Positions 1 through 64,000 of a stretch of 64,000 nt of DNA are shown here, piece by piece. Position 1 is the stretch's first letter, and each line of letters begins with the position of its first letter. The DNA is from Bugula neritina (taxonomy: Eukaryota > Animalia > Bryozoa). The translations under genes were made by a program, and so were the position numbers. Location: assembly GCA_964035545.1 (NCBI GenBank), contig OZ037766.1, positions 6,314,722 to 6,378,721 of the forward strand, in the 5' to 3' direction. Below the pieces are notes generated by a model. The model was not told where the DNA came from. It saw only the letters and a list, made by a program, of their open reading frames with translations, and did not search any database.

Positions 1-1165
1 ATAAGTTTGATCAGAGGTTCTCTGTAACTCACCATTTCTGCAGATTAACCAACTACTTTGATTACTTGCTAGTGAGTATTCCACGCACTGACTGTTTGAA
101 CTGTCATTATCAAATGTTGAAAACAGAAGTTCCACGCCAAGTGAAGCCAACTTTTCCAACTGAACTCGAAAATTAAATTTAGTGGGTTCGTACGAAATTG
201 CTAAGGAATTAAGCAGAGAAATATTTGGCATTACACTAGATCGAAATGTGGATCCCGCAGAATGTTCCCCTGTAACGTAAATGTTCCTTTCGCAGTAGGA
301 ATCTTCTATATCAAATACATTACATCTAATCAAACTCTCTGCAGCACAATGCACACTGTTTACAAACCATTGTAACTCGAAAGATCTACCAATAAACTGC
401 GCATACTTACGCTGACAATCATCACTGGTTACATTTTTGAAACACTGAAAACATTTATCAACTGCATTTTTGGTCGGCAAAGGCAAATATTCAAAGTCTT
501 CTCCACAATGTTTTATTCCATGGTTTGTAATTTTAAACGTTTCTGGTTCATATCTGTTTTTCATACACTTTCCATTTACAAACGGTGTTGAGATGCAGGT
601 TTCTGACTCCAAGTCTAGTATGCTGGAACAGTTACACTGTTTAAGGTGATGACTTATGTTTAAACAAGTGTCTAGAGTCGTGTTGAAATCACTGTATAGC
701 AGCACAGCATCCGAATTCATGTTGCATGTTCGCTCATTCAAATCTATTTCATATATAAATAAAAACTTCATCACATCCTTCTCATACCTTAACCATCTAT
801 CAAATGCATATTCTGATGTTCCAGTAACAACGTCATTTGGTTTAGCATCACATCCAAGCCAAGCCACACCATTACAACTAGCACAGTAGCTGTTCCTATA
901 TTTATTCTTTAGGCCATTACTTGAAATGTTTGTCCCATAACTAGTGCGAATGCTTTCGACTAGAAAAGTATAAGATTTCTTCACTAGGTTTATCAATTCC
1001 CCACCATCATATACAAAGGAGGCAGGGCCATTAGAACACATGTCCGATATTTTCCAATGTTCAGCGTGTTTAGGACAGGAAGCTACATAGTTTGCTGCAT
1101 CAAATTTGCACCTCCGCACTGAGTCTACCAGCTCTAATGGAGGTAAATACTGCTTTATCTTGCAT
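1..1165 (-). CDS. Gene A exon 5 (partial; ectodomain stalk, 7TM lies beyond window)
   Basis: Acceptor ttgcag|A TGC AAG ATA AAG CAG (CKIKQYLPPLELVDSVRRCKF), matching exon 5 of B-F. Confidence 0.88.
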
Positions 1166-4100
1166 CTGCAACCATCGATGAAAAAACTTTAGAGATATAT
1201 TATTAATAAAATATAAAATAATTAATAATCAATTTTTATTGTAGGTCTATTTATATATATATCTATATATAAATAGGTATACGAGAAACATTGCTATTTA
1301 TTACTTTATTAGGTAAAGTAATTACACTGATATTTCGGGTACCACTGTACCCATCTTCAGAGTAGCAATGAATGAAATTCAAAAATTATTATGTTACGTA
1401 TGTTAATAATATATATAATAATTATTAATCAATTTTTATTGTAGGTCTATTTGACTTTTTACACACACGCACTCGCACACACACACACACGCACATGCAC
1501 ACACACACATATATACAGTAAATGTGCCTTTTAAAATTGAAAAGTGATAATAATTATTTTTTACTCAAAACATTGTTTAATATGTTGATGAGTCAGAACA
1601 GCTGTTACATATTATAAAGTTAGTCAAAAGTAATTTTGGGACAGTCACTAGTTGTAGGGCAGCCAAGGCTCCCTAGCTGGTAAACCAGAGACACCCTGAC
1701 TCTACTACTATACGTTGTGAAGTCAGTACGAACAAACTAAATTATATTATACTCATCTTGTTAATTTAAAAATAACTCACTCGCTGCGTTTTAGTTCTGT
1801 TACAGTTGGATTCCCTCGAAATGTATTATGAGGAGAAAATATGTTGTAGCGGAATGATCCTAGAGCAATATTGCAGTTGTCATTAATCACTTGAATGCAG
1901 CCCACGTCTATCCTCCAATAACGGATTTCTTTCACATCATTGCATATTGCACAGTATACATTAGAATATCTATAAATATTATAAACGTGTTTCAAAGTAA
2001 GTGATTTGATAAAACTCTGTACAAGTGAGTCATGGCTCACGTTAGTTTGTTCAGTCAAAGTAAGCTGTTTCCTGAGTCATATCTTTGATAAGATGACTCA
2101 TTCAGTCAATAAGCTTTAAAAACAGCATTAAGCATTGTATAAAAATATCCTGTTGCTAATTGTAATACATTGATTGTGATAAATATATAAGTATACATCG
2201 GAAGTGCTACTGCCAAAACATCTCACTGTTAAATTTCGAATGCCCTAAAACAATTATTTTTGTAACCTCAAAAAGCTTTCATATAACTATAGGTCACTAA
2301 TACTTTAATATATATAATGCTGCAACTGCAATGGTGTTATTAATATTTCATTTATCTTTATCCTTTCTGCTATAGGTTAATTAGGCCTAATCAATGGGTG
2401 GGAACACTGCATGAAATTAAAACTCGATTTTTCTATTAAAATATGCCAATACATTTTTTATGTTGGTTTGCTAATCTCTCATTTTATGATTTATACCTTA
2501 TTCCCGTTTTCAGAGAAGAGACTGGGATATTCTGGTAACAAAACTTTTCATCTTTAGGAGGGTTTTCACATAGACCTTTTATTTCATTGTTGTTATACGA
2601 TTTTGGACAAGCTTCCACTTGCATTATCCCCCATGAATAGCCCTCAGCATCTGCCCCACTTTTTAACTCAGATCTGTCATGCACACAGGAAAATATCCCA
2701 TCTTCTAGGACTGTCTCATTGGTAGGTTGGTACGGTGAATCTTTACAGCAATCATTAAAGTACATACAGTATTTATCACAATAACAATTCAACTCGTGCT
2801 CTTTCTTTATTCCCAACTCTACAGCTTTACATTGACTTTGGTAAGCGCATACTGAGTGTGAGTGCCACTGCAAGTCACTATTGTCTGTCACGATGTTGCT
2901 GACTGAGCCATAAGTGTTCAGATTATAGCACTGCAAAGTGTCAGGGTCAAAAACATGTCCAAATCCACACCCTGGTTTCGTGCACGACTCATCACTCACA
3001 GCTTGTGGTATGAGAAACCGGTCACATATCTTCCTCACGTTGCTAAAACAAGCCATAGATCCCAAGTTCCACACTGGCACAGTGGCAGTGGTTTTAGTCC
3101 CAAAAGAGGTGTTTAGCTGTGTTACGCGCTCTTTACAAAAACTTGCTGCTTGATCTGCAAAGAAAGAGCACTCAAAATCCTCATCAACTTTGAAATTTGT
3201 AAAGTTATTAGAAAAGTCTGTCATGCTGAACATAGTTGGTCTTGCAAACACCAATATTTTGGAGTCGTCTGGTGATGACTGATCTTGTTTTATTTTAAGT
3301 TTATTGCTTTTTTTGTTCCAAAACAATTCCAAGGTTAAGGCAGTCGTTTTTGGCAGTTGAGGTAAATCAATGTCCATTAGTAGAAGATCCACACCATGGC
3401 ACAAGGCACAGAACTGGTTTCGATATACTAGATTAAAATTTGTGATGTTGATATAGTTAACAGATCCTTTCTCACAAAGTGTCTTTAACTCGCTATTAGA
3501 GTTAGTAGGGCACGTCCTCACAGCGTCCCAACACAGATCTGGAGACTCTGGTGGTAAGTACAATGTTTTGCAGGATCTACAGAGTAAAGATCATGATATA
3601 TATTATGCAATAGCCTACTACAATTATAACTACATTATAAAACTCAAAAATTGTAACTATAGTTATTTTTATATTCATTTGCTCTATAATAGGTCATAAT
3701 TATAAAATTTTCATGGTAAATCCTTTATAATCATATATAATGTCAGTTATAAAATCTGCAAAAATAAGATTCATTGTCTGACACTTGTCAAGCTTCAAAA
3801 GTTCTGAAAAGTTTTAACTGTGTAAAAGTTATTTACATTTCACAAAGCTCAAACTGACTGACTGCCCTACTACACGTCAACAAAACTTCTGGCAATGCGT
3901 CTCTTAGTATATATATAGTGGTACTGGATGAACTCTATTACAGATATAGAGTCATGCACTGTCATTAAATTGTCAGTGCAGCCTCTAATCTTAGGAAAGC
4001 AATTTTGAAAAACTATAGCACTGGCAAGCACCGACAGAATATATTAATGATCATGATTATATCATTACTACTAAATGAGTTGATGATGTGCAGAATTAGA

Positions 4101-6148
4101 GTAATGTAAGAATTATACCTGTATTCTAACAAACTACTATGTTACAAAAAAAGTTATATGCTCGTGTGACATTTATAACCTGCTACTTATTAAATTAAAC
4201 TTGAAACAACACAACAACAACAGCAAGAGATAAAGAGAGAGGAGAGAGAAAACTTGAATTGTAAACAAATTATTCTAGGTTTGACTATTATATTGTAAGA
4301 GTTAATGATATATTAAAGTGTGCTAATCATATTTCTTCAATACTCACTCTCTTACTAAATATATTAGGCTTTTGTGGTCAGTATCTGAAGAGAGATATTC
4401 TTCAATAGCCTCAGCACTACACTCCACCTTTGCTGGCCACCATTCCATGGTACTCACACTATCATTTATCTTATTCGGATCACCAAACCATATCTGGTCT
4501 GAAAATTGCACACTTGCCTGAGGATCAATACCATTACACATGGCACAGAAGACGTTCTTATATGTGAGATGATTCACTATACCTCGTACTGGCCAACGTT
4601 TCAGTGATAGATCTACAAATAATGTTATAACATACAGCTGTGTATCTAGTAAGATAGTAAATATGAGTAGGTATTGCATAAGCTTGTTTCTGCTAAACTC
4701 GCTTTACAGTCTTTAAAGTTTACATAGACTACTCTTCTTCATTTGTCTCAGAAGTATATTTTAAAGCTTAGGCAGAAGAAAGCAGTAGTTTATTTATTGC
4801 CTGTGACTTTCAATTTGTTTCCATGGTATCAAAGGAATCCTTACAGATGCCCTAAGCATTACATCAAATTAGAAACCATACATTCAGGTGCAGTTTGTAC
4901 AAAGTTGTTATTTCTTAAAAGAAGACAACTCCTTTTCAACTCTGAAAGCTGTAGGCGCAGAAGGTTACTGAATTATGCAAAATGAATAATGTAAACATAT
5001 AAGCTAGCATTGAGTCAGTGATCACGCCCAACGATGATTTCCACCTTTTGCCTCAGATTTTGTTAGGTGAAATCCATTAGATAAACAAAATCCAAATCAA
5101 GTTTTTTAAAGCAGAAAAGCAATAACTAATAAAAGCTTTATTTACTTTATAAAGCATAAAATAAAGGCTTTAATTAGGAATAAATTAAATTTTCAAAATA
5201 AAAATAGCTGTCAATTTATTGTTAGCCTGAGAATGCTTTAGCTTACAAACAAGTTTTATAGATGTTATATGGTAATTAGCAGTTATCTTAAATAATAGCA
5301 GCTATAAAATAAGTAAATTTTTATGAAATTGTTGAACTGCACTTTAGCAAGGGTGAAAACTTATAGTATATGTTTAAGATTATTGTTTGCATTTTGTGAA
5401 TAGCCGCCACAAATACTGATTTCTACCTTCCTCCCAACAATTTTATTCCATGCAACTGCTTTCAAGCATCAAATGAAAACCCTTCGGCATAACTTCTCTC
5501 GATAAAGTATAGTGCTTGTCACAAAAGATTTCATTAGCAAACTTAGCATCATGCAAAGAGAAAGCTTTTTTGGATAAACCAAAAGTCCATTTACATAATC
5601 CAAAGCTTGGATATGCAACTTATTACGCTGCAGCACTATAACTACCAAAACCCACGCCACATTTCCCAGACCTAGAAGCTTTTTTATTATAAAATCAATT
5701 GTAAGTTATTGAAAACTCATTCTTTTTATTGATGCTTACCAGATTCTGTAGAGCTGAAACTTTCACATAAAGACTTTAGTTCCTTATTTGGAGTTTCCTG
5801 AGGACATTTGTCCACAATGTAGAAGTTATCATGACATGAAAATGTGTTGTAAGCCAACTGCTCCATGGGTTTAGCAGAAGTCATAAGACAGCAGTCCGAA
5901 TAGTACTTACATCTGTTGAAAGAGTGTAACCTGTATTGAAAACATGTCCCATTCACAAGTTCTGTGTTCTCAATATCTTGAGACTTTGATAATAATCCAA
6001 GAGGAATCGTTGTTGGTATTCCATTGAATTTCATGAAGTTTTCTACAGCTCTTGTATCAGCTTGAGAATGTTGCGCTAATATATTGTTTATAAAAGTAAC
6101 TAAAAGTACTACTATAGCTGTTAACCTCTTCAACGTAGTTCTTGACAT
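1..6148 (-). CDS. Gene A: SMB/cysteine-module class-B-like GPCR (5 exons, 3' end outside window)
   Basis: Exons 6148-5740, 4612-4348, 3576-2497, 1969-1781, 1165-<1. All introns GT-AG, phases 1,2,2,2, frame continuous. Paralogous to genes B-F. Confidence 0.88.
1253..1400 (-). mobile_element. Short Penelope-like element remnant carrying the hammerhead
   Basis: ~148-bp segment not seen in paralogous intron 4 copies; flanked by ~52-bp imperfect direct repeats (1201-1252, 1401-1452); minus-strand AATAAA downstream of the ribozyme. Confidence 0.55.
1322..1368 (-). ncRNA. Minimal type I hammerhead ribozyme of Penelope-like element type
   Basis: Minus strand UUGCUACU-CUGAAGA-U-GGGUAC(AGUG)GUACCC-GAAA-UA-UC^AGUGUAA: catalytic core CUGANGA/GAAA/UH, perfect 6-bp stem II, palindromic minimal stem III, ACU/AGU stem I. 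Confidence 0.75.
1461..1509. repeat. (CA)n imperfect microsatellite
   Basis: acacacacgcactcgcacacacacacacacgcacatgcacacacacac. Confidence 0.85.
1781..1969 (-). CDS. Gene A exon 4 (YSNVYCAICND module)
   Basis: tttatag|A TAT TCT ... AGC GA|gtgagt; 189 nt as in paralogs. Confidence 0.88.
2497..3576 (-). CDS. Gene A exon 3 (YRNQFCALCHG module + SMB-like CYCDKYCMYFNDCC)
   Basis: ctgtag|A TCC TGC ... ATA AG|gtataa; 1080 nt; ORF track 2484..3563. Confidence 0.9.
4348..4612 (-). CDS. Gene A exon 2 (TYKNVFCAMCNG module)
   Basis: tttgtag|AT CTA TCA ... AGA GA|gtgagt; 265 nt in all six copies. Confidence 0.9.
5740..6148 (-). CDS. Gene A exon 1 (signal peptide + degenerate SMB-like motif)
   Basis: atcATGtca start conserved in all copies; hydrophobic leader MSRTTLKRLTAIVVLLVTFINNILA; donor TCT G|gtaagc. 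Confidence 0.88.
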
Positions 6149-6373
6149 GATAGTATTAAATCTACTTTTCCACATCTTTACTTGTGCACATGCCAACAGT
6201 GAATGTTGAATAAAACCTATCAACACTAATGCCAGGTAATAATTATATGTTATAGTGAACATTTACTAGATCACCAATTGTATTATTATTCGCCATGTCC
6301 TGACCGGGTGGCAGGAGCCAACTGTATTATTGCTGGCCAAACATTGTTATACAAGTTGAAAGACTTATATAAT

Positions 6374-6387
6374 GTTACCATGGTAAC
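6374..6387. promoter_or_regulatory. RFX X-box-like motif upstream of gene A
   Basis: Perfect palindrome GTTACCATGGTAAC ~226 bp upstream of the ATG; matches the RFX consensus GTNRCC(N0-3)RGYAAC. Confidence 0.6.
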
Positions 6388-7968
6388 CACTGAAGTTTAT
6401 GGATGCATTCCCAGTCTATGTGTTATTATTTGGTCTACTGTGGCTCCATGTTAGGGCAATACTGTACCACCATTTTTTTATGCTGAGGTAATGTCATGAC
6501 TCAGTCTGAACTATATTGACCCCAGTAATAGCATTTATTTGACTCATTATAATGTAGACCGCTATATATAGTATAGCTAAATACTAGGTTATATATCTTG
6601 GTTGGCATTCTGTTTCTGGTGTGACAGACATGAAAACATAACACAACCACATAATTAACCACTCAAACTATAGCAAATGCTATTTTATTCCAAGTTAGAC
6701 CACACTAATTGTCCATGGAGAGACACCAATTAAACTGTTTGAAAATATTAAACATTTCTATGCAGAAAATTTTTTTATATTTAATTTCTAGATATTCATA
6801 GAAGATATACTCAATGTTTTACTTTAAACAAGTTGGAAAGAATAACTCTAACTTTTTATGTTGGAGTGGGATAGACATGATGATACAGAAACATGGAGTT
6901 ATAGCAAGGGAACTTTTTCTAGATGTTAAATCACAAACTGATGGAAACAAATCTTCAGTCTTTAAAAAGATGATGCTTGAGCGGTTATAATAAAAAAAAC
7001 CCTTATGTTATTAATGGACCATATATGGTCCTTTAACTATGTATATAAACAATTATAGCTAAATAGCACTCCCGTTAAACTTCTAGTTTTAAACCAAATA
7101 ACTTACGAAAATTTGTAAATAATGTTGACGGTGCAGCTTGGTAATTTATGAACAAATATAGACATTAAATATGATTAAATAAATAACTACCAAGTCAGCT
7201 ATTTGCTTTTGTAATACCAAAATATACTAAAATTAGCGCTAAATCAGGGATTAACAGCTTTTCAAACATATTTTCACTAGTGCATTAGTTTCTTTTGCTG
7301 CAGAGGCTAAGTTCTTTTTTTAAGACTTTTTACAGATTCTTTTTAGTTATAACCTATAGAACATCATCTCTATAGACTAAAGACTTGTCTGGATCGTTTT
7401 GTGATACTATCTCAAAAAATTTTCTCTTGCTAACTCCATGCTTCTGTTCCATTGTATCCATCCTACTCCAAATTATAAATTTGTAATCATTTTTCCCACT
7501 TTTGTTTAAAATAAAACATTGAGAATAATTATTTTGCATAAAGTTGGAAATAAGTTATAGAATATTTCTTCTACATAGAAATTTTTAATATTTTTAAAAA
7601 GTTTAATTGGTTTCTCTCCATAGACTTGGTGATACTCAGCTTAGAATAAAATATCATTTGCTATATAGTTTGGATGGTTGATTACGTGGGTGGGTTATAT
7701 TTTCACATTTGTCACACCGAAAACAGAATTATGCAAACCAAGACATACAACTTACGTATTTAGCTATATTATATATAGCATTCTACTCTATAATTAATAT
7801 GCCAAATAATTTCTATCACAAAGGTCACCGTAGTTCACAGTGAGTCATATGACATTAACTCAACATAACAACATAGTATTGTATTTCCTTAACATAGAGC
7901 GTCACAATAGACCAAAGAATAACATAGACACTGGGTGTGTGTTCATTAACTACCTACATACTTCAGTG

Positions 7969-7982
7969 GTTGCCATAGTAAC
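7969..7982. promoter_or_regulatory. RFX X-box-like motif upstream of gene B
   Basis: GTTGCCATAGTAAC ~243 bp upstream of the ATG, at the position homologous to gene A's motif. Confidence 0.6.
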
Positions 7983-8224
7983 ATTATATAAGTATTTCAA
8001 CTTATATAACAATTTTTGGCCAGCAATAATACAGCTGGCTCCCCCACCCGATCAGGAGATGGCGGTAAAAGATGAAAAGAATAACACAATTGACTGTCCA
8101 ATAGCTGTTTACTACAACATGTATATATTACCTGGCATTATTAGTGCTGTTGGTAATTTTAATTCAACATTTATAGCTGAAATGCGCACAAGTCAAGATG
8201 GGAAAAAGTAGAATCAATATTATC

Positions 8225-8633
8225 ATGTCAAGAACTAAGTTGAAGAGTTTTGCAGCTACAGTAGTACTTTTAGCTACTCTTATAAACAATATATTAGCAC
8301 AAGATTCTCAAGCTAATTATAGAGTGGTAGACGACTTCATAAAATTCAATGGAATTCCAACGAGGATTCCTCTTGGATTATTATCAAAGTCTCAAGAGAT
8401 TAAGAACACAGAACTTGTGAATGGGACATGTTTTAAATACGGGTTACACTCTTTCAACAGATGTAAGTACTATTCGGACTGCTGTCTTATGACTTCTGCT
8501 AAACCCATGGAGCAGTTGGCTTACAACACATTTTCATGTCATGATAACTTCTACATAGTGGACAAATGTCCCCAAGAAACTCCGAATAAGGAACTAAAAG
8601 CTTTATGTGAAGATTTCAGTTCCGCAGAGTCCG
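8225..8633 (+). CDS. Gene B exon 1
   Basis: Signal peptide MSRTKLKSFAATVVLLATLINNILA; donor TCC G|gtaagt. An in-frame ATG at 8198 is not conserved in paralogs. Confidence 0.88.
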
Positions 8634-11600
8634 GTAAGTATCGAATATAATATTCAGCAATTACAATAGCCTACTATTTATTCTCTAAAATAATAAGGCT
8701 CTAGGTCTCTAAACTTTAATTGCCAAGTTTGAGAAATGTGGCTTTGATACCGAATTGTTCTGATACTTTATGCTGTATATTAGTAATATGACGTCTGCAA
8801 AATTTCATAAGTCTTTGAGACAAAAGTTATAGAGGAGAAATCAACCTAAACTTTAGAAACTGTGAAGCAAGTTTAGCAGCAGTAACATACTGCACCAGGG
8901 TGTCCAACCTTTTCAGACCAAGCTGGTCACTGAAAAGGAACATTCTGGTGGCGAGAGCCACATTTTAAACTTCAGTTTGAGTTGGGGGCCGCAAAATCAG
9001 TGATTTTTTCAAATTATTTCATTTCAAATTATTATGAATCATTCCTCGATGAAACCCTAATAGTTACTGCAGCTAGGCTGCATGGTTTGTAGCCTGTGTA
9101 AAAATAAGATATCTAAAAGGTGGTTTTTTACTCTAATTCATGCATACATGTGAAAACGTAAATGTAGGCTGGAGGCCACATTCAGTACTGGGGCCGCCTG
9201 TTGTGCAGTCCTGTACTACACAATACCCATATTTATACCATCTTACTAGCTACACGGTTGTATATGTTATAACATTATTTGTAGATTTATCACTGAAACG
9301 CTGGCCAGTACGAGGTCTAGTAAATCATCTCACATATAAGAATGTCTTCTGTGCCATGTGTAATGGTGTTGATCCTCAGGCTAATGTGCGATTTTCGGAC
9401 CAGATATGGTTTGGTGATCCAAATAAGATAAATGATAGTGTGAGTACCATGGAATGGTGGCCAGCAAAGGTAGAGTGTAGTGCTGAGGCTATTGAAGAAT
9501 ACCTCTCTTCAGATACTGACCACAAAAGTCTAATAGCTCTAGTAAAAGAGTGAGTATTAAAGGATTGAGGTTAATAAACTTCAATATTATCACATTACAA
9601 GAAACTTCATAATGGTGTTGCATACATTTCAAGCGTTATTTTATTTCTCTCTCAACCTTTTCCTTTTTTCCCCAAACTTTCATCATTGCTGTCACAAGAG
9701 CATAGCTTCTTTTGCAAAAATTGAGTTTGCTTAAACATGCACAGGTATTTTAACATTACTCTAATTCTGCACATATGGTAATCTTATTCAACCGTAATAA
9801 TATCATCATGATCATGAATATAATTGTGTAAATTTGACATAAGGTTTCTTTTTTAACTGTATATATAAAGGCTGTATCATAAAAGAGAGGGTAGTAGTTC
9901 TTCATCATGTATGATGGCTTTGAAAAGTCATATGCTAATATTCAGCTTATAAGAATTATATAATTATTTCGTACAATTGCCAGTGCTAAACAGCTTTTAT
10001 AATTTTTAAAATTGCCTTGCTAAATTTAGAGGCAGCACTGACAATGTAATAACTTCACAGTGCTACTAGAGTCATGGGATGATGTCATGCCTGTTATAGA
10101 ATTTACACACTATCATTAGAAGCTAACAGACATTGCTAACAAATCTGCTAATGTAATAATATCAATACCTGCCGTTTCAGCTGTCTAAAGGGTACACAAT
10201 GCAGTTAACATATTTCAGAATTTTTAAAACTTGATCAAAATTGTACAATGCGTGTATTATTTTTTAGGGTTTTACAATTTACTTTATGATATGGAGAATT
10301 TACTTAGCTGTGTCCCATCATGAAAATTATATAAAATTTATCATCTATTGGCGATCAATGAATATAAATGCAACTAGGCTAGTGATATTTTTTAGTTTTA
10401 TAATGTAGTTGTAATTGTAGTAGGCTATTGTATAATATATATCGTGATCTTTACTCTGTAGATCTTGCAAGACATTATACTTACCACCAGAGTCTCCAGA
10501 TCTATGTTGGGACGCTGTGAGGACGTGCCCTACTAACTCTAATAGTGAGCTAAAGACACTTTGTGAGAAAGGACCTGTCAACTATATCAACATCACAAAT
10601 TTAAATCTAGTATATCGAAACCAGTTCTGTGCATTGTGTCATGGTGTGAATCTTCTACTAATGGACATTGAGTTACCTCAACTGCCAGAAATGACTGCCT
10701 TAACAATGGAATTGCTTTGGGACAAAAAAAGCAATAAACTTAAAATATATCAAGTTTCATCCTCCTTAGACAACTCAAAGACATTGATGTTTGCAAGACC
10801 AACTATGTTCAACTTGACAGACTTTTCTAATAACTTTACAACTTTCAAAAGTAATGTGGACTTTGAGTGCTCTTTTTCCGCAAATCTAACAGCAAGTTAT
10901 TGTAATGAACGTGTAACACAGCTAAACGGTTTTCCTAGAACTAATACCATTACTGTGCCAGTGTGGAACTTGGGATCCATGGCTTGTTTTAGCAACGTGA
11001 GGAAGATATGTGACCGGTTTCTCATACCACAAGTTGTCAGTGATGAGTCATGCACAGAATCAGGGTGTGGATTTGGACATGTTTTTGACCCTGACACTTT
11101 GGAGTGCTATAATCTGAACACTTATGGCTCAGTCAGCAACATAGTCACAGACAACAGTGATTTGCAGTGGCACTCACACTCAGTATGCGCTTATCAAAGT
11201 CAATGTAAAGCTGTAGAGTTGGGAATAAAGAAAGAGCATGAGTTGAATTGTTATTGTGATAAACACTGTAGGTACTTTAATGATTGCTGTGAAGATTCAA
11301 CGTACCAGTCTAACAATCAGACAGTCCTAGAAGATGGGACATTTTCCTGTGTGTATGACAGATCTGAGTTGAAAAGTGGAGCAGATGATGAGGGCTATTC
11401 ATGGGGCATAATGCAAGTGGAAGCTTGTCCAAAATCGTATAACAACAGTGAAATAAAAGATCTATGTGAAAACCCTCTCAAAGATGAAAAGTTGAGTTAC
11501 CAAAATATCCCAGTCTCTTCTCTGGTTACTGGATTAAGGTATGTTGGTTTCACATTATAACATTTTATGTAATATAAAATGCAGCTCTATAGAAATGGTA

Positions 11601-14600
11601 AATAAATTTGATCAGTAAATTTTATTAGAATAAAAGTTCAGTGCTGGTTATTAATTTACTGAAATCAAATGGTAAGCATTGCACGGAGAATTAGGTATTC
11701 TCACATATTCTGATAAATGAGCATTTAGTAGAGAGGAAAATATAAGGGCTGCATAAATGAATAAAAACAAAATAATATATTCTAAACTTTAGAATATAAT
11801 ATTTTGTTTTTATTCTAAAGTATCAATGATGAATGTATGACGAGAAACTATAGTCATATGACAGCTTCTATGAGGTTATCAAAAATAATGCTGCCATGGC
11901 ATATGAGATTTAACAGAGAGGAATTTTCTAGCAATAACACACTGCATATTATATGCTATTCATCAAAATCAGTGTATTATAATTAACAAGATATTTATAC
12001 AACTTTTGTGCTGTTTTTAGAGCCTATTGATTGAATGAGTCATGTTATCAAGGACTGGACTTAAAAATCAGCTTATTTGAACTAAATAAACCAACCTGAG
12101 TCATGATTCACTTGTACAGAGTTTTATCAAAAGCACTTTTAAAGATATGTGTACTATTTACAGATATTCCAATGTATACTGTGCAATATGCAATGATGTC
12201 AAAAAAATCCGTTATTGGAGAGTAGACGTGGGTTGCATTCAGGTGGCTAATGACAAGTGCAATTATGCTTCAGAATCAGTCAGCCGAGAAATTCCCTTTC
12301 TTTCTAATATATTCCGGAAGAATCCAACTGTAACAGAACTAAAACACAGAGAGTGAGTTATTTTTAAATTAAATGGATGAGTATAATATAATTTAGTTTG
12401 TTCATACTGACTCCACCACATGCAGTAATAAAGTTAAGGTGTCTATGGGCCATCAGGTACTGTGATTCTCCTACAACTAGCTTTGACGAACTTCGTAATA
12501 TGAGACAATGATTATTTTCTGCAGCCACTTTTTGTCTAATAAGACTTAAAAGTAACTTCAGTCCATAATGTAACTATACATGTGTATTACCTGATATAAA
12601 TACAGACCAATAAGCTTATACTTGTTGCCACTTGAATGCACTTGTTGTCAGTAGTTGTGAATAACTGTTCTGTGACACTAAACTAAATGTTGTTTTTAAT
12701 CTATGGTTGCAGATGCAAGATAAAGCAGTATTTACCTCCATTAGAGCTGGTAGATTCAGTACGAAGGTGCAAATTTGATGCAGTAAACTATGTAGCTTCA
12801 TGTCCTAAACACGCTAAACATTGGAATATATCGGACATGTGTTCTAATGGCTCCGCCTCCTTTGTATATGGTGTTGGAGAATTGAGAAATCTGGTGAATA
12901 AATCTTACTCCTTTCCAGTCAAAAGCATTGTCCTTAGTAACGAGACACATATCTTAAGTTATGGCCAAAAGAATAAATATAGGAACAGTTACTGTGCTAG
13001 TTGTAATGGTGTGGCCTGGCTTGGATGTGATGCAAAACCAAATTATGTTGTTACTGGAGCGTCAGAACTTGCATTTAAAAGATGGTTAAGGTATGAGAAG
13101 GATGTGATGAAGTTTTTGTTTCTATACGAAATAGATTTGAATGAGCGAACATGTAACATGAATTCGGATGCTGTGCTGCTATGCAGTGATTTCAACACAA
13201 CTCAAGACACTTGTTTAAACATAAGTCACCACCTTAAACAGTGTAACTGTTCCAGCATACTAGACTTGGAGTCGGAAACCTGCATCCCAACACCGTTTGT
13301 AAATGACAAGTGCAGAGAGAGTAGATATGAACCAGAAATATTCAAAGTTACAAATCATGGGAGAAAGCACTGTGGAAACAACTCTGAATATTTACCATTG
13401 TCTACCAGAAGTGCAGTTGATAAATGTTTTCAGTGTTCCCTGAATGTAACTGGTGATGCTTGTCAGTGTGAATATCAGCAATTCACTGGTAGTTCTGGTG
13501 CAGCTGCAAACTCTGTAAACAATGTGCATTGTGCTGCAAATAATTTGATTAGATGTAATGTATCCGATATAGATGATTCCTATTGCACGAATAGAACTTT
13601 TGTCTCTGGGTCATCTTCTGCAACATCAAAATTTCAATTTAGTATAATTCCAAATATTTCTCTGCCTAACTTCATAGCAATTTCATACGAACCAACCAAA
13701 TTTGATTTTGAAGTTCAGCTGGAAAAATTGGCTTCACTTGGAGTGGAACTTCTGCTTTCAACATTTCATAATGACAGTTTAAGCAGTCAATGCGCGGAAA
13801 ACTCACTAACAAGTAATCAAAGTAGTTGGTTAATCTGCAGAAATGGTGAGTTACAGAGAGCCTCAGATCAAACTCTTTATGATGACTACTTATTGTGGAA
13901 TGATGAGATACGAGTTTGCACCGAAACTGCTGTACCGGAATTTGTTCCCACAACTCACCGCTACGTCTTTTCTCCGTTACACGAATACATCTTTTCTTCG
14001 CTATCTATTTTGTTCATCTTGATCTACATCATTTATTATTTCGCAAAATTACAAAGGACTCTGACAGGGGACTTTGTAGTAAGTTCTATGATAACAGTGA
14101 TGTGTGAATTAGTGTTTTACTGCCTTGTCAAGGGGAAGCACTCTTTTATATCTTGTCGGATCATTGCTTCCTGCACTCAGTACTTCCTTATTGCTGTATA
14201 TGCCTGGACAAATGCTATTGGAATTTTAATGATAAAAGGCATTTCTTCTCTTAAACTTGCCAGTCAATCTAGTTGGAAAAAGTATGTTTATTATGCTGCA
14301 TATGCCTGGCTCACTCCACTCATATTTGTAATAATTGCCCACTCTCTTGATGCAGCTAAACCTCACAACCTATACCCAGTGTTTTTCGATCAATTTTGCT
14401 TTATTGCTCGTGGAGGGATAAGACTATTAGTTGTCACTGGACCCATATATTTATTAGTGGTGATAAACATTACCATGTGCATTATAGCAAGTGTCATTGT
14501 AGTAAGGTCAGGAAATAAAATAGCAGTTGATGACAAAAAAAGAACCCTGAAGAAAGTGATTACAATTGTTAAACTCCAAGTAGTTTTTGGATTTCACTGG

Positions 14601-14795
14601 TTTATTCTACCCTTTGCTCATATCAAAGGTCCGCACCAGACTCGCATATGGGCTGCTATCAATGCATTTGGGACACTACAAGGAGTCATAGCAGTGCTAG
14701 CCCAGTTGGTTACTTTTGCAAACATTAGAAAATTTTTGAAATGGTTTAAATCAAAGGATAGACATCCTAGCCCAAAGAATTCACAGATTGCCTAA
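8225..14795 (+). CDS. Gene B: intact SMB/cysteine-module class-B-like GPCR, ~1340 aa
   Basis: Exons 8225-8633, 9285-9549, 10462-11538, 12164-12352, 12713-14795 = 4023 nt, in frame. 7TM motifs CRIIASCTQYF..W, YAAYAWLTP, CFI, GPIYLL...N, KLQ..FG..W, TLQG. Confidence 0.92.
8896..9213. mobile_element. hAT-type MITE in gene B intron 1
   Basis: Ends CAGGGTGTCCAAC...GTTGTGCAGTCCTG; 8-bp TSD tactgcac/tactacac; empty site (single tactacac) in gene F intron 1. Confidence 0.8.
9285..9549 (+). CDS. Gene B exon 2
   Basis: tttgtag|AT TTA ... AAA GA|gtgagt. Confidence 0.9.
10462..11538 (+). CDS. Gene B exon 3
   Basis: ctgtag|A TCT TGC ... TTA AG|gtatgt; contains SMB-like CYCDKHCRYFNDCCED. Confidence 0.9.
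12164..12352 (+). CDS. Gene B exon 4
   Basis: ttacag|A TAT TCC ... AGA GA|gtgagt. Confidence 0.9.
12713..14795 (+). CDS. Gene B exon 5 (module 4, stalk, 7TM)
   Basis: ttgcag|A TGC AAG; ORF track 12687..14795; seven hydrophobic segments. Confidence 0.92.
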
Positions 14796-15457
14796 AACAA
14801 AAGTGTTTGAAATCAGCTTCAAAAATTAGCAGAGACCTTTGTGGGCACAAAAAAAATAAATAAAATATACAAACTTGTACTGCTTTTATACAATAATAAT
14901 CTACAATGAGTGCTCAATTTGTAATTAACTCTTTGGTTATTGCAATTTTATGCATGTTTATAAAACAGAAATGTGTTTGAAGTATCACCTAATATTCAAT
15001 ATTTTAGTATGTCATTTGTGTGTAACAAAACAGCAGTATAGAATTGTAATTCAGTGGGTATATTGTCTTTTATATATTATAGTGAGTAAGTCAATATTGT
15101 CTCTGCTTTAATTTTACAATTTTCTACAGTATACTACAGTTTATAAAGATACACAACAGCTATAACCACATTATTGACTAATTATTTAGGTTCCCACTTA
15201 GTATTTTATTGTTTACCAAATTTTATATAGTTTGCCTTCAAACAAAAGGTAAACATATTTTTTACTAGCAATTTTCTTTAACCTTATATAAATGTTTGTT
15301 CATTCATATTTATTTATATATTTATAAAATGAATGATTTATTTAAAAATAGTCTTTAACCAGTTTGAATTACAGTAGTTTATTCAATATGTTTCACTTTT
15401 CTGTAAGACGTAATATTATATTGTAGTATATTTTAAATTATATAAATATATAAAAAT

Positions 15458-15661
15458 GACTCATGCAAGTTTACAGTCACTATCTTTGCACATAGGAACC
15501 TTTGATGGAAGGGTTTTTTAATGAGAGTTAAGGAGTTATGTGGCACAGGAGTGAGTATGACTGGATGCTCTTCCTCATCACCATAGACTTTTACTGGGGT
15601 TCGAACCCTTAACTTCGTGTTTGCGAAGCCAAACACTATTCCTTAGACCACAGCCGCTCCC
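15458..15661 (-). mobile_element. tRNA-derived SINE-like element
   Basis: Minus strand GGGAGCGGCTGTGGTCTAAGG (A box) ... GGGTTCGAACCC (B box) followed by non-tRNA body; related copies at ~26843, ~36403, ~51743. Confidence 0.65.
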
Positions 15662-16169
15662 TAAATCATATAGATAGATAGTATTTTTGAATACAATTAT
15701 AAGTTATCGTGGTTGTTTATATAGCTCACCTAATCTTTTAATTGTCACTTTCATAAGCAATTTGAAAGATATATTTCATATTACCATGGTAGCCACTAAA
15801 ATGTGTCCTAATGATACATGGCTAGTCTATGTGCTGCTGTTTGTCTATAATGTCATGGCTCAGCCACCTCAGTGATAATAAATTATTAAATCATATTATG
15901 AAATACTTTATATAACTGAATATATGGGTAAAGCATTAAAAAATTGAGTCTAAATGTAACAGCTACTATCAATAGTACAAAACTCTTGCGAAGCACCACC
16001 AAGTATTATATATAACTACTTATTTGATCAATTAATGCATAGAAATAGCTCTTTGCAGTATGCTGGCATTATCTCTGTGCATCTCTTCAGGATTCTGATT
16101 ACAATATTAACTTGCATAGTATGTGCCTTCTGTTGTTACTTTATCTATCTTGTATAACAATAAAACCAA

Positions 16170-16280
<111 letters not shown>

Positions 16281-18844
16281 AGAGTTAGAGTGTGAGTGCA
16301 GACAAACAAATTAAAAATCTAGTTGCAAAATTTCAGCAACAACCCAATAGAAATATATGATGGGACAGTTGTGTGTGTATAGCACATATTCATAACAGAG
16401 TAGAGTGATTTATTAACCCATTGCAGCAGAGTGATTTATTTATTGAACTTTAACCTTTTGATCCACACACATAGTATCATTGAATGGGAGTACTTCTGAT
16501 CCATTCCAGTGCATAGCTTGTAGAAAAGAGAACTCCTAAGTGGTAATCATAAATATATAAGACAACTCTAAATTATGAACATGCAGTAGCGTCGGTAATG
16601 CAATATTATATTGAGACTCAAATGGGGTAGCAGTTTATTGTATGTACAAAGCAAAATATTTAGTAGTAACAGCAACAGCAGAAATATGCATTTGTTTGCA
16701 TTTACCAGGTTGCACCTATTTGAGTCCCGCACTACATCCGACATGCATCTATTTAGAGCCATAGTTCAACAGGCCAGCTCAATTGTAAAATTTCATCCAA
16801 TAAAAAATTACCTTTCAAGTATATAAATAAAGAATTCTGCTTGTAGGGTAGTCTACTGCAAATAATCTTTACATATACCTTGCCTAGAGAGCTGCAAGAG
16901 AAGCTGTTATTATTGGACGGAGGAATAGGCTACCATAAGAATTTTCGTTCATCTGTTACTGGTATTAGGGCAGTGAGGTCACCTTGTATATACAAAGCAA
17001 CTCTATTGTTTTGACCTGCTGATAGACCAATTCCTGATATATAATAGTAACTTCTACTATAAAAACACCTTCCAGTAGTTGTCATGGTAACATGGGATAA
17101 TCCTCTTCTTATGTATATTAATACTAAAACTTTGTTAAACCTTGAAATAATTACTTTGTTTTTTTCAAGTGTTTCCTACTTTTATTAAATTAATAAAGAT
17201 TAGTTTTTAGTCTGCATTGCAGCATCTATAAACAAATGGAGAGCTGCAGTAAGATACTTGATTAATTTTTATTAGCACAAAGTTCCCAAGTTCCCAAGCA
17301 AATGAAGTTTCAAAATGCTGTTGGTATGATTTGATACTTGATCCGTAATGTTTCAAGGGACCAATAATATCTTTACAAAACTTTCTATGATTATATTCCT
17401 ACAGATTAGTTGACTCTGTCTTGATATTGCAGAAACAGGTGATTTCCATGCGGCCTAAATTAAGCAAATTGATATGCTTTTTGTTTGTCTTCAAACACAC
17501 TCATGCAACTCCATTTATAAGACGATTGACAAAAACAGAATTGCTGTTCTAGTTATGGTAAATTGTACCATCACAGCGCCATATAGTAAACATTCAGAAT
17601 AATAAATTGCAAATAATCATTGCTTTAGAACTGCTCTTTTCTCCAAAAGAAAATTCTTAGTTTGATAATAGCTTAAGATCCTCATCAACAGAAACCCCCC
17701 CCTATGATGAGTATGGCGACTTCTTATAGCTGGTACGAGACTGCTGGTTGTGTATGTATTTCAGGACAAGACATGGAAACTAATACCAGCATATAATCTA
17801 TTATCTCATACACCAAAGTAGGAATGACGGATGTATTGTATTAGCTGAGATATTATACCTGTTTGTGTGTTGCAACACATTACACTATGTACTATGTATA
17901 TATTATATTAAGAGTTAGCAAACCTTACAAATATGTTTTGACTAGTACATTAGCTTCTTCTATTGCAGAGGCCATGAGCTATACAACATTAAGTTCTGTG
18001 TTAAAACTTTTTGAGAGCTTTTTTATAACGCCTAGGGCCTCATCTCGATAGAATTTCTCTTCCTAACTCCATGCTTCTGTGTCATCGTATCCATCCCAAT
18101 GTAACATAAAAGTTTGAAATTCTTTTTTCAAAATTAAGCAGGATATTTTTGCATAAATATCTTAAATTAAAATATAGAAGTATGTCTCTTTCATTTTCAT
18201 TAATATATTCAAAAGGTTCAAGGTTTCTCTCTGTAGACTTGATGGCGTCTATAACTTGTAATATCATATTATGTGTTATAAATTGGGTGTGTGATTATGT
18301 GGTTGTGCTATACTTTCATATTTGTCCCAGCTAGAAACAAAATGCAAACAGAGATACATAAAAATAGCTATAAATACCAACTGAATAACGAATACAGGGT
18401 CTTACAAAGAAACCCAAAATTTGAATTTGAATTGTTTTGAAAGCTTTACCAACTTGTTTAGCTATATTATGTTATACCTAAAGCATTTTACATTATAATG
18501 GGAAATTTTTTGTTATTATTGGGATCACTGTATAAATCACTCTGATTCATGATATTAACTGGAAATAGAAACTGGAAATATGACTGTATTTCTCTTGTGT
18601 AGATCTGCAATAAACCAAATAACAATGCATAACGCTAGCAATGCATCAGTTGTGGACACAATGACACACTTCAGTGGTTGCCATGGTTATATGAGAAAAG
18701 TCTTTAAGGTTAGAGGATAAATGATACCATTGGCTGTCTAATAGATATTTACTACATAAAATAATTACTGCAAGGCGTTAGTAGTTTCCAGTCAACATTA
18801 ATATAAGCTTGCTCAAGGTGAGAAAAAATAAAGTCAATGCTATC

Positions 18845-19250
18845 ATGTCAAGGAAAAATTTGAAAAGATTTACAGCTACAGTAGTACTTTTAATTACTTT
18901 TATAAACAATCTACTAGCACAGGATTCTTCAGCTAACGTAATTTTAGAAAACTTCATGAAATTCAATGGAATACCAACAACGATTTCTCTTGGATTATTA
19001 TCAGAGTCTCAAGATATTGAGGACATAGAACTCGTGAATGGGACATGTTTTCAATACGGGGTGCACTCTTTCAACAGATGTAAGTACTATTCGGACTGCT
19101 GTCTTATGACTTCTGCTAAACCCATGGAGCAGTTGGCTTACAACACATTTTCATGTCATGATAACTTCTACATTGTGGATAAATGTCCCCAGGAAACTCC
19201 AAATAAAGAACTAAAAGCTTTATGTGAAGGTTTCAGCTCTACAGAGTCTG
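18845..19250 (+). CDS. Gene C exon 1
   Basis: atcATGtca start; donor TCT G|gtaagc. Confidence 0.88.
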
Positions 19251-22200
19251 GTAAGCATCAATAAAAAGATTGAGCTTTCACTAACTTACAATTTTTTCTA
19301 TAATACAATAAGACTCTATGTTTTTTAACTTTAATTATACGATTTGGAGAATGTTCAGGCTTTGATATCACATGGTTCTGGTACTCTATGTTGCATAATA
19401 GTAATATGATATCTGCAAAACTTCATAAATTTCTGAGACAAATGAAGAAGAGTGAACTTTAAAAACTGTAAAGCAAGTTTAGCAGAAACAGTATACTATG
19501 CAATACTCATATTTACCATCTTACTAGCTACACAGTTGCATATTATCACATTATTTGTAGATCTATCACTGAAACGTTGGCCAGTACGAGGTCTAGTGAA
19601 TCATCTCACATATAAGAATGTCTTCTGTGCCATGTGTAATGGCGTTGATCCTCAGGCTAGTGTACGATTTTCGGACCAGGTATGGTTTGGTGATCCAAAT
19701 AAGATGAATGATAGTGTGAGTACCATAGAATGGTGGCCAGCAAAGGTAGAGTGTAGTGCTGAGGCTATTGAAGAATATCTCTCTTCAGATACTGACCACA
19801 AAAGCCTAATAACGATTGTAAAAGAGTGAGTATTAAAGAACTAAGATTAATATACCTCAACGTTGTCAACATATACAATTCTAATATGGTAATTGTTTCT
19901 ACAGTGATTTATTTGTATTTTAAGCTTACTCTCTTTCCCTCTTCCCCGCCCCCACCCCACCTCTCTCTCTTTCTCTCTGTCACTGTTTGCTTCTCTCCCG
20001 TGGTTTGGGTAGCAGATTGTGACTGTCATAAAAGCATAATTATTTTTTTTGCAAAAAAGCAATTTGCTAGAATACAAGTATTCTGACATAACTCTGATTC
20101 AGCACATACAGCTAAGTCATTTACCAGTGATAACATGATCATGGTTATTAATGGTCATGGCCGGAATTTGACATGAAATTTCTTTCCCTAAGCTATGACT
20201 TGATTAGTTTAACCAGAATGTAGCTGAACTTGTTGGGGTTTGCTCTAACTCTATATATGAAGGCTGTGACATAAAAATAGATGATGGTAATGCTGCATAA
20301 TGTGATGGGTTTGAAAAGTCATATGTTAATATTCAGCTTTTGTATTCTACTTTCCACAGACTTAATGGTATTATGTTGATTCAATAACTCTATACTCTAT
20401 AGCACTCCTTTTAGTGTTTTTCAGTACTCTGAATAGCTCTCATATAGTTGATCTTCAAATAGGCTTACTTGCTGAATTTAGAGACAGCATTGACCGAATA
20501 ATAGCTCTACAGTGTCCTTAGAGCTATGAAATATAGCATGAATCTATACCTGTAGATTTTACAGACATACCATTATAAAAACTAGGAGACAATGCCAGCA
20601 GTTTTGCTGATGTAATGCTATAATCAATGCCAGAGCACTGCAGTAAAGATGTAAATAACATTCTCAGACAGTTAACCTTCTCAGAAACTGTATAAGCTTG
20701 ACCAGTCTTGTATAATAGGTACTATTCTTTAGGATTTTACATATTGCATTACAATAACACAATTCTAATATAGAATTTAGCATGAAAGTTACAGCTTGAT
20801 GATAAAAGCACATTAAATATGAGTAAAATTATTAACAATTTTTGAGCTTATAATACCATTATTATAACTGCGGTATTGTAGAATGTGCATCATTGTCTTT
20901 ATTCTGTAGATCCTGCAAGACATTATACTTACCACCAGAGTCTCCAGATCTATGTTGGGACGCTGTGAGGACGTGCTCTACTAAGTCCAACAGACAGTTA
21001 AAGACACTTTGTGAGAAAGGACCTGTCAACTACATTAACGTCACAAATTTAGATTTAGTTTATCGAAACCAGTTCTGTGCCTTGTGTCATGGTGTGGATC
21101 TTCTACTAACGGACATTGATTTACCTCAACTGCCAAAGTTGAATGCCTTAACGTTGGAACTGTCTTGGGACAAGAAAAGCAATAAACTTAAAATAAAACA
21201 AGATCAGTCATCACCAGACAACTCCAAAATATTGGTGTTTGCAAGACCAACTATGTTCAACTTGACAGAGTTGTCTAATAACTTTACAAATTTCAAAGTT
21301 GATGAGGATTTTGAGTGCTCTTTCTTTGCAGATCAAACAGCAAGTTTTTGTGAAGAGCGTGTAACACAGCTAAACACCTCTTTTGGAATTAATACCACCA
21401 CCACTGTGCCAGTGTGGAACTTGGGCTCCATGGCTTGTTTTAGCAATGTGAGGAAGATATGTGACCGGTTTCTCATACCTCAAGTTGTCAGTGATGAGTC
21501 GTGCACGGAATCAGGGTGTGGATTTGGGCGCGTTTTTGACCCTGACACTTTGCAGTGCTACAATCTGAACACTTTTGGCTCAGTCAGCAACATAGTCACA
21601 GACAACAGTGACTTGCAGTGGCACTCACACTCAGTATGCGCCTACCAAAGTCAATGTAAAGCTGTAGAGTTGGGAATAAAGAAAGAGCATGAGTTGAATT
21701 GTTATTGTGATAAATACTGTATGTACTTTAATGATTGCTGTGAAGATTCACCGTACCAACCTACCAAACAGACAGTCCTAGAAGATGGGATATTTTCCTG
21801 TGTGTATGACAGATCTGAGTTAAGAAGTGGAGCAGATGATGAGGGCTATTCATGGGGAATAATGCAAGTGGAAGCTTGTCCAAAATCGTACAGCAACAGT
21901 GAAATAAAAGATCTATGTGAAAATCCTCTCAAAGATGAAAAGTTGAGTTACCAAAATATCCCAGTCTCTTCTCTGGATACTGGATTAAGGTAATTTGGTT
22001 TTTTATTATAACATAGACTTATATGAAGTGAGAGTTTATTAAAAAAAATATCAGCAGTAAATGAGAGTCATTTGAGAGGTTGAAGAAGAGGTGATGAAGA
22101 AGAATAATGGTAAGAGCATAAGATATTAAATAGCGAGTGAATTTGCAGCAATTCGGCAGTGCATATTTATGCTATATCAAAATCAGTATAATATAATTAG

Positions 22201-25200
22201 CAACAAAAATTTACCCAGAAATATTCTCATACAAATGTTAATCTCTCTTTTAGAAAAGTTTATTGGAGTAAGTGAGTCACAGTCTCAAGACTTAGCCTAG
22301 GGCCACACGGTGCGTATTTTCGCATGCGAAAATTGAAATCACAAGTAGCAAAGGTGTCCACTGTGCGCGTTGAGAAAACCTTCGCACTTATCGCTCTGCA
22401 TTTTCAACGCAAGTGCGAATCGTCTCTGTCATCGTCACCTAATTGGCTGGTAGCTATTCAGCGAGCCCAATTTCGTTATTTAGTGCTATATTCCAGTAAA
22501 TTGCGTTTTATTGAAAGCGAGTGCGATTTAAAAATGAAAGCTTTATTTATCACGCATCACTGACGCTACAGTGGACACCTTTGCTACTTGTGACTTTAAT
22601 TTTCGCATGCGAAAATACGCACAGTGTGGCCCTAGGCTTACTCACAAACTAGTAGGCTTTTGTAGTGATTGAAACCAGTGAGCCATGACTCACTTGTTAT
22701 TCCTATCAAATGTCATTATGTTTAAAGATATTTGTACTATTTACAGGTATTCCAACCTATACTGTGCAATATGCAATGATGTCAAAGATATCCGTTATTG
22801 GAGGGTAGACGTGGGTTGCATTCATGTGGCTAATGACAAGTGTAATTATGCTCCAGGATCATTCAGCGAAGAAATACTTTTTCTTTCTAATATATTCCGG
22901 AAGAATCCAAACGTAACAGAACTGAAACACAGCAAGTGAGCTATAATTTAGTTTATTCATACTGACTCTCCACAACATGTGGTAGTATAGTCAAGGTGTC
23001 TCTGGTCTATCAGGAACTGGGATTCTCCTACAACTGGCTTTGACTAACTTTATAGTATGTAATAGCTGTTCTGACTGATTAACGTAATAAGAAGTCTTTT
23101 GAGTATCATTAAATTTCCCTCAGTATAATTATTACTATCTCTCAAGTTAAATGGGCAGAGCTGATAAAATGGCTTCAAGTAAATGCATATAAATGGCTTA
23201 GCTAAGCATGTACATCAGTGAGAGTATGTAGATTTTGCTAAAGTTGAGTTCACAAATTTGTATTTAAGTTTGTAGCTTAACAGTTTCATATCAGAGCCTG
23301 ACAAGTTCTCATGCTAAGGATATTTACTAATAATATTGAGCAATTCCGCATGTAGCTCAACTAATTCTAGGTCACAAAGCACTATGAAACATACTAGGAT
23401 AAGTTATAAGTCACTAGCAGTAAGTACTCTGTGTAACTTTAAGCTCTTTTAAAAAGCTGCTTATGCTTATACAAATGCAGAAGTTGAACAAGTTGGGGCA
23501 ATAACACAATGATTATAGGTTCTAGTAAAATTGATTAGATCTGATGTAAAATAGATATAAGAAAGGTCGCACTTTTTTTGCATAAGCATGAAACCTGGTA
23601 AAGCTTTGTAATCAAGCTTCTCTGCCATTTCTCATTTATTTATTTTAAGTAAATAAGTTTTCTTTTGGAAGAAATCAAGTTTCAGATAGGCACTGCTTTT
23701 TGTCATTTCCAGTAGCCAACTTCTGCATTCTTTGTCTATAAGAGTAATTTCAGTCCATAATGCAACTATACCTGCATGTAATAAAACAATAAGACTTGAT
23801 GTAAATATGGACCAATAGGCTACTTTAAATGCATTGTTAATGCTTGAATGCATTTATTGAAAATAGTTGTGCTGGAAAATAAACAAAACTGAATGTTTGA
23901 TTTGTCATACCCTTCATCTATAATTGCAGATGCAAGGTAAAGCAATATTTACCTCCATTAGAGCTGATAGATTCAGTACGAAGGTGCAAATTTGATGCAG
24001 CAAACTATGTAGCTTCATGTCCCAAACATGCTGAGCATCGGAAAATAGCGGACATGTGTTCAAATGGCCCCACCTCCTTTGTATATGATGGTGGGAAATT
24101 GACGAGTCTAGTGCAGAAATCCTACTCTTTTCCAGTCAGCAACATTGGCACTAGTTATGGAACAAGTATTTTGAGCTATGCCCAAGAGAATAAATATAGG
24201 AACAGCTACTGTGCAAGTTGTAATGGCGTTGCCTGGCTTGGATGTGATATAAAACCAAATGTTATTGTTACTGGAACGTCAGAATATGCATTTGATAGAT
24301 GGTTAAGGTACGAGAAGGATGTGATGAAGTTTTTGTTTATATATGAAATAGATCTGAATGATCGGACATGCAACATGAATTCGGATGCTGTGCTGCTATA
24401 CAGTGATTTTAACACAACTCTAGACACTTGCCTAAACATAAGTCATCACCTTAAACAGTGTGATTGTAACAGTATACTAGATTTGGATTCAGAAACCTGC
24501 ATCCCAACACCGTTTGTAAATGGAAAGTGTATGGAAAACAGATATGAACCAGAAACGTTTAAAATCACAAACCATGGAATAAAACATTGCGGAGAAGACT
24601 TTGAATATTTACCTTTGTCTACTCAGGTTGCATTTGGTAAATGTTTTCAGTGTTTCATAAATGTAACAGGTGATGATTGTCAGCATGAGTATGAGCAGTT
24701 CACTGGTAGTCCTGATGTAGTTGCAAACTCTGTGAACAGTGTGCATTGTGCTCTAATTGCTTTGATTAGATGTAATGTATCTGATATAGAAGATTCCTAT
24801 TGTCTAGTAGATTTTGGTCAATTCGGATTATCTTCTGGCACTTTTGGTGAAAAGATAACTCCAAAAATTTCACTGCTAAATTCCTTAGCAATTTCGTATC
24901 AATCAACCAAATTTAATTTTGAAGTCTACTTGGAAAAGACCGCTTCACTTGGCGTGGAACTTCTGTTTTCAACATTTAATAATGACAGTTTAAATAGTCA
25001 GTGCGTAGAGTACTCACTAACAAGTAATCAAAGTAGTTGGTTAATCTGCAGAAATGGTAAATTACAGAGAACCTCTGATCAAGCTCATTACGATGACTAC
25101 TTATTGTGGAACGATGAGATACGAGTCTGCACCGAAACTGCTGTACCGGAATTTGTTCTCGCAACTCACGACTTCGTCTTTTCTTCTTTATCTATTCTGT

Positions 25201-26012
25201 TCATCTTGATCTACGTTGTTTATTATTTTACAAAATTAAAAAAGACAGTGACAGGTAACTTTGTAGTCAGTTCTATGATTACACTGATGTTTGGACTAGT
25301 GTTTTACTGCCTCATCAATGAGACAAAATCTTTCATACCTTGTCGGATCATTGCTTCTTGTACACAATACTTCCTTATTGCTGTACACACTTGGACAAAT
25401 GCTGTTGGAATTTTAATGATAAAAGGCATTTCCTCTTTTAAACTTGCTAGTCAATCGAGCTGGAAAAAGTATGCTTATTATGCTGCATATGCTTGGCTCA
25501 CTCCACTCATATTTGTAATAATTGCCTACTCTCTTAATGCAGCTAAGCCCCACAATCTATATCCAGTGTTTTCTGACCAAATCTGCTTTATTGCTCGTGG
25601 GTGGATAAGACTATTAGTTTTCACTGGACCCATATATTTATTAGTAGTGATAAACATTACTATGTGCATTATAGCAAGTGTCATTGTAGTAAGGTCAGGA
25701 AATAAAATAGCTGTTGATGACAAGCAAAGAACTTTGAAGAAAGTGATTACAATTGTCAAACTCCAAGTAATTTTTGGATTTGAATGGTTTTTGCTTCTTT
25801 TTACTGAAATCAAAGGTCCTCACCAGACTGGCTTATGGATTGCTCTCAATGTGTTTATGACATTACAAGGAGTACTAGCAGTGCTGGCCCAGTTGGTTAC
25901 TTCTGCAAACATTAGAAAAGGCAAGAAATGGTTTAATTCAAAAGTTAGAAATCATAGTCCTAAGAATTCACAAAGTGCCTCAAACAAAACTGTTGAAACT
26001 GAGTTTCACTAA
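18845..26012 (+). CDS. Gene C: intact SMB/cysteine-module class-B-like GPCR, ~1340 aa
   Basis: Exons 18845-19250, 19561-19825, 20910-21989, 22747-22935, 23930-26012 = 4023 nt, in frame, GT-AG introns. Confidence 0.92.
19561..19825 (+). CDS. Gene C exon 2
   Basis: tttgtag|AT CTA ... AAA GA|gtgagt. Confidence 0.9.
20910..21989 (+). CDS. Gene C exon 3
   Basis: ctgtag|A TCC TGC ... TTA AG|gtaatt. Confidence 0.9.
22295..22637. mobile_element. PIF/Harbinger-type (Tourist-like) MITE in gene C intron 3
   Basis: ~68-bp TIRs GCCTAGGGCCACAC.GTGCGTATTTTCGCATGCGAAAATT...; TTA TSD; empty site aagacTTActca in gene F intron 3. Confidence 0.88.
22747..22935 (+). CDS. Gene C exon 4
   Basis: ttacag|G TAT TCC ... 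AGC AA|gtgagc. Confidence 0.9.
23930..26012 (+). CDS. Gene C exon 5 (module 4, stalk, 7TM)
   Basis: ttgcag|A TGC AAG GTA; continuous with ORF 24054..26012. Confidence 0.92.
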
Positions 26013-26842
26013 TTAACAGATACTTTGTTTTAGTAAATATTTTTTAAATTATTCATGCTTGTACTGCTTTGTATACAATGAGAAATGTTTTACAATGAGT
26101 GCCCGATTTAAATTAACTCTTTGATCATTGCGGTTTTATGTTTATAAAACAAAAATATGATTGAAGTATCAACAAATATTTAATGTTTTAATATCTTGTT
26201 TGCATATAACAAAACAACAGTAGAATTGCAATTTAGTGGTTCAATGCTTTAATTTTACAGCTATCTAACTTATATATCAAAGTTACAATTTACAAATATA
26301 TATATAGGCGTGCCAGTTATTACCATTTTATTAACTATTAACTTAGGTACTTAAGATTTTATTGTCCGCTAGCATCTATATAGTCTGTTAATGAACAAAA
26401 GATAAACAGACTTTTTACTATAACAATCTTTTAACATTGTATAAAGCCATTTGTTTATTCATTTATGTTTATATCTATAATATATTGAAGGATTTATTTA
26501 ACTATAGTTGTTTATAGCCAGTTTAAATTACAGTAGTTTATAAATTATTTTTTCTTTCTGCAAAGCATAATATATTCTTGCACATTTTATATTATTTAAA
26601 TATTTATTATTGCTAATCATAGTTGGAAACTATCCTGGTTGTTATTATAGCTTATTTACAACTTTAATATATAGTTTGATCAAATATTTGCTTGATTCAC
26701 AATCTTACATATGTCAATAGAAATGATAAATATAAAACAATCATTAATAATTTGAAAATAGTTTTATAGCAGCAATCTTTCTCAATTTTATGTTACTATA
26801 AAACTTTCTACTTACAGTTTGGTTTATAATTGTTATAAACTC

Positions 26843-27055
26843 AACTCACACAAGGTAATAGTCTCTATCCTTGTGAGAAACTCCTGATGGAAAGGGTTTT
26901 TGGTAAAGGGGGCTAAGGACTTATTTAAATGAGGCACAGGAGCAATTATAACTAGATGCTCTTCCTAACATTACCAATGGCCTTTGTCCAGGCACAAACC
27001 CATGATCTCTTGTTTACTAGGCAAACACTCTAACCCCTAGACCACGGCTGCTCCC
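26843..27055 (-). mobile_element. tRNA-derived SINE-like element (diverged)
   Basis: Minus strand GGGAGCAGCCGTGGTCTAGGGG... similar to the 15458-15661 copy. Confidence 0.55.
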
Positions 27056-28475
27056 TGGTTTATGATTGTTATGCTGCATGTTTTATAATTACCTATGGAA
27101 TATGCAGATATTATTCAACGGCCATTTGGTTTTAAACCAACTCTTTTTCTCTTTTTTTCTTTCATATAAAAAACACCGCACAAAATCATGCATATCCTCA
27201 GATTTCTGACTTTCACAAATAAAAAGCTATCTTTCGATCAGTAGATGCTCGAGTAAATGAAGAATATAAATTCTTCTGCTTCTAGTGTAGCCTTCTTCAA
27301 ACAATCTTAACTCTTGCTTACCAAGAGAGCTGTACAAGAAGCATGTTGATATTGTATTATAAAGTAATGCCATAAGAATTTGCATTCATTGTCACTGGTA
27401 TTTGAGCATTGAGGTCACCTATAACATGAAGCAACTCTATTCTTTTGACCTGCTGGTAGACCAATTCTTGTATAAAAACACTTTCTAGTAGTTGTCATGG
27501 TAACATGACATTATACTTTCTTTCTGCAGATTGATCATACGTTATACTTTGTTCTACTTTGTTAAACCTTGAAACAATTTTATCTTGTTTCTGTTAGTAT
27601 TTTAATTTTTTTGTCAAATTAATAAAGATTAGCCATTAGTCTATATTGCAGCATCTATAAACAAATGGAGAGCTTCAGTAAGATACTTTACTAAGTTTAT
27701 TAGAGCAAAGTTTCCAGGCTAATTAAGTTTCAAAAAGCTTTTGCCTGATGACTTGATGCCTGATGTTTTAAGAGACAGACAAAATGTCTGCACAAAACTT
27801 CCAATGGTGATTTTCCCACAAATAATTAACTCTGTGTGGATATAGCAGAAACAGTTGTTCGATCTCGAGCCTAAATCAAGCAGACTGATATGTTTTCTGT
27901 TTGTCTTCAAACACACGCAACTATAAATTTATAAAAATATATTAATAAAAACAGAATTGCTGTTCTCTCTATTGTAAATTGATATATTGTGCCACCATAG
28001 CTTTCTATAATATTATACTAAAGTTCAGAATAGAGTAAAGCCTTGAATCATTGTTGTAAAACTAATAATTTTTCAAAATAAAATCTCTAGCATATAGCTG
28101 GTACGAGACTGCTGTTTGTGTATGTATTTCAGGACAAACATGGAAACTAATACCACCATATAATCTATTATCTCATCCACGAAAGTAGGAATGTGCACCT
28201 TAACAAACATTTTTACAGGTACTAGTATCATACCTGTTTTGTGTTGCAACGCATTACACTATGTATATTGTATTATATTGTATATTGTATTTTTTGGCTG
28301 GTACTTTAATTTCTTCTGTTGCAGAGACTATATGAGCTATACAACCTTATGTTGATCTGTTTTAAGACTCTTGAGGGTTTTTTAAATTATAACCCCTAGA
28401 CTATTATCTCTATATAAAGACTGAAGATTTGTCCCTATCAGTTTGTGATAATATCTAGAAAAAATGCCCCTACAA

Positions 28476-29029
28476 CATAAAAAGGGGTTGGCCAATTTTC
28501 GAGGGGGCATCATGAAATTTTAAATATGTAATTATTTAAGTAATTTAAGTTTAATATTCAAAACATTTTCTAGACATATTGCACACCTGTGAAACTATCT
28601 TGCAAAAATATTGAGTAAAATGGCAACTTTTCAAAACGGGGGGGGGAGATAACTCCAATTTTGACTTGTTTTAACTTTCAAAGCTGTGACAAAAGTTTTG
28701 TTGGTCGGAATGAACTAGAAACTGGTGGGAATTATAAGGAGACTATAGAGTGTCTGCATACCACAAATTAACATTCTAGATGCTATAAGAAAAAGTGGCG
28801 GCTTAGAGAATATCAGGTATATCCGAAAAAGCAATGCATCATGCCATAGGCTCCACCCACCTATCAAGTTTTAGTACTAATTTTTTGGAAGATAATTTCA
28901 TAGATGTGCAACATTTTTAGAAAATACTTTGAATATTAAGCTTAAATTACTCAAATAGTTACATACTTCAAATTTCATGATGCGTCCCAATGAAAATTGG
29001 CCAAACACTGTATATCCACCCCTTTTATG
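28476..29029. mobile_element. Foldback/MITE-like element with ~150-bp imperfect inverted repeats upstream of gene D
   Basis: ttggccaattttc..catcatgaaattt..aatattcaaa versus its reverse complement at 28870-29010; one end reads TA-CAGTGTTTGGCC (Tc1/mariner-like); near-identical copy upstream of F. Confidence 0.7.
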
Positions 29030-30123
29030 CAAGAACCTCACCAGATACAAAAAAGTTACTTGCATGTTTGAAATATCAGTAGAATGTTGGCATCGCAGTT
29101 ATATCTAGCAATAAAAGTTAGTGTTGGTATGCTCCACCCACCCATTTTTGCATGTTGGCACCCCCTTCTATCTTATGTAGAGCTGCAATGAACCAAACTA
29201 CAAGGCTATAAGGTTAGCATCACTGATGACACACTTCAGTGGTTACCATGGTTACATGAGATACTTCAAGTTAGAGGGTATTTTGTCTTCAATAATACAA
29301 TTGGCTGTCTAATAGATATTTACTACATGAAATAATCACTACAAGGCATTAGTAGTTTTCAGTCAACATTAATATAAGTTTGCTCAAGGTGAGAAAAAGT
29401 AGAGTCAAAATTATCATGTCAAGGACTAAGTTGAAGAGCTTTGCAGCTACAGTAGTACTTTTAGCTACTCTTATCAACAATATATTAGCATAGGATTATT
29501 TAACTAAGGTAATTTTAGAAAACTTCATGAAATTCAACGGAATACCAACAAAGATTCCTCTTAAATTATTATCAGAATCTAAAGATATTGAGAACATAGA
29601 ACTCGTGAATGGGACATGTTTTCAATACGGGGTGCACTCTTTCAACAGATGTAAGTACTATTCGGACTGCTGTCTTATGACCTCTGCTAAACCCATGGAG
29701 CAGTTGGCTTACAACACATTTTCATGTCATGATAACTTCTACATAGTAGATAAATGTCCCCAGGAAACTCCAAATAAAGAACTAAAGTCTTTATGTGAAG
29801 GTTTCAGCCCCACAGAGTCTGGTAAGCTTCTCATAGCTTACTAGCTATGCTATGTCACAACTAGACTACTAGCTCCTTGTCTCCTAATTATAAATGTAAG
29901 ATTTAGCAAATGTGGCTTTGACATCATGAGGGTTTGCTAGTTTGTGCTGCAGCTTAATAGTAATGTGCAATTGAAAGTATTCATTGACATGAGCTGCTGT
30001 TTTCTTCTGCCTCAGCCTTATAAATTTCTGAGTCAAAAGAAGAAGAGTAGTCCATATGTACTTTAAAAACTGTAATGCAAGTTTAGCAGAAACAACAGTT
30101 GTATATTATACCATTATTTGTAG

Positions 30124-30388
30124 ATCTATCACTGAAACGTTGGCCAGTACGAGGTCTAGTGAATCATCTCACATATAAGAATGTCTTCTGTGCCATGTGT
30201 AATGGTATTGATCCTCAGGCTAGTGTGCGATTATCGGACCAGTTATGGTTTGGTGATCCAAATAAGATAAATGATAGTGTGAGTACCATGGAATGGTGGC
30301 CAGCAAAGGTGGAGTGTAGTGCTGAGGCTATTGAAGACTATCTCTCTTCAGATACTGATCACAAAAGCCTAGTAACTCTAGTAAATGA
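30124..30388 (+). CDS. Gene D exon 2
   Basis: tttgtag|AT CTA ... AAT GA|gtgagt. Confidence 0.8.
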
Positions 30389-31401
30389 GTGAGTATTAAA
30401 GGATTGAGGTTAATAAACTTCAATATTATCACATTACAAGAAACTTCATAATGGTATTGCATACATTTCAACCATTCTTTTATTTCTTTCTCAACTCTTT
30501 CCTCTTTTCTCCCAACTTTCTTCATTGTTTGTTTCTTCCTCTTCTTCCCTCCCTCCTCTCCCTTCGTCTCTGCGTACGTCTCCGTCTGTTTTGCTCTCTT
30601 GCGGCTTGAGTAGTAGGTTGCAACTGTCACAAGAGCATAGCTTCTTTTGCAAAAACCGAGCTTGCATAAAAATGCACAGGTATTTTATCATTAGCTACTC
30701 TAATTCTGCACATGTATATGGTAATCTTATTCAGCTGTAATAATATCATCATGATGATTGATATAATTGTTTAAATTTGACATAAGGTTTATTTTCCTAA
30801 CTGTATATGTAAAGGCTGTGTCATAAAAGAGATGGTGGTATTTCTGCATCGTGTATAATGGGTTTGAAAAGTCATTTGCTAATTTTCAACCTATAAAAAT
30901 TATATAATTACCTTCGAACAATCGCCAGTGCTAAACAGCTTCTATAATCTTTAAAATTGCCTTGCTAAATTTAGAGGTAGTAGTTACAGTATGATAGCGT
31001 CACAGGGCTACTAGAGTCAGGGTATGATGTCATGCTTGTAGAACTTGCACACTATCATTAGAAGCTAAAAGACATTGCCAACAAATCCGCTAATGTAATA
31101 ATATCAATACCTGCAGTTTCAGCTGTCTAAAGGGTACACAATGCAGTCACTAGTTTTTAGAGTTTTTGAAACTTGATCAATGTTGTACAAGGGGTGTATT
31201 ATTTTTGAGGGTTTTACAATTTACCTTATGATAAAGCAAATTTACTTCACAGTGTGCTGTCATGAGAATTATATAATTATAAACTATTCGCACTCAATGA
31301 ATATGAATACAACTAGGCTAGTGATAATGTTTTAGTTTTATAATGTAGTTATAATTGTAGTAGGCTATTGCATAATATCTATAATGATCTTTACTCTGTA
31401 G

Positions 31402-32478
31402 ATCCTGCAAGACATTATACTTACCACCAGAGTCTCCAGATCTGTGTTGGGACGCTGTAAAGACGTGCCCTACTAACTCCAACAGAGAGTTAAAGACACT
31501 TTGTGAGAATGGACCTGTCAACTATATCAACGTCACAAACTTTAATCTTGTATATCGAAACCAGTTCTGTGCCTTGTGTCATGGTGTGGATCTTCTACTA
31601 ATGGACATTGATTCACCTCAACTGCCAAAAATGACTGCCTTAACCTTGGAATTGTTTTGGAACAAGAAAAGCAATAAACTTAGAATAAAACAAGATCAGT
31701 CATCACCAGACGACTCCAAAATGTTGGTGTTTGCAAGACCCACTATATTCAACTTGACAGACTTGTCTAATAACTTTACAACTTTCAAAAGTAATGTGGA
31801 CTTTAAATGCTCTTTTTCTGCAAATCTAACAGCAAGTTTTTGTAATGAACGTGTAGTACAGCTAAACAGTTTTCCTAGAACTAATACCATTACTGTGCCA
31901 GTGTGGAACTTGGGATCCATGGCTTGCTTTAGCAATGTGAGGAAGATATGTGACCGGTTTCTCATACCACAAGCTGTGAGTGAGGAGTCATGCACAGAAT
32001 CAGGGTGTGGATTTGGACATGTTTTTGACCCTGACACTTTGCAGTGCTACAATCTGAACACTTATGGCTCAGTCAGCAACATAGTTACAGACAATAGTGA
32101 CTTGCAGTGGCACTCACACTCAGTATGCGCCTATCAAAGTCAATGTAAAGCTGTAGAGTTGGGAATAAAGAAAGAGCATGAGTTGAATTGTTATTGCGAT
32201 AAACACTGTATGTACTTTAATGATTGCTGTGAAGATTCACCGTACCAACCTACCAAACAGACAGTCCTAGAAGATGGGACATTTTCCTGTGTGTATGACA
32301 GATCTGAGTTGAAAAGTGGGGCAGATACTGAAAGCTATTCATGGGGGATAATGCAGGTTGAAGCTTGTCCAAAATCGTATAACAACAGTGAAATAAAAGA
32401 TCTATGTGAAAATCCTCCTAAAGATCGAAAGTTGAGTTACCAAAACATCCCAGTCTCTTCTCTGAATAACGGTTTAAG
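31402..32478 (+). CDS. Gene D exon 3
   Basis: ctgtag|A TCC TGC ... TTA AG|gtatgt. Confidence 0.8.
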
Positions 32479-33018
32479 GTATGTTGGTTTTTTTATTATG
32501 AGATATATAGTAAAAATTCGAGCTTCATAGAAAGAGCAAATGCATTTTATCACCAAATGTTAATAGAATAAAAGCTCTGAGCAGGTTATTAATTTACTGA
32601 AGTCAAATTGTAAGCATTGCACAGAAAATTATGTTTTCCCACATATACTAATTATTGAGCACAGCAGAGAGGAAGATAGGGCAAAATAAATTAACAAACA
32701 CGGTATAGAACAAAATATTACATTTTAAAATATATCATATAAGAATTAACAGAGAGGGATTTTTGGCAATAAAACACTTCATATGTATTATTCATCAAAA
32801 TCAGAGTATTATAATTAGTGACAAGATATTTTATACAATGTTTTTAAAGTTCATTAATTGATTAAATGTGTCATCGTGTCATCTTATTAAAGATTCGAGT
32901 CAAAAATCAGTTTATTTGAATTGAACAAACCAACGTGAGTCATGACTCACTTGCAGTTAATTCTATGCAGATTTTTATCAAAATCGGTTACTTTAAAAGA
33001 TATTTATAATGTTTACAG

Positions 33019-33210
33019 ATATTCCAATGTATACTGTGCAATATGCAATGGCGTCAAAGATATCCGTTATTGGAGGGTAGATGTGGGCTGCATTCAAGTG
33101 GCTAATGACAAGTGCAATTATGCTTCAGAATCAGTCAGCCAAGAAATTCCTTTTCTTTCTAATAATATATTCCGGAAAAATCCAGCAGTAACAGAACTAA
33201 AACACAGAGA
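33019..33210 (+). CDS. Gene D exon 4
   Basis: ttacag|A TAT TCC ... AGA GA|gtgagt; one extra codon (192 nt). Confidence 0.8.
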
Positions 33211-33650
33211 GTGAGTTATTTTTAGATTGACATGATGAGTATAATATGATTTAATTGGTTTATACTGACAGGTCACAGCATACACATGTAGACTGTAGTA
33301 AAGTGAAAGTGTCTCTGGTCTAACAGGAACTGTGATTCTCCTACAACTAGCTTTGAATAACTTCATAATATGTAATAGCTGTTCTGACTGATTAACGTAA
33401 CAAGAAATCTTTTGAGTATTACTAGATTTTCCTCACAATCAGTTTTGTAATTTCTAGGCTAGAGAACTTTTTGAATTTTAATTTATGCTGCCACTCTATT
33501 TGTATAAAGATGATATAATTTGATGATTAAATGCAGACCAATAAGCTACTTAAAATGCATGTTGCCACTTGAATGCACTTGTTGTGAGTAGTTGTGAATA
33601 ATTGTTCTGTGACACTAGACTAAATGTTCTATTTTTGTCTATGATTGCAG

Positions 33651-35736
33651 ATGCAGAATAAAGCAATATTTACCTCCATTAGAGCTGGTAGATTCAGTAC
33701 GAAGGTGCAAATTTGATGCAGCAAACTATGTAGCTTCATGTCCTAAACATGCCGAAAATTGGAAAATAGCTGACATGTGTACGAATGGCCCCGCCTCCTT
33801 TGTATATGAGGGTGGAATATTGAGCAATTTAGTGATGAAATATTCTGATTTCTCAGTAGACAACATTGACCTTAGTTACCGGACAGATATCTTAAGTTAT
33901 GGCCAAAAGAATAAATATAGGAATAGCTACTGTGCAAGTTGTAATGGTGTGGCTTGGCTTGGATGTGAAGCAAAGCCAAATGTTATTGTTACTGGAACAT
34001 CAGAATATACATTTGATAGATGGTTAAGATACGAAAAGAATGCGATGAAGTTTTTATTTATTTATGAAATAGATTTGAATGAGCGAACATGCAACATGAA
34101 TTCGGATGCTGTGCTGCTATACAGCGATTTCAACACAACTCTAGACACTTGTCTAAACATAAGTCACCACCTTAAACAGTGTGATTGTCACAGCATATTA
34201 GACTTGGATTCAGAAAAATGCATCTCAACACCGTTTGTAAATGGAAAGTGCAGAGAAAACAGATTTGAACCTGAAACATTCAAAGTTACAAACCATGGAA
34301 TAAAACATTGTGGAGAAGACTTTGAATATTTTCCTTTGTCCACCAGAAGTGCAGTTGAGGAATGTGATAAGTGTTCCATAATAAGTGCAAGAGGTGATGA
34401 TTGTCATCCTAAGTATGAGCAATTCCCTAGTAGTCCTTACGAGTCTGTATGCTCTGTAAACAGTGTGCATTGTGCTGCAAATGATTTGATTAGATGTAAT
34501 GTATCTGATATAGAAGATTCCTATTGCACAAATAGAACTTTTGTTTCTGGCTCATCTTCTGCGATATCCACATTTCAATTTAGTACTATTCTAAATATTT
34601 CTCTGCCTAATTTCTTAGCAATTTCGTACGAACCAAAAAAGTTTGATTTTCGAGTTCAGCTGGAAAAGTTGACTTCACTTGGTGTAGAACTCCTGTCTTC
34701 AACATTTAATAATGACAGTTTAAACAGTCAGTGCGTAGAATACTCACTAACAAGTAATCAAAGTAGTTGGTTAATCTGCAGAAATGGTGAGCTACAGAGA
34801 ACCTCAGATCAAACTCATTACGATGACTACTTATTATGGAATGATGAGATACGAGTCTGCACTGAAACTGCTGTACCGGAATTTGTTCTCGCAACTCATG
34901 ACCGTGTCTTTTCTTTGGTACACGAGTACGTCTTTTCTTCTTTATCTATTTTGTTCATCTTAATCTACGTTATTTATTATTTTGCAAAATTAAAAAGGAC
35001 CCTGACAGGGGACTTTGTAGTAAGTTCTATGATAACAGTGATGTGTGCAATACTGTTTTACTGCCTCATCAAGAGGAAGTACTCTTTCATATTTTGCCGG
35101 ATCATTGCTTCCTTTGGTCAGTACTTCTTTATTGCTTTACACACCTGGACAAATGCTATTGGAATTTTAATGATAAAAGGCATTTCCTCTTTCAAACTTG
35201 CCAGTCAATCTAGCTGGAAAAAGTATGCTTATTATGCTGCATATGCCTGGCTCACCCCTCTCATATTTGTTATATTTGCCTACTATGTTGATGCAGCTAA
35301 GCCCCACAATCTATACCCAGTGTTTTCTGACCAATTTTGCTTTATTGCTCGTGGATGGATAAGACTATTAGTTGTCACTGGGCCCATATATTTATTAGTG
35401 TTGGTAAACATTACCATGTGCATTACAGCAAGTGTCATTGTAGTAAGGTCAGGAAATAAAATAGCAGTTGATTATAAGAAAAGAACTCTAAAAAAAGTGA
35501 TTACAATTGTTAAACTCCAAGTAATTTTTGGACTTGAATGGTTTCTGCTACTCTTTACTGAAATCAAAGGTCCGCACCAGACTGGCCTATGGATTGTTCT
35601 CAATGTCTTTGGAACATTACAAGGGGTCCTAGCAGTGCTAGCCCAGTTGGTTACTTCTGCAAACGTTAGAAAATTTTTGAAATGGTTTAATTCAAAGATT
35701 AGAAATCATAATCCAAAGAATTCACAGATTGCCTAA
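33651..35736 (+). CDS. Gene D exon 5 (module 4, stalk, 7TM)
   Basis: ttgcag|A TGC AGA; continuous with ORF 33775..35736. Confidence 0.85.
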
Positions 35737-36402
35737 AACAAAAATGTTGAAAATCAGCTTCAAAAATTAGCAGAGACTTTAGTGTGCACAAATATGTTTA
35801 AAATATGCATGCTTGTACTGCTTTGTATACAATAAGAATAATCTACAATGAATGCTCAATTTGTAATTAACTCTATATATGGTTTTTTGCAGTTTTGTGC
35901 ATGTTTATAAAACAACAATATGGTTGAAGTATTAACAAAACATATTCAATATTTTAGTATGTCGTTTGTGTGTAACAAAACAGCAGCAGAATTGTAATTC
36001 AGTGGGTATATTTTCTTTATATTAGTGAGTAACTCAATATTGTCTCTGCTTTAATTTTACAGTTTTCTACAGTATACTACAGTTTATAAAGATATACAGC
36101 AGCTATATAACCACATTATTGACTAATTATTTAGGTTCCCACTTAGTATTTTATTGTTTACCAAATTTTATATAGTTTGCCTTCAAACAAAAGGTAAACA
36201 TATTTTTTACTAGCAATTTTCTTTAACCTTATATAAATGTTTGTTCATTCATATTTATTTATATATTTATAAAATGAATGATTTATTTAAAAATAGTCTT
36301 TAACCAGTTTGAATTACAGTAGTTTATTCAATATGTTTCACTTTTCTGCAAGACGTAATATTATATTGTTGTATATTTTAAATTATATAAATATATAAAA
36401 AT

Positions 36403-36614
36403 GACTCATGCAAGTTTACAGTCACTATCTTTGCACATAGGAACCTTTGATGGAAGGGTTTTTTAATGAGAGTTAAGGAGTTATTCATCTATGTGGCACA
36501 GGAGTGAGTATGACTGGACGCTCTTCCTCATCACCAAATGCCTTTACTGGGGTTTGAACCCTTAACTTCGTGTTTGCGAAGCCAAACACTATTCCTTAGA
36601 CCACAGCCGCTCCC
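36403..36614 (-). mobile_element. tRNA-derived SINE-like element (duplicate of 15458-15661)
   Basis: Near-identical sequence and flanks to the copy downstream of gene B. Confidence 0.65.
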
Positions 36615-37111
36615 TAAATCATATAGATAGATAGTATTTTTGAATACAATTATAAGTTATCATGGTTGTTATAGCTCACCTAATCTTTTAATTGTCACTT
36701 TCATAAGCAATTTGAAAGATTTATTTCATATTACCATGGTAGCCACCAAAATGTGTCCTAATGAGCCATGGCTAGTCTATGTGCTGCTGTTTGTCTATAA
36801 TGTCATGGCTCAGCCACCTCAGTGATAATAAATTATTAAATCATATTGTGAAATACTTTATATAACTGAATATGTGGGTAAAGCATTAGAAAGTTGAGTC
36901 TAAATGTAACAGACTATCAATAGTACAAAACTCTTGCAAAGCACCACCAAGTATTACATATATAACTACTCATATGATTAATGCATGGAAATAGCTCTTT
37001 GCAGTATGCTGGCATTATCTCTGTGCATCTCTTCAGGATTCTGATTACAATATTAACTTGCATAGTATGTGCATTCTGTTGTTACTTTATCTTATATAAC
37101 AATAAAACCAA

Positions 37112-37114
<3 letters not shown>

Positions 37115-37146
<32 letters not shown>
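37115..37146. repeat. (TA)16 microsatellite
   Basis: Paralogous to the (TA)50 at 16173. Confidence 0.95.
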
Positions 37147-37148
<2 letters not shown>

Positions 37149-37840
37149 AGTTAGAGTATGAGTGCAGACAAACAAAATATTAAAAATCTAGTTGCAAAAT
37201 TTTCAGCAACAACCCAATAGAGATATATGATGGGACAGTTGTGTGTGTAGCACATATTCACAGCAGAGTAGAGTGATTTATTAACCCGTTGCAGCAGAGT
37301 GATTTATTTATTGAACTTTAACCTTTTGATCTACACACATAGTATTATTAAACGGCAGTACTTCTAATCCGTTCCAGTGCATAGCGTGTAGAAAAGGGAA
37401 CTCCTATAAGTGATTATCATAAATATGAAAGACAACTCTTAATTATGAACATGCATTAGCGTTGCTAATGCATTATTATATTGAGACTAAAATGGGGTAG
37501 CAGTTTATTGTACAAAGCAAAATATTTAGTAGTAACAGCAACAGCAGGAATATGCAATTTATTTGCATTTACTAGGTTGCACCTATTTGAGTCCCACACT
37601 ACATCAGACATGCGTCTTTTTAGAGCCATAGTTCAACAGGCCAGCTCAATTGTAAAATTTCATCCAATAAAAAGCTACCTTTCAAATATATAAATGAAGA
37701 GTATAAATTATTCTGCTTTTAGGGTAGTCTACTTCAAATAATCTTTACACATTCCTTGCCTAAAGAGCTATAAGAGAAGCTGTTATTGTACAGAGGAATA
37801 GGCTACCATAAGAATTTGCATTCATCTGTTACTGGTATTA

Positions 37841-38623
37841 TGGGGCTGCCACACTACAGTCGAAACGGCCATCTTGAACGCGTTTTCGAGGCTAAGCGAT
37901 GATCTCTGTGACGTCACAACTGTCTGATTTCTGAACGCAACTGTCAGTTTTTAGCGATGCGATGAAAGTTCGACATGTCGAACTGTCATCGCTGAAGTTG
38001 AGCGATCAGCCAATCACTGACTGGCCAGGTAAACCCTGATTGGTTAAGTGCTTTTACTTTTTCCACGTGCTACTAGGGAGCATTATTATTTGATTTGGTT
38101 CTTCGAAAATTATATTATTTTACTTTTAAAATAATTATGATGAAGTTATGTATGAAAGTTTCAATAAATCATGAAAATAAGTATTCATTAGATAAATTTT
38201 GCTGAATTTTATCTGCATATTTAGTTTTTCTAATTTGGTTGAATTTTATTAGCGTACTATTTAGTTCTTTAGGCTAGTGAATGAGCTTGAATAAAGCTAA
38301 GTAATATCATTAAATAAAGCTAGTAATTTTAAATAATTAAAGCTAGTAAATTAGAATAAAAATAACTAGAAAATCTTATTAAATTATGCTAGTAAATCTC
38401 AAAAAATTGCGCTAAATTTAATTGTTGGTTACTGTGGATACTGCAGAAACTGATTTATGGCATTCCTATTGGTTTAAAAGTTTACTGCGAGACTAGAGAC
38501 AGTTAGTGAACTGTAGTGAACTGTACTGTACCAGCAAAAAGTAGGACGTGACGTTGAAGGTATGCGCGAGCAGCTTCAAAATGGCCGCCACAGTCGAGTT
38601 TCGACTGTAGTGTGTCATGGTCA
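37841..38623. mobile_element. PIF/Harbinger-type non-autonomous element (783 bp)
   Basis: TIR core CACACTACAGTCGAAAC / GTTTCGACTGTAGTGTG; TTA TSD; empty site ggtaTTAgggcag at ~16961. Confidence 0.85.
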
Positions 38624-40525
38624 TTAGGGCAGTGAGGTCACCTTGTATACAAAGCAACTTTATTGTTTTGACCTGCTGATAGACCAATTCCTGACATATA
38701 ATAGTAACTTCTACTATAAAAACACTTTCCAGTAGTTGTCATGGTAACATGGGATAATCCTCTTCTTATGTATATTAATACTAAAACTTTGTTAAACCTT
38801 GAAATAATTACTTTGTTTGTTTCAAGTGTTTCTTACTTTTATCAAATTAATAAAGATTAGTCTTTAGTCTGTATTGCAGCATCTATAAACAAATGGAAAG
38901 CTGCAGTAAGATACTTGACTGATTTTTATTAGCACGAAGTTCCCAAGTTCCCAAGCAAATGAAGTTTCAAAATGCTTTTGGTATGGTTTGATGCTTGATG
39001 CGTAATGTATTAAGGAACCAATAATATCTTTACAAAACTGTCAATGATTATATTCTTACAGATTAGTCAACTCTGTCTTGATAGTGCAGAAACAGCTGAT
39101 TTCCATGAGGCCTAAATTAAGCAAATTGATGTGTTTTTTGTTTGTCTTCAAACACACTCATGCAACTACATTTATAAGACCATTGACAAAAACAGAATTG
39201 CTGTTCTAGTTATGGTAAATTGTACCACCACAGCGCCATATAGTAAACATTCAGAATAATAAATTGCCAATAATCATTGTTTTAGATCTGCTCTTTTTTT
39301 CAAAAGAAAATTCTTAGTTTGATAATAGCTTAAGATCCTCATCAACAGAAACCCCCCCCCCCCCTATGATGAGTATGGCGACTTCTTATAGGTGGTACAA
39401 GACTGTTGTTTGTGTATGTATTTCAGGACAAGACATGGAAACTAATACCAGCATATAATCTATTATCTCATCCATCAAAGTAGGAATGACGGATGTATTG
39501 TATTAGCTGAGATATTATACCTGTTTGTGTGTTGCAACACATTACACTATGTACTATGTATATTATATTAAGAGTTAGCAAACCTTACAAATATGTTTTG
39601 ACTAGTACATTAGCTTCTTCTATTGCAGAGGCCATGAGCTATACAACATTAAGTTCTGTGTTAAAACTTTTTGAGAGCTTTTTTATAACGCCTAGGGCCT
39701 CATTTTGATAGAATTTCTCTTGCTAACTCTATGCTTCTGTGTCATTGTATCCATCCCACTGCAACATAAAATTTTGAAATTTGTTGTTTTTCACATTTGC
39801 TCAAAGTTAAACAGGATATTTCTGCATAAATATCTTAAATTAAAATATAGAAGTATGTCTCTTTCATTTTTATTAATATGTTCAAAAGGTTCAAGGTTTC
39901 TCTCCGTAGACTTGATGGTGCCGAACTTGTAATATCATATTATGTGTTATAGATTGGGTGTGTGATTATGTGGTTGTGCTATATTTTCATATTTGTCCCA
40001 GCTAGAAACAAAATGCAAACAGAGATACATAAAAATAGCTATAAATGCCAACTGAATAACGAATGCAGGGTCTTACAAAGGAACCCAAAATTTGAATTTG
40101 AATTGTTTTGAAAGCTTTACCAACTTGCTTAGCTATATTATGTTATACCTAAAGCATTTTACTTTATAATGGGAAATTTTTTGTTATTGTTGAGATCACT
40201 GTATAAATCACTCTGATTCAGGATATTATCTGGAAATAGAAACTGGAATTATGACTGTATTTCTCCTGTGTAGATCTGCAATAAACCAAATAACAATGCA
40301 TAACGCTAGCAATGTATCAGTTGTGGACACAATGACACGCTTCAGTGGTTGCCATGGTTATATGAGAAAAGTCTTTAAGGTTAGAGGATATGTTGTCATA
40401 AATAATACCATTGGCTGTCTAATAGATATTTACTACATGAAATAATTACTGCAAGGCGTTAGTAGTTTCCAGTCAACATTAATATAAGTTTGCTCAAGGG
40501 GAGAAAAAATAAAGTCAATGCTATC

Positions 40526-40931
40526 ATGTCAAGGAAAAATTTGAAAAGATTTACAGCTACAGTAGTACTTTTAGCTACTCTTATAAACAATCTACTAGCA
40601 CAGGATTCTTCAGCTAACGTAATTTTAGAAAACTTCATGAAATTCAATGGAATACCAACAACGATTCCTCTTGGATTATTATCAGAGTCTCAAGATATTG
40701 AGAACATAGAACTCGTGAATGGGACATGTTTTCAATACGGGGTGCACTCTTTCAACAGATGTAAGTACTATTCGGACTGCTGCCTTATGACTTCTGCTAA
40801 ACCCATGGAGCAGTTGGCTTACAACACATTTTCATGTCATGATAACTTCTACATAGTAGATAAATGTCCCCAGGAAACTCTGAATAAGGAACTAAAGTCT
40901 TTATGTGAAGATTTCAGCTCTACAGAGTCTG
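40526..40931 (+). CDS. Gene E exon 1
   Basis: atcATGtca; donor TCT G|gtaagc. Confidence 0.8.
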
Positions 40932-41252
40932 GTAAGCATAGAGAATGAGATTAGGCTTTCAATAACTTACTATTTATTTTATAATACAATGAGGCTTTAT
41001 GTTTTTGAACTATAATTGTTTGATTTGGAGAATGTACAAGCTTTGATATCACATGATTCGGGTACTTTATGTTTCATAATAGTAATATGATATCTGCAAA
41101 ACTTTATAAATTTTTGAGACAAATGAAGAAAAGTAGTCAATATGAACTTTAAAAACTGTAAAGCAAGTTTAGCAGAAACAGTATAATACACATGATATTC
41201 ATATTTACCATCTTACTAGCTACACAGCTGTATGTTATACCATTATTTGTAG

Positions 41253-41517
41253 ATCTATCACTGAAACGTTGGCCAGTACGAGGTTTAGTAACTCATCTCA
41301 CATATAAGAATGTCTTCTGTGCCATGTGTAATGGCATTGATCCTCAGGCTAGTGTGCGATTTTCAGACCAGTTATGGTTTGGTGATCCGAATAAGGTAAA
41401 TGATAGTGTGAGTACCATAGAATGGTGGCCAGCAAAGGTAGAGTGTAGTGCTGAGGCTATTGAAGAATATCTCTCTTCAGATACTGACCACGAAAGCCTA
41501 ATAACAATTGTAAAAGA
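41253..41517 (+). CDS. Gene E exon 2
   Basis: tttgtag|AT CTA ... AAA GA|gtgagt. Confidence 0.8.
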
Positions 41518-42499
41518 GTGAGTATTAAATAAACAAGATTAATATACCTCAATGTTGTCAACTTAGACAAAATCTCTCTTTCTCTCTGTCACTGTCTGTT
41601 TCTCTCTCTTGTGGATTGGGTAGCAGATTGTGACTGTCATAACAGCATAATTATTTTCTTTTGCAGAAAAAGCAATTTGATAGAATACAAGTTTCAGCAC
41701 ATAACCACCTCATTTACTAGTAATAACATGATCATGGTTATTAATAGTTATGGCTGGAATTTGACTTTTCCTAAGCTATGACTTGATTTGTTTAAGCAGA
41801 ATGTGGCTGAACTTGTTGGGGTTTACTCTAACAATATATATGAAGGCTGTGACATAAAAATAGATGGTGGTAATGCTGCATAACATGTGCATGATGGGTT
41901 TGAAAAGTCATATGTCAGCTTTTGTATTTTACTTTCCACAGACGCAATGATACTTTATTATACAAATAACCTTATACTCTACATATATAGCACTCCTTTT
42001 AGTGTTTGTCAGTACTCTGAATAGCTCTCATATAGATGATCTTGAAATAGGCTTACTTGCTGAATTTAGAGACAGCATTGATTGAATAATAGCTCTACAG
42101 TGTCCTTAGAGCTATGAAATATAGCATGAATCTATACCTGTAAATTTTACAAACATACCATTATAGAAACTAGGGGACAATGCCAGCAGTTTTGTTGATG
42201 TAATGCTATAATCAATGCCAGAGCAGTGCAGTAAAGATGTAAATAACATTCTCAGACAGTTAACGCTTCTCAGAAACTGTATAAGCTTGACCAGTCTTGT
42301 ATTATAGGTACTATTCTTTAGGATTTTACATATTACATTACAATAACACAATTCTAATATAGAATTTAGCATGAAAGTTACAGCTTGATGATAAAAGCAC
42401 ATTAAATATAAGTAAAATTATTAACAATTTTTGAGCTTTATAATACCATTATTATAACTGCGGTATTGTAGGATATGCATCATTGTCTTCATTCTGTAG

Positions 42500-43312
42500 A
42501 TCCTGCAAGACATTATACTTACCACCAGAGTCTCCAGATCTGTGTTGGGACGCTGTGAGGACGTGCCCTACTAACTCTAATACCGAGTTAAAGACAATTT
42601 GTGAGAAAGGACCTGTCAACTACATCAACATCACAAGTTTAAACCTAGTATATCGAAACCAGTTCTGTGCCTTGTGTCATGATGTGGACCTTCTACTAAC
42701 GAACATTGATTTACCACAACTGCCAAAGTTGAATGCTTTAACGTTGGAACTGTTTTGGGACAAGAAAAGCAATAAACTTAAAATAAAACAAGATCTGTCG
42801 TCCCTAGACGACTCAAAGACATTGATGTTTGCAAGACCAACTATGTTCAACTTGACAGACTTGTCTAATAACTTTACAAATTTCAAAGTTGATGAGGATT
42901 TTGAGTGCTCTTTTTTTGCAGATCAAACAGCAAGTTACTGTGAAGAGCGTGTAACACAGCTAAACAATTCTTCTAAAACTAATACCACCAATGTGCCAGT
43001 ATGGAACTTGGGATCCATGGCTTGTTTTAGCAACGTGAGGAAAATATGTGACCGGTTTCTCATACCTCAAGTTGTAAATAGTGATATGTGTACAGAATCA
43101 GGGTGTGGATTTGGACATGTTTTTGACCCTGACACTTTGCAGTGCTATAATCTGAACACTTATGGCTCAGTCAGCAACATCGTGACAGAAAACAGTGACT
43201 TGCAGTGGCATTCACACTCAGTATGCGCCTACCAAAGTCAATGCAAAGCTGTGGAGTTGGGAATAAAGAAAGAACATGAGCTGAATTGTTATTGTGATAA
43301 ACACTGTATGTA
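42500..43312 (+). CDS. Gene E exon 3, 5' part (before TE)
   Basis: ctgtag|A TCC TGC ... CYCDKHCMY then TE; read-through stop TAA at 43326-43328. Confidence 0.78.
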
Positions 43313-45028
43313 CCGTAAAATGGGGTAACATTGGCCGTTTTGAGACATATTTTGGGTGTCATATGAAAGGATTACAATATTCTTTAAAATTTTTGGATGC
43401 TAAATGAAGCTTATCAACATATGCACTAAATGAAAGAACCATTTGCAGTTTAGGACTGCTAGATCTCCTGTGGTATTAAAAAAAGTAGGTGGCCAAAGTT
43501 ACCCTATTTTCGGGGTAACTTTGGCCGGTGTCGTTATTCTCCATGTAGCTAAAGTTAGCAGCACTTGGAGCTTTTTTAGCCAGTTAGAAATTAAAGAACA
43601 ACATTATTCAACTTCATTACTACAAAAAAAAATTATTTTAGACAAAATGCAAGCTATAATAGTGTAATTATTGCATTGAAACCACAGCTATTCGAGGTAC
43701 ATTGTTGTTAAGTGTAAAAACTTTTGTATATGTATAAAAAATCAGGTATTTTGCTGGCAACATTGAATAAATCACTGTACAAGTTCAAATTCCATTGAAT
43801 TTAATCTAAAATTCAAGTATGCCCTTTCAAACTATAGGCTGTAGCAGTTGTCTGTAGATCTTTTAAATAATGCGTAATGTCTTCAGAATTAACTGTTGCC
43901 CATTCCGGTGCTATGTTTTGGCACAACCTGTGAGACAAGCTATCTTTATGTCTTGACATAAAACTGAGACTCCAGTGATCTTGAGGGTAGTTGCTTTTGA
44001 AATGTTGCACTCTTCTCTCACATTTGTCAAAATAGGTCTTGACTATTATTCGAAAGTCTGTTTTATCTAATGGAAAGCCCCATTGAGCCAGCTTTGTAGT
44101 AGGTATGGTCAACAATGGCTACCTCCTCTACTTGTGATAACACAGCTTGGCGTCCAGGCTTCAGCTTGTGTCTTCATGCGGCTCTGTTTTGTAGTGTTCC
44201 TTTGGTAATATCATAGTTCTAGCCACTTCTTGTCAAGACTTTCCAGCTGCCAATTCTTGTGAATAAAGCAAAACCAATGATCTCCTCATTCAACATATCT
44301 TGGAGATGTTACTTTTCTTTAATATTTTTTGAGTATAATTGTCTTGAAAAATACATTTTACAATGCATAGTCAAATTCTTATATAAAAAAAAACATTAAA
44401 CACAAAATTGCTGTCTGGGAACAAAAATGCATCATTCCCCATGTAATTATTTCATATTTCGGACTCTAAGTTGTTTCAAATATATAACTAAAGCATTGGG
44501 TATAGGTAAATCAAATGATTGTGCCTTTAGAGAGTAATGTACTATGTGTCTGAAGTAACAGAAAATTCGCAGCGCTGCCAGAAACCTACTTTGGAGTACC
44601 ATTTAGTCATGGCCAAAGTTACCCCAAATTCGTCAAAAATTGTACACAGTGAATTCAAGACACATATTTTAACTTTTGGTTTCAATTTATTTACCTAAAT
44701 TACAAATATCCTGGTTAAATACTTACCAAAGTTCTTTAATACAAAAAAGAAAATGAGTCCAGCTTTTCTAATGCCTTCAAATAGATTAAAGTTGGACAGC
44801 GCTGAAAATCTTGTTGTCAAACAGGAAATTGAAAATGGCTGACAGCAAGAAGCAGCAAATAAGTATATCAATTATTTTTCAGGAATAGGATGCACCAATC
44901 TGCAGTCAGTGCATATATACAATTAAAATATCTTTAGACCTCATAGATATAGCACCAGCTACATTTTAAACATTTTTTCCAAAGTGGCCAAAGTTACCCC
45001 AAGTGGCTAAAGTTACCCCATTTTACGG
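43313..45028 (-). mobile_element. pogo/Tc1-mariner superfamily DNA transposon, non-autonomous, 1716 bp (copy 1)
   Basis: 17-bp perfect TIR CCGTAAAATGGGGTAAC; TA TSD; subterminal GGGGTAACTTTGGCC repeats. Minus-strand broken ORF with psq-like HTH (YDITKGTLQNR..KPGRQAVLSQVEE) and CENP-B-type HTH (WGFPL...W..SFMSRH); no DDE domain seen. Confidence 0.92.
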
Positions 45029-45030
45029 TA

Positions 45031-45294
45031 CTTTAATGATTGCTGTGAAGATTCACCATACCAACCTACCAAACAGACAGTCCTAGAAGATGGGACATTT
45101 TCCTGTGTGTATGACAGATCTGAGTTGAAAAGTGGAGCAGATGATGAGGGCTATTCATGGGGGATAATGCAAGTGGAAGCTTGCTCAAAATCGTATAGCA
45201 ACAGTGAAATAAAAGATCTATGTGAAAATCCTCTCAAAGATGGAAAGTTGAGTTACCAAAATATCCCGGTCTCTTCTCTGGATACTGGATTAAG
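45031..45294 (+). CDS. Gene E exon 3, 3' part (after TE)
   Basis: Resumes FNDCCEDSPY... ends TTA AG|gtatgt. Confidence 0.78.
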
Positions 45295-45791
45295 GTATGT
45301 TGGTTTCACAATATAACATTTTATATAATATAAAATGCAGCTCCATAGAAATAGTAAACAAATTCGATCAGTAAACTTTATTAGAATGAAAGTTTTAACC
45401 TAGTTAGCAATTTCCTCAAGTGAAATTGTAAGCATTGTTTGGAGAAATAGGTTTGCTGACATATTCTGAATAATGAGCATAGTAGAGAGGAAGATAGGGC
45501 AACAAAAATGAATGAAGACAGTATAAAACAAAGAGAGAGATTTTCTGGCAATAACACAATGCATATAATATACCATCCATCAAAATCCGTGCATATTATA
45601 ATTAACAAATACATATTTTTATACAATGTTTTATGGTGTTTTTAAACCCTATTGATTGAATGAGTCATCTTATCAAAGAAGACTCAAAACTTAGCTTATT
45701 TGAGCTGAATAAACCAACCTGACCGATGACTCACTTGTAAGTACTGTTTAATAAAAGCATTTACTTTGAAAGATATTTATAATATTTATAG

Positions 45792-45980
45792 ATACTCCAA
45801 CTTATACTGTGCAATATGCAATGATGTCAAAGAAATCCGTTATTGGAGAGTAGACGTGGGTTGCATTAAAGTGGCTAATGACAAGTGTAATTATGCTCAA
45901 GGATCAGTCAGCCAAGAAATACCTTTTCTTTCTAATATATTCCGGAAGAATCCAACTGTAACAGAACTGAAACACAGCGA
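45792..45980 (+). CDS. Gene E exon 4
   Basis: ttatag|A TAC TCC ... AGC GA|gt; donor interrupted by TE copy 2. Confidence 0.78.
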
Positions 45981-45983
45981 GTA

Positions 45984-47699
45984 CCGTAAAATGGGGTAAC
46001 ATTGGCCGTTTTGAGACATATTTTGGGTGTCATATGAAAGGATTACAATATTCTTTAAAATTTTTGGATGCTAAATGAAGCTTATCAACATATGCACTAA
46101 ATGAAAGAACCATTTGCAGTTTAGGACTGCTAGATCTCCTGTGGTATTAAAAAAAGTAGGTGGCCAAAGTTACCCTATTTTCGGGGTAACTTTGGCCGGT
46201 GTCGTTATTCTCCATGTAGCTAAAGTTAGCAGCACTTGGAGCTTTTTTAGCCAGTTAGAAATTAAAGAACAACATTATTCAACTTCATTACTACAAAAAA
46301 AAATTATTTTAGACAAAATGCAAGCTATAATAGTGTAATTATTGCATTGAAACCACAGCTATTCGAGGTACATTGTTGTTAAGTGTAAAAACTTTTGTAT
46401 ATGTATAAAAAATCAGGTATTTTGCTGGCAACATTGAATAAATCACTGTACAAGTTCAAATTCCATTGAATTTAATCTAAAATTCAAGTATGCCCTTTCA
46501 AACTATAGGCTGTAGCAGTTGTCTGTAGATCTTTTAAATAATGCGTAATGTCTTCAGAATTAACTGTTGCCCATTCCGGTGCTATGTTTTGGCACAACCT
46601 GTGAGACAAGCTATCTTTATGTCTTGACATAAAACTGAGACTCCAGTGATCTTGAGGGTAGTTGCTTTTGAAATGTTGCACTCTTCTCTCACATTTGTCA
46701 AAATAGGTCTTGACTATTATTCGAAAGTCTGTTTTATCTAATGGAAAGCCCCATTGAGCCAGCTTTGTAGTAGGTATGGTCAACAATGGCTACCTCCTCT
46801 ACTTGTGATAACACAGCTTGGCGTCCAGGCTTCAGCTTGTGTCTTCATGCGGCTCTGTTTTGTAGTGTTCCTTTGGTAATATCATAGTTCTAGCCACTTC
46901 TTGTCAAGACTTTCCAGCTGCCAATTCTTGTGAATAAAGCAAAACCAATGATCTCCTCATTCAACATATCTTGGAGATGTTACTTTTCTTTAATATTTTT
47001 TGAGTATAATTGTCTTGAAAAATACATTTTACAATGCATAGTCAAATTCTTATATAAAAAAAAACATTAAACACAAAATTGCTGTCTGGGAACAAAAATG
47101 CATCATTCCCCATGTAATTATTTCATATTTCGGACTCTAAGTTGTTTCAAATATATAACTAAAGCATTGGGTATAGGTAAATCAAATGATTGTGCCTTTA
47201 GAGAGTAATGTACTATGTGTCTGAAGTAACAGAAAATTCGCAGCGCTGCCAGAAACCTACTTTGGAGTACCATTTAGTCATGGCCAAAGTTACCCCAAAT
47301 TCGTCAAAAATTGTACACAGTGAATTCAAGACACATATTTTAACTTTTGGTTTCAATTTATTTACCTAAATTACAAATATCCTGGTTAAATACTTACCAA
47401 AGTTCTTTAATACAAAAAAGAAAATGAGTCCAGCTTTTCTAATGCCTTCAAATAGATTAAAGTTGGACAGCGCTGAAAATCTTGTTGTCAAACAGGAAAT
47501 TGAAAATGGCTGACAGCAAGAAGCAGCAAATAAGTATATCAATTATTTTTCAGGAATAGGATGCACCAATCTGCAGTCAGTGCATATATACAATTAAAAT
47601 ATCTTTAGACCTCATAGATATAGCACCAGCTACATTTTAAACATTTTTTCCAAAGTGGCCAAAGTTACCCCAAGTGGCTAAAGTTACCCCATTTTACGG
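45984..47699 (-). mobile_element. pogo/Tc1-mariner superfamily DNA transposon, 1716 bp (copy 2)
   Basis: Same length, TIRs and ORF translations as copy 1; own TA TSD (45982-45983, 47700-47701). Confidence 0.92.
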
Positions 47700-48441
47700 T
47701 AAGCTTTTTTTAAATGAATATGATGAGTAAAATATAATTTAGTTTGTTCGTACTGACTCGACAACATGCAGTAGTAGAGTCAAGGTGTCTCTGGTCTATA
47801 ATCAGAGAACGTGACTGTCCTAAAAATACCTTATAATATGTAATAGCTGTTCTGACAAATTAACGTAATAAGAAGTTTTATTGAGCAATTCTGAAAGTAG
47901 CTTTATAGCTATTTCTATGCCACAAGGCGTTATGATACAGACTAGGATAAGTTATAATTAAATCACAAACAGTATTCTGTAGAATTTTAAACTCTTTTAA
48001 AAAAGCAGCCTATGCTTATACAAATGCAGAAGTTTAACAAGTTGAGCAAATGACACGATTATTATAGGTTCTAGTGAAATTGATTAGATCTTAGGTAAAA
48101 TAGTTATGAAAAAGATGGTACTTTCTTGCATGGGCATGAAACCTGGTAAAGCCTTGCAGTCCCTGCCATTCCTTATTTGTTTTTTGTAGGTAGATAAGTT
48201 TTCTTTTGGTGCAAATCAAGTTTCAAACAGGCACTGCTTTTTGTCATTTCCAGCAGCCAACTTAAACTAGAACACTTTTTGTCTAAGAGTAATTCTAGTT
48301 CACAATGCAACTGTACCTGTATAGAAACAATAACACTTGATGTACCCATAGGGCATAGACCTATAAGCCAATTTAAATGCATTGTTGATGCTTGAATGCA
48401 CATGTTGAAAATCTGTAGTTGTGTTGGAAAATAGAAAAACT

Positions 48442-48792
48442 AAATTGTCTATTAGAACAGATTTTAGGTAAAATGGCACAGTAAAAATAGCACAGGTAAT
48501 AATGGCACCGGTAATAAGGACACAAATAGAAAAGTAGGAAACAATGGCACACTGATGTTAAATTTTCCCAAACTCAAACCCTCAACCCTTAAACCCCAAC
48601 CCTAAACTCAAACCCTCATTTGCAAACCCAAACCCCCATTCTAAACCCCAAACCTCACCCCAAACCGTAATAATGAAAATGTGCCATTTTTACCTACTTT
48701 GCCACTAGTTCCATTATTGTCTGTGCCATTATTGTCTGTGCCATTATTATCTGTGCCATTATTGCCTGCGCCATTTTTACCAGACACAATTT
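48442..48792. mobile_element. Non-autonomous foldback/Helentron-associated-like element in gene E intron 4
   Basis: 15-bp tandem units GGTAATAATGGCACA at the left and inverted (GTGCCATTATTGTCT) at the right, with a central degenerate AAACCC/CCCTAA tract; absent from gene C intron 4. Confidence 0.65.
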
Positions 48793-48822
48793 GAACATAC
48801 CCTTCTTCATCTATGATTGCAG

Positions 48823-50905
48823 ATGCGAGATAAAGCAATATTTACCTCCCTTAGAGCTGGTAGATTCAGTACGAAGGTGCAAATTTGATGCAGCAAACTA
48901 TGTAGCTTCATGTCCCAAACATGCTGAGCATTGGAAAATATCGGACATGTGTTCTAATGGCCCCGCCTCCTTTGTATATGATGGTGGGGAATTGATAAGT
49001 CTAGTGAAGAAATACTACTCTTTTCCAGTCAACAGCATTGGCACTAGTTATGGGACAAGTATTTTGAGTTATGGCCAAAAGAATAAATATAGGAACAGCT
49101 ATTGTGCTAGTTGTAATGGTGTGGCTTGGCTTGGATGTGATGCAGAACCAAATGTTATTGTTACTGGAACATCAGAATATGCATTTGATAGATGGTTAAG
49201 GTACCAGAAGTATGTGATGAAGTTTTTGTTTGTTTATGAAATAGATTTGAATGAGCGAACATGCAACATGAATTCGGATGCTGTGCTGCTATACAGCGAT
49301 TTCAACACAACTCAAGACACTTGTTTAAACATAAGTCACCACCTTAAACAGTGTAACTGTTCCAGCATACTAGACTTGGAGTCAGAAACATGTATCCCAA
49401 CACCGTTTGTAAATGACAAGTGCAGAGAGAACAAATATGAACCAGAAACATTCAAAGTTACAAACCATGGAATAAAAAATTGTGGAAAAAACTTTGAATA
49501 TTTACCTTTGTCTACTCAGGTTGCAGTCGATAAATGCTTTCAGTGTTCCATAAATGTAACAGGTGATGATTGTCGGCGTGAGTTTGAGCAGTTCACTGGT
49601 AGCCCTGATGTAGTTGTAAACTCTGTAAACAGTGTGCATTGTGCTCTAATTGCTTTGATTAGATGTAATGTATCTGATATAGAAGATTCCTATTGTGCAG
49701 AAGATTTTGGTCAATTCGGATTATCTTCTGGCACTTTTGGTGAAGAGATAACTCCAAAAATTTCTCTGCTAAATTCCTTAGCAATTTCGTATCAATCAAC
49801 CGAATTTAATTTTGAAGTTTACTTGGAAAAGTTGGCTTCACTTGGCGTGAAACTTTTGTTTTCAACATTTAATAACGAGAGTTTAAACAGTCAATGCGTT
49901 GAATACTCACTAACAAGTAATCAAACTAGTTGGTTAATCTGCAGAAATGGTGAGTTACAGAGAACCTCAGATCAAACTCATTACGATGACTACTTATTGT
50001 GGAATGATGAGATACGAGTATGCACTAAAACTGCTGTACCAGAATTTGTTCTTGCAACTCACGACTACATCTTTTCTTCATTATCCATTCTGTTCATCCT
50101 GATCTATGTTGCTTATTATTTTACAAAATTAAAAAAGACTGTGACAGGTAACTTTGTAGTCAGTTCTATGATTACACTGATGTTTGGATTAGTGTTTTAC
50201 TGCCTCATCAATGAGACAAAATTTTTCATATCTTGTCGGATCATTGCTTCCTGTACACAATACTTCCTTATTGCTGTACACACCTGGACAAATGCTGTTG
50301 GAATTTTAATGATAAAAGGCATTTCCTCTTTCAAACTTGCTAGTCAATCGAGCTGGAAAAAGTATGCTTATTATGCTGCATATGCCTGGCTCACCCCACT
50401 CATATTTGTAATAATTGCTTACTCTCTTGATGCAACTAAACCTCACAGTCTATACCCAGTGTTTTCTGATCAAATTTGCTTTATTGCTCGTGGGTGGATA
50501 AGACTATTAGTTTTCACTGGACCCATATATTTATTAGTGGTGGTAAACGTTACCATGTGTATTATAGCAAGTGTCATTGTAGCAAAGTCAGGAAATAAAA
50601 TAGCTGTTGATGACAAGCAAAGAACTCTGAAGAAAGTGGTTACCATTGTTAAACTCCAAGTAATTTTTGGATTTGAATGGTTTTTGCTTCTTTTTACTGA
50701 AATCAAAGGTCCTCACCAGACTGGCCTATGGATTGCTCTCAATGTGTTTATGACATTACAAGGAGTACTAGCAGTGTTAGCCCAGTTAGTTACTTCTGCA
50801 AACATTAGAAAATGCATGAACTGGTTTAATTCAAAGATTAGAAATCATAGTCCTAAGAATTCACAAAGTGCCTCAAACAAAACTGTTGAAACTGAGTTTC
50901 ACTAA
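48823..50905 (+). CDS. Gene E exon 5 (module 4, stalk, 7TM)
   Basis: ttgcag|A TGC GAG; ORF track 48791..50905. Confidence 0.85.
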
Positions 50906-51742
50906 TTAACAGATACTTTGTTTTAGTAAATATTTTTTTAAATTATTCATGCTTGTACTGCTTAGTATACTATGAGAAATGTTTTACAATGGGTGCCCAA
51001 TTTAAATTAACTCTTTGATCATTGCGATTTTATGTTTATAAAACAAAAATATGATTGAAGTATTAAAAAATATTTAATATTTTAATATTTTGTTTGCGCA
51101 TATAACAAAACAACAGAAAAATTGCAATTTAGTGGTTCAATGCTTTAATTTCACAGCTTTCTAACTTATATATCAAAGTTACAATTTACAAATATATATA
51201 TAGGTGTACCAGTTATTACTATCTTGTTTACTAATAACCTAGGTACTTAAGATTTTATTGTCTGCTAAATTTTATATAGTCTGTTAATGAACAAAAGATA
51301 AACAGATTTTTTACTATAACAATCCTTTAACATTGTATAAAGCCATTTGTTTATTCATTTATGTTTATATCTATAATATATTGAAGAATTTATTTAACTA
51401 TATATAGTTGTTAGCCAGTTTAGATTACAGTAGTTTATAGAATACTTTTTTCTCTTTCTGCAAAGCATAATATATTCTTGCACATTCTAAATTATTTAAA
51501 TATTTATTATTGCTAATCACAGTTGGAAACTATCCTGGTTGTTATTATAGCTTATTTACAACTTTAATATATAGTTTGATCAAATATTTGCTTGATTCAC
51601 AATTTTACATATGTCAATAGAAATGATAAATATAAAACAATCATTAATAATTTGAAAATAGTTTTATAGCAGCAATCTTTCTCAATTTTATGTTACTATA
51701 AAACTTTCTACTTACAGTTTGGTTTATAATTGTTATAAACTC

Positions 51743-51955
51743 AACTCACACAAGTTAATAGTCTCTATCCATGTGAGAAACCCCTGATGGAAAAGGTTTT
51801 TGGTAAAGGGGGCTAAGGACTTATTTAAATGAGGCACAAGAGCAATTATAACTGGATGCTCTTCCTAACATCACCAATGGCCTTTGTCCAGGCTCAAACC
51901 CATGATCTCTTGTTTACTAGGCAAACACTCTAACCCCTGGACCTCGGCTGCTCCC
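51743..51955 (-). mobile_element. tRNA-derived SINE-like element (duplicate of 26843-27055)
   Basis: Near-identical sequence and flanks to the copy downstream of gene C. Confidence 0.55.
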
Positions 51956-53388
51956 TGGTTTATGATTGTTATGCTGCATGCTTTATAATTACCTATGGAG
52001 TATGCAGATATTATTCAACGGCCATTTGGTTTTAAACCAACTCTTTTTCTCTTTTTTTTCTTTCATATAAAAAACACCGCACAAAATCATGCATATCCTC
52101 AGATTTCTGACTTCCACAAATAAAAAGCTATCTTTCGATTAGTAGATGCCCGAGTAAATGAAGAATATAAATTCTTCTGCTTCTAGTGTAGCCTTCTTCA
52201 AACAATCTTAACTCTTGCTTACCAAGAGAGCTGTACAAGAAGCATGTTAATATTGTATTATAGAGTAATGCCATAAGAATTTGCATTCATTGTCGCTGGT
52301 ATTTGAGCATTGAGGTCACCTATAATATGAAGCAACTCTATTCTTTTGATCTGCTGGTAGACCAATTCCTGGCTTATGTAATCTACATGTAAAAACACTT
52401 TCTAGTAGTTGTCATGGTAACATGACATAATACTTTCTTTCTGCAGATTGATCATACGTTATACTTTGTTCTACTTTGTTAAACCTTGAAACAATTTTAT
52501 CTTGTTTCTGTTAGTATTTTAATTTTTTTATCAAATTAATAAAGATTAGTCATTAGTCTATATTGCAGCATCTATAAACAAATGGAGAGCTTCAGTAAGA
52601 TACTTTACTAATTTTATTAGAGCAAAGTGTCCAGGCTAATGAAGTGTCAAAAAGCTTTTGCCTAATGACTTGTTGCCTGATGTTTTAAGGGACAGACAAA
52701 ATGTCTGCACAAAACTTCCAATGGTGATTTTCCCACAAATAATTAACTCTGTGTGGATATAGCAGAAACAGTTGTTCTCGAGCCTAAATCAAGCAGACTG
52801 ATATGTTTTCTGTTTGTCTTCAAACACACGCAACTATAAATTTATAAAAATATATTAATAAAAACAGAATTGCTGTTCTCTCTATTGTAAATTGATATAT
52901 TGTACCACCACAGCTCTCTATAATATTATACTGAAGTTCAGAATAGAGTAAAGCCTTGAATCATTGTTGTGAAACTAATAATTTTTCAAAATAAAATCTC
53001 TAGCATATAGCTGGTACGAGACTGCTGTTTGTGTATGTATTTCAGGACAAACATGGAAACTAATACCACCATATAATCTATTATCTCATCCACAAAAGTA
53101 GGAATGCGCACCTTAACAAACATTTTTACAAGTACTAGTATCATACCTGTTTTGTGTTGCAACGCATTACACTATGTATATTGTATTATATTGTATATTG
53201 TATTTTTTGGCTGGTACTTTAATTTCTTCTGTTGCAGAGACTATATGAGCTATACAACCTTATGTTGATCTGTTTTAAGACTCTTGAGGATTTTTTAAAT
53301 TATAACCCCTAGACTATTATCTCTATATAAAGACTGAAGATTTGTCCCTATCAGTCTGTGATAATATCTAGAAAAAATGCCCCTACAA

Positions 53389-53943
53389 CATAAAAAGGGG
53401 TTGGCCAATTTTCGAGGGGCATCATGAAATTTTAAATATGTAATTATTTAAGTAATTTAAGTTTAATATTCAAAATATTTTCTAGACATATTGCACCTCT
53501 GTGAAACTATCTTGCAAAAATATTGAGTAAAAGGGCAACTTTTCAAAACGGGGGAGATAACTCCAATTTTGACTTGTTTTAACTTTCAAAGCTGTGACAA
53601 AAGTTTTGTTGGTCAGAATGAACTAGAGGTTGGTGGGAATTATAAGGACACTATAGAGTGTCTGCATACCACAAATTAACATTCTAGATGCTATAAGAAA
53701 AAGTGGCGGCTTAGAGAATATCAGGTATATTCGAAAAAGCAATGCATCATGCCATAGGCTCCACCCATGCGCACCTATCAAGATTTAGTACTAATTTTTT
53801 GGAAGATAATTTCATAGATGTGCAACATTTTTAGAAAATACTTTGAATATTAAGCTTAAATTACTCAAATAATTACATACTTCAAATTTCATGATGCGTC
53901 CCAATGAAAATTGGCCAAACACTGTATATCCACCCCTTTTATG
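53389..53943. mobile_element. Foldback/MITE-like element upstream of gene F (duplicate of 28476-29029)
   Basis: Same long inverted repeats and flanks. Confidence 0.7.
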
Positions 53944-54310
53944 CAAGAACCTCACCAGATACAAAAAAGTTACTTGCATGTTTGAAATCAGTAGAATGTT
54001 GGCGTCACAGTTATATTTAGCAATAAAAGTTAGTGTTGGAATGCTCGACCCACCCATTTTTGCATGTTGGCACCCCCTTCTATCTTATGTAGAGCTGCAA
54101 TGAACCAAACTACAAGGCTATAAGGCTAGCATCACTGATGACACACTTCAGTGGTTACCATGGTTATATGAGATATTTTGTCTTCAATAATACAATTGGC
54201 TGTCTAATAGATATTTACTACATGAAATAATCACTACAAGGCATTAGTAGTTTTCAGTCAACATTAATATAAGTTTGCTCAAGGTGAGAAAAAGTAGAGT
54301 CAAAATTATC

Positions 54311-54716
54311 ATGTCAAGGACTAAGTTGAAGAGCTTTGCAGCTACAGTAGTACTTTTAGCTACTCTTATCAACAATATATTAGCACAGGATTATTTAGCT
54401 AAGGTAATTTTAGAAAACTTCATGAAATTCAATGGAATACCAACAAAGATTCCTCTTGGATTATTATCAGAATCTAAAGATATTGAGAACATAGAACTCG
54501 TGAATGGGACATGTTTTCAATATGGGGTGCACTCTTTCAACAGATGTAAGTACTATTCGGATTGCTGCCTTATGATTTCAGCTAAACCCATGGAGCAGTT
54601 GGCTTACAACACATTTTCATGTCATGATAACTTCTACATAGTAGACAAATGTCCCCAGGAAACTCCAAATAAAGAACTAAAGTCTTTATGTGAAGGTTTC
54701 AGCCCCACAGAGTCTG
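54311..54716 (+). CDS. Gene F exon 1
   Basis: atcATGtca; donor TCT G|gtaagc. Confidence 0.88.
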
Positions 54717-57700
54717 GTAAGCTTCTCATAGCTTACTAGCTATGCTATGTTACAACTAGACTACTAGCTCCTTGTCTCCTAATTATAAATGTAAGATTTA
54801 GCAAATGTGGCTTTGACATCATGAGGGTTTGCTAGTTTGTGCTGCAGCTTAATAGTAATGTGCAATTAAAAGTATTCATTGGCATGAGCTGCTGTTTTCT
54901 TTTGCCTCAGCCTTATAAATTTCTGAGTCAAAAGAAGAAGAGTAGTCCATATGTACTTTAAAAACTGTAATGCAAGTTTAGCAGAAACAACATACTACAC
55001 AATATTCATATTTACCATCTTACCAGCTACACAGTTGTATATTATACCATTATTTGTAGATCTATCACTGAAACGTTGGCCAGTACGAGGTCTAGTGAAT
55101 CATCTCACATATAAGAATGTCTTCTGTGCCATGTGTAATGGTATTGATCCTCAGGCTAGTGTGCGATTTTCGGACCAGATATGGTTTGGTGATCCGAATA
55201 AGATAAATGATAGTGTGAGTACCATCGAGTGGTGGCCAGCAAAGGTAGAGTGCAGTGCTGAGGCTATTGAAGAATATCTCTCTTCAGATACTGACCACAG
55301 AAGCCTAATAACTCTAGTAAAAGAGTGAGTATTAAAGAACTAAGGTTAATAAATCTCACTGCTTGAACAGATATCAACTCCATTATGAATTCATTTGCAT
55401 TTCTAGCTTTTTATCTCGCCACTTCTCCTCTGTCCTCTCCTGCCCTCTTTCTCGCCTTCTCTTCTCTCTCTCCCCCCCCTTTCTCCCTCCACTCCTCCTC
55501 TTTCTCTTGTTGTTTCAAGTTTAGTTTGGATAGCAGGTTGGAACTGTCGCAGGAGCATAGCTTCTTTTGCAAAAAAGTAATTTCCTAGAAGATGTATGTA
55601 TTTTGACATTCATCTGATTCAGCACTATGCATGGACATCCCATTGAGCAGAAATCCCATGATCATGATCATTAATGGTCATGGATTGAATTTGACATAAA
55701 CTTCTTTTCTTAAGCTATGAATTATTTTATTTAACCAGAATGTGGGTAAGCTTGTAGTGGGTTCAAGCTAGATCTATAAGGTATATAAAAGGCTGTTTCA
55801 TAAAAATCTATGATGGTGATGCTGCATAACCTGTGATGAGTTTTAACAGCCATGCATATTATGCTAGTATTCAGCTTCCCTGAAGAACTATATAATATTC
55901 AATTTTCTCACACTTCTCTCAGTGTTTGCCAGTGGTGAATAGCTTCTATAGTCTTTGAAATAGGCTTATTTGTTGAATTCAGAGATAGCATTGACCGAAT
56001 AATAGCGTTACAGCGCTCTAAAAGTCATAAAATATGGTATGCGTGACTCCATACCTGTAGATTTTACACCCTACTGTCATAGAAATTAAGAGACAATGCC
56101 AGCAGCTCTGCTAATGTAGTGCTATCAATGCCTGAGCACTGCGGTTTCAGCTTTCAAGAATGTAAATAACTTTTACATTTATCATGGAAATGATATGATC
56201 ATAACCTATTAGAGCACAATCAATATAAATAAAGCTGTTAACACTTTTTGAGTTTTATAGTACAGCTATTATAAAATTTAAAGTGTTGTTTAAAAAAAAT
56301 ATCATCTTCTTTATTCTGTAGATTCTGCAAGACATTATACTTACCCCCAGAGTCTCCAGATCTGTGTTGGGACGCTATGAGGAAGTGCCCTAACAACTCC
56401 AACAGAGAGTTAAAGACACTTTGTGAGAAAGGACCTGTCAACTATATCAACATCACAAGTTTAAACTTAGTATATCGAAACCAGTTCTGTGCCTTGTGTC
56501 ATGGTGTAGATCTTCTACTGGTGGACATTGACTTACCCCAACTGCCAAAGTGGAATGCCTTAACATTGGAATTGTTTTGGGACAAAAAAAACAATAAACT
56601 TAGAATAAATCAAGATCTGTCATCACCAGACGACTCAAAGACATTAATGTTTGCAAGACCAACTATGTTCAACTTGACAGACTTTTCTAATAACTTTACA
56701 AATTTCAAAGTTGATGAGGATTTTGAGTGCTCTTTTTTTGCAGATCAAACAGCAAGTTATTGCAATGAGCGTGTAACACAGCTAAGCAGTTTTTCTGGAA
56801 CTAATACCACCACTGTGCCAGTGTGGAACTTGGGCTCCATGGCATGTTTTAGCAATGTGAGGAAAATATGTGACCGGTTTCTCATACCACAAGTTGTGAG
56901 TGATGACTCTTGTACGGAATCAGGGTGTGGATTTGGACATGTTTTTGACCCTGACACTTTGCAGTGCTATAATCTGAACACTTATGGCTCCGTCAACAAC
57001 ATAGTGACAGACAACAGTGACTTGCACTGGCACTCACACTCAGTATGCGCCTACCAAAGTCAATGCAAAGCTGTAGAGTTGGGAATAAAGAAAGAGCACG
57101 AGTTGAATTGTTATTGTGATAAATACTGTATTTACTATAATGATTGCTGTGAAGATTCACCGTACCAACCTACCAAACAGACAGTCCTAGAAGATGGAAC
57201 ATTTTCCTGTGTGTATGACAGATCTGAGTTAAAAAGTGGTGCAGATGCTGAGGGCTATTCATGGGGGATAATGCAAGTGGAAGCTTGTCCAAAATCGTAT
57301 AACAACAGTGAAATAAAATATCTATGTGAAAACCCTCTTAAATACAAAAAGTTAAGTTATCAAAATATCCCGGTCTCTTCTCTGGATACTGGAATAAGGT
57401 AATCAGGTACTGTATAATAGAATATACTATAAAATAAGCGCTAATAGAAAAATTAATAAATTTTATTAGCACAATTAGATAAACTAAAAGTTTTGAGCTG
57501 GTTACTAATTTACTGAAGTCAGATTTTACAATGCACAGATAACTAGGTTTTCATGCAGTGTACACTGGATAACGGTAATTTGGTTTTTCATTATAAAATA
57601 TACAATAAAGTGAGAGCTTAATAAAAAAATTATCAGCACATTTTGATGAACTAAATATTTCGAGTTAGTTAATTATTTTACTGAACACAACACATACAGA

Positions 57701-60700
57701 ACTATAGGTTTCTGCGTAGTGTTCTCACATGCTGATTAATGAGCATATAGCAGGGAGGAAAATATGGATAAAGAAATGAATAACACTATCTCAATATAAG
57801 GTCAAATATTATATTTAAGAGCATCGATAAAGAGTGTATGACAGTAAATTAGAGTAGTACGAGAGCTTTTATGATGTTATGAAGAAGAATAATGGTTGGA
57901 GTGTAAGAGATTAAACAGTGAGTGAATTTGTGGCAATTCGGCACTGCATATATACTGTATCAAAATCAGTAGAATATAATTAGCAACAAGATGTTTTCAT
58001 AAGATATTTTATGCTTTTTGTAAAAGTTTATTGAATAAATGAGTCACCGTCACAAAGACTTACTCATAAACCAGCTAGCTTAAATTACAGTGAATAAAAT
58101 CAGTGAACTATGACTCACTTGTTGTACCTATCAAATGTCACTATAGGTTTAAATTTTTTTATAATATTTACAGATACTCCAACTTATACTGTGCAATATG
58201 CAATGATGTCAAAGAAGTGCGTTATTGGAGGGTAGATGTTGGTTGTCTTAATGTGGCTAATGACAAGTGCAATTATGCTCCAGAATCAGTCAGCCAAGAA
58301 ATACTTTTTCTTTCTAATATATTATTCCGGAAGAATCCAACCGCAATAGAACTAAGATACAGCGAGTGAGCTATTTTTAGATTAACGTGATGAGTATAAT
58401 ATAATTTAGTTTATTCATATTGACTCCAAAACATGTATAAGTAGTATAGTGAAAGTGTCTCTGGTCTATCAGGTACTGTGATTCTCCTACAACTACCTTT
58501 GACTAACTTTATAGTATGTAATAGCTGTTCTGACCGATTAACGTAATTCAGTAGAAATTTGTTGAATACTCTTGGGCTTTCCTTACTATTTATCACTATA
58601 TTTTGAGTCAACGAAGTGCGTATGTGAGCTGCTAAAATAGCTTAAAGTAAATGCAGGTAAATGGCTTGTCCGAGCCTGCTAACTGTACAGAAGCTCGGGA
58701 GTATGTAGTTCTTTGCTAAGCTCGAGTTTACAATTTTCTGTTTAGGTTTTATTTCATAGACTGACAATGATATGGATATTTACTAATAACATTGTGCAAT
58801 TCTGCAGGTAACTCAGCTAATTTTAGGTCACAAGGCATGATACAGCTGCTTTATTTGTCATTCAGACTTGAATGACATAAGAATTAAGAAATTAATGTAG
58901 TTATAAGTCACAAACAGTACTCTGTGGAATTTTAAACTCATTTAAAAACTGCTCATACTCATGCAAATGCAGAAGTTGAACAAGTTGAGCAAATGACACA
59001 ATAATTATAGTTTCTAATAAAATTTATTGAATCTGCTGTAAAAAGGGTTATGAAAAAGATGGTACTTTTGCAAGGCATGAACTACCCTGCATAAAGCTGT
59101 GACGTCATCACAACCATTAAAAAAATTGAGCTATTTGCTGTTTAGCTGTGTAATCAAGCTTTTCTGTCACTCCTTGCATATTTTTTTGTAATAGATAAGT
59201 TTAATTTTAGAAGAATCAAGTTTCAGACAGGTGCTGCTTTTTGTCTTTTTCAGCAGCCAACTTAGACTAGAACACTTTTTGTCTATTAGTAATGTCAGTC
59301 CATAATGCAACTATACCTGTGTATAGAAACAATTAGACTTGATGAAAATATAGACCAATAAGCTACTTTAAATGCATTCTTTGTGGTTGAATGTGCTTGT
59401 TGAAAATAGTTGTGAATAATTATTGCTCTGTGACACAAAACTAAATGTTCTTCTTCATCTATGATTGCAGATGCGAGATAAAGCAATATTTACCTCCATT
59501 AGAGCTGATAGATTCAGTACGAAGATGCAAATTTGATGCAGCAAACTATGTAGCTTCATGTCCTAAACACGCTGAATATTGGAAAATAGCTGACATGTGT
59601 TTGAATGGCCCCGCCTCCTTTGTATATGATGGGGGATTCTTGAGGAGTCTAGTAAAGAAATCTTATTCTTATCCAACCAAAAGCATTCGCACTAGTTATG
59701 GAGCAGATATTTTGAGTTATGGTCAAGATAATAAATATAGGAACAGCTACTGTGCTAGTTGTAATGGCGTTGCCTGGCTTGGATGTGATGCAAAACCAAA
59801 TGATATTGTTACTGGAACATCAGAATATGCATTTGATAGATGGTTAAGGTACAAGAAGGATGTGGTGAAGTTTTTGTTTATTTATGAAATAGATTTGAAT
59901 GAGCGAACATGTAACATGAATTCGGATGCTGTGCTGCTATACAGTGATTTCAACACAACTCAAGACACTTGTTTAAGCATAAGTCACCACCTTAAACAGT
60001 GTAACTGTTCCAACATACTAGACTTGGATTCAGAAACCTGCATCCCAACACCGTTTGTAAATGAGAAGTGTAGAGAGAACAGATATGAACCAGAAACATT
60101 CAAAGTTACAAACCACGGAATAAACCACTGTGGAAAAGGCTTTGAATACTTACCTTTGTCTACTCAGATTGCAGTTGGTAAATGTCTTCAGTGTTCCATA
60201 AATGTAACAGGTGATGATTGTCAGAATGAGTTTGAGCAGTTCACTGGTAGTCCTGATGTAGCTGTAAACTCTGTAAACAGTGTGCATTGTGCTCTAACTA
60301 ATTTGATTAGATGTAATGTACCTGATATAGAAGATTCCTATTGTGCAGTAGATTTAAAAGAGTCTGGCTTATCTTCTGGCAGTACTGGTAATGCGATAAC
60401 TCCTAAGATTTCTCTGCTTAATTCCTTAGCAATTTCGTACGAACCGACTAAATTTAACTTTCAAGTTCAGCTAGAAAAGTCCACTTCACTTGGCGTGGAA
60501 CTTCTGTTTTCAACGTTTAATAATGACAGTTTAAACAGTCAGTGCGTGGAATACTCACTAACAAGTAACCAAACTAGTTGGCAAATCTGTAAAAATGGTG
60601 AGTTACAGAGAACCTCTGATCAAACTCATTACTATGACTACTTATTGTGGAACGATGAGATACGAGTCTGCACCGAAACTGCTGTACCGGAATTTGTTCT

Positions 60701-61526
60701 CGCAACTCATGACTACGTCTTTTCTTCTTTATCTATTCTGTTCATTTTGATCTACGTTGTTTATTATTTTACAAAGTTAAAAAAGACAGTGACAGGGAAC
60801 TTTGTAGTCAGTTCTATGATTACACTGATGTTTGGATTAGTGTTTTACTGTCTCATCAATGAGACGAAATCTTTCATATCTTGTCAAATCATTGCTTCTT
60901 ATACACAATACTTCCTTATTGCTGTACACACCTGGACAAATGCTGTTGGAATTTTAATGATAAAAGGCCTTTCCTCTTTCAAACTTGCCAGTCAATCTAG
61001 TTGGAAAAAGTATGCCTATTATGCTGCATATGCCTGGCTCACTCCACTCATATTTGTAATAATTGCCTACTCTCTTGATGCAGCTAAACCTCACAGTCTA
61101 TATCCAGTGTTTTCTGATCAAATTTGCTTTATTGCTCGTGGATGGATAAGACTATTAGTTTTCACTGGACCCATATATTTATTAGTGGTGGTAAACATTA
61201 CCATGTGCATTATAGCAAGTGTCATTGTAGTAAGGTCAGGAAACAAAATAGCAGTTGATGATAAGCAAAGAACTCTGAAGAAAGTGATTACAATTGTTAA
61301 ACTCCAAGTAATTTTTGGATTTCACTGGTTTATTCTACTCTTTACTGAAATCAAAGGTCCTCACCAGACTGGCTTATGGATTGCTCTCAATGTGTTTATG
61401 ACATTACAAGGAGTACTAGCAGTGTTAGCCCAGTTAGTTACTACTGCAAATATTACGAAAGCTAGAACATGGTTTAATTCAAAAGTGAGACATCCTAGCC
61501 CTAAGTGCCTCAAACAAAACTGCTGA
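54311..61526 (+). CDS. Gene F: intact SMB/cysteine-module class-B-like GPCR, ~1331 aa
   Basis: Exons 54311-54716, 55060-55324, 56322-57398, 58174-58365, 59471-61526 = 3996 nt, in frame, GT-AG introns. Confidence 0.92.
55060..55324 (+). CDS. Gene F exon 2
   Basis: tttgtag|AT CTA ... AAA GA|gtgagt. Confidence 0.9.
56322..57398 (+). CDS. Gene F exon 3
   Basis: ctgtag|A TTC TGC ... ATA AG|gtaatc. Confidence 0.9.
58174..58365 (+). CDS. Gene F exon 4
   Basis: ttacag|A TAC TCC ... AGC GA|gtgagc. Confidence 0.9.
59471..61526 (+). CDS. Gene F exon 5 (module 4, stalk, 7TM)
   Basis: ttgcag|A TGC GAG; ORF track 59445..61526. Confidence 0.92.
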
Positions 61527-62701
61527 AACTGATTTTCACTATTTAACAGATATTTTGTTTGAGCAAATATTTTTTAAAACATGTATTACTGTACCGCTTT
61601 GTATACAATGAAAAATGTTCTACAATGAGTGCTCAATTTTATTTGACCTTTGGTCATTGCGATTTTATGCATGTTCATATAGCAAGAATCTGTTTGAAGT
61701 ATTAAAAACTATTTAATATTATATTGTATGTTGTTTGCATATAACAAAATAGCAATAGAATTATGATCCAGTGGCTATGCTGTAATATTTATTTTTATAT
61801 ATTAGTGAGTACCTCAATGTTGCCTCTGCTTTACTTTTGCAGCTTTCTAAACTATTTTACAAAGTTACAGTTTATAAATACATGTAGATGTACCAGTTAC
61901 TACCACATTATTAGCTAATAGGTTCTTAGATTTTATCATCTGCTAGATTTCATATTGTACTACATTTTTTTTGGGTGAGTTAATGTGATGATTTAGTGAC
62001 CTCAGTGATGATAATAAATTGGCAAAATATTATGTGAAATACTCTATATAGCTAGACATGTTGGCAAAGCATTCAAAAATTCGGATCTATATGCAACAAG
62101 TTGTCCATACAGACTATAGCATAAAATGTTATAGGCTTTGTCATTTTTTTGAAGCATGGAAAGTATTTCTTTGCAGTATGCTGGTATCATAGTGTGCCTC
62201 TCTAGCATGCACACTGATTACAATAATAACTTATATGTATGCACATTGTTACTTTATTATCTTGTACAATATTTTGCCAAAGTACTATATTCTTCATACA
62301 CACACACACACGCACACACTTTTTCTCTTTTTTTCACATAAAAATCACTGCACAAAATCATGCATATCCTTAGATTGTAAACTTTGTGACTCCACAAATA
62401 AAACGCTGTCTGTCAGTAGATGCCCGAGTAAATGAAGAATATAAATTCTTCTGCTTCTAGTGTAGCCTTCTCCAAACAATCTTGCTTACCAAGAGAGCTG
62501 TGCAAGAAGCATGTTATTATTGTATTATAGAGTAATGCCATAAAAATTTGCATTCATTGTCACTGGTATTTGAGCATTGAGGTCACCTATAATATGAAGC
62601 AACTCTATTCTTTTGACCTGCTGGTAGACCAATTCCTGGCTTATTGTAATCTACATGTAAAAACACTTTCTAGTAGTTGTCATGGTAACATGAAATTATA
62701 C

Positions 62702-63088
62702 TGTTGTGAAACTGCATTCAGTAATTATTTGGGTATTTAAAGTAATGCAACACTGCCAAGTTAAAGTAGATTATTATGCGTTTATTTAGTTCACAGGATA
62801 CAAAAGTAAAACTATACAACAACTACAAAAACACGTTACATAATTGCAGACAGAGCGTACACAAACCAACTATAACTAATCCACTGCCCGACTGCCGGCT
62901 ACCCAAGGGTGGTAGCTGTCAGCTCTAATTACTAAGTCCCTCCCATAGTCCATAGCGTACGTTAGTCGCGTAGTAGGCAGATACCGTCAGGCCGAGTAGA
63001 TGATGGACGCTACGCATTATAATAACACAGTAGGAGCAGGAGAGTTATTCTTTCAATAATAAGATAACTCCGTACACAAACCCTTACA
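62702..63088 (-). mobile_element. Solo LTR (387 bp), probably Gypsy-type
   Basis: TG...CA termini; 4-bp TSD ATAC; empty site attATACtttctttctgcag at ~27510; minus-strand AATAAA near 62781. Confidence 0.8.
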
Positions 63089-64000
63089 ATACTTTCTTTC
63101 TGCAGATTGATCATACATTATACTTTGTTCTACTTTGTTAAACCTTGAAACATGCAATTATCTTGTTTTTGCTAGTATTTCAAACTTTTTATTAAACTAA
63201 TGAAGATTAGTCTTTAGTCTGTATTGCAGCATCTATAAACAAATGGAGAGCTTCAGTAAGATACTTTACTAATTTTGTTGGCACAAAGTTCCCAAGTTTC
63301 CAGGCTAATTAAGTTCAAAAAATGACTTGATGCCTGATGGTTTAAGGGACAGACAAAATATCTGCGCAAAACTTCCGATGATGATGTTCCCACAAATTGA
63401 TTAACTTTGCGTAGCTGCTGCAGAAACCGTTGATCTCGAGCCTAAATAAAGCAGACTGATATGCTTTCTGTTTGTCTTCAAACGCACACAACTGCATTTA
63501 TAAAACAATATATTAATAAAAACAGAATTGCACCGGCTCACTATATAATTGTACCAACACAGCTCTATAATATACCAATATTCAGAGTATTAAAGCCTGG
63601 TGTTGTTGCTGTAAAACAGTTCACTTTTTCAGCATACACTCTCTAGCTTATAGCTGGTAAGAGGCTGCCGTTTGTGTATTTCAGGACAAGACATGGAAAC
63701 TAATACCAGCATATAATCTATTATCTCATCCACCAAAGAAGGAATGACCGATGTATTGTATTAGCTGTGACATCATACCTGTTGGTGTGTTGCAACATAT
63801 TTCACTATGTATATATAGTACTAAGAGTTGGCGAACCTTACAAATATGTTTTGGCTGGTACATTAGCTTCTTCTGCTGCAGTGGCCATGAGCTATACAAC
63901 ATTATGTTCTGTTTTAGGACTTTTTAAGGATGCTTTTCTTCTTAAAATTTTAAAACCCTTAAGGGCTAAAGCCCTAAACTTTCATCTCTATGAAGTCTGA

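What the first reader, a model, noticed from the sequence alone, without database searches (positions are those of the whole stretch)
1..61526. Tandem array of giant SMB/cysteine-module class-B GPCRs with constant scaffold and hypervariable ectodomain patches
Seen: six paralogs with near-invariant stretches (SFNRCKYYSDCCLMTSAKPMEQLAYNTFSCHDNFYIVDKCPQE; QWHSHSVCAYQSQCKAVELGIKKEHELNCYCDK) alternating with patches that differ in almost every copy. Example after DSYC: A ERNIYVTGEHSAGSTFRSSVMP, B TNRTFVSGSSSATSKFQFSIIP, C LVDFGQFGLSSGTFGEKITP, F AVDLKESGLSSGSTGNAITP. The middle of exon 4 and the start of exon 5 are similarly variable. Known: the 7TM motifs fit the secretin/Methuselah/adhesion class, but no GPS motif precedes TM1. 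Inference: a birth-and-death receptor repertoire with diversified ligand-binding surfaces (chemosensory, settlement-cue, immune or allorecognition), with an ectodomain architecture I cannot assign to a named gene.
Basis: partly seen in the sequence, partly recalled or inferred. Interest (0 to 1): 0.8.

Follow-up and report, generated by a model that had tools for sequence, protein, structure and literature searches.

The report
Bryozoan Methuselah-like receptor gene cluster
A bryozoan chromosome carries eight neighbouring genes for very large Methuselah-like (class B) G-protein-coupled receptors with a doubled, cysteine-rich outer part and one fast-evolving patch; this is a local expansion of a widespread but unstudied receptor family, not a new kind of receptor.

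Summary
The window has six paralogues of a 5-exon gene encoding about 1,325-1,341 aa. A is inverted and cut by the window start; B-F are on the + strand. The cluster really has eight copies, plus one on another chromosome and four distant paralogues.

Exons are 88-96% identical and introns 63-75%. Spliced contigs from RNA-type runs confirm three of the four junctions.

Only 7tm_2 passes Pfam, and there is no GPS, GAIN, HormR or Methuselah_N. The ectodomain is not unassignable. It is the Pfam 38.1 DUF8401 type with an SMB-like CxCDxxCxxxxDCCxD motif, found with 7tm_2 in annelids, molluscs, chelicerates, crustaceans and insects. That matches the Somatomedin_B-bearing Mth/Mthl receptors described in 2016. 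Bryozoans have duplicated the ectodomain unit internally.

Birth-and-death is supported:
- D has a TAG at codon 26.
- E carries two identical 1.7-kb transposon insertions.
- Nearest neighbours switch along the gene, indicating gene conversion.

Diversifying selection is only suggestive. Exon-wide dN/dS is 0.2-0.4. One of 12 segments (exon 5, codons 237-354) favours omega about 2 at roughly a third of sites. The p-value is 8e-5 with one tree and 0.005 with recombination-aware trees. AlphaFold cannot model that patch.

Verdict: a new bryozoan variant of a known receptor kind, of moderate interest.

The parts
1..6148 (-). Gene A, apparently intact. Exons: 6148-5740, 4612-4348, 3576-2497, 1969-1781, and 1165 to beyond the window start (a further 867 nt in L008). 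Encodes 1,324 aa.
8225..14795 (+). Gene B, intact, 1,340 aa. Exons: 8225-8633, 9285-9549, 10462-11538, 12164-12352, 12713-14795. 7tm_2 lies in exon 5, with TM1 starting near 13953.
   Evidence: An earlier doubt about the exon-2 acceptor was removed by the spliced contigs.
18845..26012 (+). Gene C, intact, 1,340 aa. Exons: 18845-19250, 19561-19825, 20910-21989, 22747-22935, 23930-26012.
   Evidence: Junctions 19250|19561, 21989|22747 and 22935|23930 are seen in spliced contigs of RNA-type runs.
29416..35736 (+). Gene D. All exons are open apart from an in-frame TAG at codon 26 (29491-29493; CAG in copy F). Probably a recent pseudogene.
29491..29493 (+). Premature stop codon (TAG) in the signal-peptide region of gene D.
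40526..50905 (+). Gene E, disrupted by two transposon insertions. The reading frames are otherwise open.
43313..45028 (+). A 1.72-kb non-autonomous DNA transposon inside exon 3 of gene E, between the Y and F of CMY|FNDCC. It has 24-26-nt terminal inverted repeats (CCGTAAAATGGGGTAACATTGGCC) and a TA target duplication.
45984..47699 (+). A second copy of the same transposon, identical to the first. It sits at position +3 of the intron-4 donor of gene E and changes it to GTACCG.
54311..61526 (+). Gene F, intact, 1,331 aa. Exons: 54311-54716, 55060-55324, 56322-57398, 58174-58365, 59471-61526. It is 94% identical to the public Bugula neritina protein EB796_011943.
24639..24974 (+). Fast-evolving ectodomain patch: exon 5 codons 237-354, shown here for copy C. 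Homologous spans: A 115-456 (minus strand), B 13422-13763, D 34360-34704, E 49532-49867, F 60180-60515. Invariant cysteines and motifs (VHC, LIRCNVSDIEDSYC, ISL.N..AISY) are interleaved with variable loops.
   Evidence: pLDDT is below 40 in the model.
21631..21780 (+). SMB-like cysteine module in exon 3 of copy C (C-x5-C-x14-C-x-C-D-x2-C-x4-D-C-C-x-D). The same module is in every copy, at 11165-11300 in B. A degenerate first copy lies in exon 1 (SFNRCKYYSDCC).
7969..7982 (+). Conserved palindromic RFX X-box-like motif, GTT(A/G)C(C/T)AT(G/A)G..A., about 150-250 bp upstream of the ATG in all nine close copies. Positions: A 6374-6387, B 7969-7982, C 18677-18690, D 29242-29255, E 40348-40361, F 54154-54167.
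   Evidence: It is absent upstream of the distant paralogues.

Best explanation
The window covers most of an eight-gene tandem cluster in a bugulid bryozoan (Bugula neritina complex or a close relative). Two copies are on the minus strand and six on the plus strand. Each gene encodes a class B GPCR of about 1,340 aa belonging to the Methuselah-like, DUF8401-type family.

Each protein has four parts:
- A signal peptide.
- A roughly 1,050-residue ectodomain with about 60 cysteines and 12-22 N-glycosylation sequons.
- A small beta-rich membrane-proximal domain.
- A 7tm_2 bundle. There is no GAIN/GPS autoproteolysis domain.

In other animals the canonical family ectodomain is one SMB-like knot followed by two modules. 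Each module has a CP...LC stretch followed by the motif Y-(K/R)-N-x-x-C-A-x-C-N. Cheilostome bryozoans have duplicated this unit inside the protein. That gives four modules and roughly doubles the size.

Shown: the cluster evolves by duplication, gene conversion between copies and occasional loss. D carries a nonsense codon and E carries two fresh transposon insertions. The scaffold and 7TM are under purifying selection, with omega 0.2-0.4.

Shown with moderate support: one cysteine-framed stretch of about 118 residues, just outside the membrane-proximal domain, evolves at omega about 1 on average. A mixture model puts about a third of its codons at omega about 2.

Inferred: the proteins are cell-surface receptors. 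An extracellular ligand bound to the cysteine-rich ectodomain is transmitted to the 7TM bundle and then to a heterotrimeric G protein. The several copies offer related but non-identical binding loops.

Not shown: the ligand, the coupling and the cell type.
For: Copies and models:
- Six copies lie in the window with all quoted peptides.
- Eight copies form the cluster, with one more on contig C1 and four distant paralogues sharing the same five-exon layout.
- All splice sites are canonical and every CDS length is a multiple of 3.
- Spliced contigs from RNA-type runs of four studies lie on exons only. They show junctions 1|2, 3|4 and 4|5 at the predicted bases.

Family:
- 7tm_2 at E 9.5e-14. The 7TM is modelled at pLDDT above 90 and matches adhesion and secretin receptor 7TMs.
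- The closest public protein, EB796_013872, carries PF00002 and PF28443.
- A profile search gave 2,041 relatives at E <= 1e-3. The relatives of 500 aa or more, inspected, mostly show the SMB-like motif, up to two Y-K/R-N-x-x-C-A-x-C-N modules and 7tm_2.
- Named relatives come from Watersipora, Limulus, Halocaridina (UniRef name 'Mth2'), Owenia, Paralvinella, Mercenaria, Sinanodonta, Gryllus, Nymphon and Littorina.
- de Mendoza 2016 reports Somatomedin_B on non-arthropod Mth/Mthl homologues.

Internal duplication:
- Pairwise BLASTP between exon 1 and the exon 3 C-terminus gives E 3e-6. Exon 3 N-terminus against exon 5 N-terminus gives 1e-5. Exon 2 against exon 4 gives 2e-4.
- Watersipora proteins of 1,085-1,157 aa show the same doubled layout.

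Birth-and-death and gene conversion.

Selection:
- NG86 dN/dS per exon is 0.20-0.38.
- Of 12 a-priori segments, only exon 5 codons 237-354 rejects M1a (2dlnL 18.97, p 7.6e-5, omega2 2.2, 29% of sites). The 7TM segments serve as negative controls, p 0.15-1.0.
- With three separate trees, 2dlnL is 10.78, p 0.0046, omega2 1.96, 35% of sites.
Against: - Membership of the Mth/Mthl clade was not tested with a tree that includes Drosophila Mthl sequences, because none could be obtained. It rests on the published description, on automatic names and on shared architecture.
- PF28443 is not in the local Pfam copy. The DUF8401 assignment is indirect: precomputed hits on the 85%-identical public protein and on relatives, plus an Atlas feature match of 0.94.
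- SMB is below Pfam's threshold.
- The RNA contigs are only 95-99% like copy C. Expression is therefore shown for the family, not for any one copy, and the tool labels 'RNA' as a guess.
- The selection signal weakens when recombination is modelled. It would not survive Bonferroni correction in that form (about 0.055).
- Pairwise omega exceeds 1 in only 14 of 36 pairs.
- The patch is unmodelled (pLDDT below 40), so it may be a loosely structured stalk.
- Two of the six window copies are disabled.
Confidence: 0.72

Rival explanations
1. The variable patches are not adaptive. They are weakly constrained, poorly structured, glycosylated stalk loops drifting at close to the neutral rate. Gene conversion shuffles a few old sequence types among copies, which mimics hypervariability and inflates site-model tests.
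For: - The patch averages omega about 1: M0 gives 0.39-0.71 per sub-segment, and pairwise values run 0.45-1.75 with 14 of 36 above 1.
- Variants fall into about three types rather than one per copy.
- Breakpoints inside the segment improve AICc by about 40.
- The LRT drops from 18.97 to 10.78 when separate trees are allowed.
- pLDDT is below 40 for residues 251-354.
- A distant paralogue on C6 lacks the region altogether.
Against: - M2a still beats M1a at p = 0.0046 with recombination-aware trees. In that fit the neutral class is emptied in favour of omega about 2.
- None of the other 11 segments is significant after correction; the closest is exon 1 at p 0.028 uncorrected, and the equally conversion-prone 7TM segments give p 0.15-1.0.
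- The patch keeps invariant cysteines and motifs between the variable loops, so it is a structured scaffold rather than a free linker.
Confidence: 0.4
2. The array encodes sensory receptors of ciliated cells, for example larval cells that sample the substrate before settlement. They would be transcribed under RFX control and use diversified loops to recognise environmental or conspecific cues.
For: - A palindromic X-box-like motif is a conserved island 150-250 bp upstream of the ATG in all nine close copies, including the one on another chromosome, while flanking promoter sequence has diverged.
- Perfect matches number 15 on both strands against 0.70 +/- 0.98 expected.
- A second conserved X-box lies in a promoter-like block with CCAAT and TATAAAA in each intergenic region.
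- The patch shows modest evidence of positive selection.
- Another reader noted X-boxes at other GPCR paralogues of this genome (s1-453765; unchecked).
Against: - The sites are paralogous, so their number is not independent evidence.
- No X-box was found upstream of the four distant paralogues.
- With one mismatch allowed the count is not above chance: 24 against 18 +/- 5.
- No tissue or stage information could be obtained.
- RFX binding was not tested.
Confidence: 0.15
3. The genes are adhesion GPCRs with a divergent, unrecognised GAIN/GPS domain and tethered-agonist activation.
For: The nearest solved 7TM structures are adhesion GPCRs such as ADGRL2, CD97, ADGRD1 and ADGRG2. One relative is annotated 'Adhesion G protein-coupled receptor L3' in Nymphon.
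Against: - No Pfam GPS or GAIN hit at E <= 0.1, and no CxCxHL(T/S) or HL(T/S)xF string in any of nine copies.
- The confidently modelled segment before TM1 is a beta domain of only about 50 residues.
- Secretin-family 7TMs match almost as well.
- The ectodomain of a canonical relative finds no GAIN structure. Its best matches are the Methuselah ectodomain and Kazal-like folds, at Z about 3 or below.
Confidence: 0.03
4. The array is a decaying block of non-functional duplicates.
For: D has a premature stop, and E has a transposon in an exon and another at a splice donor.
Against: - Six of the eight cluster copies, and the copy on C1, have complete open frames and canonical splice sites.
- dN/dS is 0.2-0.4 against intron divergence of 25-37%.
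- Spliced contigs exist.
- The two lesions look very recent: the rest of D is open, and the two insertions in E are identical to each other.
Confidence: 0.04

Closest known systems
Non-arthropod Methuselah/Methuselah-like (Mth/Mthl) class B GPCRs carrying a Somatomedin_B ectodomain (Nematostella XP_001628572, Branchiostoma XP_002608881, Saccoglossus XP_006821924; de Mendoza, Jones & Friedrich 2016, PMC4768249)
   Same: - 7tm_2 bundle with no GPS and no Methuselah_N domain.
- An SMB-type cysteine knot at the N-terminal side.
- A family described as prone to lineage-specific expansions and losses.
- Some relatives found here carry automatic 'Mth' or 'Mth2' names.
   Different: - Bryozoans were not sampled in that study.
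- Here the SMB match is sub-threshold.
- The ectodomain unit is duplicated, giving about 1,340 aa against 650-900 aa.
- The genes sit in an eight-copy tandem cluster with gene conversion.
- Clade membership was not tested here with Drosophila references.
Pfam DUF8401 (PF28443) + 7tm_2 proteins of protostomes. The nearest full-length ones are the Watersipora subatra uncharacterised proteins XP_067949616, XP_067948531 and XP_067947983
   Same: - The same modules: SMB-like CxCDxxCxxxxDCCxD; CP...LC followed by Y-K/R-N-x-x-C-A-x-C-N; an EGF-like stalk; a beta domain; and 7tm_2.
- The Watersipora proteins share the doubled ectodomain.
- They form the sister group of the bugulid clade in a quick tree (SH-aLRT 100 for the bryozoan clade).
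   Different: - No member has a known ligand or function.
- Identity outside bryozoans is only about 20%.
- The bugulid genes have an extra stretch of about 250 residues between module 4 and the membrane-proximal domain. That stretch contains the fast-evolving patch.
Drosophila Methuselah (Mth), ectodomain structure 1FJR
   Same: - A class B 7TM without GPS, with a disulfide-rich ectodomain.
- The mth/mthl genes also expanded in tandem in their lineage.
- 1FJR is the first-ranked Foldseek match of the canonical relative's ectodomain.
   Different: - That match is not significant: E 0.16, and VIA Z 3.1 over 43 residues.
- Pfam Methuselah_N does not hit.
- The ectodomain here is five times larger and is built from other modules.
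Adhesion GPCRs (ADGRL, ADGRE, ADGRG and others)
   Same: A large modular ectodomain, and the best structural matches for the 7TM.
   Different: No GAIN/GPS domain or motif, so no tethered-agonist mechanism is expected.

Membership tests
Class B (secretin/adhesion/Mth) GPCR | A seven-helix bundle matching Pfam 7tm_2 | tested here: met
   PF00002 at E 9.5e-14, 51.7 bits against a cut-off of 20.6, residues 437-668 of the exon-5 product. The AlphaFold 7TM has pLDDT above 90. Foldseek gives E about 1e-8 to ADGRL2, CD97, PTH1R and GLP1R.
Adhesion GPCR | A GAIN domain with a GPS cleavage motif immediately before TM1 | tested here: not met
   No Pfam GPS or GAIN hit at E <= 0.1. No CxCxHL(T/S) or HL(T/S)xF string in nine copies. 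Only a beta domain of about 50 residues precedes TM1 in the model.
Secretin-type receptor | An N-terminal hormone-receptor (HormR/HRM) domain | tested here: not met
   No Pfam hit on any exon at E <= 0.1.
Methuselah sensu stricto | The Methuselah_N ectodomain (PF06652) | tested here: not met
   No Pfam hit. Structural similarity of a canonical relative to 1FJR is weak: Foldseek E 0.16, Z 3.1.
Mth/Mthl superfamily (7TM-defined clade of de Mendoza 2016) | The 7TM groups with Drosophila Mthl1/5/14/15 and their metazoan homologues rather than with adhesion or secretin receptors | not tested
   No Drosophila Mthl sequence could be obtained. The last word search returned only the query. Indirect support comes from the SMB-bearing, GPS-less architecture matching the paper's description and from automatic names 'Mth2' and 'Mth' on relatives.
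DUF8401 (PF28443, Pfam 38.1) | A match to the PF28443 model | tested here: inconclusive
   The model is absent from the local Pfam copy. Precomputed PF28443 hits exist on EB796_013872, which is 85% identical to copy D exon 5, and on 18 of 19 relatives. The Atlas nearest clusters for exon 3 carry DUF8401, with a feature score of 0.94.
Somatomedin B domain | The eight-cysteine SMB knot recognised by PF01033 | tested here: inconclusive
   17.8 bits against a cut-off of 23.1, E 0.004. Vitronectin SMB is the top PDB sequence hit, but at E 0.13. The CxCDxxCxxxxDCCxD core is present in exon 3 and is degenerate in exon 1.
Birth-and-death multigene family under diversifying selection | Tandem duplicates with pseudogenes, plus sites with dN/dS above 1 after allowing for recombination | tested here: inconclusive
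   Duplicates and pseudogenes are shown. For omega above 1, M2a against M1a gives p 7.6e-5 with one tree and p 0.0046 with three trees, which is about 0.055 after correction for 12 segments.

The most novel reading that the evidence does not exclude
The cluster is a bryozoan chemoreceptor repertoire. These would be Mth-like receptors expressed in ciliated sensory cells under RFX (X-box) control. Their cysteine-framed, positively selected loops would recognise settlement, microbial or conspecific cues. That would make class B Mth-like/DUF8401 receptors a previously unrecognised sensory receptor family of lophotrochozoans.
Probability: 0.12. Interest if true: 0.7.

Novelty: new variant of a known kind. 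Interest (0 to 1): 0.42.

Why it matters
- It gives a full-length gene model for a receptor family that public Bugula annotation splits. The deposited proteins EB796_013872 and EB796_011943 are of the size of exon 5 and match it alone.
- It links the uncharacterised Pfam family DUF8401 to the Methuselah-like class B receptors.
- It shows that cheilostome bryozoans doubled the ectodomain and then amplified the gene in tandem.
- Bugula is a standard model for larval settlement and biofouling. A locally amplified surface-receptor family with one fast-evolving loop region and a conserved X-box-like promoter element is a concrete candidate set for cue receptors.
- In itself, though, a lineage-specific class B GPCR expansion is a common pattern. 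Such expansions are already reported for this family in insects, Daphnia, Capitella, Crassostrea and sea urchin.

Tried and rejected
- **Suspected frameshift in copy B.** I first suspected a frameshift at the exon-2 acceptor of B, from an extra 2 nt and a lost AG upstream of LFVDLS. Spliced contigs show that the real acceptor is TTTGTAG|AT, which is conserved in all copies, so B is intact.
- **Word-based protein searches.** The search with exon 5 found only three bugulid fragments. The search with an insect relative returned only itself. Neither says anything about absence.
- **Fold searches on the canonical ectodomain model** (pLDDT 81) gave no convincing fold. Foldseek had no hit at E <= 0.001, and VIA-align gave a best Z of 3.3. 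The module fold therefore stays unassigned.
- **Mapping variable sites on a structure** failed because the patch is modelled at pLDDT below 40.
- **Rfam** found nothing in the window at gathering thresholds. It found no hammerhead at E <= 1 around 1322-1368.
- **Pfam on transposon and MITE ORFs** found nothing.
- **X-box search upstream of the four distant paralogues** was negative.
- **Literature searches** for 'DUF8401', and for 'Methuselah-like' together with 'somatomedin B', returned nothing.
- **Joined exons.** All searches, folds and selection tests were done exon by exon, by reference. Protein lengths were obtained by arithmetic on exon coordinates.
- **Copy E in the codon alignment.** Inside a script only, the transposon and one copy of its target-site duplication were left out of E's exon 3 so that E could stay in the alignment.

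Full report
**Scope and constraints.** All protein searches, folds and selection tests were done exon by exon, by reference. Protein lengths come from arithmetic on exon coordinates.

**Observation.**
- Stop-to-stop frames and a six-way alignment show five coding blocks per copy.
- Across a whole-unit DNA alignment the coding blocks are 88-96% identical and the sequence between them 63-75%. The copies are therefore old enough for introns to have diverged while exons are held.
- All splice sites are canonical. Intron 1 is phase 1 (G|GTAAG ... TTTGTAG|AT). Introns 2-4 are phase 2 (GA|GTGAGT or AG|GTA ... TGYAG|A or TAYAG|R).
- Every CDS length is a multiple of three, giving 1,324-1,341 aa.
- Gene spans: A 6148 to below 1 on the minus strand (exon 5 continues 867 nt beyond the window), B 8225-14795, C 18845-26012, D 29416-35736, E 40526-50905, F 54311-61526.

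**Extent of the family.**
- A six-frame search of the assembly (216 Mb; the window is C2:6314722-6378721) finds two more copies flanking the window. Z lies upstream on the minus strand and G downstream on the plus strand.
- One copy of 73% identity lies on contig C1.
- Paralogues of 33-41% identity with the same five-exon layout lie on C3, C5 (two) and C6.
- The cluster is thus Z(-) A(-) | B C D E F G(+), about 84 kb, with A and B head to head.

**Organism.**
- The best public matches are Bugula neritina hypothetical proteins, which cover only exon 5. EB796_011943 is 94% identical to F and EB796_013872 is 85% identical to D.
- In a quick ML tree these two pair with F and D (SH-aLRT 99 each) inside a 100%-supported clade of the nine close copies.
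- The duplications therefore predate the split between the two genomes.
- The D pair is more diverged than the pairs formed by the C5 paralogues and their public counterparts.

**Transcription and splicing.** Contigs from four RNA-type runs of four studies were laid on 19100-25099.
- They lie on the predicted exons and not on introns, apart from one repeat.
- Some contigs skip 19250->19561 (GT..AG), 21989->22747 and 22935->23930, exactly the predicted junctions 1|2, 3|4 and 4|5.
- The contigs are 95-99% like copy C and some clearly come from paralogues. This shows that the family is transcribed and spliced as modelled, not that copy C itself is.
- The tool marks 'RNA' as a guess, but intron-less joints at GT..AG argue for RNA.
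- This result corrected my first guess at the exon-2 acceptor and removed a suspected frameshift in B.

**What the protein is.**
- Pfam recognises only 7tm_2, in exon 5 (E 9.5e-14). There is no GPS, GAIN, HormR or Methuselah_N, and no GPS-like string in any copy.
- The exon-5 product of C folds with a confident 7TM (pLDDT above 90) and a small beta domain at residues 355-404.
- The 7TM matches adhesion and secretin receptor structures about equally.
- The ectodomain carries about 60 cysteines and 12-22 N-X-S/T sequons.
- It contains four copies of a module ending in Y-(K/R/S)-N-x-x-C-A-x-C-(N/H). These are YKNVFCAMCNG in exon 2, YRNQFCALCHG in exon 3, YSNVYCAICND in exon 4 and YRNSYCASCNG in exon 5. 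Each is preceded by a CP...LC stretch.
- It also contains two SMB-like knots. The one in exon 3 is clear (C-x5-C-x14-CxCDxxCxxxxDCCxD). The one in exon 1 is degenerate.
- Somatomedin_B scores 17.8 bits, below the 23.1 cut-off (E 0.004). Vitronectin SMB domains are the top three PDB sequence hits, but at E 0.13 or worse. 'SMB-like' is fair; 'SMB' is not demonstrated.

**Relatives.**
- The Atlas places exon 3 next to clusters carrying PF28443 (DUF8401, Pfam 38.1), some with Somatomedin_B, mostly molluscan.
- A profile of exon 5 from 12 paralogues, searched against 1.84 billion representatives, found 2,041 proteins at E <= 1e-3. This search was justified because the novelty claim rests on absence of relatives.
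- After bugulid sequences come Watersipora subatra proteins of 1,085-1,157 aa. Then come proteins of 650-900 aa from Limulus, Halocaridina (UniRef name 'G-protein coupled receptor Mth2'), Owenia, Paralvinella, Mercenaria, Sinanodonta, Gryllus, Nymphon and Littorina.
- Most of the hits of 500 aa or more inspected share one architecture: the SMB-like CxCDxxCxxxxDCCxD motif near residue 60, up to two Y-K/R-N-x-x-C-A-x-C-N modules near 150 and 260, an EGF-like stalk, a beta domain and 7tm_2.
- Their precomputed Pfam content is PF00002 + PF28443.
- This matches de Mendoza et al. 2016. They define an ancient Mth/Mthl family by its 7TM and find Methuselah_N only in arthropods. They find Somatomedin_B on homologues from Nematostella, Branchiostoma and Saccoglossus, and note repeated lineage-specific expansions.
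- I could not bring Drosophila Mthl sequences into the session, so clade membership is inferred, not tested.

**What is particular to bryozoans.**
- The canonical unit (SMB-like knot, module, module) occurs twice. Exons 1-2 plus the start of exon 3 form the first unit. The end of exon 3, exon 4 and the start of exon 5 form the second.
- The halves are detectably similar: BLASTP E 3e-6, 2e-4 and 1e-5 for the three pairs of parts.
- Watersipora proteins have the same doubled layout, so the duplication predates the split of these two cheilostomes.
- All bryozoan sequences form one clade against the other phyla sampled.
- A model of a canonical relative's ectodomain (pLDDT 81) has no convincing solved counterpart. 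The Methuselah ectodomain 1FJR ranks first in Foldseek but at E 0.16, and gets Z 3.1 over 43 residues. Kazal-like folds get Z 2.1-2.6 on module 2.

**Birth, death and conversion.**
- D has TAG for CAG at codon 26 (29491-29493) and is otherwise open.
- E carries two copies, identical to each other, of a 1.72-kb element with 24-26-nt terminal inverted repeats and TA target duplications. One lies in exon 3 (43313-45028). The other lies at +3 of the intron-4 donor (45984-47699), leaving GTACCG.
- That element has at least 30 full-length copies at 97-100% identity in the genome. Both lesions look recent.
- Nearest neighbours change along the gene. For example, D is closest to F in exon 1 (2% divergence), to A and then B in exon 3, and to Z/B in the exon-5 patch.
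- Some 'invariant' stretches also have low synonymous divergence (pS 0.04-0.13). Both point to gene conversion.

**Selection.** I wrote a codon-model likelihood program (GY94-type, F3x4, pruning, all branch lengths optimised). I applied it to nine copies (Z, A-H) with segment-specific ML trees.
- Nei-Gojobori dN/dS per exon is 0.20-0.38.
- I cut the CDS into 12 segments fixed in advance. M2a beats M1a only for exon 5 codons 237-354: 2dlnL 18.97, p 7.6e-5, omega2 2.2 at 29% of sites.
- Exon 1 gives p 0.028. All other segments, including the three 7TM segments, give p of 0.05 or more.
- Splitting that segment improves AICc by about 40, a sign of internal breakpoints.
- With three sub-partitions, each with its own tree and shared omega parameters, 2dlnL falls to 10.78. 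That gives p 0.0046, or about 0.055 after correction for 12 tests, with omega2 1.96 at 35% of sites.
- Pairwise omega in the patch core is 0.45-1.75, above 1 in 14 of 36 pairs.
They fall into three sequence types rather than one per copy.
- The patch is modelled at pLDDT below 40, so exposure on one surface could not be assessed.
- My reading: the patch is clearly released from the constraint that holds the rest of the protein. Positive selection on about a third of its codons is plausible but not secured.

**Promoters.**
- A palindromic X-box-like motif, GTT(A/G)C(C/T)AT(G/A)G..A., forms a conserved island 150-250 bp upstream of the ATG in all nine close copies. That includes the copy on C1, and the flanking sequence has diverged.
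- Perfect matches to GTHNYYATRRNAAC number 15 against 0.70 +/- 0.98 expected. The sites are paralogous, however.
- With one mismatch the count is not above chance.
- The four distant paralogues have none.
- A second perfect X-box lies in a conserved intergenic block with CCAAT and TATAAAA about 1.8-2.2 kb upstream of C, D, E, F and G.
- This is a lead towards expression in ciliated cells, nothing more.

**Verdict.** This is a bryozoan-specific, internally doubled and tandemly amplified variant of the Mth-like/DUF8401 class B receptor family. Function, ligand and cell type are unknown. A receptor role with diversified binding loops is the most likely mechanism, but it is inferred.

Noticed in passing
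window 22290-22645 (intron 3 of gene C): A MITE-like repeat of about 350 bp with terminal inverted repeats of about 75 bp. There are at least 864 first-look candidates in the genome, and scored copies are 97-99% identical. It has enormous summed depth in the RNA-type contig runs, up to about 1.9e5.
   Followed up: partly
window 43313-45028 and 45984-47699: A 1.72-kb non-autonomous DNA transposon with a TA target duplication and the terminal repeat CCGTAAAATGGGGTAACATTGGCC. It has at least 30 full-length copies at 97-100% identity genome-wide, so the family is recently or currently active. Its short ORFs have no Pfam match.
   Followed up: partly
window 17078-17091, 27491-27504, 38735-38748, 52408-52421, 62676-62689: An identical perfect X-box (GTTGTCATGGTAAC) lies in each intergenic region, at the end of a conserved block of about 150 bp. 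The block also holds TGAGGTCA, CCAAT and TATAAAAAC. It may be an upstream promoter or non-coding first exon for the next gene, or a separate transcript.
   Followed up: partly
By eye, CUGAAGA, a 6-bp helix GGGUAC/GUACCC and GAAA are present. Rfam cmscan reports no hammerhead at gathering thresholds, nor at E <= 1 on 1200-1500.
   Followed up: partly
public proteins EB796_013872, EB796_011943, EB796_014993 (Bugula neritina): The deposited gene models appear to be incomplete. In tblastn, EB796_013872 and EB796_011943 match only exon 5 of genes that have five exons here. EB796_014993, at 647 aa, is likewise only about exon-5 size. The full architecture is therefore missing from the public annotation.
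   Followed up: partly
G000 contig C7, 8519440-8724946: Five further 7tm_2 matches (28-30% identical to the 7TM here) lie within about 205 kb. Each has one in-frame TAG inside the match. This may be another class B receptor cluster, and the TAG may mark an intron or a shared feature.
   Followed up: no
window 16049-16285; L008 6459-7544; L007 1019-1400: Long (TA)n/(TATG)n-type microsatellites, read as YIYIYI... frames, recur in the intergenic regions of the cluster and near paralogues.
   Followed up: no
This suggests recent gene conversion or constraint at the nucleotide level, not protein constraint alone.
   Followed up: partly
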